Below are positions 1 through 64,000 of a stretch of 64,000 nucleotides of DNA, piece after piece. Location of the stretch: positions 32,001 through 96,000 of the IMG/VR virus record IMGVR_UViG_3300025030_000053; one strand, 5' to 3'. The first letter of the stretch is position 1; each line of letters opens with the position of its first letter. The notes under the pieces were generated by a model. The model was not told where the DNA came from and ran no database searches. It saw only the letters and a program-made list of their open reading frames with translations. The translations under genes and the position numbers were made by a program. This DNA comes from a virus.

Positions 1-387
1 TCCTCCTAAATGATGCTTGACGACCAGAGAATCCGATTCTGGATCGAAATCTATGTAATCATCTATATCTACAAAATTATTTTCTATTATTCCTGCTTCT
101 TTTTTTATTTCTATAACATATTTAATTTCCCTGCTTTTTGGGTATATTGGATTTTCAGAATTTGCTTCCATTTCTCCGAAATCTACCACCTTGAAGTGAT
201 CATTCAAAAAAATCAAAGAAAGATCGAAACCAACATTTTTGTTCCAAAATCCGTGGCATCCAGCAGATGGAAATATGAAAAAAGCACATTGATTGTTGGC
301 GATTTGTCTGTTCATCAAACCCTTTTTTCTTTTTTCATCAGTATCGCACAAATATTTTATATTAATTTTTAAATCTTTTTTGCTCAT
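1..387 (-). CDS. DUF192 (COG1430) family protein, 3'-partial; not in the supplied ORF track
   Basis: Manual translation from the ATG at 387: MSKKDLKINIKYLCDTDEKRKKGLMNR...AFFIFP...GFWNKNVGFDLSLIFL...KYVIEI, matching the DUF192 pattern (DT..R..GLM, FWMKN..LD.IF, YVLE). ATGA overlap with the upstream stop; runs off the window edge. Confidence 0.8.
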   Translation of the reverse strand, partial: MSKKDLKINIKYLCDTDEKRKKGLMNRQIANNQCAFFIFPSAGCHGFWNKNVGFDLSLIFLNDHFKVVDFGEMEANSENPIYPKSREIKYVIEIKKEAGIIENNFVDIDDYIDFDPESDSLVVKHHLGG

Positions 388-2489
388 TTAAGCACTCTGA
401 ATTTAGATTTTAAAGAAATTTCTGCAAATTTTTGTTTTTTGGATGATTGTGAAAGATTTATGCTATTAAATCCCTGATTGATTGCCGGTCCTTCAGATTG
501 GCTGTCAAAATATCCTTCATTCTCTAATTCCTCTATAGCTAATTTATGAAAATCTAATGGTTCGCCCGTCTCTAAATCTAAGAAGATGTATCCGGGAGGA
601 AATGAAAAACTAGCCAGTTTGACTCGTCGAGAAGAAGATGAAGTAGTCTCTTGGTCTTCATCCTCCTCCAATGGTTCTTCTAGTAATCCTTCTGGCAAGG
701 AACGACCTAATCTTCTTGCCTGTTCTCTCATCCAATCTTCACCTGTCTGTTTTTGCCTTGTTTGCCTTGGTGGAGTAGCTGAAACTATTTCGGACTTAAC
801 CTCTGCGGTGTTGGATTGGACAGCATTATATCTATTAGATAAGTAAGTATCGATTTCATCTGGAGTGACCAATGAAATCCCATTGACTTCTTGTTCTTTA
901 ACTAGTGCTAAGTAGCTTTTTTGAGTTGGCTCTAAGAATATACCTGGATAAACTTTATGTAAATCACCAGTAGGAATCCAAATATAATTATTTGATGACG
1001 GATCAAAATTATTAAGTACTTTTGGTTCCCCAGCATACCCAGCATAAGCGGTTTCAATCACCCAAGAATCACCATACCCAGCATGACCTTCTTGTAATTT
1101 TTCCAAATTTCCTAATAAGTAAGCATTTTCATCCCTTGATGTCATTTGCACAGATGCTAAACCATCTCTCATCTCCAAAGAATGTCTTGTTATATATCTT
1201 GACTCATTTAATTTTTTAACATTAACTAACCTTACAGAAGAACTATCCGTATTTGCACCTATTTTTTCTTTATATATAGATAAAGTTTTTTGTTGTATTT
1301 CATTAGCATATTCATCAGGATCTTTTCCTTCATTTTCGTATTGTTCTGCAACAATACTTTTATATATATTGTTAACAACATATAATTGTAGTATTTCTGA
1401 TATCTGAAAAGGAACAGCAGCACTATAAAAATTTTTTGACTTTGGATCAATATCTTTATTTTGATTCTCTAATTTTTCTACCACCAGATCTCTCAAAACT
1501 TGAGGATTGTAATTTCTGTTTTTTGTGGCTCTTCTTCCACGAGATTCATGTACTGGATTGATATCTTCTACCGATCCCCAAAAAAGCATCATAGCGTATT
1601 TTAATGTATATAAATATTGCGGCCTTCCACCTCTCGATATATCATCTGTATATTTCATATAGGCTTTGATATATATTGATTTAATATATTCTTGAGCATA
1701 ATTTGCCATATCTAAAGATTGTATTAAACTAATTAATTTTATTCTATTATCTTGAGATTCTTCCATATCTCTGACACCAATATCCATATATCCATCATTT
1801 TTAGATTCATATATTTTTTTTAGTTCATCAAATGGAAATTGATTATAATCTTCTTCATTTTTATATAAAGCTGACAACAGACTATAGTCATCTACCTCAC
1901 TGGGGTTGACCGCAGTGTCATCTCTGATCTGATCACCTATCGTGGCAGACCCTTCTTCTGTTCCTATTGGCTGATCAGCAGAAGTTTCATGCTTATGTCT
2001 GCTAGATAATTCGTTAATCATGTCTACAACATCAGTACTTACTACCTGATTGATAAATGATATTGGAGATGCTACTTCTTTTCCTGAAATCCTAGATTTA
2101 AATAATTTAGAAAATACAATTACTTTTTTTATTGATGTTTTGTTAAATGGATTATATTTAGATAATATGTCTTTTAATGTTTTATCTACTATAGTTCCTA
2201 TATCATCTTCATTTGCCACAGACCCTTTAGATTGCTTCCTTACTGATCTTTCTATTGAAGATCTTACTTCTCTGAATGATGAGTCACCAGCTAAATTAAT
2301 ATCCTCTGTAGTCAAAAATCCCTGCTGCATCGCATAAATACTAATGGACATCTTTGCTTCTTCTGAATTTTCTGAATTTTCCATATCAGACATAAAATCA
2401 CCAATGTCATATGGTCTTTCCTGTGCTATTTTTAAAAAATTATCTGATACTAAATTTAGTTTCATTATATCTCTCCCAAGAATCATCAA
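384..2489 (-). CDS. Hypothetical 701-aa protein, probably late/virion-associated
   Basis: Long ORF with an acidic low-complexity C-terminal part. Carries LKIAQ, VKLAS and HKLAI motifs shared with other late orphans. Confidence 0.6.
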   Translation of the reverse strand: MMILGRDIMKLNLVSDNFLKIAQERPYDIGDFMSDMENSENSEEAKMSISIYAMQQGFLTTEDINLAGDSSFREVRSSIERSVRKQSKGSVANEDDIGTIVDKTLKDILSKYNPFNKTSIKKVIVFSKLFKSRISGKEVASPISFINQVVSTDVVDMINELSSRHKHETSADQPIGTEEGSATIGDQIRDDTAVNPSEVDDYSLLSALYKNEEDYNQFPFDELKKIYESKNDGYMDIGVRDMEESQDNRIKLISLIQSLDMANYAQEYIKSIYIKAYMKYTDDISRGGRPQYLYTLKYAMMLFWGSVEDINPVHESRGRRATKNRNYNPQVLRDLVVEKLENQNKDIDPKSKNFYSAAVPFQISEILQLYVVNNIYKSIVAEQYENEGKDPDEYANEIQQKTLSIYKEKIGANTDSSSVRLVNVKKLNESRYITRHSLEMRDGLASVQMTSRDENAYLLGNLEKLQEGHAGYGDSWVIETAYAGYAGEPKVLNNFDPSSNNYIWIPTGDLHKVYPGIFLEPTQKSYLALVKEQEVNGISLVTPDEIDTYLSNRYNAVQSNTAEVKSEIVSATPPRQTRQKQTGEDWMREQARRLGRSLPEGLLEEPLEEDEDQETTSSSSRRVKLASFSFPPGYIFLDLETGEPLDFHKLAIEELENEGYFDSQSEGPAINQGFNSINLSQSSKKQKFAEISLKSKFRVLK

Positions 2490-3163
2490 GAAATCATTTC
2501 TTCCAAGTCAAGATCTTCATCAGAATATTGAGGTTCTGCTGTTTCTAGTCCAAGTAGTTGAAGAATTTCAGGAGTCAATTCTTCAACTTGGTTGAAATCT
2601 TCCATATCTGCATCAATGGCTTCTTCTCTATCTTCAATTCCAGATTGCATTTCTTCTAATTGAGGAATTTTGTCCTGAAGATCATCCTGCGGAAGCCCGG
2701 TTCTTGGTCCTTTTCTGATCCCACCAACTGCTTGCGAAAAAACAAATTTTTGTTTTGTTTTGTTTTTTTCAAATTCAGATTGCTGCTCCATTATTTCTAT
2801 TCCCAAAGCCATTTTTCCCGAATTAGTAAAAGCAACATGGCGATTTCCCTTGTTTGTGATCAATCCATCTGTCACCAATTTCACAACATCATAATTTGAC
2901 ACATCTTCTGGCAAAGGATAAACTATATCAGAAACTTTCAAAACTTTTTGTGCTTCTATGTTTTTAGAATTTTTATTATTCCATATAGTCATCAGAATTT
3001 CTTTGCTTTTTTTATCGAAAACTTTTTTCTTTGCTTCCCTAACAATTCCCTCGTCGAATCTGTTCTGAATGACAGATTTTGGCAGCATCAATGAAAGCGG
3101 ATTTGAAAACAAAGCCGGAATATTATCAGATGTCTCGCGAACTGGTCTAATTTGGTATGGCAT
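2486..3163 (-). CDS. Hypothetical protein
   Basis: ORF with an AGGAG Shine-Dalgarno and an acidic tail; no recognisable domain. Confidence 0.6.
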   Translation of the reverse strand: MPYQIRPVRETSDNIPALFSNPLSLMLPKSVIQNRFDEGIVREAKKKVFDKKSKEILMTIWNNKNSKNIEAQKVLKVSDIVYPLPEDVSNYDVVKLVTDGLITNKGNRHVAFTNSGKMALGIEIMEQQSEFEKNKTKQKFVFSQAVGGIRKGPRTGLPQDDLQDKIPQLEEMQSGIEDREEAIDADMEDFNQVEELTPEILQLLGLETAEPQYSDEDLDLEEMIS

Positions 3164-3201
3164 TTAAAATTCTCCTGAGTTATATTTTCAAAAATTATTC
3201 T

Positions 3202-3984
3202 CTATTCCTCTTTTGAGAATATAATTATTTCTTTAGATTTCTTTTCATAAGTGTGTTTCATAGAGTAATTTATATTAATTTCTATAATTTTATATTCTGA
3301 ATATAATTTTTTAATTTTTTCACTATTATTATATGACATCATCCAATTTGATTTATTTTTTAATATTTTATATAATTTATGATGATCAAAATATCTGTGA
3401 GCATGTCCTTTATTTCCATACAAATAATTACCTCCAGTATTACCATTTTCTAGCATATATGGAGGATCTAAATATATAAATTCATTTTTAATATTATACA
3501 AAGATTCCTCAAAATCACTAATATTAACTTTTAAGTTTGTACATTGAAATATTTTTACAAAATCTATAGAAGATTTGGTAAATGATGGATGATTTTTAAT
3601 CATTCCAGCAGCTAGTCCTCCACCACCAAAAGAACTACGATTCAAGGCAAAAAAATAAGCTGCATTTTCAAGAGTATTTGAATGATGATTTCTTAATATT
3701 TCTCTAATTTCATAATATTTTTCTTTAGATAGAGGAAAATATTTCATTATTTCATCATAGAGTCTGACTGAATCATTTAAGATATATTTCCAGAAATTTA
3801 TCAATGGCTCAATGATATCAAATGCTTGAACAGAATAACCTTTATTAGCAAGATAAATTTCAAATGACCCTCCACCTAAAAATGGAGAAATAATATTTCT
3901 AGTCCCATTTGGAATATATTTTTCTAATTCATTAATCAATTTCAATTTACTGCCTGGGTATTGTAGCGGAGAAATTCCTTGCAT
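3202..3984 (-). CDS. DNA adenine methyltransferase (Dam/D12 class)
   Basis: YPGSK and PFLGGGS (motif I), catalytic YLDPPY, WMMSYN. Confidence 0.92.
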   Translation of the reverse strand: MQGISPLQYPGSKLKLINELEKYIPNGTRNIISPFLGGGSFEIYLANKGYSVQAFDIIEPLINFWKYILNDSVRLYDEIMKYFPLSKEKYYEIREILRNHHSNTLENAAYFFALNRSSFGGGGLAAGMIKNHPSFTKSSIDFVKIFQCTNLKVNISDFEESLYNIKNEFIYLDPPYMLENGNTGGNYLYGNKGHAHRYFDHHKLYKILKNKSNWMMSYNNSEKIKKLYSEYKIIEININYSMKHTYEKKSKEIIIFSKEE

Positions 3985-3985
3985 T

Positions 3986-4708
3986 TCATCTCCTATCTTG
4001 AAATTTTTTTGCTCGATTCATCCACGAAAAAGACATCACATTTTTTTGTCTTTTCTTGATTGGAACCTTGATCACTTCGTCAAAGGAAGAATCGTCTCCT
4101 CCCGCAACCGGAGGGTTCTCTCTCAATCTCAATGATGCCTCATTCATTTGTTGCAAAACCGGGACGGGTGTGAATCTACCTCTGGGTTTTCCAGTCAAAG
4201 AATCAATTGAGTGTCGTTCTTCATTGTTCCGAATCAATTGTTGCATCAATTCGTCATCATTCTCAAACTCATCTGGTGTCATCCAGAGTGCTTTCACCGA
4301 CGCACCAGCTTTGCGTCCAATCTCAACCAATGGACGCCATCGTTTAGCAGAAAGAGTAGTTGCATCAAAAATAACATCTTTTCCAGATTTCAACAATTCA
4401 TTCAATCTTTGAAAGGCAAATTTGAAAATTGCTGAATCCAAATTTGAACTATTCCTCAAAATATCTTCTGGCACTATTTGCTTTGCTAATTCAAAGATCT
4501 CTGGATCGTTTTGCTCTAATTCTGATGGTTTTGAGCCAAATATCCTAGCATAATCAAATATGTGATTCGGTCCTGATATAGAATAATCCTGTGAAATTGC
4601 CTCACGATAATTATCAGGACTGACAACTATGTGATCTGGAAACATTTTCTTGATTGCCGTTGATTTTCCTGAGCCTGAAGACCCTATGGTAATGATTATT
4701 TCTGACAT
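3986..4708 (-). CDS. P-loop polynucleotide 5'-kinase-like protein (AAA_33/PNK kinase domain)
   Basis: IGSSGSGKST Walker A, VSPDNYR, VIFDATT, RNNER and VPVLQQM. Start moved to the ATG at 4708. Confidence 0.8.
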   Translation of the reverse strand: MSEIIITIGSSGSGKSTAIKKMFPDHIVVSPDNYREAISQDYSISGPNHIFDYARIFGSKPSELEQNDPEIFELAKQIVPEDILRNSSNLDSAIFKFAFQRLNELLKSGKDVIFDATTLSAKRWRPLVEIGRKAGASVKALWMTPDEFENDDELMQQLIRNNEERHSIDSLTGKPRGRFTPVPVLQQMNEASLRLRENPPVAGGDDSSFDEVIKVPIKKRQKNVMSFSWMNRAKKFQDRR

Positions 4709-5328
4709 AATTCTTCCTTCAACAATATTCCTCCCCATTGGATCGCCATAGCCTTTGCAATGCCAGGAAATGTTTTTGATCTTGCTCTAGATCTTTCTTT
4801 TGGAGGCAGCCCAGCAGTATCATATGTCCATTTTGGCATTGGAAATTTATTGCCGCCCTTGATCACTTCTCCTTGATCAACTATGTTGGTTGGAATCAAC
4901 GCCGGAAGCCCTTTCAACCATATACATGTTGTCTTCCTTGCTGAATCTCCAAACTGATATGGTTGAATGATCTGGTCTGGTTTTCTCCAAATTGTGCTCA
5001 TGATGCCGACTGGATTCTCAATAGCAACTTTTGGACACCTCAAATTAGTAAATTCCATAAAAAAATCAATACCTTGTTGTTGTCTTCCATCGGCACACTT
5101 CTTGGCAAAATGCCTAGCCCCACTCGTGGCAATGTGCGTGCAGGGTGGGAAAGCAAGAATCATGTCCCAGTCGTCATTTAGTAATGGCAATACATCTGTC
5201 TGCAAATGCCATTCTGGGTGCCCGCCTGAACAAGGTTCAATATCACAAGAAAATGATTCAATGCCGATGTGGCGCAATTCTTTGACAACTGCTTGACTTT
5301 CTTCGCAAGCAACTAATACTTTTTTCAT
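4696..5328 (-). CDS. Phage-type DNA cytosine-C5 methyltransferase-like protein
   Basis: VLVACEES, FPPCT (catalytic PC), IENP, K.TC.W and RSKTFPGIA. GAGGTG SD before the ATG at 5328. Confidence 0.8.
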   Translation of the reverse strand: MKKVLVACEESQAVVKELRHIGIESFSCDIEPCSGGHPEWHLQTDVLPLLNDDWDMILAFPPCTHIATSGARHFAKKCADGRQQQGIDFFMEFTNLRCPKVAIENPVGIMSTIWRKPDQIIQPYQFGDSARKTTCIWLKGLPALIPTNIVDQGEVIKGGNKFPMPKWTYDTAGLPPKERSRARSKTFPGIAKAMAIQWGGILLKEELCQK

Positions 5329-5335
5329 TTTCACC

Positions 5336-5983
5336 TCACATTCCAGGTTGTCCACCTTCATTCCTCCATCTGTTCCACTCGAAAGATGATAGATCTCCGT
5401 GCAATTGATCGCTCGGGTTTGGCACTCGTTCTGATTGGAAGATATAATAAAACCCAGGAACTGAGTGTCCGCGATTCACCTCAAAAATTCCTTTTTTGTT
5501 TCCTCCTGAATTTATTTCTTTACCAACTATTCTTGATTTTCCTTCTTGATCTACAAGAATCTTGAATTCCCAATTTTTCAATTGTTTGACTATGTCTTCT
5601 GCTTCAAATGGCAGATCTTCAACTCTGAATTCGCCATTTTGCTCATCAATCAACAGAAGAACTGCTTTTTCTTTGCTGTCTCCATCTTGGACAGCCATCA
5701 CGTTGATGTTATATGGATCTTTGTCGATAAAGAAATTACCTTGTTTTATTGTTTCCCATCCTTCGTCTGGAATTTCTGCCGCTTCTCCGATGATATGAAT
5801 AAATTCTGGGTGATATCGGACTTGTGATCGGATAAAGTCATCCATTCCGTTATCTCCAGAAAACGGCCACCATCTAGGGCCTCCGTATCTCGTAGACAAA
5901 GAAAAACCCTGAGTGGCAGGTCCACCGGGTGGACCCAAGCCTGCTGCCAAAACTATTTTTTTGCTCGCAAATTCCATCCACAT
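5336..5983 (-). CDS. Hypothetical late protein
   Basis: Starts MWMEFASKK. Lies 8 nt downstream of a sigma-H-type -10 box, with no SD. Confidence 0.6.
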   Translation of the reverse strand: MWMEFASKKIVLAAGLGPPGGPATQGFSLSTRYGGPRWWPFSGDNGMDDFIRSQVRYHPEFIHIIGEAAEIPDEGWETIKQGNFFIDKDPYNINVMAVQDGDSKEKAVLLLIDEQNGEFRVEDLPFEAEDIVKQLKNWEFKILVDQEGKSRIVGKEINSGGNKKGIFEVNRGHSVPGFYYIFQSERVPNPSDQLHGDLSSFEWNRWRNEGGQPGM

Positions 5984-5991
5984 ATATGTAT

Positions 5992-6018
5992 ATTCTCTAA
6001 AATAAATCTATTTCCTGC
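5992..6018 (-). promoter_or_regulatory. sigma-H-type promoter
   Basis: GCAGGAAAT-N11-AGAGAAT, an exact match to the B. subtilis sigma-H consensus RNAGGAWWW-N11/12-RNNGAAT. Confidence 0.7.
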
Positions 6019-6052
6019 AATAGATTTTGGTTTATGATTTGAGTAATATCTT

Positions 6053-7084
6053 ATGAAGGAGTTTGTAATGGAAGAATGGCTAAAAATTGATCCACCCTTT
6101 TCAAGATATTCTGTATCTTCTGGAGGAATGGTCAGGAACGATGAAACTGACTATATATTTTCGAAACAAAAAAATATTATTGATTATCCACAAATAAATA
6201 TAATACAAGATAATGGAAAAGGAAAACAAAAATTTGTTCATGTTCTTGTGGCACAACAATTTCTTGGATACACTCCTGAAATGCAAAAAAATAGACAAAT
6301 AGTCTGTCATCATAAAGATAATGATAAACAAAATTCAAGATTATCAAATCTTGAAATAATATCTGTAAGTGAAAATAATAAATATTGTAATAATCTTAGA
6401 AAAAATTCTAAAACTATACAACAATTTAATTTAAATGGAGATTTTATAAAAGAATACAAACCTAATGATAAAATCAATAATGAATGGAAAAGAATAAATA
6501 TTAATAATTGTTGTAATAATCAACAAAAAACTGCATATGGATTTATTTGGAAATACATATCAGAAGAAAATTTAGATGGTGAAATTTGGAAAGAAATAGA
6601 ATTTAATAATAAAATAATAAAAGTTTCCAATCTTGGAAGAATAAAAATTTCTTATGATGTAATTACATCAGGATATAAAAAACAAAGTGGATATAGATCC
6701 ATAGGGATCAATGGAAAAAGAATGCAAGTCCATCGACTTGTTTGTCAGACATTCCACCCGATTGACAATCCAGAAGATTTTGTTGTGAATCACATCAACC
6801 ACGTCAAAGATGACAATCGGGCAGAAAACTTGGAATGGACTACTCAAAGGGAAAATTGCAAAAAATATTTGGAAAAGAATCCGAATCAAACATATAGAAA
6901 TGTTAGGAAATGCCCTGTTGTTGGAATTAAAAATAATGAAATTATATATTTTAAAACATCTGAGGATGCTTGCATATGGAGCAGATCAAAACACATCTCA
7001 GATGTTTGCAAGGGAAAAAGAAAATCTGCCGGTGGCTTCAAATGGATGTATCTTGAAGATTATGAAAAACTCAAATCATCTTGA
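6053..7084 (+). CDS. Free-standing HNH homing endonuclease with tandem NUMOD4-HNH-NUMOD1-like units
   Basis: Two HNH motifs (VHVLVA..F...HHKDNDKQNSRLSNL and VHRLVC..F...[17 protein letters not shown]). [10 protein letters not shown] and KSAGGFKW NUMOD1-type ends. Inverted relative to its neighbours. Confidence 0.9.
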   Translation: MKEFVMEEWLKIDPPFSRYSVSSGGMVRNDETDYIFSKQKNIIDYPQINIIQDNGKGKQKFVHVLVAQQFLGYTPEMQKNRQIVCHHKDNDKQNSRLSNLEIISVSENNKYCNNLRKNSKTIQQFNLNGDFIKEYKPNDKINNEWKRININNCCNNQQKTAYGFIWKYISEENLDGEIWKEIEFNNKIIKVSNLGRIKISYDVITSGYKKQSGYRSIGINGKRMQVHRLVCQTFHPIDNPEDFVVNHINHVKDDNRAENLEWTTQRENCKKYLEKNPNQTYRNVRKCPVVGIKNNEIIYFKTSEDACIWSRSKHISDVCKGKRKSAGGFKWMYLEDYEKLKSS

Positions 7085-7241
7085 ATTCAAAAGTTTTTGA
7101 ATTTCCTCATAATAATAACTTTCAGCAGAATTAGGGATGCCAAAAGGAATTCTTTTGAGCCTGATGGCATTCAAAAATGATTGATGAACCCCTGGAAGAA
7201 TAATTCCATCTTTATAGATGAGTCTCTCATTATATAATTAT

Positions 7242-7724
7242 CTATTCCGGAATTTCAGATATATCTAATTTTCTGAACAACGATCCAGGAATATTTCCAG
7301 GTTCTTTTTCATATATCCATCCCGAACCATAACTATCAGACAAGAGATCTCTAAAATCAGGAGATTCCTGGAATTCGACTATTCCAGGATCCATATCTAA
7401 AAATTCTGTATTAGGATAATCTGTTGCCCACAGCAAGTTAGCGTTTGGATGCTCCTCAAACCATAACTCTGCTAATCTCTCAGTGGCAGCTTCAAATTCT
7501 TTCCCCTCAAAATCAGTTGAGCTATACAAAAATTTTTCATAGTTTTCTTCAAATTTTCTTTTTGACTCATCAGAAAGATCCTCATAAAATTCATAAAAAT
7601 GTTCTTGAAAATGGTCACCAAACCAACTTCCGTCAAATCCCTCTTGTATAATTTTGTATGCCCTATCCCTAGAAGTAGAATGATATGGGAAAGAGATGAC
7701 ATTTTTTGCCAATTTCATCCACAT
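7242..7724 (-). CDS. Hypothetical late protein
   Basis: Probable start at 7724 (TGATG coupling to the upstream stop); begins MWMKLAK. Confidence 0.6.
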   Translation of the reverse strand: MWMKLAKNVISFPYHSTSRDRAYKIIQEGFDGSWFGDHFQEHFYEFYEDLSDESKRKFEENYEKFLYSSTDFEGKEFEAATERLAELWFEEHPNANLLWATDYPNTEFLDMDPGIVEFQESPDFRDLLSDSYGSGWIYEKEPGNIPGSLFRKLDISEIPE

Positions 7725-9181
7725 CACATCCCGCCCTTTGATGGTCCAACTCTCAATTGATCTGGGTTTTCGGTCATGTGCCAATTTTCTGTTGTGTTTT
7801 CCGCACCTTCGTGCATATCAGTTGGATCTAATCCTCGCTCTTGTTCTCTGACTCTTCTCAAAGCCTCTTCAATGGTCATTGTTTGGAAATCAAACATTGG
7901 CAGCTTGTCTGTTGGAGACATTCCCTGAGAATTGTTTTCTTCGTTTGGCGTCTCCTTCCAGTTGAACAACCCAAGATGTTCTTTGTTGATAGGATATTGT
8001 TCCAGATAATCTTTGTTGCCACCAAATGGCTCATTTTCTGTGGTCTCTCTTCGGTCAACAATCTGATCCATATATCTGCTCTCTGCACCGAAAGCCCCCG
8101 TTCCGCCGCCGTGATAGTTAGGATCTAAATTGTTTGGATCATTCGGATCACCACGTCGAGAAGGGGCAGATCCAGATTCAAAATTATACACCGCTTGTTT
8201 GTCTAGGCTCGAATATCTCCTCAATGTGTCCCATCTGACTTTATTGGGACGTTTAGTCAACAAGTTTGGACCAACAGGAGGTAGTTTCCCGTGCCATTGC
8301 GGAGTATTTTCTAGAATAGCCTGGAAACGATAATCTCTTCCTTTATCTTCTCCTTCTCTTCTGGCATTCAAAGCAGTTTCTGGTGAAGTATAATGTGATG
8401 GGTCTATGACTGCTTGTGTTCTGAGCCATTCTGGTGATCTTTGCCGATCTCTTTCCTTTTCTTCTGCTCGTTGTTGAAACATCCTTCTCAGTCTTTGAAG
8501 ATTTTTTTGTTTGATTCTTTCTCCCCAGGCAAGATTGTATTTCATTGCATTTTCATCAGCATATTTATGATTATAAAAGCCAACATTTTCCAATTTCTTT
8601 TCTGTTGATGTTCCGCCAGCAACCTTGTCATTTTTCCTGGCCATATCCAACACAGAATCAAACATTGTTTGGGATTTCCAGCCATTTCCATAGAATTGAT
8701 CTATGTCTCCGCCTTTCTGGAATGAGAAGTTTGAAAAAGATCCACCTTCACTTCCAGACATCCCACCTTGTCCACCCCATTGAGCGAATTTCAAAGTCAA
8801 AATTCCAGGATGATTCCCGTTCAACATTGACGCAAGGCTGAACATAGAATTTACATCTGGCAATGGTTCTTTTTTAGAGGCGAGATATACCAACGCTTTT
8901 TGAACATTTTCTTCAACAGACTTTCCATTTTTAAATTTCAAAGAAAGTTTTTCTAATTCATTTTTAGAATATTTTTTAGAAATAGCAGATGGAATCACTA
9001 AATTCAATTTTTCTGATTTACTTGCTATTTTTATTTCTGGCTTCAAAATGTTGATCAAAGATGAGTTATCATCAGCAGAAATTATTGACACAGACGAAGA
9101 TATTTTGATCATAATCTTGTCATCATAATGATATATACCATCTTCTGCATTCAGCAATGTCAAAATTTGCTCTATTCTCAT
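7724..9181 (-). CDS. Hypothetical 485-aa protein, probably virion-associated
   Basis: IKIAS and LKFAQ motifs, Gly-rich disordered segments. Upstream GAAGGTTTT-N12-TATAAAT promoter-like motif at 9205-9232. Confidence 0.6.
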   Translation of the reverse strand: MRIEQILTLLNAEDGIYHYDDKIMIKISSSVSIISADDNSSLINILKPEIKIASKSEKLNLVIPSAISKKYSKNELEKLSLKFKNGKSVEENVQKALVYLASKKEPLPDVNSMFSLASMLNGNHPGILTLKFAQWGGQGGMSGSEGGSFSNFSFQKGGDIDQFYGNGWKSQTMFDSVLDMARKNDKVAGGTSTEKKLENVGFYNHKYADENAMKYNLAWGERIKQKNLQRLRRMFQQRAEEKERDRQRSPEWLRTQAVIDPSHYTSPETALNARREGEDKGRDYRFQAILENTPQWHGKLPPVGPNLLTKRPNKVRWDTLRRYSSLDKQAVYNFESGSAPSRRGDPNDPNNLDPNYHGGGTGAFGAESRYMDQIVDRRETTENEPFGGNKDYLEQYPINKEHLGLFNWKETPNEENNSQGMSPTDKLPMFDFQTMTIEEALRRVREQERGLDPTDMHEGAENTTENWHMTENPDQLRVGPSKGGM

Positions 9182-9232
9182 TTTATATTAGCCTCTTGGT
9201 TGATATTTATAATATTTATGATCAAAACCTTC

Positions 9233-9278
9233 ATTCAAACAAAAAAGGATGGGATATCCCATCCTTTTTTGTTTGAAT
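9233..9278. terminator. 46-bp perfect palindrome; bidirectional intrinsic terminator
   Basis: ATTCAAACAAAAAAGGATGGGAT|ATCCCATCCTTTTTTGTTTGAAT, just after the 9295 stop, with T-tracts on both strands. Confidence 0.85.
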
Positions 9279-9294
9279 TTGAATCAAGACTATT

Positions 9295-10908
9295 TTAGAT
9301 GTCCATACCGACAAATTCCAAAGAAACTCCTGCGAGTGAACTCTGATATACTTCATCTTCTGCTAGATAAATATTGACTTTATCTGATGGTTGAAGATCT
9401 GTATTCTCTGGAATATTAACCTCGACTGGCACAGAGAGCGCTCCAACGATATACAATTGATGGATATCAAAGAGATTCGTTACAGCACCATCCACGGTAA
9501 CCCTTACCCAATACAATTCTTCCGTAGAAGTAGTAGCAGGTGGAGTGGCTGTCAACAGCGTAGAATCTGCTGCATATTTTCTCCAATCACTTGGGATACC
9601 AGGGGCATCCCAGATAATTGTTCCATCTTGAGCGAATGAAGTCCCACCGGGACTATCAGTGCTGTCAGCAGCAGATGCCAGATTGACCCATTCAACGCCA
9701 TTCCAATAATCAGCAGAAGCAGCAACGGCATTGGCGTTGACGGTCGCACCGATGATGAAACCTATACCACCAAATGGCTGCGTATATCCTACATAAAGCT
9801 GATCAGTAGCTGCTGCCTGCATAGTCCAATTCACCAAAATTGGCGCAGCGACCGCTGAAACCTCTGTCAGAACACCACCGTCCTGCTGCACTACTGATGT
9901 GAATTTATCTGGCTGCTCGTTGCCACCACCAACAAATGTTGGCAAGCTGACTTCGGCTAAAACCTCATCACCTGGAACATATACTCTCTCAATCTCAACA
10001 TCAGCATCCAAATCATAAGAATTGACTGCTGATGTCAATGTAATTGCCACCCAGTAGACGTTATCTGTTAGTTTTGTTCCAGAATTGACGGTAGAGTGCG
10101 CAGAAGCCGTCGCATTGTATCTATCCCAATTTTCTGGTTTTTCAAACCAAGCAATTCTTCCGTTCCCTCCGAGGGAAACACCCGACCTCGAAGTTGTATC
10201 AGATACATTTTCGAATGATGTCCAACTGGACCCATTCCAATATTTGACAACATTGATTTTAGCTTGATCTACGTTAGTAGATGCAGTCATATCAATATAT
10301 ACATTATCGAATTTGAAAGTATGTCCGATGTAGATTGTATCTTGTGCATACACCATACTATCTACGGCAGTCCCGGTATCTGGAAGTCCCAAAGATGTCA
10401 ACGTTCCGTTGTCATCGATATAGGCATTGGTTGTCACTTGGGTTCCACTTCCAAAATCACCTTTGGTAACCAACAGGCTTCCTCTGTTATGGATGTAAAG
10501 GAATCCGGCGTTATTGTCTGGGGCAGCTCTTTGCCCAACTTTGGCAACAATTTTATCCAAGGACATTTTCTTTTTAGGTTGAAATTCGCCCATTACCAGA
10601 GAATCCACTGGGAAGTCCCAGGCAGCATTTGCGACATTTACATTGAATGTAGAAACTGGCATATAATTTCTTTTTGTAGTTCCTGCTATCCCTTCTAAAT
10701 AGCCTACAAAGTTTGAAGAAAGTGCAACACCATTCTCGTCAACCTCACCTAATGGTTCTACAAAACCCTGTTCAAGATAAGTCTGTGAAACAAGTCTGTT
10801 TGCTTCATTTGCTGGAACAACGAATTCATTGCCATAGGCATATGTATTGCCTCCGACACCTAGTCTTCCTGGACCTCTAAATGTGCATCTATATTTGAAG
10901 TAATTCAT
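9295..10908 (-). CDS. Putative virion structural protein (paralogue A)
   Basis: Beta-rich, rich in V/T/G/D. Two internal copies of a YWNG..W...D.T...G...W..P..W...YWV module. AAGGAG SD. Adjacent to the terminase region. Confidence 0.65.
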   Translation of the reverse strand: MNYFKYRCTFRGPGRLGVGGNTYAYGNEFVVPANEANRLVSQTYLEQGFVEPLGEVDENGVALSSNFVGYLEGIAGTTKRNYMPVSTFNVNVANAAWDFPVDSLVMGEFQPKKKMSLDKIVAKVGQRAAPDNNAGFLYIHNRGSLLVTKGDFGSGTQVTTNAYIDDNGTLTSLGLPDTGTAVDSMVYAQDTIYIGHTFKFDNVYIDMTASTNVDQAKINVVKYWNGSSWTSFENVSDTTSRSGVSLGGNGRIAWFEKPENWDRYNATASAHSTVNSGTKLTDNVYWVAITLTSAVNSYDLDADVEIERVYVPGDEVLAEVSLPTFVGGGNEQPDKFTSVVQQDGGVLTEVSAVAAPILVNWTMQAAATDQLYVGYTQPFGGIGFIIGATVNANAVAASADYWNGVEWVNLASAADSTDSPGGTSFAQDGTIIWDAPGIPSDWRKYAADSTLLTATPPATTSTEELYWVRVTVDGAVTNLFDIHQLYIVGALSVPVEVNIPENTDLQPSDKVNIYLAEDEVYQSSLAGVSLEFVGMDI

Positions 10909-10939
10909 ATTTTTCTCCTTCTAAATTTCACTTCTTCAT

Positions 10940-10974
10940 CCTGATGGGGGAATTCAAAGAATTCCCCCATCAGG
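10940..10974. repeat. 16-bp-stem hairpin between the paralogous structural genes
   Basis: CCTGATGGGGGAATTC-AAA-GAATTCCCCCATCAGG, with no U-tract on the coding strand. Confidence 0.8.
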
Positions 10975-10980
10975 CAGAAA

Positions 10981-12597
10981 TTAGATGTCCGCTCCGACGA
11001 GTTGAAGTGTAACGCCACTTAGCGCGTCAGTTTCACCTTCTATTTCTCCAACATAAACATTCAAGAAATCGCTCGGTGCAACCTCAACGTTAGTTGGGAC
11101 ATTGAATTCGATAGGGACTGTAGCAGATCTTATTGGATACACTCTGTTGATATCGAACAAGTTAGTTAAGTTTCCGTCCCACGTCAGTCTGACCCAGAAC
11201 AAAACACTAGTTGTTGTATCTGTGTCAAGTGTTTGACTATCCATCAATGCGGATGTAGCCGCTGTGGATCTCCAATCAGCAGGTATATTCCAAGTGACGG
11301 CACCATCAACTTTCAAGGTATCTGCAACAGAATTTGTTCCGTCGGTAGCGCCCAATGATACCCACTCTGCCCCATTCCAATAGCTCGCGGTAAGAGTAGA
11401 TACAGCATCATTGACCGTGGTCCCAACATCAACAAGAACTCCGCCAAAGATATCTGCATAACCGAGATAGAGTGCATCATCAGCGGCATTAGGTGTCGGC
11501 CAATCTGTAATCATTGCCGATGTAGACGCATAAACATCATTTAATGTAGTATCATCTTGCTGAACTACAGAATCGAATGTTTCCCTGCTCGCAATTACCT
11601 TTTCACCATCTTTGACGGCAATCATATTGATTTCAGCTAGTGGCTCATCGCCAGGCACCCAAATTCTATTGAGTTCTGTATCAGCATCAAAAGTGGTTGC
11701 TGAACCGTCGGTCAAATACTGAACGGCGACCCAATAAACATCATTTGCTAATGCTGTTCCGGAATTAACTCCTGAAACACGATGTGCAGAAGCAGTAGCA
11801 CCATCTGGATCCCAGTTTACTGGTTGTTCATACCAGGCAATCCAACCATCTCCACCGAGAGGGGCGCCGGCACGAACTGTAGTATCTGTGACATTCTCAA
11901 ATGCTGTCCAACCAGTGCCATTCCAATAGCTTACTGAATAAATGTATCCACCATTACCATTGACTGAGCCGGCGACCACATCAACATAAACACCAGAGAA
12001 TTTAGCTGTATGCCCAATATAAATTGTATCTTGAAGATATGTAAAGCTGTCAAGAACTGTAGTAGTCAAAGGAAGTCCTAGTGTTTCCAGTGTCCCGTTA
12101 TCATCAGTCCAGCCATTTGTCGTGATTTGAGTAGCTTCTCCAGAATCACCCTTGGTCAAGAGCATATGAACTCGGTTGTCTAGATTCAATGTGCCAGAAC
12201 CATCGTCAGTAGCAGGAAGTACCGCTTGATAAGATACAACTTTGTCAAGCATCAGCCTTCTTTGAACATTATAATCAGACACAACTTTTACACCAGCAGT
12301 GTCAAAAGCAGTATCTGGCAATGGTATGTCAATTGTGACAGCCGGCAGAACATTTTTGCTCAACGTCCATTGTTTACCATCAAGCAAACTTTGAATATTC
12401 GGTGAAAAATATCCGCCAGCAGTATCTACCTCGCCGAGATATTCAAGATGTTTTCCTGTTAAATCTGCTGTTTTAACTTTTCTAGCGGCTTGTTCGTCAC
12501 TGAGAACGATTACCTGTCCATATGTTGCTGGAATATCACCAACAGCAAAGAAACCAGGCCCTCTATATGTGCATCTATATGCATGAAAATTAGCCAT
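10981..12597 (-). CDS. Putative virion structural protein (paralogue B)
   Basis: Colinear with 9295..10908 along its full length (YRCT.RGPG, LLTKGD.G..TQ.TTN...DDNGTL..LGLP, QDTIYIGHT, SVVQQD, G.DI end). Confidence 0.65.
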   Translation of the reverse strand: MANFHAYRCTYRGPGFFAVGDIPATYGQVIVLSDEQAARKVKTADLTGKHLEYLGEVDTAGGYFSPNIQSLLDGKQWTLSKNVLPAVTIDIPLPDTAFDTAGVKVVSDYNVQRRLMLDKVVSYQAVLPATDDGSGTLNLDNRVHMLLTKGDSGEATQITTNGWTDDNGTLETLGLPLTTTVLDSFTYLQDTIYIGHTAKFSGVYVDVVAGSVNGNGGYIYSVSYWNGTGWTAFENVTDTTVRAGAPLGGDGWIAWYEQPVNWDPDGATASAHRVSGVNSGTALANDVYWVAVQYLTDGSATTFDADTELNRIWVPGDEPLAEINMIAVKDGEKVIASRETFDSVVQQDDTTLNDVYASTSAMITDWPTPNAADDALYLGYADIFGGVLVDVGTTVNDAVSTLTASYWNGAEWVSLGATDGTNSVADTLKVDGAVTWNIPADWRSTAATSALMDSQTLDTDTTTSVLFWVRLTWDGNLTNLFDINRVYPIRSATVPIEFNVPTNVEVAPSDFLNVYVGEIEGETDALSGVTLQLVGADI

Positions 12598-12661
12598 ATA
12601 ATTTTCCTCCTAAATCCTCACAGCGAGGATGAAATTTATCCTTATTGGATTATATTTGTTT

Positions 12662-12688
12662 ATTCTTTAAAAATTTAGATATTCCTTC
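12662..12688 (-). promoter_or_regulatory. sigma-H-type promoter
   Basis: GAAGGAATA-N11-AAAGAAT, an exact sigma-H consensus match upstream of the structural gene pair. Confidence 0.7.
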
Positions 12689-12732
12689 TTTTTCAAAAAT
12701 TTTTTTGGTTATTTTTTGTGGTTAGTTTTGTT

Positions 12733-14889
12733 TCACCATCCAGACTTTCCAGTACGTCGACTCCCAATAGAACCATACATCCTTTCCGCAGAGTCAATGT
12801 TCAATCTGTAAGCCCTAATTCTTGGCAAAGATGCCATAATAGTGTTTTGAAGAGACATATAGGCAGCAGCCGCTATGCAATCAGGAATGTCATCGTTATG
12901 TCCATCGGTGGCTTGAACACGGAAACCTCTCCGTCCATATTTTTTTTGCAGAAACATAAATTGATCTTTAATATCTGGCACCCAAGGACCAGATCCATAT
13001 ATTTCCAATCTCTCATCTTGCATAAGATGCAAAAGAGTTTCATATATTTTTTCTTTGAAACTTTGATTGAAAGTAGTTTGAACTGATTTGATGCCTTTTT
13101 TGTGCATTTTTTGAATGGAAGTAATAGAATTCATTTGATCATAGCTAAGAGATACTACATTAAATTTCTTTTTGCATATTTCAATAATATAATCATCAAC
13201 TTCATCAATCATTATTGCTTCAAGTTTGTTTTTTGCTTTCCACATTTCCACATGATCAACAATAACATATTTCATCAATTCATTAGTTCCGGGCATTATC
13301 CTGTCTTCTGTATGGACAACAGCCAAAGCGTAATTATCGCTAGTAGTAGCCGGATCGGCATGAGCGTAGTAATTGATTCCTGGTGTCCCGTATGGGGCCC
13401 GACGTCGTTCGGGTTTAATTGCCAAATCAATCAAAATAGGAGAAAACATAGGCTCGGAAGCACCTTCTGAGAATTTAGCCATATATTGCATTTCATAAAG
13501 TGCGGGATCTTCATTTTTCTGTTCTTGAAGCCATTGTTTATCAACGCTAGGATTACATGTCTCGGTTGCTAACTGAAACATCAATGGGTTTCTATCGTTT
13601 CTTAAGGAATTATTGTATAATTTCCATAAAATTCCTTCTTGGGCCAAAGGATTAGAAATTACGCAAATTTTTCCATACTTTCCGAATGTTGCCAATGAAG
13701 GTTTTAATTTTTTATATAATTCAGAATCACTAGTCTTTGAATCTTCCTTTTTGATCATTTCGGCAACTTCGTCGATAATAATAACTGCACATGTTTTGCC
13801 TACCTGACCACTGGCTTTTGAAGTCCCAGATTTAATTTCTATTGATCCTGGCAATGTAGGAATTCCATCCATTCTTCTTTCTTCATTTTTTCTAAGATCT
13901 TTTGGTGAAAGAAGAATCATTGATTGGTCGCTAGTTCTGTCTTTGTTTATATGTTTTTTAAAGAATGGAGAATTTATAGCCATAGATTTAATTTTGCTAA
14001 ATACAGAATCTTTTCCCTGATCTTCATTTCCGGCAACATTCATAATGGTAATCATATCATCATCAAGAAGTCCAAAATAATTTTGTGGATCATCAAGTTT
14101 GATCAGTCTGTATGCTTCATATAATGCTATTATTGCGACTAATAAGCTTTTTCCACTCCGGCGCCCAAGCACCAAAACTAAGTCTGTAAATGGCAATCCA
14201 ATCTTTCTGATTATCTGATTTCTAACTAATTCTGTATCACTCAAACTTCCTCTGGAATCTTCTATAAGATAATTTAATATTTCATCATCTAAATTCTCAT
14301 TATCTTCTATTTCACTATTCGTATTATTCTGATTATTCTGATAATGTTCTATTAGGATGTATTTGGCTTGATCATACACCATATCAGGAGGCAATCTATT
14401 GCCCTCTGGTGTCAAGTCTTGAAAAATCATCTGCATTTCACTCAAAAAATTAGATTTCAACTCTGTATTCAATTCCCATTTTTTTATCTGTGATTCAGAA
14501 AATTTTCCTATATTTATTTGTCTTTGCAGATATTCTTTTTTTAAATTTTGATCGTATAATTTGCAAGACAAACAAGGAGAATCTAATTCCTGAAGTCTAT
14601 TTTTGTTCCAAACACAATTATAGCAAGCTTCTTCTACTGGATCAAAACTGATAGATAATTTTTCATTTCCGTGCGATCCCATATAGAAAACTTTAAGAAT
14701 TAACATTTGCCAAGGATATAATTTTTGATGTAGATATCTGTCATCTTCGACAAATTTGACTATATCTACAAATTGATATTGATTTTCGTCAAAATCTATT
14801 GGGGCATCTTCCTCCATCTGCCCCAATAGTAAGTCCAACTTGTCAAAGATGACACTATTTATATTGTCTTCAAAATTGGTCTTTATCAT
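12733..14889 (-). CDS. terL: Terminase large subunit
   Basis: LYPWQ Q-motif, LGRRSGKS Walker A, IIIDE Walker B, ISNP coupling motif, and RNase H-like acidic residues (HADPA, YDQ, HNDDIPD). Confidence 0.9.
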   Translation of the reverse strand: MIKTNFEDNINSVIFDKLDLLLGQMEEDAPIDFDENQYQFVDIVKFVEDDRYLHQKLYPWQMLILKVFYMGSHGNEKLSISFDPVEEACYNCVWNKNRLQELDSPCLSCKLYDQNLKKEYLQRQINIGKFSESQIKKWELNTELKSNFLSEMQMIFQDLTPEGNRLPPDMVYDQAKYILIEHYQNNQNNTNSEIEDNENLDDEILNYLIEDSRGSLSDTELVRNQIIRKIGLPFTDLVLVLGRRSGKSLLVAIIALYEAYRLIKLDDPQNYFGLLDDDMITIMNVAGNEDQGKDSVFSKIKSMAINSPFFKKHINKDRTSDQSMILLSPKDLRKNEERRMDGIPTLPGSIEIKSGTSKASGQVGKTCAVIIIDEVAEMIKKEDSKTSDSELYKKLKPSLATFGKYGKICVISNPLAQEGILWKLYNNSLRNDRNPLMFQLATETCNPSVDKQWLQEQKNEDPALYEMQYMAKFSEGASEPMFSPILIDLAIKPERRRAPYGTPGINYYAHADPATTSDNYALAVVHTEDRIMPGTNELMKYVIVDHVEMWKAKNKLEAIMIDEVDDYIIEICKKKFNVVSLSYDQMNSITSIQKMHKKGIKSVQTTFNQSFKEKIYETLLHLMQDERLEIYGSGPWVPDIKDQFMFLQKKYGRRGFRVQATDGHNDDIPDCIAAAAYMSLQNTIMASLPRIRAYRLNIDSAERMYGSIGSRRTGKSGW

Positions 14890-15617
14890 TTAGATTTTCT
14901 TTCTAATTTAGATTTCAAAAAATCTTGAAAATCTTTAATTCCATCTTTTATATATTCTTTGTTGTCGATTCCTGTTATTTTCTGCATTAAATCTGCCATT
15001 ACTTCTGTAAATTTGTCTGCCATTTCCATAACTGCCGATTCTGCCTCATCTCTCAGTCCAGAAATTTCATATTCCAATGTGGTAAAATTTTTGTATGTTC
15101 CAAGCAAACTATTTACTACCTGATTCACTTTTATCAACTGATCAAGATTCTTGCTTAGATCAATTGATTTCATTTCTGCAATCATGTCTATCAACATTCT
15201 TTTTCCATATCCTATTGGTTCTCTCTCGATTACAGAATATTCCTCCTTGGTATCTTGAATCCTTTGCATAAAATCAATAGAGATAGGAGTAAAATCAACA
15301 TGCTCCCTCATGTGTGTGTCCACGGTGGCCCACGACCACGATGGATTGCTGACTCCTCTCTCTTTGTCTTTTTCAATAAGCAACTTTCTGACTGGGTCTA
15401 TCTTCCTGATTTCAAGATATAATTTCTCTGCCTCATCTCTATATATTGATTGACACAGGCTACATCTATTCTCATTAAATTTTGCATATTGTGTATATTC
15501 GCCATTGTCAAGAACAACTGCTTTCAAAATTGGATTCAATTTTTTTGTTTTTTCTTTGTATTCTTCTATTTGTTGAAGAACCTTTTCATTTGACAATCTC
15601 AAATCTTCTGCTGGCAT
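14886..15617 (-). CDS. Candidate terminase small subunit / Zn-binding helical protein
   Basis: Directly upstream of terL with a 4-bp overlap. CSLC...HMREH metal motif followed by coiled coils. Confidence 0.45.
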   Translation of the reverse strand: MPAEDLRLSNEKVLQQIEEYKEKTKKLNPILKAVVLDNGEYTQYAKFNENRCSLCQSIYRDEAEKLYLEIRKIDPVRKLLIEKDKERGVSNPSWSWATVDTHMREHVDFTPISIDFMQRIQDTKEEYSVIEREPIGYGKRMLIDMIAEMKSIDLSKNLDQLIKVNQVVNSLLGTYKNFTTLEYEISGLRDEAESAVMEMADKFTEVMADLMQKITGIDNKEYIKDGIKDFQDFLKSKLERKSK

Positions 15618-15627
15618 AATTTGCTCC

Positions 15628-15672
15628 TCTCAACTTAATTCATCATTCTCAACTTAAAGTTGAGAATCCTTT
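15628..15672 (-). promoter_or_regulatory. sigma-H-type promoter overlapped by a palindrome plus a third half-site
   Basis: AAAGGATTC-N12-TGAGAAT at 15645-15672. Palindrome ATTCTCAACTT-A-AAGTTGAGAAT at 15645-15667. Extra TCTCAACTTAA at 15628-15638. Confidence 0.6.
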
Positions 15673-15733
15673 TTTTATTTTTGAAGGAGGATTTTTTATG
15701 ATTTTATATAAAACAACGATGAGGGAAATAAAA

Positions 15734-16435
15734 ATGCTGAAACAATTAATAAAAATTGCAAATTCATTAGATGGTCATAATATGCTCAATGAATCTGAAA
15801 TTTTAGATTCTGTGATATATAAACTTGCCTACACATCTGAAATGCAAGGCACAGCATCAGAAATGGCAGCGATTGATCCAGAAAAAGCGCAATTTGAGCA
15901 TTTAGGATTGTTCAAGAAAATTTCACAACAACCAATCAATTTAGTCAGCCGACTCAGTCGTCCAGAAATAGCAATTGAATCTTTTCTAGGTGGTGCAAAT
16001 ATACAAGACATGGTGAGCAGAGCAGTAATGGAATTGAACATCCTTGCTCAACGACTCGGAGGATATGAAAAAGAAATGGGTATGCCTCGATTGCAGCAAA
16101 TGGGATCTGTTAAGGTGCTGGAAATGATGAATCATCCAGAAATAGAGGCAATATACTATTCCGACCCAGAATCCCTAGAACACGAACGAAGACACCAGCG
16201 GGGAGAAACCAAGACTCCAGAGCAAGTCAAACAGGACATTGCTTCACAATTGCAATCAGTGTTTCCGCAGGAAGTTCCGCCAGAAGAAAGACAAAGAATC
16301 ATCAGTGAATGGATGGATAATTATATTTCCAACCTTGGGAGATATTACGCACAAGGCGAAATTCCAGGAGAATTAGCTGCTGATCTTCCTACAATCACAG
16401 ATAAGGCAAAGAAAGATTTGAGTCAGATGTTTTGA
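15734..16435 (+). CDS. Hypothetical late protein
   Basis: Probable start 15734. N-terminus MLKQLIKIANSLD...IYKLA. Promoter-like GGAGGATTT-N11-ATATAAA at 15686-15712. Confidence 0.6.
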   Translation: MLKQLIKIANSLDGHNMLNESEILDSVIYKLAYTSEMQGTASEMAAIDPEKAQFEHLGLFKKISQQPINLVSRLSRPEIAIESFLGGANIQDMVSRAVMELNILAQRLGGYEKEMGMPRLQQMGSVKVLEMMNHPEIEAIYYSDPESLEHERRHQRGETKTPEQVKQDIASQLQSVFPQEVPPEERQRIISEWMDNYISNLGRYYAQGEIPGELAADLPTITDKAKKDLSQMF

Positions 16436-16635
16436 TTGTTTTCAATTACGTCATCAACACTAAAACCAAAAAAATCAGCCAATTCTTCGATAGATGGCTG
16501 ATTCAAGTCTCGATGAATAGTATCCAAAAAAAGTCCTTGTAATCCACGATTCCCCCTGGTCATATCATTAGGATTTTGAATTAAAATTTCATCCGATGAA
16601 AAGACAGATGATTGTTTTTTATTCTTCTGTTTCAT
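16423..16635 (-). CDS. Small hypothetical protein
   Basis: 70-aa ORF overlapping the end of the SWIM-finger gene. Confidence 0.45.
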   Translation of the reverse strand: MKQKNKKQSSVFSSDEILIQNPNDMTRGNRGLQGLFLDTIHRDLNQPSIEELADFFGFSVDDVIENNQNI

Positions 16636-17443
16636 TTAAACTCGCTAGAATATTCTTTTGCATATTTTTAATGACATGTTCTCTATCAGTAGATTGAAGT
16701 GTAGAAATGATGTGCTCACACGGAATCTCAAAAGTTCTAAAATTACCTTCTACATATCTTGAACAAGTGCAGACTCTATTTTTTGAATCTACGCCTACCA
16801 ATTCCTTGTCATCTCTAACCGCAAAAACATTCTTTCTTTCAGTTCTTGAAATTTTGATAACTGGATATTTCACCTCTGCCAGCAAATAACTCTTCTGAAT
16901 TTCCCGATCAACGTGAGGAGACATTGCTTTGTGGAATGCATTTATAGCAGTAGGCTCATTTTTGCGATAATCAACATATCTCAATATTTCTTCAAAATTT
17001 GCTTCTTCATCTTTTGAGGAAAAAACAATCAAAGAATTTTTATATGTGTGGTCATTGGTTGCTAATTTCAAGAATTCCTTTGGGGACATAGACAATACCA
17101 ATGATTCTAGATGATCTTTAAGATCATCATATTTCTCTGGAATTTCATTTTTGACTTGTGCATATACTTCATTTGTAATTCTTTTCACATCTCCAACACT
17201 AGACCCTTCTGAAATTAACACATCCTGAGTATCGCTTTCGAAAAATCCAAGATCTTTGTATTTTTTTGCTTCCTTGAACAAATTTTCAATTTTTGTCATA
17301 GGATTGACAGAACTTTGCTTTGTCCAATTCAAATAGACATCAGATCTAACTTTTGGAAGTTTCGGCTCAACATAAACTTCTCGATTATCTTGGTTGGATT
17401 TTTTGATGAAATCCAGAATTGTGTTGTCAGTTTTTACGCTCAT
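16619..17443 (-). CDS. SWIM zinc-finger protein
   Basis: CTC-x13-CEH near the C-terminus; AGGAG SD. Confidence 0.7.
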   Translation of the reverse strand: MSVKTDNTILDFIKKSNQDNREVYVEPKLPKVRSDVYLNWTKQSSVNPMTKIENLFKEAKKYKDLGFFESDTQDVLISEGSSVGDVKRITNEVYAQVKNEIPEKYDDLKDHLESLVLSMSPKEFLKLATNDHTYKNSLIVFSSKDEEANFEEILRYVDYRKNEPTAINAFHKAMSPHVDREIQKSYLLAEVKYPVIKISRTERKNVFAVRDDKELVGVDSKNRVCTCSRYVEGNFRTFEIPCEHIISTLQSTDREHVIKNMQKNILASLNETEE

Positions 17444-17469
17444 TGAAAACTCTCCTAATTAACTTTTTG

Positions 17470-17691
17470 TTATTTTCTATACTTCTGTGGGAGATTCCTT
17501 TCTTTTTTTAAATCTTTCCACCAAGTAGTTCCACAAAATGGACATTCAATTTCCCAGGAAATAACATCGCCAGATTTATCTTTGATTGCCCTAATTTCAA
17601 AAAGTCTTGAATTCATATTCGTACAAGGCTTTCCTCTTACCTCTTTTGATCTACAAGAAGTTATAACCGGTTGTTGTGGACTATTTCTCAT
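17470..17691 (-). CDS. Small zinc-ribbon protein
   Basis: C-x8-C ... CPFCGTTW; GGAGGAG SD. Confidence 0.65.
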   Translation of the reverse strand: MRNSPQQPVITSCRSKEVRGKPCTNMNSRLFEIRAIKDKSGDVISWEIECPFCGTTWWKDLKKERNLPQKYRK

Positions 17692-18331
17692 TGTTCTCCT
17701 CCTTAAATTCTACCATCAATTCCTCCTTGGCAATCTCAATGCTGTTGGAAGTGAAAAATGCCACACAAAAACCAATAGCATCAGCTCGGTGGGTAAAAAT
17801 TCCAGTTTGTGTAATTCTACAATCTTTGAGAGAATTTGGAAAATATTCTTTTGCCTTTTTTTGAGTAGCAGTTTTCTTGTCTTTTCTAGCCATTCCTCCG
17901 GTGTTCGCAAAAACACATCCCATTGAAATTGTGTGAATGGGTTTGACCTCGGCTCCGACCATCAATGATGCAAATTTGATTATTCCGGTATTTTCCCCAA
18001 GTTTTTCTCTGGCGGGAGCATTGCCAAACCCGATAGATCTTTCCATCAATGAGGCTATAACAGGATTATATTTATTTTTTAGATCGTTTACAAAATTATA
18101 TATCGTGATCAATCTCTCTAAATCATCAGGTGGCATCAATTCTAACCCTGAGTCGATATATCTACCTTTTCCGTCTTTGTATTGCATTACTGCCCAGCCG
18201 AGATTTTTTGTTGTAGGCGGGTCAAAACCAAAAACAAAGCCTCCATCAATCAACTTGTCTTTGTTGATGATGAAGGCTGCTTGTTTATTAACTGGTGGAA
18301 TATCTCTGCTTCTGAATCTTTTCTTTCTCAT
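17681..18331 (-). CDS. ruvC: RuvC-like Holliday junction resolvase
   Basis: FGFDP..NLGWAV, MER, G.A.K, HRADAIG. Confidence 0.8.
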   Translation of the reverse strand: MRKKRFRSRDIPPVNKQAAFIINKDKLIDGGFVFGFDPPTTKNLGWAVMQYKDGKGRYIDSGLELMPPDDLERLITIYNFVNDLKNKYNPVIASLMERSIGFGNAPAREKLGENTGIIKFASLMVGAEVKPIHTISMGCVFANTGGMARKDKKTATQKKAKEYFPNSLKDCRITQTGIFTHRADAIGFCVAFFTSNSIEIAKEELMVEFKEENNEK

Positions 18332-18385
18332 AGCAAAGATATTATATAGAAAATATCAAAATATTATTGGATATATTGTATATTT

Positions 18386-19363
18386 TTAACTCAGGTCTAC
18401 TATCAGAGAATAGATTAAAAATTGATATGGAATATCTTCCCTAATTTTTTCATTATATTTTTCACATTTTTTCAAAATCTGGACGCATCTATTCAAATAT
18501 TTAGGATTTTTAAGTTTTTCGATAGTTTTATATATTCTATATGGATGAACTGAAAGTTTTGATTTTTTTTCTTCATCACCCTCTATCAAATATCCGAAAT
18601 TATTTTGCATTTGATAAACTTTTTGGAGAATCGCAGTAGGATTTTTGTTTTTCATAGAAGCTACAAGCATTCCCAACCTAGCTTCTGAAATCAGCAAACC
18701 AATGAACATCATCACATGGGTCAGATCGATCACAGTTCCATCAACTAGCGGAACGGCATCAAGAATACGCCCTTCAAAAACACAATCTATTAATTCCCAA
18801 GAATTCGCAATTTTAGATTTACATACAATTTTTTCTGCTATTTTTTCATCAATATCGTGCATCAATTTCAATTTTTCAATTTCTTGTTTAATTTTTTCTA
18901 TGTTTAATACTTTTGTTGCAACTTTGTTTCCTTTGTTGTTCTCAATATCTGCAAGGATGTATCCAGTTTTTCTGTATATTATCTGACAGATTTCATCTTC
19001 AAATCCAGATAGATTTTTGATTATATTGATGCATTTGTTTTCGTTTGATTGTTCTATATACCCACATTTAACAATTTCTTTGTTTTTGAAAAATGACAAT
19101 CTTTTGTCAATAGATTCAGAACAAATTGCTACATAATTGTTTTTAATTATATTTTTTTCAATAATTTCCAAATTAGAAATCATATCTTTGTTTGGATTTT
19201 TGATTATGTATATATTTTTTTCAAAACTAAATGGATTGATCAAATCTTCAATATCAGAAGACCGGTGCAAGAGTTTTATTTCTGCACCGGTCTCTGCCCC
19301 CCATTTTACTATTGCCGAATTTGCAATCGCAAAATCTCCTACGAAAAGTTTAATTTGACTCAT
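18386..19363 (-). CDS. holA: DNA polymerase III delta subunit-like clamp-loader protein
   Basis: IDKRLSFFK, QEIEKLKL, WELID, HPYRI.K; sits in the dnaX-dnaN cluster. Confidence 0.7.
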   Translation of the reverse strand: MSQIKLFVGDFAIANSAIVKWGAETGAEIKLLHRSSDIEDLINPFSFEKNIYIIKNPNKDMISNLEIIEKNIIKNNYVAICSESIDKRLSFFKNKEIVKCGYIEQSNENKCINIIKNLSGFEDEICQIIYRKTGYILADIENNKGNKVATKVLNIEKIKQEIEKLKLMHDIDEKIAEKIVCKSKIANSWELIDCVFEGRILDAVPLVDGTVIDLTHVMMFIGLLISEARLGMLVASMKNKNPTAILQKVYQMQNNFGYLIEGDEEKKSKLSVHPYRIYKTIEKLKNPKYLNRCVQILKKCEKYNEKIREDIPYQFLIYSLIVDLS

Positions 19364-20507
19364 CTTCGTCTTTCGCCAGTGTCAATATCAAATATCTCCA
19401 ATTGTCAGTTTCAAACATTACAAATAAATTCACAGATTGAATTCCAGATGGTGGTGTGATCAGACTAAATTTTACTTCCATCTCATCATATATTTTAATT
19501 CCTTCTATGATTCTGTGGAATGGGATAATTACTTTTAGATTTTCATCTTTCAATATTTCTACATCATCACAATTGATGACATCTTCCACCGAAGTTTTAG
19601 ATCCAACTGACTTGAATGCTAAATGATCTTTTTCCATAGAAAGCATCATTCTTTTCTTCAATCTATCTTCACTTCGAGTCAAAGCATCAGAAAGAGAAAG
19701 TTTATCAGTTATTTCTTTCAATGATATTGTAGCAGATGCAACCACCTCATCTGTAAAAAATACATCAAGATTGGGGAATTTTTCTCCATCTGACTCTTGG
19801 GCGCCGACATATACAAAATTGTCTTCACTTGAAAACTCCATCAGTTTGTCATCGCATCTTATTTTGACCTCGGCACCATAAGGCAACGACATAAGGTTGT
19901 CTAAACATTGTTTCGGAATGAAGCAAACAATCTCATCAAAATCACATTTGACATCAAAGTCTGTTTGAAACTTAGAAATTCTTCCAGTGTCTGTTGAATA
20001 TGTTTTCAACGATTTGTTGTCAATTGACAATCTGACACTTGTGATTGGAGATTTGTTTTTTGATGGATGAACCGAAAATGATGTTTTTTGAAGAGATTCA
20101 AGAAAATCAACAGAATTAATCTCCGCACCTTTTTCGCACATAGATGATGTATCTGGAATTTTTGGACAATGAAGGTTGTATCTACTAAATGAATATCTCC
20201 CTTTTTCTCCAGAAATACCGCACACAATTTTATCATCTTTGACAACAAATAAAATTGTATCTGATCGTATATTAGAAATAAATGCCTGAATTTCATTATA
20301 TGGCAAACACAGGATAATCTCATTGTCAGTTTTAGCTTTGTCTAGTGGATTAATCTGGCAAAAATTATTTCCATCACTAGCTACGAACTTGACTTGTCCG
20401 TCAGCAGAGATTTGCATCCAAAATACCTTGCTTTCAGATGCCCCAACAATTTTAGCAAGAGCAGATAAAGCCTCAGATATTGGGTCTTTTTCATAAGAGA
20501 ATTTCAT
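19350..20507 (-). CDS. dnaN: DNA polymerase III beta sliding clamp
   Basis: 385 aa, three-domain size. ASDG, STDTGRIS, FIPK..L, FPN, C-terminal YLILTL. Confidence 0.85.
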   Translation of the reverse strand: MKFSYEKDPISEALSALAKIVGASESKVFWMQISADGQVKFVASDGNNFCQINPLDKAKTDNEIILCLPYNEIQAFISNIRSDTILFVVKDDKIVCGISGEKGRYSFSRYNLHCPKIPDTSSMCEKGAEINSVDFLESLQKTSFSVHPSKNKSPITSVRLSIDNKSLKTYSTDTGRISKFQTDFDVKCDFDEIVCFIPKQCLDNLMSLPYGAEVKIRCDDKLMEFSSEDNFVYVGAQESDGEKFPNLDVFFTDEVVASATISLKEITDKLSLSDALTRSEDRLKKRMMLSMEKDHLAFKSVGSKTSVEDVINCDDVEILKDENLKVIIPFHRIIEGIKIYDEMEVKFSLITPPSGIQSVNLFVMFETDNWRYLILTLAKDEDESN

Positions 20508-20518
20508 TTCATTTTCCT

Positions 20519-21382
20519 TTATTGTCTTTTTTTAGAACGATATATAATCGTAGATATAGATGTCGGATCAATTTCACTAAAAATTTTACTTGCTTTTTTT
20601 CTAATTCTTCCAAGACTATTATCAACACATTTTACGGATATTTCAAGTTTTTCTGCAATTTCTCTGTATGGGTCGCCACGGTCATACCCATCGAGCACCG
20701 CGCATTCCAATTGCGTCAATTCTGAGTCTAAAAAGTGTCTAATTTTATATTTTTCTTCATTTTCTATAATCATTTGCAATGGATCCATATCAGAAGATTC
20801 TATTAGATCGCCAATAGTTTGAGAAGAATTTTCTTCCTGGCTGGATACTACTTGAACGTCAAGAGATGTAGCAGTATTTAATGGAATAGATTTTTGTCTT
20901 TTTATAGACCTATCAAGTTGAGTTAATATTCCTCTTTTGACACATAATCTTATTGCGAAATTTTCAAACGAAATATTTTTGTCATATAAATAGTCTCTTG
21001 CCGCATTATATAATATTATTCTTGATTCCTGAAATAAATCTTCTTGATCTTTACCTTGAACATAATATTTTTTGCAGATAGATTTGATGTATTGCTCCAT
21101 ATATTTTATTAATTGATCAAATGAATCTTCATCATATCCTGATATAATTTTTTCTGATTTATATTTTCCAACTATTTTTGATACTACAAATTTATCTTTG
21201 TTGTTTGATTCTTCAAATCTGTGTTTGATATCGGAATCAATAATATATACTATTTTCCGTCCTGATTTATATTCTACGCATAAAACATCATTGACTATTG
21301 AATATTTAGATATTCGAGATCCTTGTTTAATGTTTTCAACAAGTTTCAAAATTTTATCACTGGAATATTTGCGAAATGCCAT
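20519..21382 (-). CDS. sigH: sigma-H (Spo0H)-like RNA polymerase sigma factor
   Basis: EDLFQE..I.LY.A.RDY...SFENFA..LCVKR.I.T......RQK.IPLN...SLD and YREIAEKL..S.K.VDNSL.RIRKK. The RQK.IPLN and K..DN.L.R..K signatures are characteristic of SigH. Confidence 0.85.
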   Translation of the reverse strand: MAFRKYSSDKILKLVENIKQGSRISKYSIVNDVLCVEYKSGRKIVYIIDSDIKHRFEESNNKDKFVVSKIVGKYKSEKIISGYDEDSFDQLIKYMEQYIKSICKKYYVQGKDQEDLFQESRIILYNAARDYLYDKNISFENFAIRLCVKRGILTQLDRSIKRQKSIPLNTATSLDVQVVSSQEENSSQTIGDLIESSDMDPLQMIIENEEKYKIRHFLDSELTQLECAVLDGYDRGDPYREIAEKLEISVKCVDNSLGRIRKKASKIFSEIDPTSISTIIYRSKKRQ

Positions 21383-22489
21383 TCAGTCCTCCAAAAATTC
21401 ATCATCTCTCAAAGCTAATGAGAGATCTATCAAACCATTTGTGAGTACAAGATCCTTGGCAACATTTCTATAATTAATTGCCTCAAACAAGGATATAATA
21501 ACCTTCGAAGCTTTGCGAATCCTCTTTTTCAAAGATTTTTGTGGAATATTTTTCAAAATCGATTCCATTTTAGATATAGAAACTGGATCAACATCTAATT
21601 TTACCCCAGCGATGAACCGAATCAGATTCGACACATCCAAACTCAATTGTTTCAAAACTAAAATCAAATTTTTCCCTTGGGAATTCAGGATGTCGACAAT
21701 GTTGATCAGATATTCTATATTCCCACTTGAAGCCCCTAAAAGAATGTCCAAACTCAAAGCCCTGGGTGTAATTTTCAAAATAGTTTCTACATTATCTACA
21801 TTGATTTCGTCGCTGCATATCTGCTCCAACAACTTTATTGATTTTCTTGGAGAGCCATCAGAGACCATCGCAATCATTTTCAATGCTTCTGCTGAATATT
21901 CAAAATTTTCTTGCTGACATATCTTTTCAAGATTTTCTGTCAATACTTCTTCGGAAACTCTGTCAAATGACCACTCTTGAGCCCGGCAGGAAATTGTGTC
22001 AATGATCTTGTCTACCTCTGTTGTGCAAAGAATGAAAACTACATGATCTGGCGCTTCTTCGAGCGGTTTCAAAAGGGCATTTTGTCCTTGTGATGAAAGA
22101 CAATGTGCCTCATCGAGCAGGAATACTCTGTACTTTCCCAATACTGGCATCAAATGATATTTTTCATCAATCATTCTTCGTACATCATCAATTCCTGTTT
22201 TTTCTGCAACATTGATCTCTTCGACATCCATAGAAGTAGATTGTGCTATTCTCTTGCAGCTTTCGCACGATCCGCAAGGCTCTTGATCATCTGATAAATT
22301 CTGACAATTCAAAGCCATCGCATATAGCCTCGCCAAAGACGTTTTACCAATTCCAGTCCAACCTGTGAATATCAATGTATTTGGAATTCTTTGATATTTG
22401 ATTGAATTTTTCAATGCTTTGACAATGTGTGGTTGAAACATATCGTCAAATTTTTTAGGACGATATTTCAAATCAAGTGGAACGTTCAA
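21383..22489 (-). CDS. dnaX: DNA polymerase III gamma/tau clamp-loader ATPase (gamma-length)
   Basis: KYRP..F, G..GIGKTS, PCG.C..C Zn motif, DEAH, NALLK.LEE, TISCR. Confidence 0.92.
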   Translation of the reverse strand: MNVPLDLKYRPKKFDDMFQPHIVKALKNSIKYQRIPNTLIFTGWTGIGKTSLARLYAMALNCQNLSDDQEPCGSCESCKRIAQSTSMDVEEINVAEKTGIDDVRRMIDEKYHLMPVLGKYRVFLLDEAHCLSSQGQNALLKPLEEAPDHVVFILCTTEVDKIIDTISCRAQEWSFDRVSEEVLTENLEKICQQENFEYSAEALKMIAMVSDGSPRKSIKLLEQICSDEINVDNVETILKITPRALSLDILLGASSGNIEYLINIVDILNSQGKNLILVLKQLSLDVSNLIRFIAGVKLDVDPVSISKMESILKNIPQKSLKKRIRKASKVIISLFEAINYRNVAKDLVLTNGLIDLSLALRDDEFLED

Positions 22490-22500
22490 TTCATTTTCTC

Positions 22501-22743
22501 CTAATTAATCGGATGTTCGTGCATATATTTTGTAATTTTATAGGAATATTCTGGAATATCAAAAATTAATTCTTCAGGTACTCCTATGTCTATCAATCCA
22601 TCTTTGAAAGATTGATTTGCAGAATAATAATCATAATTATTTTTAGATATAAAATATTTAATTAAATATATATCAATCAGGGATTCTCTTCCGGATTGTG
22701 TCGGAAGAGCATTAAGCACGACACTCTTCAAATCACTCATCAT
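22501..22743 (-). CDS. Hypothetical protein
   Basis: AAGGAG SD before MMSDLK, coupled to the upstream stop. Confidence 0.5.
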   Translation of the reverse strand: MMSDLKSVVLNALPTQSGRESLIDIYLIKYFISKNNYDYYSANQSFKDGLIDIGVPEELIFDIPEYSYKITKYMHEHPIN

Positions 22744-22925
22744 TTTCTCCTTTGATTCTCTTCTCTGGCAATGTCTTTGAATTCTTTCCAAGCTCTATCA
22801 CTCAATTCTGGCAGTTTTTCTTTGACTTTATTCAAAAATTTTTTTTCAGATGGGAGGGCTCCCCCGGCATATTTTACTGCTTGCAGCACACCAGATTCAA
22901 GTCCCCAGTCGAAATTCTCTTCCAT
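22740..22925 (-). CDS. Small hypothetical protein
   Basis: GGAGG SD; 61 aa. Confidence 0.55.
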   Translation of the reverse strand: MEENFDWGLESGVLQAVKYAGGALPSEKKFLNKVKEKLPELSDRAWKEFKDIAREENQRRK

Positions 22926-22957
22926 AATTGCCTCCGAATAGATATTCTACTCAATTA

Positions 22958-23437
22958 TTAAGGAATTTTAAATGATGAAAATTTAGTCTCATTTCCGTCA
23001 TTTTTGAAAATAACTATTGCCAAAGGTTGCGGTAATCCATGTGTGGCACTACAAAATTTAGGACGGCCTTCAATAAATCTTACTTCTGACGCCCTCATGC
23101 AATAATTATGCCACCATTTGGTATTTGTTCTGGATGGAATTAACATCACAACGACACAATCTAATCTTCTAGATTCATCATATGATTTTTTGACCCATTT
23201 CTGTAAAGAATGTTTTCCATAATTTCCATAAGGAGGATTCAACCATCCTATTCCAGCCCATGACTGCGACATCGCATCTTTCTTCTCGTCAAAAAATACT
23301 CCACATTTAGAATTATTTTCATCAGCAGCTAAATCTATATCAAATTTAAATTCTTGATCAAGAAGAAAATAAATATTATTAGGAGTTATCCAATCTTGTT
23401 TTTTACTATTGAATCTTCCATTTTTAAAGTCAGCCAT
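22958..23437 (-). CDS. Phage DNA N6-adenine methyltransferase (small Dam family)
   Basis: W.TP, F..DLAA...N.KC, WLNPPY, MLIPSRT.T.WW, GR.KF. Confidence 0.9.
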   Translation of the reverse strand: MADFKNGRFNSKKQDWITPNNIYFLLDQEFKFDIDLAADENNSKCGVFFDEKKDAMSQSWAGIGWLNPPYGNYGKHSLQKWVKKSYDESRRLDCVVVMLIPSRTNTKWWHNYCMRASEVRFIEGRPKFCSATHGLPQPLAIVIFKNDGNETKFSSFKIP

Positions 23438-24565
23438 TCAAATTCCTTTTCTTCCTGTTAATTTCTCTTGTTCCAATGATTTCTCAATTTTTATTTTCGC
23501 CTCATCAATCATTGGCTGGTTTCCCCAAATCCATCTAAAATTTTTGTAAATTTTACCAGAATTACAAGCTGATGTAATTCTGCCACATGCATTCGATGGT
23601 TTTAGTCCTATTTCTTGACCCGCATCTGTCATAGATTTATATTCTTTTTTATTTCCATTTTGATCTATTCTTAGAACAGATTTTTTGTATTGATTTCTTA
23701 ATTTATTAATACCAGGATTCATTGCAAAAAATGCTTTGCAATTTTCCTTTTGAGTCATCCATTCCAAGTTCTCTGCTCGATTGTCATATTTGATGTGATT
23801 GATGTGATTCACGACGAAATCTTCTGGATTGTCAATTGGGTGGAAGGCTTGACAAACGAGACGATGACATTTTATTCTTAAATGTTTTTGAGAAAACATC
23901 ATATATCCATTTTTACATTTAGACCCAAATGTTCTAGATAATTTTTTATTTTCATATCTTCCCATATTAGATATTTTCCATATGTATTCTCTATAAAATA
24001 TTTCTTTCCAAATTTCCCCATCTAAATCTTCATCAATTTTATATTTCCAAATAAATCCATATGCAGTTTTTTCTCGCCCACTAGCGGCGGCAGAAATTAA
24101 GGATACTGCACGTTTTGAATGTGGACGAACTGCCATCGTAGCCTCTTTAATAGAGGAATATTCTTTGATAAATATATAATGAAGATCATATTGCATGACA
24201 CTTCTGATATATTTATCTTTTTTATTTTTAATACTTAATTGTGAATTTTCTCTTTTAGTAGTTATTTTTAAATTATAAAATTCACAATTACTTCTGTTAG
24301 AATCTATATGATGAATAACTAAATTATCATCTTTTATTTGTTCATCAGTATAATTTAAAAAATATTTTGCTACTAAAATATGTGTCTGTTTAAAATAATA
24401 TTTTTTATCAGATCCGTATAGAGAATTTACTATATATCCTAATGAATTTTTGCTTTTGATATGAATATAATTATTGTTATTACTTCTTATATATCCATTA
24501 TTAGAAATAGAATATTTCTCAAATGGATATTCCATATTTTTCCATTCTATTTTTTGCCCTTCCAT
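23438..24565 (-). CDS. Free-standing HNH homing endonuclease with tandem units (paralogue of 6053..7084)
   Basis: Two HNH motifs plus NUMOD-like segments; GGAGG SD before the ATG at 24565. Confidence 0.88.
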
Positions 24566-24737
24566 TAGAATCCTCCAAAAATCGTTCAATTTCGGAGATT
24601 CTATATCTGCGATGCCCACCAGCAGTTCTTAATGCTATAAATTTACCAGAATTATCCCATTTTAATAATGTATCAGGATGTACCCCTAGTAATTTTGCTG
24701 CTTTGCTTACTGATATCAGTATTGAATCATTTTCCAT
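24519..24737 (-). CDS. MerR-type/excisionase-like HTH protein (resembles the IS607 TnpA N-terminus and BldC)
   Basis: [33 protein letters not shown]; no resolvase domain follows. Confidence 0.8.
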
Positions 24738-24795
24738 ACTTAATCTCCGTATATATTATACTATGATTTTCAGAGAAATACCTACTTTTAATATT

Positions 24796-25095
24796 TTATA
24801 TTAGAATCCCATCTACAACTTCTTGCCTATAAACTTCTAAATCTTCTATGCCGCCGGGAAAATCTCGATGAATCCTTGGTTCTGCAAGAGGGTCCTTGAT
24901 AGTCATCATCAAACAAACATCTTTTGAGGGAGGATCTTCTGGTTTGTCGTATTGGGTTTTGATTTCTGCACCATTCTTCCAAGTTTGCACTACTGCTGTC
25001 TCCCACGCTTCAGGCAATGTATCTGCCACAACGTGTAGGACTGGCAACGTCAAACCAGGTACGCAAAAATATACTGCTTCATTTTTTGTTTTCAT
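24796..25095 (-). pseudogene. N-terminal fragment of a thymidylate-synthase-like protein
   Basis: PVLHV.A.TLPEAWE..V...W..G..I.TQYD...DPPSKD...DP..EPRIH..FPGG...LEVYRQEVVDGI, recalled as the N-terminus of archaeal-type ThyA-like proteins. Stops before any catalytic motif. Confidence 0.6.
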
Positions 25096-25432
25096 TGTAT
25101 TTTTCTGTCAGCCAAATATCGTGTTCTTGGTCAAATTTTTTACATTTAATTTCATCAGCATATATAGTATGCATCAATGTATCTATAAATTCTGATGACA
25201 TAAGATATTCTTTTAATTCTTCTTCTGTACTCAAATATTTAATATCCATAGATACTATCCAACTTTTACATTTTGGATCGTATTTGGCTATCGCCATTCC
25301 AGGAGCGATTCCACCAGTGAAATATTTATTAATCATTCTAACAATATATTCTCTGCACTTATATGGTTTATTGGTATCAACTAATTTATTATCTTTTCTG
25401 CTCGAAACTCTATATTCTTCAAATACATTCAT
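25079..25432 (-). CDS. Hypothetical protein
   Basis: AGGAG SD; in the minus-strand operon. Confidence 0.6.
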   Translation of the reverse strand: MNVFEEYRVSSRKDNKLVDTNKPYKCREYIVRMINKYFTGGIAPGMAIAKYDPKCKSWIVSMDIKYLSTEEELKEYLMSSEFIDTLMHTIYADEIKCKKFDQEHDIWLTEKYNENKK

Positions 25433-25442
25433 TTCATTTCTC

Positions 25443-25961
25443 CTAATTCTGTTTCAAAAGTTTCACTTTTGGCTGCTCTCTAATTTCCTCAACTTCTTCT
25501 TCCTCCTCAGTTTCCTGTCCTGGAAGAGCCATCTTTTCAGAAACCTCATCTGAAAGCAATTCTGGAAGAACATTCCCAATGTCTGCTTCTAATTCCCAAT
25601 TCCATCCAAGCAACTCAAACACACAGGAATGCCCAACAATGTCTGGTTTTATTTTTGCTATTTGTAGCAATGATTCAAAAACTTTCCATTCTTTCTTCTG
25701 TTTTGACCAGGAATCCCATTTTTCATCCCACACTGCTAAACAAAACAACTTCTTGGTGTGTTTTTGCACCCATTGTTTGGAATTTTTGTCAATATACACA
25801 TCTTGTGAATTTTTCGGTTTATTTCCAGCAATCAACGCACACCATATATCACTAGGATCCACATATTCTTCACCCATAGAACTTCCATATTTTTGAGTGA
25901 TTTCTTCAAGGATGTCAGCCATTTCAGTACATTCGTAAAATTGTCTTTGTTGTCGAGCCAT
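25443..25961 (-). CDS. Phage metallopeptidase-like protein lacking HExxH
   Basis: F.LAV....W..W....K...VFESLLQI....PDI......ELLG..W follows the putative phage metallopeptidase pattern, with FESLLQ in place of HExxH. Confidence 0.45.
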   Translation of the reverse strand: MARQQRQFYECTEMADILEEITQKYGSSMGEEYVDPSDIWCALIAGNKPKNSQDVYIDKNSKQWVQKHTKKLFCLAVWDEKWDSWSKQKKEWKVFESLLQIAKIKPDIVGHSCVFELLGWNWELEADIGNVLPELLSDEVSEKMALPGQETEEEEEVEEIREQPKVKLLKQN

Positions 25962-26027
25962 TTCATTTCCCTTTCGTCAATTCAAAATCTCAATGCTGTT
26001 ATAGATTACTGGGGACTGATGGCAAAA

Positions 26028-26861
26028 TCAAGAGCGTTTTCTTGTTGGATCGCCAACCCGGATGTCGTGCTGTCCTCTGGCTTGCATGACTTTGTTCACG
26101 GATTTGAAAAATCTTTCAAAAATAGGTTTCAAAACATCTCTTTGCCATTCTTTAATTTTTTCATTTAATTCTAATAATCTTTTTTTCTCTGATTGTTCAA
26201 CATATCTTCTACGAACCTGACCATGCTCTTGAAAAGTCTTTTTATAATCAGGACTCAATTCTGACAAGTCTAATAATCTTTTTTGCTGATCTGGACTCAT
26301 TCTGATATGCTCTGCTGAACTTTCCTGAAGTTTCCTTAGCCTATCCAATTTGTCTTGGCGCCCCCGGAGTGGATACAAAGATGATTCTTCCTGTTGTCTT
26401 AGTACATCATCAATTGGTTTTTTCCATTTCCAAATCTGAGCAGTTTTCAAAAATTCATTGAAACTTGAAGATTCTTTATGAATCACTCGTTCCTTTGCAA
26501 AATCTATTGCCTTGTTCTTGTTATGAAGAATATTTCTTATTAATTTTGCATATATCTCTTTTTCATTATTTCTTTCAGTTTTTTTAAACATTTCATAAAG
26601 TCTATCTGTGATAAATTTTAATTCTCTATTGAATTGTGATATTACAGCATCTAAATAAGACTCTGCTCCTTTTCCTTTGACACCACTGATCCCAGAAACA
26701 CCAGAAATCCAATCTTGTCCACCAATATATCCCAGTCCTTCAAGTCCTTTTCTTTTCAACCTTTGAAATAAATTTTGAGCAATCTTTTCCATAAAATCAT
26801 CAGATTGCTCAAAATTGGAATCAAAATCTAATTGTTCAGAAAATATTATATCTTTTTGCAT
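26028..26861 (-). CDS. Hypothetical late protein
   Basis: EKIAQ and LKTAQ motifs. Start probably 26861, 10 nt after the promoter-like GTAGGAATA-N12-AATAAAAT at 26872-26900. Confidence 0.55.
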   Translation of the reverse strand: MQKDIIFSEQLDFDSNFEQSDDFMEKIAQNLFQRLKRKGLEGLGYIGGQDWISGVSGISGVKGKGAESYLDAVISQFNRELKFITDRLYEMFKKTERNNEKEIYAKLIRNILHNKNKAIDFAKERVIHKESSSFNEFLKTAQIWKWKKPIDDVLRQQEESSLYPLRGRQDKLDRLRKLQESSAEHIRMSPDQQKRLLDLSELSPDYKKTFQEHGQVRRRYVEQSEKKRLLELNEKIKEWQRDVLKPIFERFFKSVNKVMQARGQHDIRVGDPTRKRS

Positions 26862-26902
26862 AGCAACTAATATTTTATTTAAATCAAATAATATTCCTAC
26901 AA

Positions 26903-27718
26903 TTAATCCAAAATTTTCCAAAGAATATCAACAGATTTAACCAGCAACAATCTGGCTACTTCTTCCCCAGCACTTATCTGCTGGGTTGTCGTCCCAGATC
27001 CTTTACCAAAATGATAGACATGTACAACCAATTCTTCATCATCACTGGACAGCACCAATTGTGGAGCGCTGACTATTGTAATGTTCTTGTCTTTTACAAT
27101 ACGTGGATTTGGTACTACCATTCCTACATATCCATCAGGAATTCTAACAGACAATCCGGTTGAGACAACTGAAGAAACTCCAGGACGAAGCATCACATTA
27201 ATCACAGATTTCAAAGAAACTACCCCAGAATCAATTTGCGGATAAACTGATAAAGGATCTAAAAGTAATATTTCACCAAAATGCTGACTTGAATCTGTTT
27301 TATTATCCAAAGATGCTTGTGATGGTTTAGTTTCTATTTCAACATTATTTTTTGTCATATTTATATCCTCTCTGAGATACGCCTTTCCATATTTCTTTTC
27401 CCAATACGGTTTCAAAATTGCGGAAACTTTGCTCATGCGAAATTGAGTCAGTATGGCTACTGAAGCCATATCATGATCAAAACTTTCACCTTGGGAATGA
27501 TCGTTAAAAACTTGCAGCATATTATGCTGATCAGTTTGTCTTATTTCTCTATCTCTTGATTTATATATTTCTTTACCACTATCATCTTTCTTGCGAAGAT
27601 GGTATCTGACGCTCTCATCTGAGCCTAATTCGAAAAATTCTGCAATTTCTGAAATAGTTTTCTCTTGAACATAATATTTGATCAACAAATCAGATTTTTG
27701 TATTTTTGATTTTGACAT
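26903..27718 (-). CDS. HTH fused to a degenerate trimeric dUTPase domain
   Basis: N-terminal TISEIAEFFELGSDESVRYHL. C-terminal L.PG....V.TGL...IPDGY.G.V.P dUTPase scaffold with the catalytic motifs substituted. Confidence 0.7.
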   Translation of the reverse strand: MSKSKIQKSDLLIKYYVQEKTISEIAEFFELGSDESVRYHLRKKDDSGKEIYKSRDREIRQTDQHNMLQVFNDHSQGESFDHDMASVAILTQFRMSKVSAILKPYWEKKYGKAYLREDINMTKNNVEIETKPSQASLDNKTDSSQHFGEILLLDPLSVYPQIDSGVVSLKSVINVMLRPGVSSVVSTGLSVRIPDGYVGMVVPNPRIVKDKNITIVSAPQLVLSSDDEELVVHVYHFGKGSGTTTQQISAGEEVARLLLVKSVDILWKILD

Positions 27719-27783
27719 TTCATATCCTCCAGACTTAATTATATTATATAGAATATATGACTACTTTTACTATTTTGACTATT

Positions 27784-30700
27784 TTATTGACCACACGACC
27801 CACTTGAAAAATTACATCGCTTGCATCTCAAAACACAACTTTTCTCTTTGACCATATCGAGGCTTCCGCAGGCAGGACACTGCTCTAATGAAGGTTTTTC
27901 TTTAGACGAAATTCTTATAATTTCATTTGAAACAGAAAAATCTACTGATTCTATTTCTTCTGCATATATTTTTTTAACCTGTTCTATTTTCTCAACAGAA
28001 GATACTTCAACAGCATTGACGTCATTGTCGTATTCATAGGATCCAATTTTTCCTATCACATCATAGATTGATTTAGCTATTTTTACGTTCGGATGCAACA
28101 CCTGCCCGCTTGGATCTTGGGCTATAGATCTCAACATAGAGAAATATTCCTCTTGGGGGACTCCGTGTTGCAATCCAATTGACACAGAACGCCCCAGTGC
28201 TCCTAGCGCAGTCCTTGTTGCTGCATCTTCTTCGGCATAATCAATGAATATTTCACCAAGAGTCCCATCTTCATATTCGCCCGTTCTCAAGAATATTTTA
28301 TGATACGGGCCACCAAAAGGACCAATTTGAAATTCATGTGTCTGTCCGAACCTCTTGTTCGGAAGTTTCCTTCGCTGAGCAACAAAGATATTTTTCTCTT
28401 CAACTTCAATTGACTGATTCAAATCGGTCAAAAATTCTACTGACTTGGAGAGTGTATTCAATGGTTGTGAAAGTTTACAACCATCGCGATAGAGTGCCAC
28501 ACATTTAACACCCAAATCGTGTGCCAGCCAATAACAATTTTCTACATCTTCAATAGTCGCATCTTCGAAGAGATTAATTGTTTTGCTTGATGCCCCACTT
28601 AGAAAAGATTGAGCAGCAGCCAATGCTTTGATGTGAGCATTATGATGAATATATCTGTTCCCATTTCCTGCTGGGACAGCACAATCAAACACTGGATAAT
28701 GCTCTTCTTTCACATGCGGTGCCCCTTCAATTGTTTGGTTGCCACAAATATAAATATTAGCTTGTTCTACTTCTTTATCTGTAAATCCCATCGATTTCAA
28801 TATTTGTTTTCCTATATCCATAGAATATAATTGTTCTTCTGGAATCCCAATCTCGATGCAATATTCTCGCCCGAGGGTGTGAGTGTTAAACGATTGGGAA
28901 ATATGAGAGAGTGATGGCAAAGAATCTTCAATATTTGCTAATTGTTCTTCGGACATAAGCTCCAATAAACTTTCCTCATCTAATCCGAAGTCTGGTAATT
29001 GTCCATGTCCTACAATATATTTTTCAATATCATCTATTTGCTCTGAAGTGTATCCAAGTTTTAGCAGTGCTTTAGACACCATTCTATTGACTATCTTGAT
29101 ATATCCTCCACCGGCCAATTTTTTGTGTTTCACTAGCGAAAAATCTGGTTCTATGCCGGTTGTATCACATGACATCAAAAGACCAATGGTGCCACAAGGG
29201 GCCAAAAGTGTCGTCTGGGCATTTCTAAAACCATATTTTTCACCTTCAGAAAGTACTTTGTCCCATACTTTTTGCGCATAGTTTAAAAGATATTCAGGAC
29301 AAAAATTAGGATCAATACCCATCGGTGGGACATTCAACATCTCATATTCATCTATCTTAGAATTATATGTTGCTCGTCTATGATTTCTAATAATTCTAAT
29401 CATGTGTTCTTGATTAGCTTCATATCGGTTGAATGGTATTTTTTCTTTTGCCATTTCTATTGAAGTCATATAAGATTCTCCTGTCAAAATAGCAGTCAAT
29501 ACGCCGATCCAAGCCCTAGACCTGTCAGAATCATATGGAATTCCTTGAAGCATCATCAAAGCTCCAATATCAGTATATCCCAATCCAAGTGTTCGGTAAT
29601 CCTCTACGCCTTTGGCGATAGCTGGTGTTGGAAGCAAAGCAGATTCTATTGTCATCTCTAATACAGAAGTCATCAAATGAACTACATGTCTGAATTGTTT
29701 AAGATCAAATTTGCCATTCTTTTCATCAAAGAATTTAGTTAGCCTGATAGACGCCAAATTGCACGCCGAAGAATCGAGCCATACAAATTCCGAGCATTGC
29801 GAAATTAAAATACCATTTGCATATACCAAATTATTTATAGGTTCTGTAAGATTATATGTATCTTCTTTACCACTATACTCAATTGATTGAATTACTATTT
29901 GATTATTAAAATTTCTTAATTTATATTTATTATTTTCTTTAATTATAATTGTTTTTTTATTAAAACAATCTATAATTTTTTGTGCTAATCTACATTCTTT
30001 TTCATCATCGAAATCTATTATTTCATATTCATTATTTAAATTAAAATATTTAGAATCCAATTGTATATTATTTTGTAAATTATCTATTAATTTAGATTTA
30101 TTATCTTTAATTGATATATCACTAAATAATGAAATAGGCATCCCTATTTTTAGATTTTTAGTTTGAATTTTTTCTCCATTAATATACCAATTATGATTTT
30201 CTGTACATTTAATTTCTCTACCATCAGAAAGAGTAATTTTATAAACATCATTCACTCCCGTGTACATATACGCCACTGGTCGACTAACAACGCCACCTTT
30301 GGTATATACCTCAGTCATAATTCCTAAATAAGACTTTTTTACTAACTCCTCAATTGTAATTAAACCATCTGGTGTAGCAATGCGTGTATCACCAGTAAAG
30401 CATGGATTGGTTGCGTGTATTTCACCATCATTCAAACAAGTATTCCAAGAGTTCATCGTATCTTTGTAATGAACTCCCGGATCAGCGCTCAACCATGCAG
30501 AGTAGCACAGCTTGTTCCACAACAAATTAGCGTCAATTGTTTTATAAATTTTTCCATCTGTTCTATTAGTCAGATTCCATTCTGAATTCTTTTTTACAGA
30601 ATTTAGAAAATTATCTGTTATGCAGATAGAATTATTAGAATTTTGTCCAGATATTGTATGATATGCCTCATCATTGAAATCATTAGTTAATTGAATAAAT

Positions 30701-32841
30701 TCCATTTTATTTTTACCTTGTTTGGCTATGTCTATGGCTCTTTTTATATAATTTATTTCAATATTATGAGATAATGCAAGGTTTATTAGATTTTTAATTT
30801 TTTTATGTTTATAAGAAGCATTTTTGCCCAATTCTTGCCAACATCTAATTATTTCGTTCAGAATTTGATCATTAGATTTAGACCCGGACAGCATTGACGC
30901 CACTTTCTGTTCCTCATTCACTTTCCAATCGATGAATTCTTCAATTTCTGGATGATCAATGTCCAAACTTACCATCTTCGCAGATCTTCTCGTATTAAAT
31001 ACAGCTATGCCAGATCCAGATATCTCAGAGGTAGACCAGATTACGAAATTATGCCCACTTTGTGGACTTTTGTCATCTGGCGTTTCGCACTCAACCTCAA
31101 TATCATATACCGGCATAATTCCTATATTTTCTACAGAAATTACTTTATGATTATTTTTATATACTTCTTTGACAAAATTATTATAATTTCCAAAATTATT
31201 ATTTATTTTCTCTTTTAATTGTTTAATAGATCCTATTCTTCCAATAACTATTTTTCGTCCATAAACATATTCTTCAAATTCATTAATAGAATATCCACTA
31301 TTTATTATTTTATATGCAAGATTCATCATTTTAAACTTTATAGATTCTTTTTGCATATCCGTGGATCTACAGGAAGATATTAAAATTTTAGATTGTTTTT
31401 CTTTAAATTTATGAACTCTATTAGTATCTTTCCAAAATTTTGAAGATTTATGCATTCCATTATTTTCACCACTATGGTCAAATTTAATCATTTGAAATGT
31501 ATGTTTACCCTCTTTAGATAAGCCCAATCCGTGCAATCGTGCATGCTGAGATTGTGTCATAATTTCAAAATTAGACGGATGATTATTGTATATGTTGCCA
31601 TCTTTATGGTGAATAATTTTTCCATCAAGTTCAATACCCATAAGATCTCTGGCAACCATTCGGTGCCAATCTTCTTTACCAGAAAATCCATCTCTTCTTT
31701 CTATCCTAGCATATCCATCTTTGCGTTTGTTCATATGGCAAGCAAATAAAGAATTTCCAGGAATCAAATTACCAGCTAATACCATTTTCCCATCAGACAA
31801 TTTTACCGGATGATCAAATGATAATTCGAATTGACCTTTATCTGTAATAATTCTGACTACTTCTTTTTCTCCCGAGTACCATGCTTCAGCCCATTTGGCC
31901 TTATATCGTTTTGCTGGAGGATCATAACTAATGACAACAAATTTATTTTTTTGATCAGATAATGTTTTAATCGGAATTGGACCTTTTTCAGTATAAACCA
32001 TCTGATGCCCAGGCAAACAAGCCCCTCCGGATTTTACAGCATCTGCCGATCTATCAAAAATTTTCAAAAATGACATTACTCCTGAAGATGTTCCCCCAGA
32101 AGATAATTTTTCTCCACGACCACGCAAGGCAGAAACATTCATTCCGTTGCCACTACCAGTCCGAAATATTTTTGCTTCACTAACTAAAGTGTCATAAATA
32201 CTTTTTTCACCGAACATAGAATCTTTAATTTCAGATACAAAACACGCGTGTGCCGCTGCTCGACAAATAGAATCATCTTTGTCCTCAAGTGTATGCACGA
32301 TTCTGCCATGTTTCTCTGAAAAATAAAAATATTCTGCATCTTGGTGTTCAATTCCGTAAGCCCATCCCAAGCCAGTATTGAAAAACTGAGGAGAATTAGG
32401 AGCGGCAATCTGGTTGATCAAAATGTAGCACAATTCATCGTAGAACACATTTGCGTCCTCCTCTAATTTGATATAACCAGTCTTGATCATCCAATACGTC
32501 CAAGTACCTGCCAAACGATGAGCCACCTGCTTCAATGAATTCTCACGCCCGAATACGCACCCTTCAGCAGGAATGCTGCGATAGAATTTTGGGAAAATGC
32601 CTTCTTCTGGCACAGGAATGGTTTCTGATGGAACCCTTGCTCTTTTGAAATATTTATTGGAAAGAATTGATGTTGCTACAGATTCCCAAAAAACAGGGAC
32701 TTCAACAGAATCCTGTTCAAAAATATAATTTCCATTGTCTTCTTTTATTTCTACTATTCTTTCTTCCCACTCCACCATATCAAAAGGCGACAAAGATCCA
32801 TCGGTATAATAACGAACGAAATTCATGTACTTGCTCCTCAA
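27784..32841 (-). CDS. nrdJ: Class II (AdoCbl-dependent) ribonucleotide reductase with two inteins
   Basis: PNSPQFFNTG, HACF, GSGNG, KSGG/TRRSAKM, NP/CSE, ACNLAS, APCGTI, SKTIN, YRDGCK; C-terminal TSCPD-like and Zn-ribbon regions. Confidence 0.95.
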   Translation of the reverse strand: MRSKYMNFVRYYTDGSLSPFDMVEWEERIVEIKEDNGNYIFEQDSVEVPVFWESVATSILSNKYFKRARVPSETIPVPEEGIFPKFYRSIPAEGCVFGRENSLKQVAHRLAGTWTYWMIKTGYIKLEEDANVFYDELCYILINQIAAPNSPQFFNTGLGWAYGIEHQDAEYFYFSEKHGRIVHTLEDKDDSICRAAAHACFVSEIKDSMFGEKSIYDTLVSEAKIFRTGSGNGMNVSALRGRGEKLSSGGTSSGVMSFLKIFDRSADAVKSGGACLPGHQMVYTEKGPIPIKTLSDQKNKFVVISYDPPAKRYKAKWAEAWYSGEKEVVRIITDKGQFELSFDHPVKLSDGKMVLAGNLIPGNSLFACHMNKRKDGYARIERRDGFSGKEDWHRMVARDLMGIELDGKIIHHKDGNIYNNHPSNFEIMTQSQHARLHGLGLSKEGKHTFQMIKFDHSGENNGMHKSSKFWKDTNRVHKFKEKQSKILISSCRSTDMQKESIKFKMMNLAYKIINSGYSINEFEEYVYGRKIVIGRIGSIKQLKEKINNNFGNYNNFVKEVYKNNHKVISVENIGIMPVYDIEVECETPDDKSPQSGHNFVIWSTSEISGSGIAVFNTRRSAKMVSLDIDHPEIEEFIDWKVNEEQKVASMLSGSKSNDQILNEIIRCWQELGKNASYKHKKIKNLINLALSHNIEINYIKRAIDIAKQGKNKMEFIQLTNDFNDEAYHTISGQNSNNSICITDNFLNSVKKNSEWNLTNRTDGKIYKTIDANLLWNKLCYSAWLSADPGVHYKDTMNSWNTCLNDGEIHATNPCFTGDTRIATPDGLITIEELVKKSYLGIMTEVYTKGGVVSRPVAYMYTGVNDVYKITLSDGREIKCTENHNWYINGEKIQTKNLKIGMPISLFSDISIKDNKSKLIDNLQNNIQLDSKYFNLNNEYEIIDFDDEKECRLAQKIIDCFNKKTIIIKENNKYKLRNFNNQIVIQSIEYSGKEDTYNLTEPINNLVYANGILISQCSEFVWLDSSACNLASIRLTKFFDEKNGKFDLKQFRHVVHLMTSVLEMTIESALLPTPAIAKGVEDYRTLGLGYTDIGALMMLQGIPYDSDRSRAWIGVLTAILTGESYMTSIEMAKEKIPFNRYEANQEHMIRIIRNHRRATYNSKIDEYEMLNVPPMGIDPNFCPEYLLNYAQKVWDKVLSEGEKYGFRNAQTTLLAPCGTIGLLMSCDTTGIEPDFSLVKHKKLAGGGYIKIVNRMVSKALLKLGYTSEQIDDIEKYIVGHGQLPDFGLDEESLLELMSEEQLANIEDSLPSLSHISQSFNTHTLGREYCIEIGIPEEQLYSMDIGKQILKSMGFTDKEVEQANIYICGNQTIEGAPHVKEEHYPVFDCAVPAGNGNRYIHHNAHIKALAAAQSFLSGASSKTINLFEDATIEDVENCYWLAHDLGVKCVALYRDGCKLSQPLNTLSKSVEFLTDLNQSIEVEEKNIFVAQRRKLPNKRFGQTHEFQIGPFGGPYHKIFLRTGEYEDGTLGEIFIDYAEEDAATRTALGALGRSVSIGLQHGVPQEEYFSMLRSIAQDPSGQVLHPNVKIAKSIYDVIGKIGSYEYDNDVNAVEVSSVEKIEQVKKIYAEEIESVDFSVSNEIIRISSKEKPSLEQCPACGSLDMVKEKSCVLRCKRCNFSSGSCGQ
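29797..30402 (-). mobile_element. Intein 2 in NrdJ (202 aa), Gln-terminated
   Basis: ATNP|CFTGDT...CTENH...TYNLTEP...ANGILISQ|CSEF. Removing it restores the NPCSE active-site loop. Confidence 0.9.
30994..32019 (-). mobile_element. Intein 1 in NrdJ (342 aa) with HNH endonuclease
   Basis: KSGGA|CLPG...SFDH...VYDIEV...HNF...VFN|TRRSAK. Internal HRMVA...HHKDGNIYNNHPSN...HARLH. Confidence 0.9.
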
Positions 32842-33264
32842 TTAATCATTTTTAGACAATGATGTAATTGTTTTCAATTTTTTTATAATTACTTTATTAA
32901 TTTTTCTTTCAAAAATTCCAAGATATTTCAAATCGATTCCAGTGAATTGAAGTGCCATTTGTATTTCTCGCAGCATATATGCTGCAATCAGTATCACAAA
33001 CATAGATACAATTAGAATCATCGCCTGAATGACTCCAAACATCCCTAAAATCAACGTAGTCAGGATACTCCCCCAAAAACGGCGAATAAAGATTCGCAAA
33101 TCAAAGATGTCCTCCAATTCTGGATTCCTTTTTTTCATTATCTCTGAAAACAAAATATTCAACGAAGTACAAACAATATTTAACATCAATACAGAGTAGC
33201 ATAGTAAAAATGATAAACTTGATAAAACTTCTAAATATTGACTGATAAATTCATTCATCTTCAA
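32842..33264 (-). CDS. Membrane protein
   Basis: Two to three hydrophobic segments. Confidence 0.6.
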   Translation of the reverse strand: MKMNEFISQYLEVLSSLSFLLCYSVLMLNIVCTSLNILFSEIMKKRNPELEDIFDLRIFIRRFWGSILTTLILGMFGVIQAMILIVSMFVILIAAYMLREIQMALQFTGIDLKYLGIFERKINKVIIKKLKTITSLSKND

Positions 33265-33503
33265 TTCTCATAATCATATCTTCTAATATATTTAAGTTGA
33301 TCAATGGGGTTTGATCTCCTTTTTTGAGCATTTTTTATTACTTCTATGATGAATCTGTCATCAAGTTGCACGTCGTCATTGTGCTCAATCTCATACCTTT
33401 TTTTCATAGCCGCAGAATATAAAATTTCCATTATATTATTCGAGGGGGCATTTAATATTTCTTTTTCAAAATCTGACCAAAGTCTGCTAAGTCTCATTCT
33501 CAA
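33261..33503 (-). CDS. Hypothetical protein
   Basis: GGAG SD; first gene of the nrdJ operon. Confidence 0.55.
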   Translation of the reverse strand: MRMRLSRLWSDFEKEILNAPSNNIMEILYSAAMKKRYEIEHNDDVQLDDRFIIEVIKNAQKRRSNPIDQLKYIRRYDYEN

Positions 33504-33617
33504 TCTCCATTATCTTTGAAAGATAGTCTATATTAGATATAATTTGATTATAAAACCTATATCAAATATATTGTTTATTGGTAAATTTTCTATATAATAT
33601 AGAAGGAGATCAAACAA

Positions 33618-34238
33618 ATGACATATGAACAACCGCCAATACTTATGGTAAAAGGCGCCAAAGCAGGAGACAACTATATATCTAATCTATCCAGAACTAC
33701 TTCCAAAATGATTGAAGATTTTGGATATGTAGAAATGCAATCTGTTGGACCACCTTCTATCAATAACATGATCAAAGCTTATATCAAATCAAAAAATAAT
33801 TTGTTTATGAGCGACAACAGCCTGAGACTGATTTGCCAATTCGCTTATCAAAAACCATCAATTGACGACAAGATCAGGACTGCAATCCGTGGTAAATTTT
33901 TTCCAGTAAATTCTAAAATAATAATGACTCCGAAATCAGACTGCCCCATTCTTCTAGCAAAGGGGGCTGGAGCAGAGTCGAACTATATCAAATCATTATC
34001 AAATGCTATGATTCAATCATTAGATGAATATAATTGCTCACAAATTCAATCAATAGGACCAGTAGCAATTAGTAACATCATAAAATCATACATCAAGGCA
34101 AAAGGATTGATATCTGAGTACACAAATGGATTATCACTAGTGTCTCAATTTTCCTTTCATAAACCAGAAATCAATGGTGAAGTAATCACAGCAATTAGAG
34201 CCAGTATTTTTGCTATAGAAGATAAATATGTTATATAG
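33618..34238 (+). CDS. spoVS: Tandem two-domain SpoVS-like (Alba-fold) protein
   Basis: Two repeats of IL..KG...EMQSVGP.SINN.IKA.I.....L.LICQ.A....ID.K.RTAI, matching SpoVS EIQAIGAGALNQAVKA...LICIPAF....IDGEERTAI. AAGGAG SD. TTGTTT-N16-TATAAT upstream. Confidence 0.82.
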   Translation: MTYEQPPILMVKGAKAGDNYISNLSRTTSKMIEDFGYVEMQSVGPPSINNMIKAYIKSKNNLFMSDNSLRLICQFAYQKPSIDDKIRTAIRGKFFPVNSKIIMTPKSDCPILLAKGAGAESNYIKSLSNAMIQSLDEYNCSQIQSIGPVAISNIIKSYIKAKGLISEYTNGLSLVSQFSFHKPEINGEVITAIRASIFAIEDKYVI

Positions 34239-34298
34239 TTTTTTTCCTATTGAATTCGATTCCCAATATGAATATTATATATCGGGAATGGAGTCTAT

Positions 34299-35243
34299 AT
34301 GAAATGTCAAAATGCAGAAGAGGCTATTGAAAAATATCAAGAAGCAAAAAATAGCAACAACTTTTCCGAAGCAGAAATATGGTATGAAGAAATACTAACT
34401 CATTATAATCCTATAAATTACAGAAATGTATGGTGGAGAAAATACGGATGGTTATATAATTTTGAAACTAATGATTTTAATAGTGATTATATTATAAAAT
34501 TTATAGATTGTTTGAACAAATTCAAATCAAAAGATTCAAAGGGTAATTATAGAAATATAAATAATTACTTTTTTTCAGCAATCAAAAATATGTATTCTGC
34601 GATGATTTACAACATCAATAAATCAGATAATAATCCAAAAATTAGATGTCCTGCTTGTGGAAAGATAATCAAAAATGCTTATTTGCACATCAAAGAAGAA
34701 CACAATGATATTCTGTGGGAAAAAATAACAGAATTGGGAATATCTGAGCAAAGCTTTGAAAAAGGATGTCCTATTTGCCCGCATTACCTGCCTCGAAAAC
34801 AATGTAAAACTACTGATAAAAATAAAATACTAGATCATGTATTAAAGATTCATTCTTCATTACTATTTGAAAAATTTAAAGAATTATATCCAGGAAATTA
34901 TTTAGAATGCAAAGATATAATTAATATTTCAGATTTAACATCTCTATCCGAAGATGAACAAGATTTTCTAGAATTTATAGAAAATAAAAATGAAATTTCA
35001 GATATGTCTAAATCAGTATCGGTAGAAAATTTTATTTCATCAGATAAAACTGAAATAGAAAAATATATTGTAGATTATATTTTTGATGCAAGATTGTCAT
35101 CCATAGACGACGGAAAGATGAACCATAGAAAAATAAATAAATGGCTTGAAAAATGTAATATAAATCTTTCAATATCTAAAAAAGAATATGATTTATCTAT
35201 CGAGTCATTGAAATGCAAGTTGATTGAATCTGGAATATTTTAA
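34299..35243 (+). CDS. Divergent sigma70-like protein with two inserted C2H2-type fingers
   Basis: Region-2-like DF..D....F..CL.KF.....NINNYFFSAIKN, then CPACG-x8-H-x4-H and CPICP...H-x4-H, then a region-4-like end. Confidence 0.45.
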   Translation: MKCQNAEEAIEKYQEAKNSNNFSEAEIWYEEILTHYNPINYRNVWWRKYGWLYNFETNDFNSDYIIKFIDCLNKFKSKDSKGNYRNINNYFFSAIKNMYSAMIYNINKSDNNPKIRCPACGKIIKNAYLHIKEEHNDILWEKITELGISEQSFEKGCPICPHYLPRKQCKTTDKNKILDHVLKIHSSLLFEKFKELYPGNYLECKDIINISDLTSLSEDEQDFLEFIENKNEISDMSKSVSVENFISSDKTEIEKYIVDYIFDARLSSIDDGKMNHRKINKWLEKCNINLSISKKEYDLSIESLKCKLIESGIF

Positions 35244-36283
35244 TATGTTATAAGATTCACTATAGCATCAAAAATATTAGTAGATCTGTCCCAGCAAATA
35301 CTATTGTATTCACAATAATAGCACCCAAAGCAATCTGCGCGGTTTGCCCATCCTGGCTTTGCTGGAATTCTCAATTTTCCATCATTAGAATCTTCTATCA
35401 TTTCCCAAAGTTTTTTACAAGCAGAATGGATGCTATCAACTAAAAATTGATTTTTATAAATAATTAAATCACAAACAATCTGATTGTCTTTGTTTTCATA
35501 CCAAAATATAGTTTGATCAACACCAACTGCATCCATGTATGCGTTGGCTTGAATTACATGTTTCTTCTGAGGAATAGCTAATTCATAATGATATTCCATC
35601 AAATGTTCTGCCATCGATTTGCCGAATCTCATCCTTTCGCCGCACACATGGCAGATTTTATCATCTGACATATCCGATACATATTGATTTTTTAGTTCTG
35701 AGTTATAGAACAATCTTGTAAAACCTTTTGTATTTATTGATTTAATTTCTAAGATTGACGGAATCCCATTTTCAGTAATTATTCCATCAATATGCCCGCA
35801 TAAATGTATATCTGATATTTCGAATGGAACTTCTGATAAATAAAATTCATCTCCAATTTTTAATTCTGAAATATTATTTTTTATTTTGTTTTTAGTAGTC
35901 CAAACCTGATCTTTATTGTTAAACGGATATCTTCTTCCAGATTCTCCATATATAGTAGTCTTGCTGTTATATATTTGTTTTTCATTTTTTGTGTTAAAAG
36001 ATACTAATGATTTTTCTTCTTTGATGTCTATTATTTTATCTGTCATCATCAATTCGGAATCTTTAAAATACTTCTGAATTCTATCATGAGTATGATGCCC
36101 ATTATCAAATATAACTAGTACATTGTCTTTGATGTCATCATCTCCTGGAATTGACATGGTTTGGAAATAGGTTGCACGCGGGCAACCTCCGATGCTACTT
36201 GGATGAAAATGAGAATAATCTCTATCATCTGATTTGTTTCTATTTCGTAGCATATTATATATTTGTCTTCTTGACTCCGTCAT
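35240..36283 (-). CDS. Cas4-like PD-(D/E)xK exonuclease
   Basis: HPSSIGGCPR, G...H..IQ, GHIDG, LEIKS, Q.NAYM, C-terminal C..C.Y...C Fe-S cysteines. Confidence 0.85.
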   Translation of the reverse strand: MTESRRQIYNMLRNRNKSDDRDYSHFHPSSIGGCPRATYFQTMSIPGDDDIKDNVLVIFDNGHHTHDRIQKYFKDSELMMTDKIIDIKEEKSLVSFNTKNEKQIYNSKTTIYGESGRRYPFNNKDQVWTTKNKIKNNISELKIGDEFYLSEVPFEISDIHLCGHIDGIITENGIPSILEIKSINTKGFTRLFYNSELKNQYVSDMSDDKICHVCGERMRFGKSMAEHLMEYHYELAIPQKKHVIQANAYMDAVGVDQTIFWYENKDNQIVCDLIIYKNQFLVDSIHSACKKLWEMIEDSNDGKLRIPAKPGWANRADCFGCYYCEYNSICWDRSTNIFDAIVNLITY

Positions 36284-37029
36284 AAAATTATTTCCTTTTC
36301 TTTGTTTTTTATTTTATCAATTATTATTTTATTAATATCTGTATTGTTTGTTCTAATGAAATCTTCTGGATCTTGATTATCTGGCAGCCTGAAATGATAA
36401 ATATTTTTTGTATATAATGATAGCATTTCTTCAATTTTGACTCTGGCTTTATCTCCAGATTCATCTCTATCAGACATAATTACAATAGTATCTGTATATC
36501 TCAACAACAAAGCAATATGATGATAGCTGAAAACCTGAGAACCGCAAGTGGCGACGCAATTTCTTATACCATGATCATACATAGAAATGACATCCAAATT
36601 TCCTTCAACTATGATTACATAATTATTGTCTAATATATTTTTTTTATTAACATTGAGACCAAATAAATTTTTAGATTTTTCGTATGGTTCATTTATCCAT
36701 TTAGCTTTATCCCAATGATAGAAGATATCTAAACCCTTTTCATATTCTTTCAAAAGAAAACTCAATACTTTTTCTGAATCTTGATCAATTTTTCTTCCAA
36801 AAAATGACAATAAATTTCCATACACATCGTAGCAAGGAATAATAATTCTTCCCTTCAAAAATGGGAAAGGTCTATATTGGACGTGTGGCGGACAATATCC
36901 GATTTGCCAAGTATATATAGTATCTTCCGAGAATGGTCTAGATTGTATGAAATTTATTTGATTTATTCCCTCGTCTTTATCAAAGAGTGCTGCTGTAAAT
37001 AATTTGGATAGTTTCTGTTTGTCAATCAT
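36280..37029 (-). CDS. dnaG: DnaG-type primase catalytic core (no zinc-binding domain)
   Basis: GRIIIP, FFGR, KWIN, KS..LFG, VEG..DV, A.CG, D.D..G, DPED. Confidence 0.9.
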   Translation of the reverse strand: MIDKQKLSKLFTAALFDKDEGINQINFIQSRPFSEDTIYTWQIGYCPPHVQYRPFPFLKGRIIIPCYDVYGNLLSFFGRKIDQDSEKVLSFLLKEYEKGLDIFYHWDKAKWINEPYEKSKNLFGLNVNKKNILDNNYVIIVEGNLDVISMYDHGIRNCVATCGSQVFSYHHIALLLRYTDTIVIMSDRDESGDKARVKIEEMLSLYTKNIYHFRLPDNQDPEDFIRTNNTDINKIIIDKIKNKEKEIIL

Positions 37030-37049
37030 TTTAACTTCCTATTTTCTAG

Positions 37050-37088
37050 CAAAAAATCACAGAGAGATGATCTCTCTGTGATTTTTTG
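37050..37088. terminator. Intrinsic terminator after recA
   Basis: CAAAAAATCACAGAGAGAT-G-ATCTCTCTGTGATTTTTTG, a 19-bp inverted repeat with T-tracts. Confidence 0.85.
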
Positions 37089-37102
37089 AAAGCATCAATT
37101 GA

Positions 37103-38251
37103 TTATTCTTCTTCTAGAGCATTTATATCGTCCCAGGAATCTTCTTCAGATGGAGAAGATTCAATAATATTACTTATTACCTGCTCAACATCATCAAATC
37201 CAAGATCCTTTGCTATTTGATAGATATGATCTCCATCTATTAACGCCCGCTTGAAGTCATCAATCTCTTTTTCTTTGACAATTGGCTCTTCTATGGGGTA
37301 TCTGTAATATCTACTTGCATATTTCATTATTCCTTTTCGTTCCGCGAAGGTAAAGAATTCTAAAAATGGGTCTCTAGTCCTTTCTACGAAGTAAATTGGG
37401 AAATCACACTCTTCGAACGGCATCCCATATCTTGTTTTGATAAGCCGACACTGGGTCATATTACCAATTACTTTTTTATCTTTGTCAAGAATCCTGCTAT
37501 CTTTTGCCTTTCTAGCCTGAAGCCTAATTCTAACATGAGAATAGAATTTCAATGCTTTTCCGCCAGGAGTTTCTTCTGTAGCACCCATGAATGATCCAAG
37601 ATTTCCAGAACGAGTTTGGTTGATAAATACAACAATAGTTTTCTTGTTTTTGACACTATTTGCGATTTTTCTCACAGCTCTTGACATCATTCTGGCGTGA
37701 AGTCCAAGCCCAACACTTTGAGAAGTATCTACATCAACTTCTTCCTTCGGAAGAAGTGCAGCAACAGAATCAATCACTACTAATCCGAAAGCCCCAGTTT
37801 CCACTATATGATCTACTATATCCAATGCTTGATTACCAGAATCAAACTCATTCATCCATCTAAATGATTCCTTGTCCAGTGTATCTACTCCGACAGCTCT
37901 CGCCCGAGCGGGGTTCAACGTCCCTTCTATGTCCAAATAAAGTACTGGAAGTTTTGGCTCTTGATTTTGACAGGACGCGGACAGGATATATGCTAACCAA
38001 GTTTTGCCACTTTGTTCTGGCCCGTATATTTCTACAATCGTACCCCAAGGAAGTCCTCCAATCCCAAGCATAGCATCTAACTCTGGAATAGTAGTAGGAA
38101 GACAATCTATGTGTTCATCTGATTGGACAAAAGATCTAAATTTATTTTCGTCTATTTTCATACTTTTAGAAACATTTTTAATTACTGCATCAATATCTGA
38201 TTTAGTTGTAGCCATTATTTCCTCCGCCAGTGGAGACCAAATGGTCTCCAC
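37103..38251 (-). CDS. recA: RecA recombinase
   Basis: LGIGGLP.G.IVEIYGPEQSGKT, VIDSVAAL, ARMMS, FINQ.R, TPGGKALKFY. Confidence 0.95.
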   Translation of the reverse strand: METIWSPLAEEIMATTKSDIDAVIKNVSKSMKIDENKFRSFVQSDEHIDCLPTTIPELDAMLGIGGLPWGTIVEIYGPEQSGKTWLAYILSASCQNQEPKLPVLYLDIEGTLNPARARAVGVDTLDKESFRWMNEFDSGNQALDIVDHIVETGAFGLVVIDSVAALLPKEEVDVDTSQSVGLGLHARMMSRAVRKIANSVKNKKTIVVFINQTRSGNLGSFMGATEETPGGKALKFYSHVRIRLQARKAKDSRILDKDKKVIGNMTQCRLIKTRYGMPFEECDFPIYFVERTRDPFLEFFTFAERKGIMKYASRYYRYPIEEPIVKEKEIDDFKRALIDGDHIYQIAKDLGFDDVEQVISNIIESSPSEEDSWDDINALEEE

Positions 38252-38265
38252 TGGCTTCTAATTGA

Positions 38266-39234
38266 TCACCATTTATCGTCGTCATCAAAGATATCATCAG
38301 AATCGTCCGTATCTTTTTCATCAGATACATCTTCTTCAACAACTTCTACTACTTTTTTACCTGGTTTCTTTCCTAACGAAGCTTTGAGATTAGTTTTTTC
38401 AACAACTCTCTCAAGGTCGGCTACATCATCTTCGTCGGCGACAACCATACCTGAGCGTTGCTGTTTCTTGGCTTCTTTCTCGGCAACAGATTCTGCCGTA
38501 GCAACATCAGAGGATGCAGTATACCATGAATAATCATGAAGATATCGTTTGTAATCTCCTACTTCTGAACATTCATCAGAAGCTTCTGGATGGACTGCGA
38601 CGATTGCCTCCAAGATTTCATCATCAATTCCAAAGAGATTTCTTGTGGCGGTGGCACTATAATCAATTGTGCCTTTGCCAAATGTATTTTTTCCAGATTT
38701 GTTGAGAGCGGTAATGATAAAATCTGGTACAGCTTCATCCCAGCTCTCTGGTGTATAAATTTCCCCTTCTTCTCTTGCATTTTTGACATTCTCCATTATT
38801 GCCTCAATAACTTTACCGGTGACTTCACATATTCTTATGGTCTTCGTTCCTCTGTCATATACATTGAAAACAAATTTCACCTGGGTATTATATCCAGCTT
38901 CACACCAAGGACATGGTGTGTCCTTGTCAAATGTCATTTTACCAGTTGCTGCGTTCCTTACGAACTGTCTGTGGCAGTTTCTGGTTTTTTTATCAGAAAA
39001 CTCCGAGTCAAAGAATGGAGCATTGACTCTCTGTCCTTCTTTGTCAAGCTTATTAGCCCAATGAACAACTCTAGGTTGCGGACGTTGCAGAATTTTTACA
39101 CGATATTTAGAGGTTCCACCCTTGTCCTCTGGTGCAGTAGGTCGCAAAAACAGATCTTCATAATCAATTTTAGGACCACGGTTAGAAACAGAACTGGATA
39201 CGTCTAGGACGTCATCCCAACTAATGGTACTCAT
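38266..39234 (-). CDS. gp32-like single-stranded DNA-binding protein
   Basis: H...C...CPWC metal ligands, FNVYDR, very acidic C-terminal tail, next to recA. AAAGGAG SD before the ATG at 39234. Confidence 0.7.
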   Translation of the reverse strand: MSTISWDDVLDVSSSVSNRGPKIDYEDLFLRPTAPEDKGGTSKYRVKILQRPQPRVVHWANKLDKEGQRVNAPFFDSEFSDKKTRNCHRQFVRNAATGKMTFDKDTPCPWCEAGYNTQVKFVFNVYDRGTKTIRICEVTGKVIEAIMENVKNAREEGEIYTPESWDEAVPDFIITALNKSGKNTFGKGTIDYSATATRNLFGIDDEILEAIVAVHPEASDECSEVGDYKRYLHDYSWYTASSDVATAESVAEKEAKKQQRSGMVVADEDDVADLERVVEKTNLKASLGKKPGKKVVEVVEEDVSDEKDTDDSDDIFDDDDKW

Positions 39235-39320
39235 ATTATATTTTTCTCCTTTGTGGGCTATAGGGTATTGCATCTTTATAAGATTTCGCCCCTTCGTGCC
39301 CGATGTAATAGTTTACTCAA

Positions 39321-40001
39321 TCATCGTCGATTTTTCGAGTAGACCTGTCGATTTATTTCAGAAATTTCTGTCCAACCAGTCGAAGGCTCGACGCCCGCGG
39401 GATCATTTTCTTCATCGTAGGCTGTGTTTCCACGGCTAAGATAATACTGGTTTGGTCTAATTTCCATCAGTCTTAAAATTCTACTTAATTGCATAGCAGT
39501 AGAATCAAGATTGTCAATGATATCAGTAAGAGTGTCAAGGGCATCTTTTGCATCACCAACTTCTTTTTCAAACGATGCTAAAACATCTCCTGCCTTGGCA
39601 TCTTTTTCAACCTTGGTGCCTTTTTGCTTGCCGGTGATGCTCCTAGACAACGAACTATAACTTCTATTTTTAGCAGAATAGATTCTTCTCATTTTTATTT
39701 TCATTCTAATAAGTTTGTTTCTAAAAGCAATAGCTCTTGCATAAGAATATACCATATCTTGCGGATCAATATAATTTTCTGATGGAAGTTCAATAAATAG
39801 TTCTGATGCTTCATTCAGAATTTCTTGATAATCTGGCGTTCCAATTGAATTGAAAACTTTTTCCCACATATAGACTATTTCTTTTGGATCTAAATCTCGT
39901 TTAGGATCGTCAGATTCTTGTTTTTCGTCAAACAAATTGTCCCATCCAAATTTTTCTTCGAAATTTTCAAAAGGATCATATTGTTCAATATCTTCATTCA
40001 T
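39321..40001 (-). CDS. Coiled-coil protein, possibly a UvsY-like recombination mediator
   Basis: Long helical hairpin around KGTKVEKDA; lies upstream of ssb-recA. Confidence 0.4.
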   Translation of the reverse strand: MNEDIEQYDPFENFEEKFGWDNLFDEKQESDDPKRDLDPKEIVYMWEKVFNSIGTPDYQEILNEASELFIELPSENYIDPQDMVYSYARAIAFRNKLIRMKIKMRRIYSAKNRSYSSLSRSITGKQKGTKVEKDAKAGDVLASFEKEVGDAKDALDTLTDIIDNLDSTAMQLSRILRLMEIRPNQYYLSRGNTAYDEENDPAGVEPSTGWTEISEINRQVYSKNRR

Positions 40002-40377
40002 GATGTGTATCCTCAATGTTGTCCATTTCGACTCTGCCTCCCGGCTTCTCAACCATTCCGCCTAGTTTTGATGGCCATCCTGATCTGGGAAGCCTATTCC
40101 ATTGTTTGAATACTGAATGCCCAGCAGTCACTATATCCGCTGCGCAATCCAAAAAAAGATCTTTGTGGATTTCATATTCCTCTTCGTCGGTGAGGTTATT
40201 TGCCACAACTAATGATCTGCTTCCTGAAAATTTTATAGTTTCAGATTTTGATGTCTGCACAACTATTTCAAGTCCTGTAGAAATAGTCTTTTGAACTACA
40301 TCAATAGTCTCGTATATTTTTTCTGCTTCCCTGGTCTTCGTTCGAAAGACCCTGGCTCCATCTTTTTGTATTCCCAT
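39994..40377 (-). CDS. Hypothetical protein
   Basis: AGGAG SD; follows dnaE. Confidence 0.6.
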   Translation of the reverse strand: MGIQKDGARVFRTKTREAEKIYETIDVVQKTISTGLEIVVQTSKSETIKFSGSRSLVVANNLTDEEEYEIHKDLFLDCAADIVTAGHSVFKQWNRLPRSGWPSKLGGMVEKPGGRVEMDNIEDTHHE

Positions 40378-40396
40378 TTATTTCTCCTGCATCAGT

Positions 40397-43300
40397 TTAC
40401 TCATTTTTGTCCTTCATTTCCACGGATTGACCCCAGTCTTTTCCGAACAATTGCATCACGTCTTCTGTCTGCGTTTCAGATATGTAATTTGTTTTTTTAT
40501 CCTCTTGCCAAGCATCTCTTGCATTTTGGTACTCTCTAACTAGATCTAAAGAACTTCCAAATAATTTCAGTGCTCCCGCTTGTAGAAGTTTTTCAAATAA
40601 TTTTTTATCTGGTTTTACTTTGAAACAAAAATCTTTGAAATTTTCAAATGGTTGATTATTCACAACTTCGATGGCATTTTTGCCGACGCCTTTGATTATG
40701 TTCAACGGAAGTATGATGCTAGTTGTTTCATAATCAACATAACACTGCATCGTAGATTTATTTACATCTGGCCTAAATATCGGTATTCCCATATATTTAG
40801 CTTCTTTGAGATATCTCGTATATCTATCTTCTTTGTCCACATCCTCATTGATTGAAGCGGAATACCATTCTAGAGGAAAATTAGCAAGAAGATATGCGTT
40901 CCAATAGCCTATCAGAGCATAACTTGCACTATGTGCCTGGTTGAAACTATAACTTGCAAAATCTTCCATCATTTTCCAAATAGAAAATACTATTTTGTCA
41001 TCATATCCATTTTTCTTTGATCCTTCAAAGAATTTCAACTTGCATTGCTCAAACAAACTTCCTAATTTCTTTCCAATTGCCTTCCTCATCACATCTGCTT
41101 CCTGGAGCGTGAAACCCCCGAATTTTTGAGAAATTGACATCGCCTGTTCTTGAAATACAAGAATATTGTATGTCTTTTCAAGAATAGGTTCCAGATCTGG
41201 ATGGATATATTCTATATTCTGTGGATTTTGCTTGTTTTCAGCATAGGTCATTCCAAAATGCCAATTTGGATCGTCTTTGGATTTGAACCTCTCATACATT
41301 CTCTTTGAGATATATTTCATAGGACCTGGGCGATACAATGCATTTACAGCAACAAGATCGTTGAAACTATCTACCCCTACGTCCTTCAATGCATTTTTGA
41401 TCCCATCACTTGCAAACTGAAAAATAGTTTCTGTTTTTCCTTGTGCAAATATTGACAATGTTTTTGGATCATTTCTGTGAATTTTTCTAAAATCTATTTG
41501 TTTTCCAAATCTTTTTTCAATATGTTGGTTGCAAATCGCCATTTTACCAACATTTGAAAGTCCAAGAAAATCAAACTTGATATATCCAGCTTTCTCAATG
41601 TCTGTCATGTCGTATTGAGAGACAATAGATTCTCTTGAACGATGCATTGGAACTTTGTTTTCTAATGAAGTTGGAGCTATGACTACACCTGAAGCATGTT
41701 CTGACACATTAGAGAAAGCAGATCCTTCAATTTTGATTGCATTTTGGATAATAGAAGGAGAAACTTTATACCTTTGAATCATAGATTGAAAGATGTCTAA
41801 TTCCAAAGCCTCTGAAAGTGTATGATTGAAAGGAATTATTTTAGAAATTTCATTTGCATCTTCAAAGGAATACCCAGAGGCTTTCAAAGTTTCCTTCAGA
41901 GCCGCGCGGGCGCGGTATTGCCCATAAGTTCCTATGTTGATGACGTGATCTTCACCATACTTGTCTTTGATATACTGAATGACATCATCTCTCCGGTTTG
42001 GATCAAAATCTGAATCCACATCTGGCAACGATCCCATTTTGATTACCTTCAATTTATCAGTAGGTTTCGGTGCAATACCGAAATAATATAATATCCACGA
42101 ATTGGAATCATTTTTACCGCATCTGATATTTGAATTCAAAGCATCATATATATATGAATCTAACTCTTGGTTCTCTAATGGCAAAATTTCTCTGATAATA
42201 TTTGGAAAACATTCTCTAAATAGAGATTCATTAGTTGGAGCAGACAGTTCATCATCAATCAATTTTCTTAATTTTCCTTGATAATCTTTTCTTTCCCATA
42301 ATTCAATAGGAAATTCTGGAATATTGAAATCATATTGAGAACTTCTACCAGGATTCAAAAATCTTTCAAACATCAACTTCATATCTTCATCAAGCGGGTT
42401 GATGGCTGTAATTTCCATTAAAAATAGCACTAACGATCCCACGCCGCTGCCACGACCGCAACCTCGGGATATGTTATTTTTCTCGCAAAACCTGAACACA
42501 TCCCACAAAATCAAGAAATATTCTTCAACTGACATTTCAAATATTTTTGAAAGTTCATATTTAAGTCTATCTTTGTGTTCTTGATTTTTGTCAAATCCAT
42601 ATTTTTTCAATCCTTTTAGGCAAATATATTGCAAATATGCCTGATATTCTCCGTGATATGGCATATATTTTTCTTTCCAATCTTCAAATTTTTCTATTTT
42701 AGGAAGACTGAAAATCGGATATTCCCAAGGAGTTTTAGTCGGAAAACGGAATGCACATTTTTCTGCCACTTCAATTGTATTTTTGCATACTTCTGGATAT
42801 TCTTCCCAAACATCATACATTTCTCTGGCACTTTTCAAATAAAACTCACCAGTAGGATATCCCTTTCCTGTATTTTCCGTGCTGTTCATTCGCATAGATT
42901 TCAATAGATCATGTGCCTTCTTGTCGGAGGGATTGAGATAATGAACATCATTGGTAGCAATCATAGGTATTTTGTGTTTTTTAGATAATTCTATGACAGC
43001 CTTAGCAATTTTAAGTTGCGCCTCAATTCCGTGGTATTGGACTTCTAAATAGAAATTGTCTTTGAACACAGATCTCCAAAAATCGAGAAGAAAATCTACT
43101 CTTTTGAAATCATCTTTCAATATCGCTTGCGGAATCATACCAGATATGCATCCAGAAGTTGCAAGAATCCCTTCTGAATATTTTTCTACAACAGGAAGAT
43201 CCACACGAGATTCATAATAAAAACCAGTGATATATCCTATATTAGTAATATTTATAAGATTCTCATATCCAGTTTTGTTAATGCATAGCATTGTCGCATG

Positions 43301-43609
43301 ATAATGTTTAGGTCTCCGCTTCTTGACAATCCCACTAATTTCACGATCCACACTTTCTTTGACCAACATATCGCCATCACAGATATAGATCTCACACCCA
43401 CAGATAGCCTCAAGAGTCCGTCCTTCTTCATCCGGCTCTTGTGATCTGACAGCCATTCTGGGAATACCGCCCATCCTCCCGTGGTCTGTCAGAGCAAGAT
43501 ATTTGAAGCCAAGTTGTTTGGCCCGATCAACCAGATCCTCAACTTTACAAAGTCCATCATTAACACTAAATTGACTATGGCAGTGGAGATGCGTAAACAT
43601 GTTCATCAT
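40397..43609 (-). CDS. dnaE: DNA polymerase III alpha subunit
   Basis: PHP motifs HLHCHS, TDHG and TNDVHY; GRGSG.GS, FERFLNP.R, PDVDSDF, HASG, KFDFLGL, ALYRPGP, QEQ, YSFN.AH. Confidence 0.96.
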   Translation of the reverse strand: MMNMFTHLHCHSQFSVNDGLCKVEDLVDRAKQLGFKYLALTDHGRMGGIPRMAVRSQEPDEEGRTLEAICGCEIYICDGDMLVKESVDREISGIVKKRRPKHYHATMLCINKTGYENLINITNIGYITGFYYESRVDLPVVEKYSEGILATSGCISGMIPQAILKDDFKRVDFLLDFWRSVFKDNFYLEVQYHGIEAQLKIAKAVIELSKKHKIPMIATNDVHYLNPSDKKAHDLLKSMRMNSTENTGKGYPTGEFYLKSAREMYDVWEEYPEVCKNTIEVAEKCAFRFPTKTPWEYPIFSLPKIEKFEDWKEKYMPYHGEYQAYLQYICLKGLKKYGFDKNQEHKDRLKYELSKIFEMSVEEYFLILWDVFRFCEKNNISRGCGRGSGVGSLVLFLMEITAINPLDEDMKLMFERFLNPGRSSQYDFNIPEFPIELWERKDYQGKLRKLIDDELSAPTNESLFRECFPNIIREILPLENQELDSYIYDALNSNIRCGKNDSNSWILYYFGIAPKPTDKLKVIKMGSLPDVDSDFDPNRRDDVIQYIKDKYGEDHVINIGTYGQYRARAALKETLKASGYSFEDANEISKIIPFNHTLSEALELDIFQSMIQRYKVSPSIIQNAIKIEGSAFSNVSEHASGVVIAPTSLENKVPMHRSRESIVSQYDMTDIEKAGYIKFDFLGLSNVGKMAICNQHIEKRFGKQIDFRKIHRNDPKTLSIFAQGKTETIFQFASDGIKNALKDVGVDSFNDLVAVNALYRPGPMKYISKRMYERFKSKDDPNWHFGMTYAENKQNPQNIEYIHPDLEPILEKTYNILVFQEQAMSISQKFGGFTLQEADVMRKAIGKKLGSLFEQCKLKFFEGSKKNGYDDKIVFSIWKMMEDFASYSFNQAHSASYALIGYWNAYLLANFPLEWYSASINEDVDKEDRYTRYLKEAKYMGIPIFRPDVNKSTMQCYVDYETTSIILPLNIIKGVGKNAIEVVNNQPFENFKDFCFKVKPDKKLFEKLLQAGALKLFGSSLDLVREYQNARDAWQEDKKTNYISETQTEDVMQLFGKDWGQSVEMKDKNE

Positions 43610-44762
43610 ATAATTTCCTTAATTCATTCCATTTCATTTTATATTTAACATCTATAATCAATAATTCTATATTGTTTTCTTTTGCCAGTTTTACTTTTGT
43701 TTCAAAATTTTTGCAATATTTGTTAAAATTATCAATTGTCTGATTTGGAAATCTTTTGTGATAATTTTCCCAGGAATAATGACAAGGCTCATTCAATTCA
43801 ACTAATAAATTTCTTTCTTTTGAATAATAATCATATCTCAAAAGAGTATTATCATTATAATTTAATATATTTTCAAAAATTAATCTTGATACAGAATATT
43901 CTTTAATATATTCTTTATAATAATATTCAAACACGAAATGATGAAGTATTTTCTTAGATTTTTTATATTTTTTTATTAAATCTAAATTTTTATCGAATTT
44001 AATATATAATTTACTGCAATTACCACATATTTTATGATTATTAATATGATTATTTATTATTTTTATTTGATTACATATATAACATAATTGTGAATTATTT
44101 TTAGATAAACAATAGTTGCATATCGGTTTACCATCATTATTTCTTGTTGCTACTCGTTTTAATAATCCACATTGAAAACATATTAATTTATTATCATTAG
44201 CATAACAATTGACACATATCGGTTTTTTATCATTGGATCTGCTATTTACTATTTTCAATTTATTACAAATAGAACACATTTCTTTATTTATTTTTGATTT
44301 ACATAATCTACATATAGGTTTGTTATTTTTATCTCTACTATTTACTATTTTCAATTTATTACAAATAGAACATATTTCTTTTCTTTTTTTAGCATTACAA
44401 TAATTGCATATAGGTTTGTTATTTATTCTTATATCAACCAATTTTAAGATTCCACATTCTGAACATATTTCTTTATTCATTGCTCCCCTGCAATGAGAGC
44501 AAATAGCTTTTCGATTAACATCTCTCAGACAAACTGGTCTATTATTTCCACATTTACTACAAATTTCTTTGCGTTTTTCTATCCAGCACACACCACATAT
44601 AGAATATCCATTTGTCATTCCAGATTTAGGAATTTTAAATTTTCCACATATCGAACATTCCTGTGGTTGATTAACAAATATTTTTTTACATTCTTTGGAA
44701 CAATATATTTGATTATTCCCAGTAGCTTCAAATTCTTTTTCACATTGTTTGCATATTTTCAT
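43575..44762 (-). CDS. Putative endonuclease with a tandem Zn-ribbon repeat array and C-terminal PD-(D/E)xK/DUF559-like domain
   Basis: About 7 repeats of ~32 aa (C..C......R.....IC..C); C-terminal LRYDYY....LLVELN...HY. Confidence 0.7.
   Translation of the reverse strand: MKICKQCEKEFEATGNNQIYCSKECKKIFVNQPQECSICGKFKIPKSGMTNGYSICGVCWIEKRKEICSKCGNNRPVCLRDVNRKAICSHCRGAMNKEICSECGILKLVDIRINNKPICNYCNAKKRKEICSICNKLKIVNSRDKNNKPICRLCKSKINKEMCSICNKLKIVNSRSNDKKPICVNCYANDNKLICFQCGLLKRVATRNNDGKPICNYCLSKNNSQLCYICNQIKIINNHINNHKICGNCSKLYIKFDKNLDLIKKYKKSKKILHHFVFEYYYKEYIKEYSVSRLIFENILNYNDNTLLRYDYYSKERNLLVELNEPCHYSWENYHKRFPNQTIDNFNKYCKNFETKVKLAKENNIELLIIDVKYKMKWNELRKLYDEHVYASPLP
44242..44372. repeat. 35-bp exact direct repeat with a 96-nt period
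   Basis: CTATTTACTATTTTCAATTTATTACAAATAGAACA at 44242 and 44338. Confidence 0.85.
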
Positions 44763-45582
44763 TCTTCATCCACATATTTACATTCTGTCTTTCTTTTGTT
44801 GGAGTCCAGTCTTCCAAATAACTACCTATGTTAGACATTCCTTTGAAAATATATTTCGTATCAGCAGTCTCTGCTCTTCCGTATATTCTTGTCCTGCTGG
44901 AATGTAATAGGCTACTTGATCTAATCTTGCGATTCAATGCCTTGGGGGATACTCGGTCCCACAATTCAGTTTGGTAGCTATTAGGCATTTGTTTGACCAA
45001 GTATATCCCACTATCATCTTTTATGATATGATTGTCTTTTGGTAATTGTCCAGATATAGTTTGATTCAATTTTCCAATTGATTGATAATTTGACACCAAA
45101 CAATAATTCTTTATTTTATTTATATTTGGACATATATTGATATATTCTATTGCTGTTCTTCTGCAAATTCCACAACGTTCTGCTATGTTGATATATGATT
45201 GTGGATTATTTGTTTTCGAGATGACCATTGAAAACAAGAATGCTTTTTGCCGCTTCAGCGAGCACTGATAAAAATAATCTATTGGAACAAAATATCCTTT
45301 TGAAAGTCTTTCAATATTGTATTTTTTGCAAATAGTTTTTATTCCAAAAAGATATATATCTTTTTGGTTTTTATTCCAAAATGAGTTATTGCTGAGATGC
45401 CTATATATAGACGATTGACTATATTTTTTAAGAATATCTTTTATTTTTGAATATTCCAATTTCCCATCAGCATTTGTCAGATTGTCATATGATTTCAAAA
45501 TTGTCCAGATAATTAATTCATTTATTTCTTTGTTTTTGAATGCATTTTCTATAATTTCAGGAAATATTGCTGTTCCGTTCAT
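44740..45582 (-). CDS. HTH-containing protein
   Basis: SQSSIYRHL and SYINIAERCGICRRTAIEYI HTH-like segments. Confidence 0.55.
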   Translation of the reverse strand: MNGTAIFPEIIENAFKNKEINELIIWTILKSYDNLTNADGKLEYSKIKDILKKYSQSSIYRHLSNNSFWNKNQKDIYLFGIKTICKKYNIERLSKGYFVPIDYFYQCSLKRQKAFLFSMVISKTNNPQSYINIAERCGICRRTAIEYINICPNINKIKNYCLVSNYQSIGKLNQTISGQLPKDNHIIKDDSGIYLVKQMPNSYQTELWDRVSPKALNRKIRSSSLLHSSRTRIYGRAETADTKYIFKGMSNIGSYLEDWTPTKERQNVNMWMKNENMQTM

Positions 45583-45583
45583 T

Positions 45584-45964
45584 TTAAGCTTCTATGTCAA
45601 TTGACAGATCTTCATCATAATCTATTTTTTCATCAATTATGTTCATTATTTTTTGTCTAATTAGTCCCAATTCATATGTCTTTAAAAATATTCCAGTATT
45701 AATCAAATAATATATTAATTCTTCTTCTGTCAATCCAAGCAAAGTGCAATATATAGTAGAAATATGTTCAAATCTCAACAATTGCAGACCTGAAAATTCT
45801 ATATTTACATTGATTTCTTTTTTATTTTTTAAAATATTTTTGTTGTTTTTTATTTCTTCAAGTTTGTTTTCAATATTTGCGTATTCTTTTTTGAGCCCAT
45901 CGGGGTCTGAAAGAATTTTCTTTTTTTGTTTTTCAACTTTTTTAATAATTTGATCTAAATTCAT
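45584..45964 (-). CDS. Hypothetical protein
   Basis: ORF coupled to the UDG gene. Confidence 0.55.
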   Translation of the reverse strand: MNLDQIIKKVEKQKKKILSDPDGLKKEYANIENKLEEIKNNKNILKNKKEINVNIEFSGLQLLRFEHISTIYCTLLGLTEEELIYYLINTGIFLKTYELGLIRQKIMNIIDEKIDYDEDLSIDIEA

Positions 45965-46659
45965 TTTGTCTCCATTGCCAATTTATATGAATCATACAGA
46001 TGTTTGGTCAGTAGATCTCTTTTCTCCGATACGCTCATAGCCATCATTTTTTGTCCGTTGGAAAGATCTGTTGTATCAAAAGTTCTTCCTGGTCTCAGGC
46101 AAAATGACGGATGAAATGTTGCACAATATTTTGTATCTAAATTCAAAGCTTTGATGTTCCAATCAAAAATCTTTCCATATACATTTGAAATCCTTTCATC
46201 AGATTTGAAAATATATTTCAATGGTTGACCTCCTAATCCTACAACAATCTTTGGGCGAACAATAGCTATTTGTTTTCTTGCCCATTTGATACACACATCA
46301 ACGCATTTATGAACGTCATCTCCTTGTGGGAATTTGTTTCTAGGCGGGCGGCAGTTGATCACATTGGCTATATATAACATCTCTGGGTCTGCTTCAATTT
46401 CTTCCAGACACTCCCTCAACAAAGAACCAGCCTTGCCCACAAATGGTTTATTTTTAACGACTTCATCTGCTCCTGGGGCTTCTCCAAAAATCATCATTAC
46501 AGCTTGATCGCTTCCGATCCCGGGGACTGGATTGCCGTATTCTGCATTTATTTCATCGGGTATCAGATTCCTTAATCTTTCATTTTCCTGACGAAGAGGA
46601 CACATGTCGCAATTAAAAATTTCTTTTCGAATATTTTTTATTTGTTCATTTTTTTTCAT
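45961..46659 (-). CDS. Uracil-DNA glycosylase, family 4 (Fe-S)
   Basis: C..C.L, GEAPG..E....PFVG.AG, N...CRPP.N, TFHPS. Confidence 0.93.
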   Translation of the reverse strand: MKKNEQIKNIRKEIFNCDMCPLRQENERLRNLIPDEINAEYGNPVPGIGSDQAVMMIFGEAPGADEVVKNKPFVGKAGSLLRECLEEIEADPEMLYIANVINCRPPRNKFPQGDDVHKCVDVCIKWARKQIAIVRPKIVVGLGGQPLKYIFKSDERISNVYGKIFDWNIKALNLDTKYCATFHPSFCLRPGRTFDTTDLSNGQKMMAMSVSEKRDLLTKHLYDSYKLAMETK

Positions 46660-47293
46660 TTTTATTCCTTAAGTTTTTTAAATGTTTTGGTAATTTTTTG
46701 AATATTTTTTGTAGATTACAATATGTTTCTAACTTTAAATTTTTATCTATATATTCATATATTTTTTCTATTTCATCAAATGATTCTTGATTTTTTTTAA
46801 GAAATTCTCCGCACATAGATGAAATTGTAATATTAAATATTTCTGGACTCATTCCGCATATTTGTTCCTGTTCGTAATAATTTTCCTCAAATGAATCTAT
46901 TCTATTATTTATCAATTCATCATCAGAAATATCTGAAATTTTGCATATATTAGACAACGTCTTGATTGAATCTGACAATTTAGAATTTTTGTTCATTTTT
47001 GAAATGAAATCAATAATATTTCCTTTTTCTCCGCACGAGAAACAAAAAAATACTTTTTTGTTGATGTTGATAAACATATTTGGATTTTTTATATCATTAT
47101 GAAATGGACAAAAAATCAAAAATTCTCCATTATTTTGAATAGAATATTCTATGGAATAATAATTTAATACATCTTCAAATACAGATTTATTCAAGATGTA
47201 TTTTATTTCTTCTCTTGAATATATTTTTTGATTTTTTTCTTCTAAAATTTGATTTATGTCTTCTATTTCCTCAAAAGAGATTGTATCATTCAT
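46646..47293 (-). CDS. Stand-alone CHC2 primase zinc-binding domain protein
   Basis: CPFHND..P........FFCFSCG.KGNIIDF. Confidence 0.88.
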   Translation of the reverse strand: MNDTISFEEIEDINQILEEKNQKIYSREEIKYILNKSVFEDVLNYYSIEYSIQNNGEFLIFCPFHNDIKNPNMFININKKVFFCFSCGEKGNIIDFISKMNKNSKLSDSIKTLSNICKISDISDDELINNRIDSFEENYYEQEQICGMSPEIFNITISSMCGEFLKKNQESFDEIEKIYEYIDKNLKLETYCNLQKIFKKLPKHLKNLRNKNEKK

Positions 47294-48807
47294 TCTAAAT
47301 CTCCAACATCATCATCAAAGTCTATGATTGATTTTTCATTAGAAAAAATATTATTAAAATTGCTATTGTCAAACAAATATTTAATTGTATTAGTATTTTT
47401 TTCTATTGGAATAATTTTAGCCATTTGTGGAATATACAAAGAACAAAAAGGATCAAAATGAGTGTCTCTAGCTTTGACCTTGTGAAACCACATATAATTT
47501 TGCCCACTTGGGTCGTTTGGATCGAAACAAGGATTGATTCCTATAACAAAATCAGCATAATCCATAGTCTTTTTAGAATCCTGGACCATTTCTGGCTGCC
47601 ATTGAATTTTATCAAAGTCTGCTGTTTCTTCTTTTTTCCTGATGCCTTTTAGCCCTTCACGATTGATTTGCTGAGCAGTAATTACCGGAATCCTGTATCT
47701 TCGTGCCATTTGTCTCAGTCCGACCGTGGCTCGAGATATAATTTCATATTCTTTCATTCCAGATGACGATTCAGCCAATGCCATATTACCAAGATAATCT
47801 ACAAAAATAGCATCTGGTTTTCTATCGGCTGCGCAAAAATAACGCATCCTTGATTCAATCTCTTCAATAGTTGTATTGTCAGGCTGGTCGATGAAATAAA
47901 AATAATTGTTGCTCGATGTTTCCTGATCTATAAGAAATTCTTTCCAAGTTTTCATTTCATTTTCGTCTAATGAAAGATTTTTGTATTGTTCATACATCTT
48001 GTTAGTTTTTATAGAAAAATATCTTGAAAGACATTGCCATTGTGGCATTTCAAATGAAAAGAACAAGATGTTGTTTCCTCTTTCGTGGGCGCCGACTGCC
48101 CAATTCAACAGGACCGTGGATTTGCCTTTCCCGAGCTCCCCAAGGATAATAATCAACTGACCTTCACGAAATCCATTGGTGGCATTATCTATTTCAGGAA
48201 TGCCTATTTTTAATCCGCCATCTCTGGATAAATTTTTCTTTTCTTCTTCATACAAAGATATGATTTCTTCTGCACTTCCGGAAGCATTAATTATTCTAGT
48301 TTTTTGCCCCACAGATCCTTTTGAAGAACGAATATCACTAAATTTAGATATTATTTCATCAAGTGCATTTATAGGATCTTTATCTTTCAGGATTGATTTC
48401 ATATCTGGCAGATATTCAATAATTTCTCTTTTTATAGATCTGTCTCTAAGAATATCTAACAGATATTCGAAATTTAGATCACTGATATCTTCACTCTGAA
48501 TTTTTATAAATAATTTGATTATATTAGAAATTATAGATTCTCTAATTTTAGGATCAGAATTGATTTTCTTGCTATTAATTTCTTTTTGAAAAGAATCAAA
48601 AGTAATCACCTCATTATATTTAGCATAAAATTCGACAATAATTTGAAATATTCTTGAATATAATGGAATGTTAAAATTTTCTGATTTATAATTGAAATAA
48701 GATAAATTTATATTCTTGTTTATAGCATTCAGCAGATTGTCTTCACTATGAAGTATGCTTGCAAGTATTTTTAATTCTAATTCTTCCTGAATAATTTCGT
48801 TTTTCAT
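47290..48807 (-). CDS. dnaB: DnaB-like replicative helicase
   Basis: G..G.LIII.G..GKGKS, FSFEM, VDYL, AQQINR, D.V.G. Confidence 0.92.
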   Translation of the reverse strand: MKNEIIQEELELKILASILHSEDNLLNAINKNINLSYFNYKSENFNIPLYSRIFQIIVEFYAKYNEVITFDSFQKEINSKKINSDPKIRESIISNIIKLFIKIQSEDISDLNFEYLLDILRDRSIKREIIEYLPDMKSILKDKDPINALDEIISKFSDIRSSKGSVGQKTRIINASGSAEEIISLYEEEKKNLSRDGGLKIGIPEIDNATNGFREGQLIIILGELGKGKSTVLLNWAVGAHERGNNILFFSFEMPQWQCLSRYFSIKTNKMYEQYKNLSLDENEMKTWKEFLIDQETSSNNYFYFIDQPDNTTIEEIESRMRYFCAADRKPDAIFVDYLGNMALAESSSGMKEYEIISRATVGLRQMARRYRIPVITAQQINREGLKGIRKKEETADFDKIQWQPEMVQDSKKTMDYADFVIGINPCFDPNDPSGQNYMWFHKVKARDTHFDPFCSLYIPQMAKIIPIEKNTNTIKYLFDNSNFNNIFSNEKSIIDFDDDVGDLE

Positions 48808-49533
48808 TTATATTTCCTTAAATATATCTCTTGTAGATCCTGAAGGAAGTTTTACAATTATCGCATTTTTTATGAATGACTGGGTAATCGGGCCAAACAT
48901 CTCACATAATTTTTGCCCAGATACATAACTGGTCCAAATATTAGGAAGTTTCTCATAATTCCTTTTATTAGTGATATACTCCATTTTTTTCAAAAAGAAA
49001 TTGTTGTTATTATAAGCATAATTTGTAATTCCATCAATAATAATTAATTTTGATGAAATTAATTTTTCTTCTAATTCATTGACAATATTTTTGCTGTCAA
49101 AATCACTCAGTATTGAATAAAAATATATCCAAGGAATAAATAGTATATTTGTATTTTTTTCTATTGCAGATTTCAATATTATTGAAGACAACAATGTTTT
49201 GCCACTACTATTATCCCCTTGAAAAATTATATTTTGACTGCTAATAATTCTATCATTTAAATTTGAATTATATTCTAAATTATTACCATTCATAATATCT
49301 TCTATATTTTTAGAATATTGAAGAGTTATTTCATAAGCTTTTTTCTTTTGTATTTTTTCCGAAGATGACAATTCGTTTCCAAGGGAATCTTGGTTGATGG
49401 TGAAATTTTCTATTGTAAGATCCCAGTATTCTGTTGGAATACCAATATTTTTGAATATTTGTTTTTTTTTGTAATCTATTATTTCTTGCGATGGCACTGC
49501 ATATCCATTATTTATAGTAAATCCTTTAATCAT
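48808..49533 (-). CDS. DnaC/IstB-like helicase loader ATPase
   Basis: GIP..Y, G...SGKT.L, LIIIDG, R....LP.I.TS; adjacent to dnaB. Confidence 0.75.
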   Translation of the reverse strand: MIKGFTINNGYAVPSQEIIDYKKKQIFKNIGIPTEYWDLTIENFTINQDSLGNELSSSEKIQKKKAYEITLQYSKNIEDIMNGNNLEYNSNLNDRIISSQNIIFQGDNSSGKTLLSSIILKSAIEKNTNILFIPWIYFYSILSDFDSKNIVNELEEKLISSKLIIIDGITNYAYNNNNFFLKKMEYITNKRNYEKLPNIWTSYVSGQKLCEMFGPITQSFIKNAIIVKLPSGSTRDIFKEI

Positions 49534-49541
49534 AATTTTTC

Positions 49542-49853
49542 CTATATATTTATTTCCATTGTAGATAATATATTGCTCAAATATATAATAGCAAATATAT
49601 ATAATATAACTAATATATTTTCTATTTTTATTTCATTATTTTTAGTTTTCATTATTCCAGTATATGGTGATGGAATGTTGTCATTATTTGATACAATATC
49701 AATTATTTGCCCACTTATAATTGATATGACAAAAATTGGTATATATGACAAAAACAAAAGAATGATATTAATATTTGGAATCATATTATATATACAGATA
49801 ATTGGATATATTATTGTTGATATATAAAATAATGCTTTGCTATTTTCTGACAT
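49542..49853 (-). CDS. Small membrane protein
   Basis: Three hydrophobic segments; 14-bp overlap with the upstream gene. Confidence 0.45.
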   Translation of the reverse strand: MSENSKALFYISTIIYPIICIYNMIPNINIILLFLSYIPIFVISIISGQIIDIVSNNDNIPSPYTGIMKTKNNEIKIENILVILYIFAIIYLSNILSTMEINI

Positions 49854-50631
49854 TTACAATCTCCAAATAATGTTTGGGAATTTCTGAATTATAATCAGCA
49901 TTTCTCCACCAATTTTGTTTTGTGCAATCAAATTTATCCCATATATATGAAAATTCTTCTCTCCATTTCAACAGATTGAAATTTTCTGGGTAAGGAGACA
50001 TATTGATGCTTTGTTTGGCAATTTTGTTGATTGAATTTACTTTTCTTTCATTCACTAATTTTATTAATTTTTTTTCTATATTTTTGTAGATCAATGATTT
50101 GTCTTTGTCCATAATATATTCAATATATGTAGATATAATCGGTATTCCATATGATTCTAAAAGATTAGTGATTGGTTTTCCATTTTTTACAAATTCATTC
50201 AATCTTTTCAAGAATTCTGTGTCATATTCTATGGAATTTTCTTCTTTTGCAGAGAAATTATTTAAAAATAGTTTCAAATCGTGCAACATAAAATCTGGAT
50301 TTTTTTGTAAAATTTCTGATTTATTTTCTTTGCACCAATCTAAAAATAATTTTAGATCTTTTTTTCTTTTGTGTCCATTCTTGCTTAATTCTGATTTAAT
50401 TTTCTGTATTTCTGGTATATCAATAGCGAATGTTATATTGTAATCTGAATCTTTGACTTCAAAAAATATATTTTTGAAATATAAAACAAAATCTTTATTA
50501 GTCCATTCTTCTATCGGTTTTGATGTTATATTGTCCCATCCAAAATTCCAATCAGATTCGCCCGATGAATCAAGACTTTGATTCACTTTTTCATTGATTT
50601 GATAAATTATTTTCTCTATGTCAGTCAGCAT
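49840..50631 (-). CDS. Hypothetical protein in the replication cluster
   Basis: 263-aa ORF between the sbcC C-half and the loader. Confidence 0.6.
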   Translation of the reverse strand: MLTDIEKIIYQINEKVNQSLDSSGESDWNFGWDNITSKPIEEWTNKDFVLYFKNIFFEVKDSDYNITFAIDIPEIQKIKSELSKNGHKRKKDLKLFLDWCKENKSEILQKNPDFMLHDLKLFLNNFSAKEENSIEYDTEFLKRLNEFVKNGKPITNLLESYGIPIISTYIEYIMDKDKSLIYKNIEKKLIKLVNERKVNSINKIAKQSINMSPYPENFNLLKWREEFSYIWDKFDCTKQNWWRNADYNSEIPKHYLEIVNVRK

Positions 50632-50642
50632 CTTGGCTCAGA

Positions 50643-51359
50643 CTACTCATCAACATCGGAAGTTTCAGGTTCGGAGTCAAACAAGCCTACGGCGTCCGAA
50701 TATTTCTGGCTGACATCCTCTACATGGCTGGTATCGCCAATTTTCCTGAAATACCATATTTTATCAGCATACTGCAAAAATTCTTTGGCATGGGTAATCA
50801 TGATTAGCTGCCTTCCAGACCATGCAGCGCCTGCGTTGTCGGGGTTGATGATTTCTAGGATGACCTCTGTGGCAGCAGCACGAAGATCGTCTGACAAAAA
50901 TTTGAAATATTCATCAGACAATATCGGGCCTTCGATCGTTGGCGTCATCAATTCCAATTGAGAAATACAAAAAACCATAGACAGCAGATCAACCATTCCG
51001 CCGCCGCACTGATCCAAATCAATACTTACCTTTTCATTATTTTCAATTGGAATGCCTATATTTATATTCGCAACAGAACTCCTTCTGTTTTCTGAATATT
51101 CTATTTTGAGATCATATCCTTCTCCAAACACAGATGACAATGCGGTAGTCCCAAGTTCTTCAAAAACACTTTTTGATTTATCTCTACATGTTTCCATAAA
51201 TTGAAGAATCATTGAAGATGATTCTTCATGAATTGCCTTCTCTTTTTTGATTTTTTCAAGATTTTCTTTTGTTTCTTCAATTTTAGAAAGTATATCTTCT
51301 CTTTTAGATTGTTGTAATTTTAATTTTGATAATTTTTCTATAAATCTATTTTTATTCAT
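50643..51359 (-). CDS. SbcC/Rad50 C-terminal half
   Basis: Coiled coil, then CGGG signature, ILSDE Walker B and ITH H-loop. Confidence 0.85.
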   Translation of the reverse strand: MNKNRFIEKLSKLKLQQSKREDILSKIEETKENLEKIKKEKAIHEESSSMILQFMETCRDKSKSVFEELGTTALSSVFGEGYDLKIEYSENRRSSVANINIGIPIENNEKVSIDLDQCGGGMVDLLSMVFCISQLELMTPTIEGPILSDEYFKFLSDDLRAAATEVILEIINPDNAGAAWSGRQLIMITHAKEFLQYADKIWYFRKIGDTSHVEDVSQKYSDAVGLFDSEPETSDVDE

Positions 51360-51612
51360 TAAAATCTTCTTCTGACACGATCTTTTTTATTTCATCTAAT
51401 CCTTCTTGGAGTTCTTTTGTCCATTGTGATATATTTTTTTCAATATCTTTGATAGAAATTCCAAGTTCAGATTCTAATTTTTTCAATAATTCATTTTTTT
51501 GCAATAACATTTGTTGCTTTTCACCCTCCAACCTATCTATTTTGGATTGCGCATTCTTGGCAACTTGTTTATATTTTTTTATTTCATCAAAGAAAATATT
51601 TATATCATTCAT
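51352..51612 (-). CDS. Small coiled-coil protein within the sbcCD cluster
   Basis: 86-aa heptad-rich ORF coupled on both sides. Confidence 0.6.
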   Translation of the reverse strand: MNDINIFFDEIKKYKQVAKNAQSKIDRLEGEKQQMLLQKNELLKKLESELGISIKDIEKNISQWTKELQEGLDEIKKIVSEEDFNE

Positions 51613-52576
51613 CTATTTTTCTCTCATTCTTGATTTCATCTATAATAGATGAAATCAATTTAATTATTTCATCTTTGTTTTTATGATCTTTACAAAATAT
51701 TTTAAAATCATCAATAATTGAATCTGATAATTTAAATATACCAGACGATCTTAATCCATCTAATTTCTTGGCTAATTCATTTCTACTTAATCTTTTATTT
51801 TTGTTGTCCAAAGCCGCTTGTAGATTGAATATCTGCTTTCCTATGCCAGCAGTTTTCAGCGGTATGTTGGCTATTTTTAGATTATCTTGATCTATGTCAA
51901 CGAACAGAACTTGTAATTTTCTTTCTATGTCAGATTTAGTGGCAGATTTTCTAGCAATTGCACCTGGGTTGCAAAAAATTACACCATCGTCCCGGTGAAC
52001 AGAAGGATATCCTGGATGATAATGCCCTGATATGACCAATTCAGTTTTTTGATGAACCTTGAAATCTTTTATCAAAATATGATCATCGCTGATAAATGGT
52101 GTAGGAAGTATATTAGCGTGCATCACATATATTTCACAATCATTATTGCTGTGATCTATATGTTCTATGTCGTGCTGATAATGTCCAAAATAAATTGATG
52201 TATCTTTTAGTTTAAGTTTTTTATGTGGAATTTCTAATCCACATTGTGATAATGTCCCCAATGCAGTACGCATCAGAGAATCTGGATTATGTCCTATGAT
52301 GTCATGATTACCTATCACAGAATACATAGGTATTCCCCAGGATTCGCCAGATGGTGAAGTTTGAAATATTTTAATTATTTCATTTCTAACAATTCCATTT
52401 GGTTCAAATGAATCAAATATATCTCCTAAAAAAATAACTGCTTCACATTGCTTGTTGGCAGCAATATTTAATGATTCATTGATGCAATTTTCAATATCTT
52501 CTCTATAACAATCAATTCTTAATGATGGATTAGTGTATCTATAATGAGTATCACCTATAAAAAGAATTTTAGACAT
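51605..52576 (-). CDS. sbcD: SbcD/Mre11-like metallophosphoesterase nuclease
   Basis: GDTH, GDIFD, GNHD, SGHYH, NPG.I.R. Confidence 0.9.
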   Translation of the reverse strand: MSKILFIGDTHYRYTNPSLRIDCYREDIENCINESLNIAANKQCEAVIFLGDIFDSFEPNGIVRNEIIKIFQTSPSGESWGIPMYSVIGNHDIIGHNPDSLMRTALGTLSQCGLEIPHKKLKLKDTSIYFGHYQHDIEHIDHSNNDCEIYVMHANILPTPFISDDHILIKDFKVHQKTELVISGHYHPGYPSVHRDDGVIFCNPGAIARKSATKSDIERKLQVLFVDIDQDNLKIANIPLKTAGIGKQIFNLQAALDNKNKRLSRNELAKKLDGLRSSGIFKLSDSIIDDFKIFCKDHKNKDEIIKLISSIIDEIKNERKIDE

Positions 52577-53823
52577 TATTCTTCTCCTAGATGATAAGCT
52601 ATATGATCATAGTCTTTGTCGCCAAGTTGGTGATCACATAATGGACATTGATTATTTTGGTTAAAATATTTATATATGTATAATTTCATATTATTTATAT
52701 CATTGCTCTTTGATTTTTTAAATTCATTGATTTTATTTTCTATTGATTTTTCTTCGTCAGATATGTTGGAAATAGTTTTTTTATATTTTTCATATTTCTC
52801 TAAAATATTGATTATTTTTTCATATTTATTTATATTCAGGTTATATTTTGTTTGGTTGCTATTAATGGAATTATCTATATTTTTCAGATTTTTATTTATT
52901 TTGTCTATTTGAATGATTATTGTATTTGACAATTCCATTTTAGAAATAAGTAAATCTACATATTGCAATTTTGTCTCCACAGAAACAAATTTATTTAATT
53001 TTTTTATTTCATTATTGACAATTGAATATCTATTTTTTAGATATTCTGCTTCAATCAATATTTTCTTTGCTATTGAAATTTTTCGCTCTAATTCCTCATT
53101 GCGTTCAATTTTAGGAATAATAATATTTTCAATTAAATTTATTTTTTCTGATACATCTGGGAAAAATTCAATTTCATTCGTAAGTCTGGCGTATTCTTCT
53201 GCATATATTTTTTCTTTTGTTGGGAATTCTCCATGATGATGTATTCTTGAATTGATCACAGACAAAGCTTCTTCAAATAAATCAAGGTTATTCAACTTTG
53301 AAATGATTCCAGATAGAGCATTACCTTGATATGTTAAAGCCCTCGGTGGCTCAAATTGGGCCAGATAATTGACTATATTCTTTTTGCCTCCGATGAGAAC
53401 TGAACCAAAACCTAAAACTTCTTTGATTTCGTCTGGAACATCATATCCGAACTGGTTGTAGGTAGTTTCTCCCACATCTGGATTTATCAAAATATATTTA
53501 TTCGCTGATCCGCCGGTAGAATCCTGATTGCCGGATCTTCTACGGATAACTTTATATCCATTAGAAAGTTCTATTTCAACAGATGCAATATTGTGTTGTT
53601 TTCTTTTTTTATCAGATTTTTGAGATTGTATAGAATCGTAATCTTTTCTAACAAATTTATTAGAAGATGGTTCATTAAAACAAACCCATATGATTGCTCT
53701 GATCAATGAAGATTTACCAGAATTTGAACTACCAGTAAGAATGTTGAATCCTGGGCTAAATTCAACATATGTATCTTTGTGGCTTTCAAAGTTTTGTATT
53801 TTTATATTTTTTATCCAAATCAT
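52576..53823 (-). CDS. SbcC/Rad50 N-terminal half
   Basis: I.NF.SH, GSSNSGKSS Walker A, Q-loop, coiled coil ending in a CPLC zinc hook. Confidence 0.88.
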   Translation of the reverse strand: MIWIKNIKIQNFESHKDTYVEFSPGFNILTGSSNSGKSSLIRAIIWVCFNEPSSNKFVRKDYDSIQSQKSDKKRKQHNIASVEIELSNGYKVIRRRSGNQDSTGGSANKYILINPDVGETTYNQFGYDVPDEIKEVLGFGSVLIGGKKNIVNYLAQFEPPRALTYQGNALSGIISKLNNLDLFEEALSVINSRIHHHGEFPTKEKIYAEEYARLTNEIEFFPDVSEKINLIENIIIPKIERNEELERKISIAKKILIEAEYLKNRYSIVNNEIKKLNKFVSVETKLQYVDLLISKMELSNTIIIQIDKINKNLKNIDNSINSNQTKYNLNINKYEKIINILEKYEKYKKTISNISDEEKSIENKINEFKKSKSNDINNMKLYIYKYFNQNNQCPLCDHQLGDKDYDHIAYHLGEE

Positions 53824-54605
53824 ATTTTATATTTATTCAAGATATATTCCATATAGTCAGAATTATTTTTAGATAGTTTGTTTTTGATATTTTTTTCTCT
53901 TGCTTCATAATTGAAATGCTTCATCATCGCACTTCGATCTTGAATATCTCCGGTAAAAGGAGACTCTTCAACAACGCGATTTTCAACTGGATTAATATTG
54001 CTTTGCTCGATCCTTCGTTCGGACATTTCTCGCGCCAAAATAGAATTTTTTACTTCAATGGAAACACCATCTTTTTGCATATCAATAATATCTTTTGAAA
54101 TATTTTCTATATCTTTAAATATGGAGCATCTTTCTTCGTGAATGGAAACTATTTTTGGGTTTATTTTATATACAAACATTTGATTATCTATATATTTTTC
54201 TAATTTTAACTCTTGAATATAATTTTCAAAATTATTCCATCCATCATCTAAAAGTTCTCTCAACAAGTGAGAATATGACATAATAAAATCATATATATTT
54301 ATTGAATCATCTATGTATTTTTCAAACACGCCGCTCAGCGGTGCATCTAATGCTTTCTTTGTGTGTGTCAGAACTATTTCATCATCTTTGACTTTTGTGG
54401 CACTATAATATTCCAAAAATCCCTCTGATACTGCCATTCCTGCACGAAGTATTCCAGAAATTTGCAATGAATCATGATTTTTTGATTGTTCTAAAAATTC
54501 TTTTATAGATTTAATATAAATGATGTTTTCATTATCTGGCAAAAATTTCAGACTATTAAGATAGTCTTCGTGTTTTCCATAGATGTATAATTTTATTAAA
54601 GGCAT
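53820..54605 (-). CDS. Hypothetical protein
   Basis: GGAG SD; coupled to the sbcC N-half. Confidence 0.6.
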   Translation of the reverse strand: MPLIKLYIYGKHEDYLNSLKFLPDNENIIYIKSIKEFLEQSKNHDSLQISGILRAGMAVSEGFLEYYSATKVKDDEIVLTHTKKALDAPLSGVFEKYIDDSINIYDFIMSYSHLLRELLDDGWNNFENYIQELKLEKYIDNQMFVYKINPKIVSIHEERCSIFKDIENISKDIIDMQKDGVSIEVKNSILAREMSERRIEQSNINPVENRVVEESPFTGDIQDRSAMMKHFNYEAREKNIKNKLSKNNSDYMEYILNKYKI

Positions 54606-54645
54606 TTTTTATTCTCCAAAGAAATAATAGTTTGGGAGTGATATT

Positions 54646-54852
54646 ATGTCAAAAGTATTGAAAAAAATTGTAGATTATGAAATTGCTATGGATTTGATCA
54701 ATGATTTGAGAGCAAAAATAAAAATAAATCCAACTATGGAAGATTATGACGATTTGTTGCAATGTTGGAATAGACTATATGAATATATGTCGACTGCCCC
54801 AGTAGAACAAACAGGAGCGTCACTCCCCAGGATACTCACCGCTCGGCGATGA
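54646..54852 (+). CDS. Small hypothetical protein
   Basis: GGGAG SD; promoter-like AAAGGCATT-N11-AAAGAAA at 54598-54624. Confidence 0.55.
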   Translation: MSKVLKKIVDYEIAMDLINDLRAKIKINPTMEDYDDLLQCWNRLYEYMSTAPVEQTGASLPRILTARR

Positions 54853-55191
54853 ATTCAAGCACAACCTAGACGATAATCTGATATTTTTCAATATATTTTC
54901 TATAATTTCAAATGATTTTTTTATAGATTTCAAAAGATTGATATCAAGAAATATATATATTTCTTCTTCAATTTCTCTGATATATAAATTATTTAATCCC
55001 TTGAATGAATCTTCTATTGCAATAGAAGATATATATTTTATTTTAGAATATGGAATATTTTGAAAATGGTTAGATAGAATTTCTTTTAGTGCTATATCTA
55101 TTTGATATTTGAGAACATTTATGTTCTCATTTGTAGATATTGAAAACAAAATTTTATCGCTGCCGTAATCCCACTCAAATTTATTTAACAT
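54820..55191 (-). CDS. Hypothetical protein
   Basis: Coupled to the upstream ORF by TAATG. Confidence 0.5.
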   Translation of the reverse strand: MLNKFEWDYGSDKILFSISTNENINVLKYQIDIALKEILSNHFQNIPYSKIKYISSIAIEDSFKGLNNLYIREIEEEIYIFLDINLLKSIKKSFEIIENILKNIRLSSRLCLNSSPSGEYPGE

Positions 55192-55964
55192 TATTTTCTC
55201 ACAAATATTTCAGAATTATTAGTTGTTTGTTTTGATTTTTTCCAATCTTTTTCACAATCATAACAATAGAATGAATCTATTCCTAAATTTAGGATATTGT
55301 TTCCACACTCACCACAATATGGGCATGATACTCCTTTGAGATTAGAAAGTTCTTCTTCTTCATTGATCTCAAAATATTCTATCATAAATTCCTTGTCATC
55401 GAAATCAGCATCTATAAATATTGAATTTTCTTCTTTTAATATTTCTTCATAATTTTCACTAATTTCTTTTAGTTGATTAGATACAAATTCAATTCTGTCA
55501 TCTTCTGAAATTCCTACAACAGAATTGCTTGATGATGTTTTCTTTGTTCTCAATATTTCTAATGATCTTTCTACAAAAATATAAATATATTCATTCAAGA
55601 TTGGCAAATCTGATTTTTTGAAATCATCTAAATTAGGAATAAATATATCTGTATCCTTGGTGATGTTCAAAGATATTATATGATCTAATTTTTTTAGAAT
55701 ATTTTCAATATTAAATTTTTCTTCATCTATAATTTTTGATACATATATCAGTAGACAAGCAAATGAAACTTTGAATAAATTTTCTTTTGATATAGATTTT
55801 ATATTGATGCTGACATTGTTCAATTTTATATTTAATTCAGATTGTTTTTCTGAATCTAATAATTCCAGATATTTAGGATATTTCATTTCACAATATGAAA
55901 GAAATTTATCTTCTGATGTCATATCAACTAATATTCCATTATTATTTTCCATATATGTCTCCAT
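55191..55964 (-). CDS. Hypothetical protein with C-terminal Zn ribbon
   Basis: CPYCG...CYDC. Confidence 0.6.
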   Translation of the reverse strand: METYMENNNGILVDMTSEDKFLSYCEMKYPKYLELLDSEKQSELNIKLNNVSINIKSISKENLFKVSFACLLIYVSKIIDEEKFNIENILKKLDHIISLNITKDTDIFIPNLDDFKKSDLPILNEYIYIFVERSLEILRTKKTSSSNSVVGISEDDRIEFVSNQLKEISENYEEILKEENSIFIDADFDDKEFMIEYFEINEEEELSNLKGVSCPYCGECGNNILNLGIDSFYCYDCEKDWKKSKQTTNNSEIFVRK

Positions 55965-56027
55965 TAAAAAGGTTTCAAGGATATTATATTAGAATTAAAC
56001 TTCAAATATCAAATTTTGGAGAGTAAA

Positions 56028-56480
56028 ATGGAAAATGAATTATTGGGATTTCAAAAAGAATATTGGCGAGCATTGACATTCAACAACAAGCAAGAAGCAG
56101 ATGATATAGAAAAAAGATGGGAGAAGCATTCAAAAAAGCAATTAGACTTGTTGAAAAAAGAAGCACAATTAAAAATTATTGAAGATATTTATGATAATAT
56201 AAATTATTTAGATAGTTTAGCGTATGCTAATGATAATAATTCTAATTGGAATGATTATCTGGAATTTTTAAAAGAATCTAAAAATAACAGAGAAATTATA
56301 ACCAAATTTGCATCTAATTCTGATTATATCTATGGCAAAAAGTTTGTTGTATCTAATAAACTTTTTGAAGAAAAAATGATGACATTAGAAAATCCAGTAA
56401 TTGAATTCAAAATTTTAAGAAATAGTTTAAAAGATTTTCAATCAGAACTAGAATCGGAAATTTCTTCACCGACTTCATAG
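56028..56480 (+). CDS. Hypothetical late protein
   Basis: GGAG SD before the ATG at 56028. KKEAQ and TKFAS motifs. Promoter-like AAAGGTTTC-N12-TTAGAAT at 55968-55995. Confidence 0.6.
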   Translation: MENELLGFQKEYWRALTFNNKQEADDIEKRWEKHSKKQLDLLKKEAQLKIIEDIYDNINYLDSLAYANDNNSNWNDYLEFLKESKNNREIITKFASNSDYIYGKKFVVSNKLFEEKMMTLENPVIEFKILRNSLKDFQSELESEISSPTS

Positions 56481-56719
56481 TCTAAAAATGAAAGTGCCCC
56501 TCCTCTGTATATAAAATCTTTTAGTCCAGATATATCTTTATTTAGTTCTGGAACATTCAATGTATTTCTAAAAATTATTTCAATGTAATCTTTCATTTCT
56601 GACATAAGAGAAATTTGAGTACAGATCAAAATTCTATCAATATTTTCTTCCTCTATTGATTTAGCAAATATATTTATAAATTGTGATTTTTTCAGTCTTG
56701 GTAGTCTATCATTCATCAT
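56438..56719 (-). CDS. Hypothetical protein
   Basis: 93-aa ORF overlapping the upstream gene. Confidence 0.45.
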   Translation of the reverse strand: MMNDRLPRLKKSQFINIFAKSIEEENIDRILICTQISLMSEMKDYIEIIFRNTLNVPELNKDISGLKDFIYRGGALSFLDYEVGEEISDSSSD

Positions 56720-57227
56720 TGTTGGCCTTTCTAATAATTATATTTTGATCATCAACCCTGTCGCCATTTGAAATTTCATTAGGCATCACACCACTAATTA
56801 TCACTTTGTCGTTCTCATTGATATTTCTAGGGACTATATTCGTAGATATATAAAATATTTTATTTTTTTGTTTAATCAAAGTGTATTTGTCATCTATTTT
56901 TTTGACATGTGCTATTGACTTATTATTGGATTCTTTTTCAAAGAACTCTTTTTTATTGATGTAGTTGCAAGACAAGCATCTAATTAAATTTATATCTAAT
57001 TTGTTGAATTTAATATTTCTTGATATATACTTGTTTAATTTCTTGTTGAAAATAATTTCTGATATAAAATCTTTGGAATCAATCCAGAATGCAAAAAAAT
57101 TGTTATTTATATTTGTCCCACAATTTGGACAAACTATTTCTATTTTTTCTATCGCCTCTCCTACTGGAGAATAATTAGATGCCATCGGAAAAAGGACTTC
57201 TGAATTTTTTGAAGAATTTATTTTCAT
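56709..57227 (-). CDS. Zn-ribbon hypothetical protein
   Basis: CPNC...CLSC. The real start may be the second Met. Confidence 0.5.
   Translation of the reverse strand: MKINSSKNSEVLFPMASNYSPVGEAIEKIEIVCPNCGTNINNNFFAFWIDSKDFISEIIFNKKLNKYISRNIKFNKLDINLIRCLSCNYINKKEFFEKESNNKSIAHVKKIDDKYTLIKQKNKIFYISTNIVPRNINENDKVIISGVMPNEISNGDRVDDQNIIIRKANNDE
57191..57217 (+). promoter_or_regulatory. sigma-H-type promoter for the HD-domain gene
   Basis: AAAGGACTT-N11-GAAGAAT, one mismatch to the consensus. Confidence 0.6.
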
Positions 57228-57250
57228 AGTTTAGGAGAGTACTCTTATCA

Positions 57251-58288
57251 ATGACAACTTTCAACTGGCTAAAAATGGCATCTGAGGAAATAAAAAACCA
57301 AGCAAACGGAATTTCAGACTTTGAAGGACACCAATGGCGCGATATCGGTGCTGATGAACTTCAAAATTTGAAGCATAAATTTGACTGGATGAATGAATAT
57401 TACTCTGATGAAGAAGAAATTCCACACGATACTCCATACCACCAAGAGAGTTTAATTGAACACATACGACAAGTATCACAACAAATCAAAAATTTTCGAG
57501 CCTACCCAAACAATCCGCTCCTGGCTGATTTACTAGCAATTGCTGGAATTTTTCACGATCATTGGAAAATCAGAACCAGGGCGCCAAAAACAAGATTCAT
57601 TTGTCCAGATTGCAACTATCCAAACACCAAATCAGAAGAACCTTGCAAAAATTGCGGCAGCGAATCTTCCAAACAAGAAAAAGAAGTAATGGGATATCAC
57701 GGACACGAGGAATTAGGATCTAGAAGTGAAAATCTTTTTCCAAGACTAGAATCTATTGGTGTTCCTAGACAATATTGGGAGATTGTCCAATTTTTAGTCA
57801 GAAATCATCTAGCAATTCACGATCTAATTGAAACTCTCGCCCACAATGATCAATTATCTGAAAAACAAATTTCAAGATGGTCAAAAATGTTCAGCAACAA
57901 AGTTGGAATACCATTGGAAGATATGATCAGAATGTCTATCATTTTGTCAATGGCTGACAATTTGGGTAGAATCACTCAATTGCCATCAAAATACACAATG
58001 AAAGATTTATCAAGGGGTAAAGTCCAAGAAACTCAATTACTGGCTATTGCTGATTTGATGACCGCAGTTGTAGTCAAAGCAATTCAAGGAAATAATGTTT
58101 CTAAAAAATCAAAACCTGATATTTCTAAAACATTCACACCAGAACAAATTCAAAGAATAGACAGGATTCTTGATCAAGTTGGAATCAGTCTATTTGATAC
58201 CGAAGCAACTGATAGAAACAAATTATTCAATCTGCTTTCAAGACTTGGAATGAAAAGATTGATTCAAGAAATTTTAAAAGTACTATAA
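57251..58288 (+). CDS. HD-domain phosphohydrolase (type found in Pnkp/RNA-repair proteins) with a Zn-ribbon insert
   Basis: PYHQE....H, IFHD..K, CPDC..CKNC insert, YHGHE..G, V.NH, ADN.GR. Confidence 0.8.
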   Translation: MTTFNWLKMASEEIKNQANGISDFEGHQWRDIGADELQNLKHKFDWMNEYYSDEEEIPHDTPYHQESLIEHIRQVSQQIKNFRAYPNNPLLADLLAIAGIFHDHWKIRTRAPKTRFICPDCNYPNTKSEEPCKNCGSESSKQEKEVMGYHGHEELGSRSENLFPRLESIGVPRQYWEIVQFLVRNHLAIHDLIETLAHNDQLSEKQISRWSKMFSNKVGIPLEDMIRMSIILSMADNLGRITQLPSKYTMKDLSRGKVQETQLLAIADLMTAVVVKAIQGNNVSKKSKPDISKTFTPEQIQRIDRILDQVGISLFDTEATDRNKLFNLLSRLGMKRLIQEILKVL

Positions 58289-59605
58289 AGTTTTACCATC
58301 ATTTTTTGGTATCAATATATTTTCTGATATTTTTTCTATTGTTCTTTCAAGATTGGAATATTCTGATCCAAGAATTTGAACATCAAACATTGTCATCGCC
58401 AAAGATTTCTCTAATGACGGCATCTTCATCACTTCATCAGAAGTAGCAAATTCTTTTTTGAAATTTCTAACTAATTGATTGTTTAATTCTCCAATTTGTC
58501 TTATTCTATTTGAATATTCTTGTTTCCATTGATTGATAATTTTTTGAATTATCTGAATCATTTCTGATATTTTTTCTTTTCTTTGAATGTAAATGTCAAA
58601 CCATTTTTTAGATTGTTCAATAATTTCATAATCATATTCATTTTCTTGCATTGCGTCTTTGAAATCTTGTTTTGAAATTAAAAATTGTTCTGATTCTTTT
58701 GATTTCTTTTCGCAAATCTCAACTAGAACCTTGTATGTAAATTTAGAATGCATCCTGTGCATTGCCAGATATTTTGGCCCCTTGATTTTTGTCATCAAAG
58801 GCTCATCTGGATGTCGGACCACTACACCCTCATCTTCCCATTCTCCAGATTCTTCCATTTCTGTGATTATTTTTTTGATTTGTTTCGGACCAGCAGCCGA
58901 ATTCAACTTTTCAACAATTGAAACCAAATTCAGACCAGAGTTTCTGGCAATTTCTTGCAACTGGCTCCACGGCAACATTTGTTCAGATTCTTTTTCTCTG
59001 GCGTGGATGAAGACTAAATCTGATTCTGGATATTTGATCACAGAATCATTATCTGGACCTACATATTCAAAATACATTTCCATATCTGGACTGAAATTTG
59101 GGTCCAGAACCTTTGGATAGGCTGTTTCAAATTTTTCAACAACTGAATATCTCCACGCACCAAGAAGAGTAATCAATTGGTCAGAAGATCCTTGATCAAC
59201 AGATATCGCCCCACGAGTGCGAAGAATCACAACACCTTTGAAAACAGACCTAATGATCAAAACTCCATCTTCTTTTTTGGTGATTATTCCTCTTTTCTGT
59301 TTGATTGCATCTGAAATTTTCTGATCCCAGGATTGTAGTTTTCCAGACTCATCCAATTGCTCTCCGTAATTCATAAATTTATTCAGACCACGAGAAACAG
59401 GAATGAAATTTGGTAATTCATAGATTACCGATCTTTCTGTCATCTCATCTGGTAAATAAAAATATTTATCCTTCTCTGGCACCAAATGCACCCAATTTGG
59501 ATGTCCAGCCACAGAACGCAATTTGAACCCTCTGGAACGAACCTCTTCGGGGTTCTTGATCCAATCTGGTACCGATGCTAATTTTATTGTTTTGAACTTA
59601 GACAT
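58283..59605 (-). CDS. T4 Rnl1-like ATP-dependent RNA ligase
   Basis: SRGLNKFMN, KEDG (motif I), TRG, FEYVGP.N..VI.Y, EGVVV, KIKG..Y...H. Confidence 0.87.
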   Translation of the reverse strand: MSKFKTIKLASVPDWIKNPEEVRSRGFKLRSVAGHPNWVHLVPEKDKYFYLPDEMTERSVIYELPNFIPVSRGLNKFMNYGEQLDESGKLQSWDQKISDAIKQKRGIITKKEDGVLIIRSVFKGVVILRTRGAISVDQGSSDQLITLLGAWRYSVVEKFETAYPKVLDPNFSPDMEMYFEYVGPDNDSVIKYPESDLVFIHAREKESEQMLPWSQLQEIARNSGLNLVSIVEKLNSAAGPKQIKKIITEMEESGEWEDEGVVVRHPDEPLMTKIKGPKYLAMHRMHSKFTYKVLVEICEKKSKESEQFLISKQDFKDAMQENEYDYEIIEQSKKWFDIYIQRKEKISEMIQIIQKIINQWKQEYSNRIRQIGELNNQLVRNFKKEFATSDEVMKMPSLEKSLAMTMFDVQILGSEYSNLERTIEKISENILIPKNDGKTL

Positions 59606-59637
59606 ATCATTTGTTTATATCATCAAAAAACAGAATT

Positions 59638-59757
59638 CTATTTATCTATCCACATCAATACTAATCCAATAACCATAATAATTGATCCTGCTACAATTAA
59701 TCCAGGATCCCCATTACCACCAACATACTTCAAAAAAGGTACAAAAGCAACAATCAT
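59638..59757 (-). CDS. Possible small membrane peptide (39 aa)
   Basis: MIVAFVPFLKYVGGNGDPGLIVAGSIIMVIGLVLMWIDK. Below the ORF-track cut-off; start uncertain. Confidence 0.35.
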   Translation of the reverse strand: MIVAFVPFLKYVGGNGDPGLIVAGSIIMVIGLVLMWIDK

Positions 59758-59905
59758 AGTTAAACTGGTCCATAATAATTTAGTTCCAATATTTTTTCCT
59801 CTGATTAAATTTAACTATATTTGTTGGAATTACCTCTTTCGTTTGAATGAAAATTATAGTAGGAAAATCTACTATTTAGATATAATATATAGGAAAGGAG
59901 CAAAT

Positions 59906-60115
59906 GTGTCAAAATTTAAAATTAGAAAAGAAATCAGACGATCATTTGATATGATGAAATATAGTGGATTCACATACTATCAGAGTCTATCAATTATATC
60001 ATTGATTTATTCAATCAGTCTAGCGTTGAAGGAATTAGAGAATCCGCTTGAGATAATCAATGAAGTTGCCAAGGAGGTCTATGACATCGGAGAAGAAGAT
60101 GAATCAGAAGAATAA
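59906..60115 (+). CDS. Small hypothetical protein
   Basis: AAGGAG SD before the GTG at 59906; promoter-like GTAGGAAAA-N12-ATATAAT at 59859-59886. Confidence 0.55.
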   Translation: MSKFKIRKEIRRSFDMMKYSGFTYYQSLSIISLIYSISLALKELENPLEIINEVAKEVYDIGEEDESEE

Positions 60116-61037
60116 AATTCTTGTCATAGGTGATTTGATGATTGATGAATATATCAATTGCGAGGTGAGCAGAATATCTCCTGAAGCACCAGTTCCTGTC
60201 GCAAAGATATTGAACAAAAAATATTCACTAGGCGGAGCTGCCAATGTTGCTTCGTCGTTGGCAATGTTTGAAGAAAATGATGTCAGATTCCTTTCTATAT
60301 CTGCAAAAGAAAGGAATGGAAATCTTTTTGAAATGTTTGAACAAGAAAACATCTCAAAATTTTATGATCTTCCATTCTTTCAAAACGACATCATCAAGAC
60401 TAGGATTCTGTCGCACGGGCACCACATTGTCAGATTAGACACAGAATGTTTGGAACTGATAGATCCAGATGTAAATATCTATCTTCAACACTTGAATGGC
60501 ATATTCAATTGGCAACCGGATCTGATAGTTATTTCTGATTATGACAAAGGAACTATAGATTTTATTCAAAATGATGTCAGTGATACGATTCAAGGATTGA
60601 ATTGTCCTGTAATTGCAGATCTAAAACCAAAAAATTTCAGAGACTCAAAAATTATCTTTGGAAAAACTCTTCATTCCATCCTTCCAAACAGAAAAGAATT
60701 TCTCGAAAGTGTGCCTGGAATGGAATACGAAAACATAATTCTTTTCTGGCAAGAATTTGAATTATGTGAAAACATCATAATTACCAAAAGTGAAGATGGT
60801 GTAGAGATAATCAACGACTCAGGTAGACAATCATTTCCATCACACGTCGTTGAAGTGAATGATGTCACCGGCTGCGGAGATACGGTGACCGCAGTATATG
60901 CTCATTTAATTGCACAAAAAGAAAAACCAGAACAAGCAATTCAAATTGCCAATCGATGTGCAGGAATTACTGCCTCTAAAATTGGAGTTCACAAGATCAC
61001 TCGTGAAGAATTAGAAGCTTGTTCCGCCGACCTGTAA
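60099..61037 (+). CDS. HldE/RfaE-type D-glycero-D-manno-heptose-7-phosphate kinase (PfkB family)
   Basis: VIGD.M.D.Y....V.RISPEAPVPV, GGAANVA, KTRI, SDY.KG, PN..E, DVTG.GDTV.A. Confidence 0.9.
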   Translation: MNQKNKILVIGDLMIDEYINCEVSRISPEAPVPVAKILNKKYSLGGAANVASSLAMFEENDVRFLSISAKERNGNLFEMFEQENISKFYDLPFFQNDIIKTRILSHGHHIVRLDTECLELIDPDVNIYLQHLNGIFNWQPDLIVISDYDKGTIDFIQNDVSDTIQGLNCPVIADLKPKNFRDSKIIFGKTLHSILPNRKEFLESVPGMEYENIILFWQEFELCENIIITKSEDGVEIINDSGRQSFPSHVVEVNDVTGCGDTVTAVYAHLIAQKEKPEQAIQIANRCAGITASKIGVHKITREELEACSADL

Positions 61038-61166
61038 ATAGTAAATAAGTAATGGATGCATCTACCTAAGATAATAGGGTGCAAAAAATGGGAATTTTTT
61101 TGGCGTGAAATTGATGGAAATTGATTCAGGCAGAAAGTAGTCTGATCTGCACATTGGAGAAGTGGA

Positions 61167-62642
61167 ATGACGGGAAACTACACCAGCAACAATGACAGAA
61201 ATATATATGCTATATACAATCTTCCAGAAGAAGTAATTGCAGTACTTTTTGCTTTTTATTCAAGATCGAAAGGCTCATTGAGAGAAAACCTTCAAAAAAT
61301 GATTAATGATGGAAATTTGTTTGATGAACCAAATTGGGTCGAAGTGAGATTGCAATTAGACGAACAAGTTAAAGAAAAACTGGACCAATGGCTCGAATTG
61401 AGGAAATTTGGGACAACAGAGCAGGCTAAAAATTTCCACGAAAAATGGGTTTTAAATTTTGGACATGCCTCATGCGCTGAACACTCAATTATTCATCTTG
61501 CCATTGAAGAAGTTTCTATGCTTGCCGCCAAAGCCATCGAAGATTGTAGACTTGCTAGTTATACTGAAAAATCAACAAGATATGTAGTCTATGACAATAT
61601 AGGATTCACAACTCCATCAGAATTATCTGGAATGTCAAAAGATATATACAAGGCAAATTGTCAAGATTTGATAGATTTTTATTTAAAATCCCATTCAACT
61701 ATGAGTGAAAAAATAAAATCACAAGATCCAGAATTGAAACCAGGGCAAGTTAGATCAAAAGCCTGTGATATTTGCAGGAATATTCTTCCAGTTTCAATGC
61801 ATACCAATCTTGGAATGACCATCAATGCAAGAGTGCTAGTCAGAACCATAGTCAAAATGCTTTCATCGAAAAATGAGGAATTCATCAGAGTGGCAAATCA
61901 AATGAAGGAAGAAGCACTGAAAGTTTGTCCAACGCTTCTGAAATATACTGACAAAAATGACTACATCGAGAAGTTAGATGAAAAAATAAAAAAACACATC
62001 ACAACAAATTCCATAGATGAACAATCAAAAGGAATTTTGAAGACAAACATCACAGAAGATGAGATGCTCCGCAAACTGGTTCAGTCTATTCTCCTGGAGC
62101 GCTCTCAGATGCCATACGATGCCGCAGAAAAAATTGCATGCAATTCTTCGGTAGAAACCTGCCAAAACATCTTGCAACATTATTGTGAGGGTCGTAGCGC
62201 CCACGATGACCTTTTGAGAGTTTTTGAGCAGGTATATCTGACTCACGAAATTGTTGTTGATTTTGGTGCTTACAGAGATATTCAGAGACATCGTATGAAT
62301 ACCCAGATTTCTCAATTACTGACTCCCAAGCTGGGATATGTAGTGCCAGATGAATTCCAAGGAACAGACTTGGAATTAGATTTTGAAAACAAGATGAAAC
62401 GATCGGAAAGGATATATTATCAAATATTGGTAAAAACAAATGATCCTAAAATTGCACAATATTGTTTGCCTATGGCTTTCAGAAAAAGAGTAATTTTCAA
62501 TTGGAATCTGCGAGAAATGAGTCATTTTGTAAATTTGAGAAAAAGACCAACTGGACATAAAAACTACATTGAAGTCGCCAAGCAGATAGAACAAAATTTT
62601 AATTCCAATTTCCCATTCATTGGAAATCTGGTTTTTGACTAG
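61167..62642 (+). CDS. thyX: FAD-dependent thymidylate synthase, duplicated-domain (long) form
   Basis: A.YSRS, FGHAS.AEH, R.ASYTEKSTRY, R.ILP; second domain FGAYRDIQRHR and NLRE..HF..LR..P.GH..Y. Confidence 0.9.
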   Translation: MTGNYTSNNDRNIYAIYNLPEEVIAVLFAFYSRSKGSLRENLQKMINDGNLFDEPNWVEVRLQLDEQVKEKLDQWLELRKFGTTEQAKNFHEKWVLNFGHASCAEHSIIHLAIEEVSMLAAKAIEDCRLASYTEKSTRYVVYDNIGFTTPSELSGMSKDIYKANCQDLIDFYLKSHSTMSEKIKSQDPELKPGQVRSKACDICRNILPVSMHTNLGMTINARVLVRTIVKMLSSKNEEFIRVANQMKEEALKVCPTLLKYTDKNDYIEKLDEKIKKHITTNSIDEQSKGILKTNITEDEMLRKLVQSILLERSQMPYDAAEKIACNSSVETCQNILQHYCEGRSAHDDLLRVFEQVYLTHEIVVDFGAYRDIQRHRMNTQISQLLTPKLGYVVPDEFQGTDLELDFENKMKRSERIYYQILVKTNDPKIAQYCLPMAFRKRVIFNWNLREMSHFVNLRKRPTGHKNYIEVAKQIEQNFNSNFPFIGNLVFD

Positions 62643-62694
62643 AATCAAAGGTTTTTTGACAAATTATATATAATTCATCATTGAGAGGAATGTA

Positions 62695-63222
62695 ATGAAT
62701 GACATAAAATTTTTTGGTATAAAAAATAATCATTTGATATTTGAAAATTCAGATAAATACCCTATTGCATTTGAAATAAAAAACATCAATGAATACAACG
62801 GGGAATATATATCACTTTGGAATTTCAAGAGATATATAACCAAGAACAGACAAAATGAAATAATTTGGGATTTTAAAAATGACAACATTATTACTAAAAA
62901 ATATATAAATCATTTGACAATATATAACAACATCAAATCTAATTCAGAATTAGTTATTTCTAAAAATCAATTGAAAGACATTCTGATAGATGAAATAGGA
63001 TTAGATTATCAATTTAATTGTTTTTGCAATGATTCGGAATTGATCATACATGATATTCAATTTATAGTTATATTTGAAGTAGTCAGGGGAATAAAAACCA
63101 GGATAGTTAGGAATATAATCAATAATTTGATTAAAAATCCAGAAATTTCAAAAATGGATAAACAGGATATGAAAGATTTTTTAGCAATCATTGTTGAAAA
63201 CATAGTTAAGGAAAATAGATGA
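62695..63222 (+). CDS. Hypothetical protein
   Basis: GAGG SD; promoter-like AAAGGTTTT-N12-ATATAAT at 62647-62674. Confidence 0.55.
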   Translation: MNDIKFFGIKNNHLIFENSDKYPIAFEIKNINEYNGEYISLWNFKRYITKNRQNEIIWDFKNDNIITKKYINHLTIYNNIKSNSELVISKNQLKDILIDEIGLDYQFNCFCNDSELIIHDIQFIVIFEVVRGIKTRIVRNIINNLIKNPEISKMDKQDMKDFLAIIVENIVKENR

Positions 63223-63722
63223 AAATAAACGCACAGACAAATTCTATGAATGTTGTTGAAGAAATAGGATTAGACATACGATCTATAACTCAAATTCTTC
63301 CAGAAATTGATGCCTCTGGTCAGAAATTGATGTCAGCACTGATATCTGCACAGAGTGCTATTGCACCACCTGTCCCAGCAACACCTGACGCTCAAAATTT
63401 GCAAGAAACACAAGGGCTACCGGTGGATCAGCCATCAGAAATTCCACAAGAAACTATTGCCGCTGCGAAATTTAGGATAATTACTGCGCAAGGAAGACTG
63501 GACATATCAGAGCAAAGTGCAGCAAGGTTGCAACAACTTCAACAAATCAATTTGAACAGGCTGTGGGACAACTTCAACAAGGTATTGGTTATGCTTGAAA
63601 ACAATCCAACAGTTCTGCAAGAAATAAATTTGTTCATCCAAGAATTCACACGAATTGTAGATCAACTTAAATCTGTTGCTTCATCCCCAAGAACTGGATT
63701 TTTGAGTGAATCACTTATTTAG
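63219..63722 (+). CDS. Hypothetical late protein
   Basis: MKINAQ and KFRIITAQ motifs; Gln-rich. Confidence 0.6.
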   Translation: MKINAQTNSMNVVEEIGLDIRSITQILPEIDASGQKLMSALISAQSAIAPPVPATPDAQNLQETQGLPVDQPSEIPQETIAAAKFRIITAQGRLDISEQSAARLQQLQQINLNRLWDNFNKVLVMLENNPTVLQEINLFIQEFTRIVDQLKSVASSPRTGFLSESLI

Positions 63723-64000
63723 AATCGCTTGTCAGATCCAGGAGCCCAAGGCAGTTGCTCGTCCGGAGTTAGGTCGACTGCTACTGGTATTTGTTCTTGC
63801 TTGCCTCTGCCACCAGACGAAGGCTTTGGGGGCAAGTTGAGTTCCGCAGGAATTTCTCTTTCTTGGTCAATGTCTGGTGGTGGGAACAATCTCCCGTCTT
63901 CAATTGCGCCAACCGAATATCCATTTCCTTTTAGGAAATTGATCATAGCAATCAGTGATGTCCATTGATCTTTGGTCGCCAAGGCGGAAGTGAAGAAGGC
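63719..64000 (-). CDS. C-terminal part of a hypothetical protein, probably 5'-partial
   Basis: The frame stays open to the window edge; Pro-rich tail converging on 63722. Confidence 0.45.
   Translation of the reverse strand, partial: AFFTSALATKDQWTSLIAMINFLKGNGYSVGAIEDGRLFPPPDIDQEREIPAELNLPPKPSSGGRGKQEQIPVAVDLTPDEQLPWAPGSDKRF

Follow-up and report, generated by a model that had tools for sequence, protein, structure and literature searches.

A split set of predicted RNA-repair enzymes in a huge phage shares a terminal tag that may address proteins to the phage head

Three separate genes of an uncultured huge phage encode a 5'-kinase, an HD phosphoesterase and an Rnl1-like RNA ligase which, by their families and catalytic motifs, look like an RNA end-healing and end-sealing set, and all three predicted proteins carry a short terminal tag. 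The explanation that we favour, at a probability of roughly 0.42, is that of a split healing and sealing set with a clade-wide modular tag, which most likely loads late-made enzymes into the prohead for injection. The first-pass annotation of this DNA had already proposed the enzyme set, its division over three genes and the terminal tails, and we recover all of these as it described them (Table 1).

The window, meaning the whole stretch of DNA that was analysed, measures 64,000 nucleotides. It comes from a 106-kb contig with a GC content of 33% and a CheckV completeness estimate of 30%; because the contig thus represents only about 30% of the genome, the gene context is incomplete. A portal and a capsid protein are encoded alongside a head-maturation protease domain (phrog_18299, 4e-17), which resides in a giant protein. 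The phage lineage is unrelated to T4.

Table 1. Positions of the genes, tags and promoters discussed in the text, numbered within the window.
Feature	Position	Strand	Basis
Stand-alone PNK-like P-loop 5'-kinase, 240 aa, with C-terminal tail	3986..4708	(-)	Pfam AAA_33 3.6e-15
Kinase C-terminal tag core W-M-N-R-A	4010..4024	(-)	In 20-residue tail past conserved KKR
Tagged 215-aa protein, start MWMEFAS, first gene of kinase operon	5336..5983	(-)	Strict tag-pattern match
SigH-type promoter AGGA-N17-GAAT of p215/methyltransferase/kinase/Dam operon	5992..6016	(-)	PWM 24.2, intergenic
Tagged 160-aa protein, start MWMKLAK	7242..7724	(-)	Tag match at gene start
Phage SigH-like sigma factor	20519..21382	(-)	TIGR02859 spore_sigH 4.9e-37; Sigma70_r2 29.6 bits
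SigH-type promoter of HD gene	57193..57217	(+)	PWM 22.8
HD phosphoesterase, CCA-enzyme type, zinc-ribbon insert, 345 aa	57251..58288	(+)	Motifs and predicted fold
HD protein N-terminal tag FNWLKMAS	57260..57283	(+)	Kept in orthologues
Rnl1-like RNA ligase, 440 aa	58283..59605	(-)	PF09511 3.9e-13; phrog_562 5e-28
Ligase 11-residue N-terminal extension, degenerate tag ending KLAS	59573..59605	(-)	pLDDT 30 in model
Sigma-70-like promoter TTGACA-17-TATATT, 277 nt upstream of ligase	59884..59912	(-)	11/12 consensus matches

The terminal tag in this phage and its relatives

The tag has the core W-[L/M/Y/F]-K-x-A and opens at least five proteins of the 106-kb contig. When the strict pattern MW[LMF][KER][FLMK]A was run on the six-frame translation of the contig, it gave five matches, every one of them at the start of a gene, whereas shuffled sequence gave 0.0. 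As the first-pass annotation remarked, the three enzymes share such termini with unrelated late proteins. The tag bearers are mutually unrelated, except for one paralogous pair in the contig and two proteins of a related 183-kb phage, G001, that share an N-terminal module. An 854-aa SNF2 helicase is among them, and so is a 215-aa protein whose G001 orthologue (47% identical) begins MWLKLAI. At another bearer, the 160-aa gene, the ATG overlaps the stop codon of an upstream 485-aa gene.

The tag, which sits at the N-terminus of the HD protein and of the ligase but at the C-terminus of the kinase, is conserved on orthologues of all three; a C-terminal tag is also found in a 1045-aa protein of the locus L010. 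HD orthologues (35–42% identity) begin MWLKFAQ or MWLKKVA, and the ligase orthologues P0030 and P0036 begin MWFRKAMA or MWFRKSMA. The kinase orthologues (50–56% identity) terminate in SWLKFAK or SWLEFAK in three of four cases, and one lacks the tail and stops at KKR. Altogether, four families (HD, kinase, ligase and SNF2 helicase) keep the tag in their orthologous proteins, more distant orthologues lack it, and the tag is lineage-specific. The ligases of P0003, P0004 and G001 have no extension. Some ligase orthologues begin straight at the conserved FPWF block, compared to which the window ligase is 11 residues longer at its N-terminus.

The HD orthologue of G001 lacks the tag as well. G001 nevertheless has seven tagged gene starts, six of them within 58–98 kb around its head genes, and this combination of tagged genes with an untagged HD protein and ligase makes the tag modular. 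Within the favoured explanation it is a modular address, gained and lost on otherwise orthologous proteins. Because the codons and the upstream DNA vary between the tag copies, selection acts on the peptide.

Promoters and timing of expression

The far best sigma family for the phage sigma factor is TIGR02859 spore_sigH, yet with a score under the equivalog cut-off. This SigH-like factor is the likely reader of the AGGA-N17-GAAT promoters, a family of about eight intergenic sites. The sites of the HD gene and the kinase operon are correctly oriented and have the AGGA and GAAT elements at the expected spacing of 17–18 nt. The site of the kinase operon lies 9 nt ahead of the ATG of the tagged 215-aa gene, while that of the HD gene lies 34 nt ahead of the ATG and is followed by an AGGAG ribosome-binding site. 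Promoters of this type also precede the operon of the terminase and that of the giant protein with the protease domain. Tag and SigH-type promoter co-occur with a Fisher p of 7e-6, or 2e-4 by a conservative count, both being post hoc statistics.

A SigH-type promoter and late expression had been proposed for each of the three genes. The HD gene and the operon of the kinase do lie behind such promoters, which match the phage's SigH-like factor. For the ligase, which has a degenerate tag, neither proposal is supported: the proposed site scores -2 on a PWM built from the promoter family, and the best PWM site upstream of the gene is equalled or exceeded by 326 genome positions. The sigma-70-like promoter of the ligase includes the recurrent motif CTATAT[AT][AT]TAT, all five copies of which are intergenic and ahead of non-structural genes.

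Possible destinations of the tagged proteins

We surveyed the clade at 80 capsid-gene loci of relatives sharing the capsid protein. In these distant relatives an MNWYK variant of the tag stands at the start of 25 genes (25 of 38 motif matches are N-terminal), 24 of which sit 0.1–6.5 kb downstream of the capsid gene. The tagged cargo beside the clade capsid genes includes an AAA_33 P-loop kinase, CCA-adding enzymes and a 2H phosphoesterase. Capsid-adjacent clusters of tagged genes, the head-maturation protease domain and the gain and loss of the tag on orthologues raise the odds that the tag may serve in head loading, as far as sequence comparison can tell.

RNA as the substrate, head loading, tag cleavage and injection are parts of the favoured explanation that we infer. 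The tag would dock late-made proteins into the assembling prohead, where it perhaps binds the shell, the scaffold or the giant protein that bears the protease. Cleavage may follow after the Ala, and the cargo would reach the next host along with the DNA. There, cut tRNA or mRNA ends could be healed by the kinase and the HD protein and sealed by the ligase before any phage protein is made. A capsid-targeting-like address is of a known kind, and new here is its presence on RNA-repair cargo; with such a tag on the repair enzymes, RNA repair may travel with the phage DNA.

The T4 capsid targeting sequence brings varied defence-countering proteins into the head (PMC3012670). Similar to the T4 system (internal proteins IPI–III, Alt), we find a short terminal peptide on unrelated proteins, a variable cargo and a head-maturation protease. 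Our tag differs in that it reads W-L/Y-K-x-A, occurs C-terminally too (kinase, L010) and ends in A followed by S, T, K, L, Q or V, with no T4-type L/I-x-E cleavage site; the candidate cargo moreover includes large enzymes, namely the SNF2 helicase and the RNA-repair enzymes. In the Dar antirestriction system of phage P1, the DarB helicase-methyltransferase and further defence-countering enzymes are loaded into the capsid, which relies on a chain of Dar proteins. The tagged proteins here likewise include a large helicase of the SNF2 type, but the tags of the two systems have no sequence relation. Encapsulin cargo-loading peptides are short and terminal, at either end of unrelated enzymes, and dock inside an HK97-fold shell; encapsulins are not viruses and their cargo is not delivered. 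Our tag, also short and at either terminus of unrelated proteins, resembles them in these respects.

Alternatively, the tag could dock another late-stage partner: a hub protein, an assembly site associated with a membrane, or the maturation protease in the sole role of a processing enzyme. The enzymes would then act in the producing cell, for example against RNases switched on by host defences that sense late structural proteins. A short peptide in which W, L, K, F and A abound and which is tolerated at both termini is indeed compatible with an amphipathic localisation helix or some generic linear motif, the cargo of the relatives also includes helix-turn-helix DNA-binding proteins, and late promoters alone explain co-expression with the structural genes. 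We believe this alternative to be rather unlikely given that the tagged genes of the relatives lie directly downstream of the capsid gene in 24 of 25 cases, that W, K and A themselves are specifically conserved, beyond amphipathicity, and that the phage's DNA polymerase and its sigma factor are both untagged. A bolder form of head loading, in which W-[L/Y]-K-x-A is a capsid-loading address at either terminus and the huge-phage clade packs and injects a whole tRNA/RNA repair toolkit (5'-kinase, HD or 2H phosphoesterase, Rnl1-like ligase and CCA-adding enzyme), appears possible though somewhat doubtful. In that case, damage by host anticodon nucleases and other RNases would be mended ahead of the phage's own protein synthesis.

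The three predicted enzymes

The start of the kinase gene is set at 4708, not 4738, because the orthologues begin at the same Met. The protein contains the P-loop GxxGxGKS/T and the acceptor-binding D-x-x-R; in an alignment with four orthologues, the P-loop (G9–S16), D32, R35 and R123 are invariant. The gene lies between a phrog_757 and a Dam-type DNA methyltransferase gene (operon order p215, methyltransferase, kinase, Dam) and 52 kb away from the HD–ligase pair, so that we infer its partnership with these two solely from the shared tag and the enzymology. This raises the question whether the repair set is confined to the HD protein and the ligase, with a kinase that acts on DNA or nucleotides, for example as a modifier of bases or ends, and merely shares the tag. 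Phage P-loop kinases that phosphorylate 5-hmdU in the DNA of hypermodifying phages exist (PMC8989533), and a thymidylate-synthase-like gene is present at 61167–62642. The kinase also matches only the general AAA_33 model and stays below the cut-off of the curated TIGR04075 bacter_Pnkp model (26.8 vs 750 bits, in a match of only 39 residues). Among solved structures, however, its best relative is the Clostridium thermocellum Pnkp kinase domain (4gp6, 9e-6), with the P-loop/D-x-x-R segment aligned to CthPnkp residues 11–49, and a tblastn search of 50,697 phage records gave no match at E 0.01. Additionally, a distinct tagged AAA_33 kinase lies within the tagged-gene cluster adjoining the capsid gene of L022, and tagged RNA-end enzymes occupy the same position elsewhere in the clade. 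We consider a DNA or nucleotide kinase unlikely.

Among 14 homologues of the HD protein, the metal ligands H71, H102-D103, H152, H186 and D236, as well as four Cys, show no or almost no variation. Its AF2 model (pLDDT 86) superimposes on 3wfo_A with a VIA-align Z of 15.5 and an rmsd of 3.9 over 186 residues; the next structural matches are PhnZ, PPX/GppA, YhaM, SAMHD1 and Cas3-HD. With hhalign, the protein pairs with the HD domain of the CCA-adding enzyme of the clade member L060 (96%, E 2e-9). Within the favoured explanation, the HD protein descends from the HD domain found in CCA-adding enzymes. Its gene and that of the ligase are convergent and overlap by 6 nt, and the pair is syntenic, flanks included, in the 183-kb relative.

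The ligase passes the gathering score of PF09511 (RNA_lig_T4_1; 50.2 vs 28.3 bits), and its profile finds T4 Rnl1 at 5e-9. Motifs I (KxDG), III, IV and V are intact, with K111-E-D-G, E180, E259-G and K273/K275 invariant in five homologues aligned to T4 Rnl1. With 61.4 vs 242 bits it falls below the NCBIfam equivalog TIGR02308, and by this measure it is a distant relative of that family rather than an equivalog. As regards a helical tRNA-binding domain at the C-terminus like that of T4, the model (pLDDT 64) has a helical C-terminus; the Foldseek top match is T4 Rnl1 at 1.6e-7, but with a TM of only about 0.3. The phrog_562 annotation, "RNA ligase and tail fiber protein attachment catalyst", together with the homology of the HD family to CCA-adding enzymes, would allow a morphogenetic ligase-like protein similar to T4 gp63 (tail-fibre attachment) and an HD protein that alone maintains tRNA CCA ends, with no three-enzyme pathway. 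Such an arrangement is highly improbable, as all nucleotidyl-transferase motifs of the ligase are intact and the two genes stay convergent and overlapping in the relative at 33% identity. That AT-rich codon usage at the ends of genes produced the tails by chance has next to no probability, even if Lys, Asn, Phe and Ile are common at 33% GC and the ligase tag is weak on its own: with five matches against 0.0 expected, retention in orthologues at 35–56% identity and recurrence in G001 and across the clade, chance is refuted for the tag as a whole and is possible just for the ligase KLAS in this phage.

The expected chemistry (5'-kinase, 3'-end phosphoesterase, and Rnl1-family ligase with motifs I, III, IV and V) is that of the tRNA repair by T4 Pnkp and Rnl1 against the anticodon nuclease PrrC. 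Here, kinase and phosphoesterase are encoded by separate genes, and the ligase is just about 17–19% identical to T4 Rnl1. The T4 Pnkp phosphatase is of the DxDxT type, whereas the phosphoesterase here is an HD domain. The T4 repair enzymes are not known to bear an address tag or to be packed as virion cargo. A 5'-kinase and an HD 2',3'-phosphoesterase adjoining an ATP-dependent ligase are known from phage RM378 Pnkp and Runella slithyformis HD-Pnk (PMC1997131; PMC6097658), and the predicted set here has the corresponding enzymes. In contrast to these, the HD domain here has a zinc-ribbon insert and gave no match to Pfam HD (PF01966), either with hmmscan or when the phage's own contig was searched. 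Among its 19 homologues from 1.8 billion representatives searched, no kinase–HD fusion was found; in the window the two are unfused and lie 52 kb apart.

A terminal peptide on unrelated proteins

When we searched the six-frame translation of the contig with the pattern MW[LMF][KER][FLMK]A, we obtained five matches, all of them at gene starts, compared with 0.0 in shuffles, showing that the terminal tails described in the first-pass annotation are real; this and all other tag statistics were devised post hoc, with the motif already seen. The five bearers of this short peptide (the tag, core W-[L/M/Y/F]-K-x-A) are an SNF2 helicase, two paralogous HExxH proteins and two further proteins of 215 and 160 aa. 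Except for the single paralogous pair, the tag bearers of the contig are mutually unrelated. Codons and upstream DNA vary among the tag copies, so that the conserved object is the peptide. A full-text literature search for the motif gave no papers.

All three enzyme families studied here, a kinase, an HD protein and an RNA ligase, bear the tag in related phages. The HD orthologues (35-42% identity) start with MWLKFAQ or MWLKKVA, and the kinase orthologues (50-56% identity) end with SWLKFAK or SWLEFAK, one of them ending before the tail. For the ligase, one orthologue cluster has the start MWFRKAMA, while the others begin at a conserved FPWF block; the ligase of the window has 11 residues more than the latter. 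The closest orthologues of the SNF2 helicase are tagged and the distant ones are untagged.

In a related 183-kb phage (G001), whose capsid protein is 86% identical, seven genes start with MW[LF]K[LF]A. Among them are a further HExxH protein and the orthologue of the 215-aa protein, and an N-terminal module is common to two of the seven. Six map to 58-98 kb, in the surroundings of the head genes. In this phage both the HD protein and the ligase are untagged, indicating that the address was gained by, or lost from, orthologous enzymes. The tag is modular.

Other N-termini deserve mention. Three genes immediately upstream of the portal gene start with MFNL.K or MAKFK, and their G001 orthologues keep similar starts; these may represent a second leader class, distinct from the W-L-K tag. 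The capsid proteins begin with M-[AS]-hydrophobic-x-K, a likeness to the tag that is loose at most.

Tagged genes across a huge-phage clade

The window covers bases 32001-96000 of a single linear contig of 105,766 bp (IMG/VR virus record, CheckV completeness estimate 30%, GC about 33%) that encodes a terminase, a DnaE-type polymerase, a DnaB helicase and a capsid protein (phrog_2522, 3e-66). In IMG/VR this capsid protein has 120 relatives (57-86% identity), the longest of whose contigs reach 548 kb. The contig is hence a partial genome from a large uncultured huge-phage clade. Entry to the clade came through the capsid protein only; IMG/VR pattern scans with the HD protein, the ligase or the kinase yielded no relatives.

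In several sublineages among the 80 clade loci with the capsid gene, each locus has three to seven unrelated ORFs that begin with a variant, MNWYK[KRTQ][AS]. Among long open frames the motif is N-terminal in 25 of 38 matches, and 24 of these 25 lie 0.1-6.5 kb 3' of the capsid gene. The tag is thus clade-wide and linked to the capsid gene. The tag of the window's HD protein, FNWLKMAS, looks like an intermediate form between MNWYKKAQ and MWLKFA. One good case of a C-terminal tag was seen in the clade loci, on a 1045-aa protein (locus L010), and another giant-phage tag, M-x-R-[YF]-D-I-x-L-x-K-K, was absent from all 80.

The tagged proteins of the clade include helix-turn-helix proteins, a kinase, two CCA-adding enzymes and a 2H phosphoesterase (see the table), so that RNA-end enzymes are recurrent tag bearers. 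Both CCA-adding enzymes are full-length, with a PolyA_pol head, an RNA-binding domain and an HD domain behind the MNWYK start. The 2H phosphoesterase could degrade cyclic-nucleotide signals instead of healing RNA ends; similar ORFs occur in two further loci (L018 and L029). Four points are new here: a W-L-K form of the tag, its occurrence at C-termini, the existence of untagged beside tagged orthologues, and the clade-wide link to RNA-repair enzymes.

Coordinates of the enzymes and other features (genome, whole contig; L001 and L002, loci of the contig; other L handles, loci of relatives)
Feature	Location	Strand	Remarks
Kinase	window 3986-4708	-	tag C-terminal
HD protein	window 57251-58288	+	tag N-terminal
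Ligase	window 58283-59605	-	degenerate tag, N-terminal
Tagged AAA_33 kinase	L022		
Tagged CCA-adding enzyme, HD domain	L060:10959-12527	+	start ~0.1 kb after capsid gene
Tagged CCA-adding enzyme, HD domain	L066:12694-14259	+	start ~1.8 kb 3' of capsid gene
Tagged 2H phosphoesterase	L026:16613-17134	+	~174 aa; matches LigT-like models and the anti-CBASS Acb1 model
Protease-domain protein	genome 19618-23841 (L002)		1407 aa; head-maturation-protease domain phrog_18299, 4e-17
Portal fusion	genome 23920-27177 (L002)		1085 aa
MFNL.K/MAKFK genes	genome 27215-30832 (L002)		three genes
SigH-like sigma factor	window 20519-21382	-	TIGR02859, 4.9e-37, best match by far
330-aa protein	genome 9158-10150 (L001)		C-terminal part matches phrog_2522, 1.6e-6
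537-aa protein	window 9295-10908	-	
538-aa protein	window 10981-12597	-	
Homing-endonuclease genes	genome 12817-15010 (L001); window 6053-7084, 23438-24619		LAGLIDADG, HNH/AP2-like
39-codon ORF	window 59662-59781	-	small hydrophobic protein
Ro60-like TROVE protein	L004:14676-16670	-	PF05731, 3e-25

Three enzymes of a candidate RNA-repair pathway

The positions proposed earlier for the three genes were all confirmed. The kinase matches Pfam AAA_33 (3.6e-15), and among solved structures it comes closest to Clostridium thermocellum Pnkp, in the polynucleotide kinase domain (9e-6), with an alignment that spans the P-loop and the D-x-x-R acceptor motif. Residues G9-S16, D32, R35 and R123 are invariant across four orthologues, and the protein falls below every curated Pnkp cut-off. 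In 50,697 phage records we found nothing for the kinase, the HD protein or the HD-ligase region as DNA; the sole matches of the ligase were Rnl1 genes with 26% identity.

The HD protein has neither a Pfam nor a PHROG match, and only 19 homologues were found among 1.8 billion representatives. H71, H102-D103, H152, H186 and D236 are invariant, as are three of the four Cys residues of an inserted zinc ribbon, the fourth being nearly so. Structural comparison of its model (pLDDT 86) gave the Aquifex A-adding enzyme, in its C-terminal half, as the first match (Z 15.5), and many HD-superfamily structures ranked next. The family profile aligns with a CCA-adding enzyme of the phage's own clade, in the HD domain of that enzyme (hhalign 96%, E 2e-9). 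The ligase passes PF09511, keeps motifs I, III, IV and V, and matches T4 Rnl1 by profile (5e-9) and also by fold, the latter with a low-confidence model. The HD and ligase genes are convergent with a 6-nt overlap, and this pair recurs in G001 at 33% identity, inside a nine-gene syntenic block.

Kinase, HD domain and ligase form a known end-healing and sealing set, as seen in RM378 Pnkp (PMC1997131) and Runella HD-Pnk (PMC6097658), whereas here the three genes are unfused. Homology and the conserved pairing of HD protein and ligase are the basis of the RNA-repair reading, whose weakest link is the membership of the kinase, because the kinase gene is flanked on both sides by DNA methyltransferase genes and phages possess P-loop kinases that act on DNA bases (PMC8989533). 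In the 183-kb relative a TROVE gene and a gene for a 608-aa protein are inserted beside the RNA ligase (locus L004), placing a further RNA quality-control gene in the neighbourhood. No RtcB, TROVE, PolyA_pol or ATP-dependent DNA ligase gene was found in the contig, an absence that weighs little in about 30% of a genome, and the window gave no tRNA genes or Rfam families.

SigH-type promoters and a possible role of the tag

About eight intergenic sites follow the SigH-type pattern AGGA-N17/18-GAAT with a T-rich spacer. They precede the protease-bearing giant protein, the operons leading to the terminase and the 538-aa and 537-aa proteins, the helicase, the 215-aa gene (head of the kinase operon), the 281-aa HExxH gene and the HD gene. 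The first-pass annotation had placed such a promoter at all three enzymes; this holds for the HD gene and the kinase operon, while the weak site proposed at the ligase was rejected with a score of -2 against a position weight matrix built from the sites. Tag and promoter co-occur (Fisher p 7e-6; counted conservatively, 2e-4), in tests that were again post hoc. Three tagged genes, with starts at window 5983, genome 9115 and genome 101083, have no ribosome-binding site and only 9-12 nt between the end of the -10 element and the ATG, which suggests leaderless late mRNAs beginning at ATG-TGG.

The tag behaves as an address: a shared, transferable peptide that works at either terminus. We infer that loading into the head is its best reading, because tagged genes cluster by the capsid gene and share the late promoter type with the head genes, because the phage has a head-maturation protease, and because T4 offers a direct precedent for head loading by a terminal peptide (PMC3012670). 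Alternatively, the tag may serve a different late partner or have a processing role only. A sliding-clamp or SSB binding motif was set aside, since the polymerase and the sigma factor are untagged and the cargo has HExxH proteins and proteins of unknown function adjoining the portal gene. A nucleotide-level cause, such as a promoter-leader cassette or a translation signal, is ruled out by the differing codons and upstream DNA, by the operon-internal position of some tagged genes and by the C-terminal tag of the kinase.

Should the tag prove to be a head-loading address, sequence alone would reveal the packaged cargo across a large clade of huge phages that are uncultured. RNA repair would then be added to the functions that phages deliver ready-made, beside anti-restriction proteins and RNA polymerases. 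This would solve a chicken-and-egg problem, in that tRNA cleavage blocks translation and hence the making of repair enzymes by the phage. For loading foreign proteins into capsids, too, a tag of 5-7 residues that acts at either end of a protein would be a compact tool. The tagged and untagged orthologues offer a clean natural experiment as a starting point.

The top candidate promoter of the ligase is sigma-70-like (TTGACA-17-TATATT) and holds the motif CTATAT[AT][AT]TAT, which has five copies (window 18339, 27741, 33590, 33592 and 59882), all intergenic and before non-structural genes. The motif is probably the hallmark of a second class of promoters, recognised by the host sigma factor. Between this promoter and the ligase gene lies the 39-codon ORF. 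The sigma factor gene sits among replication genes, adjoining a gene with a clamp-loader-like N-terminus.

The 537-aa and 538-aa proteins, which have no family match, are alike at their N-termini and are likely paralogues of raised GC (0.40-0.43); the pair sits between the terminase gene and a 485-aa gene, the upstream copy with its own SigH-type promoter. The 330-aa protein is a second, divergent capsid-like gene, immediately upstream of the tagged helicase gene. Several homing-endonuclease genes break up the late module and the replication module; two lie directly 3' of the capsid gene, the position of the tagged-gene cassette in relatives. Finally, the portal and the protease-domain protein are far above the usual length and have extra domains, resembling 'polyvalent proteins' thought to enter with phage DNA.
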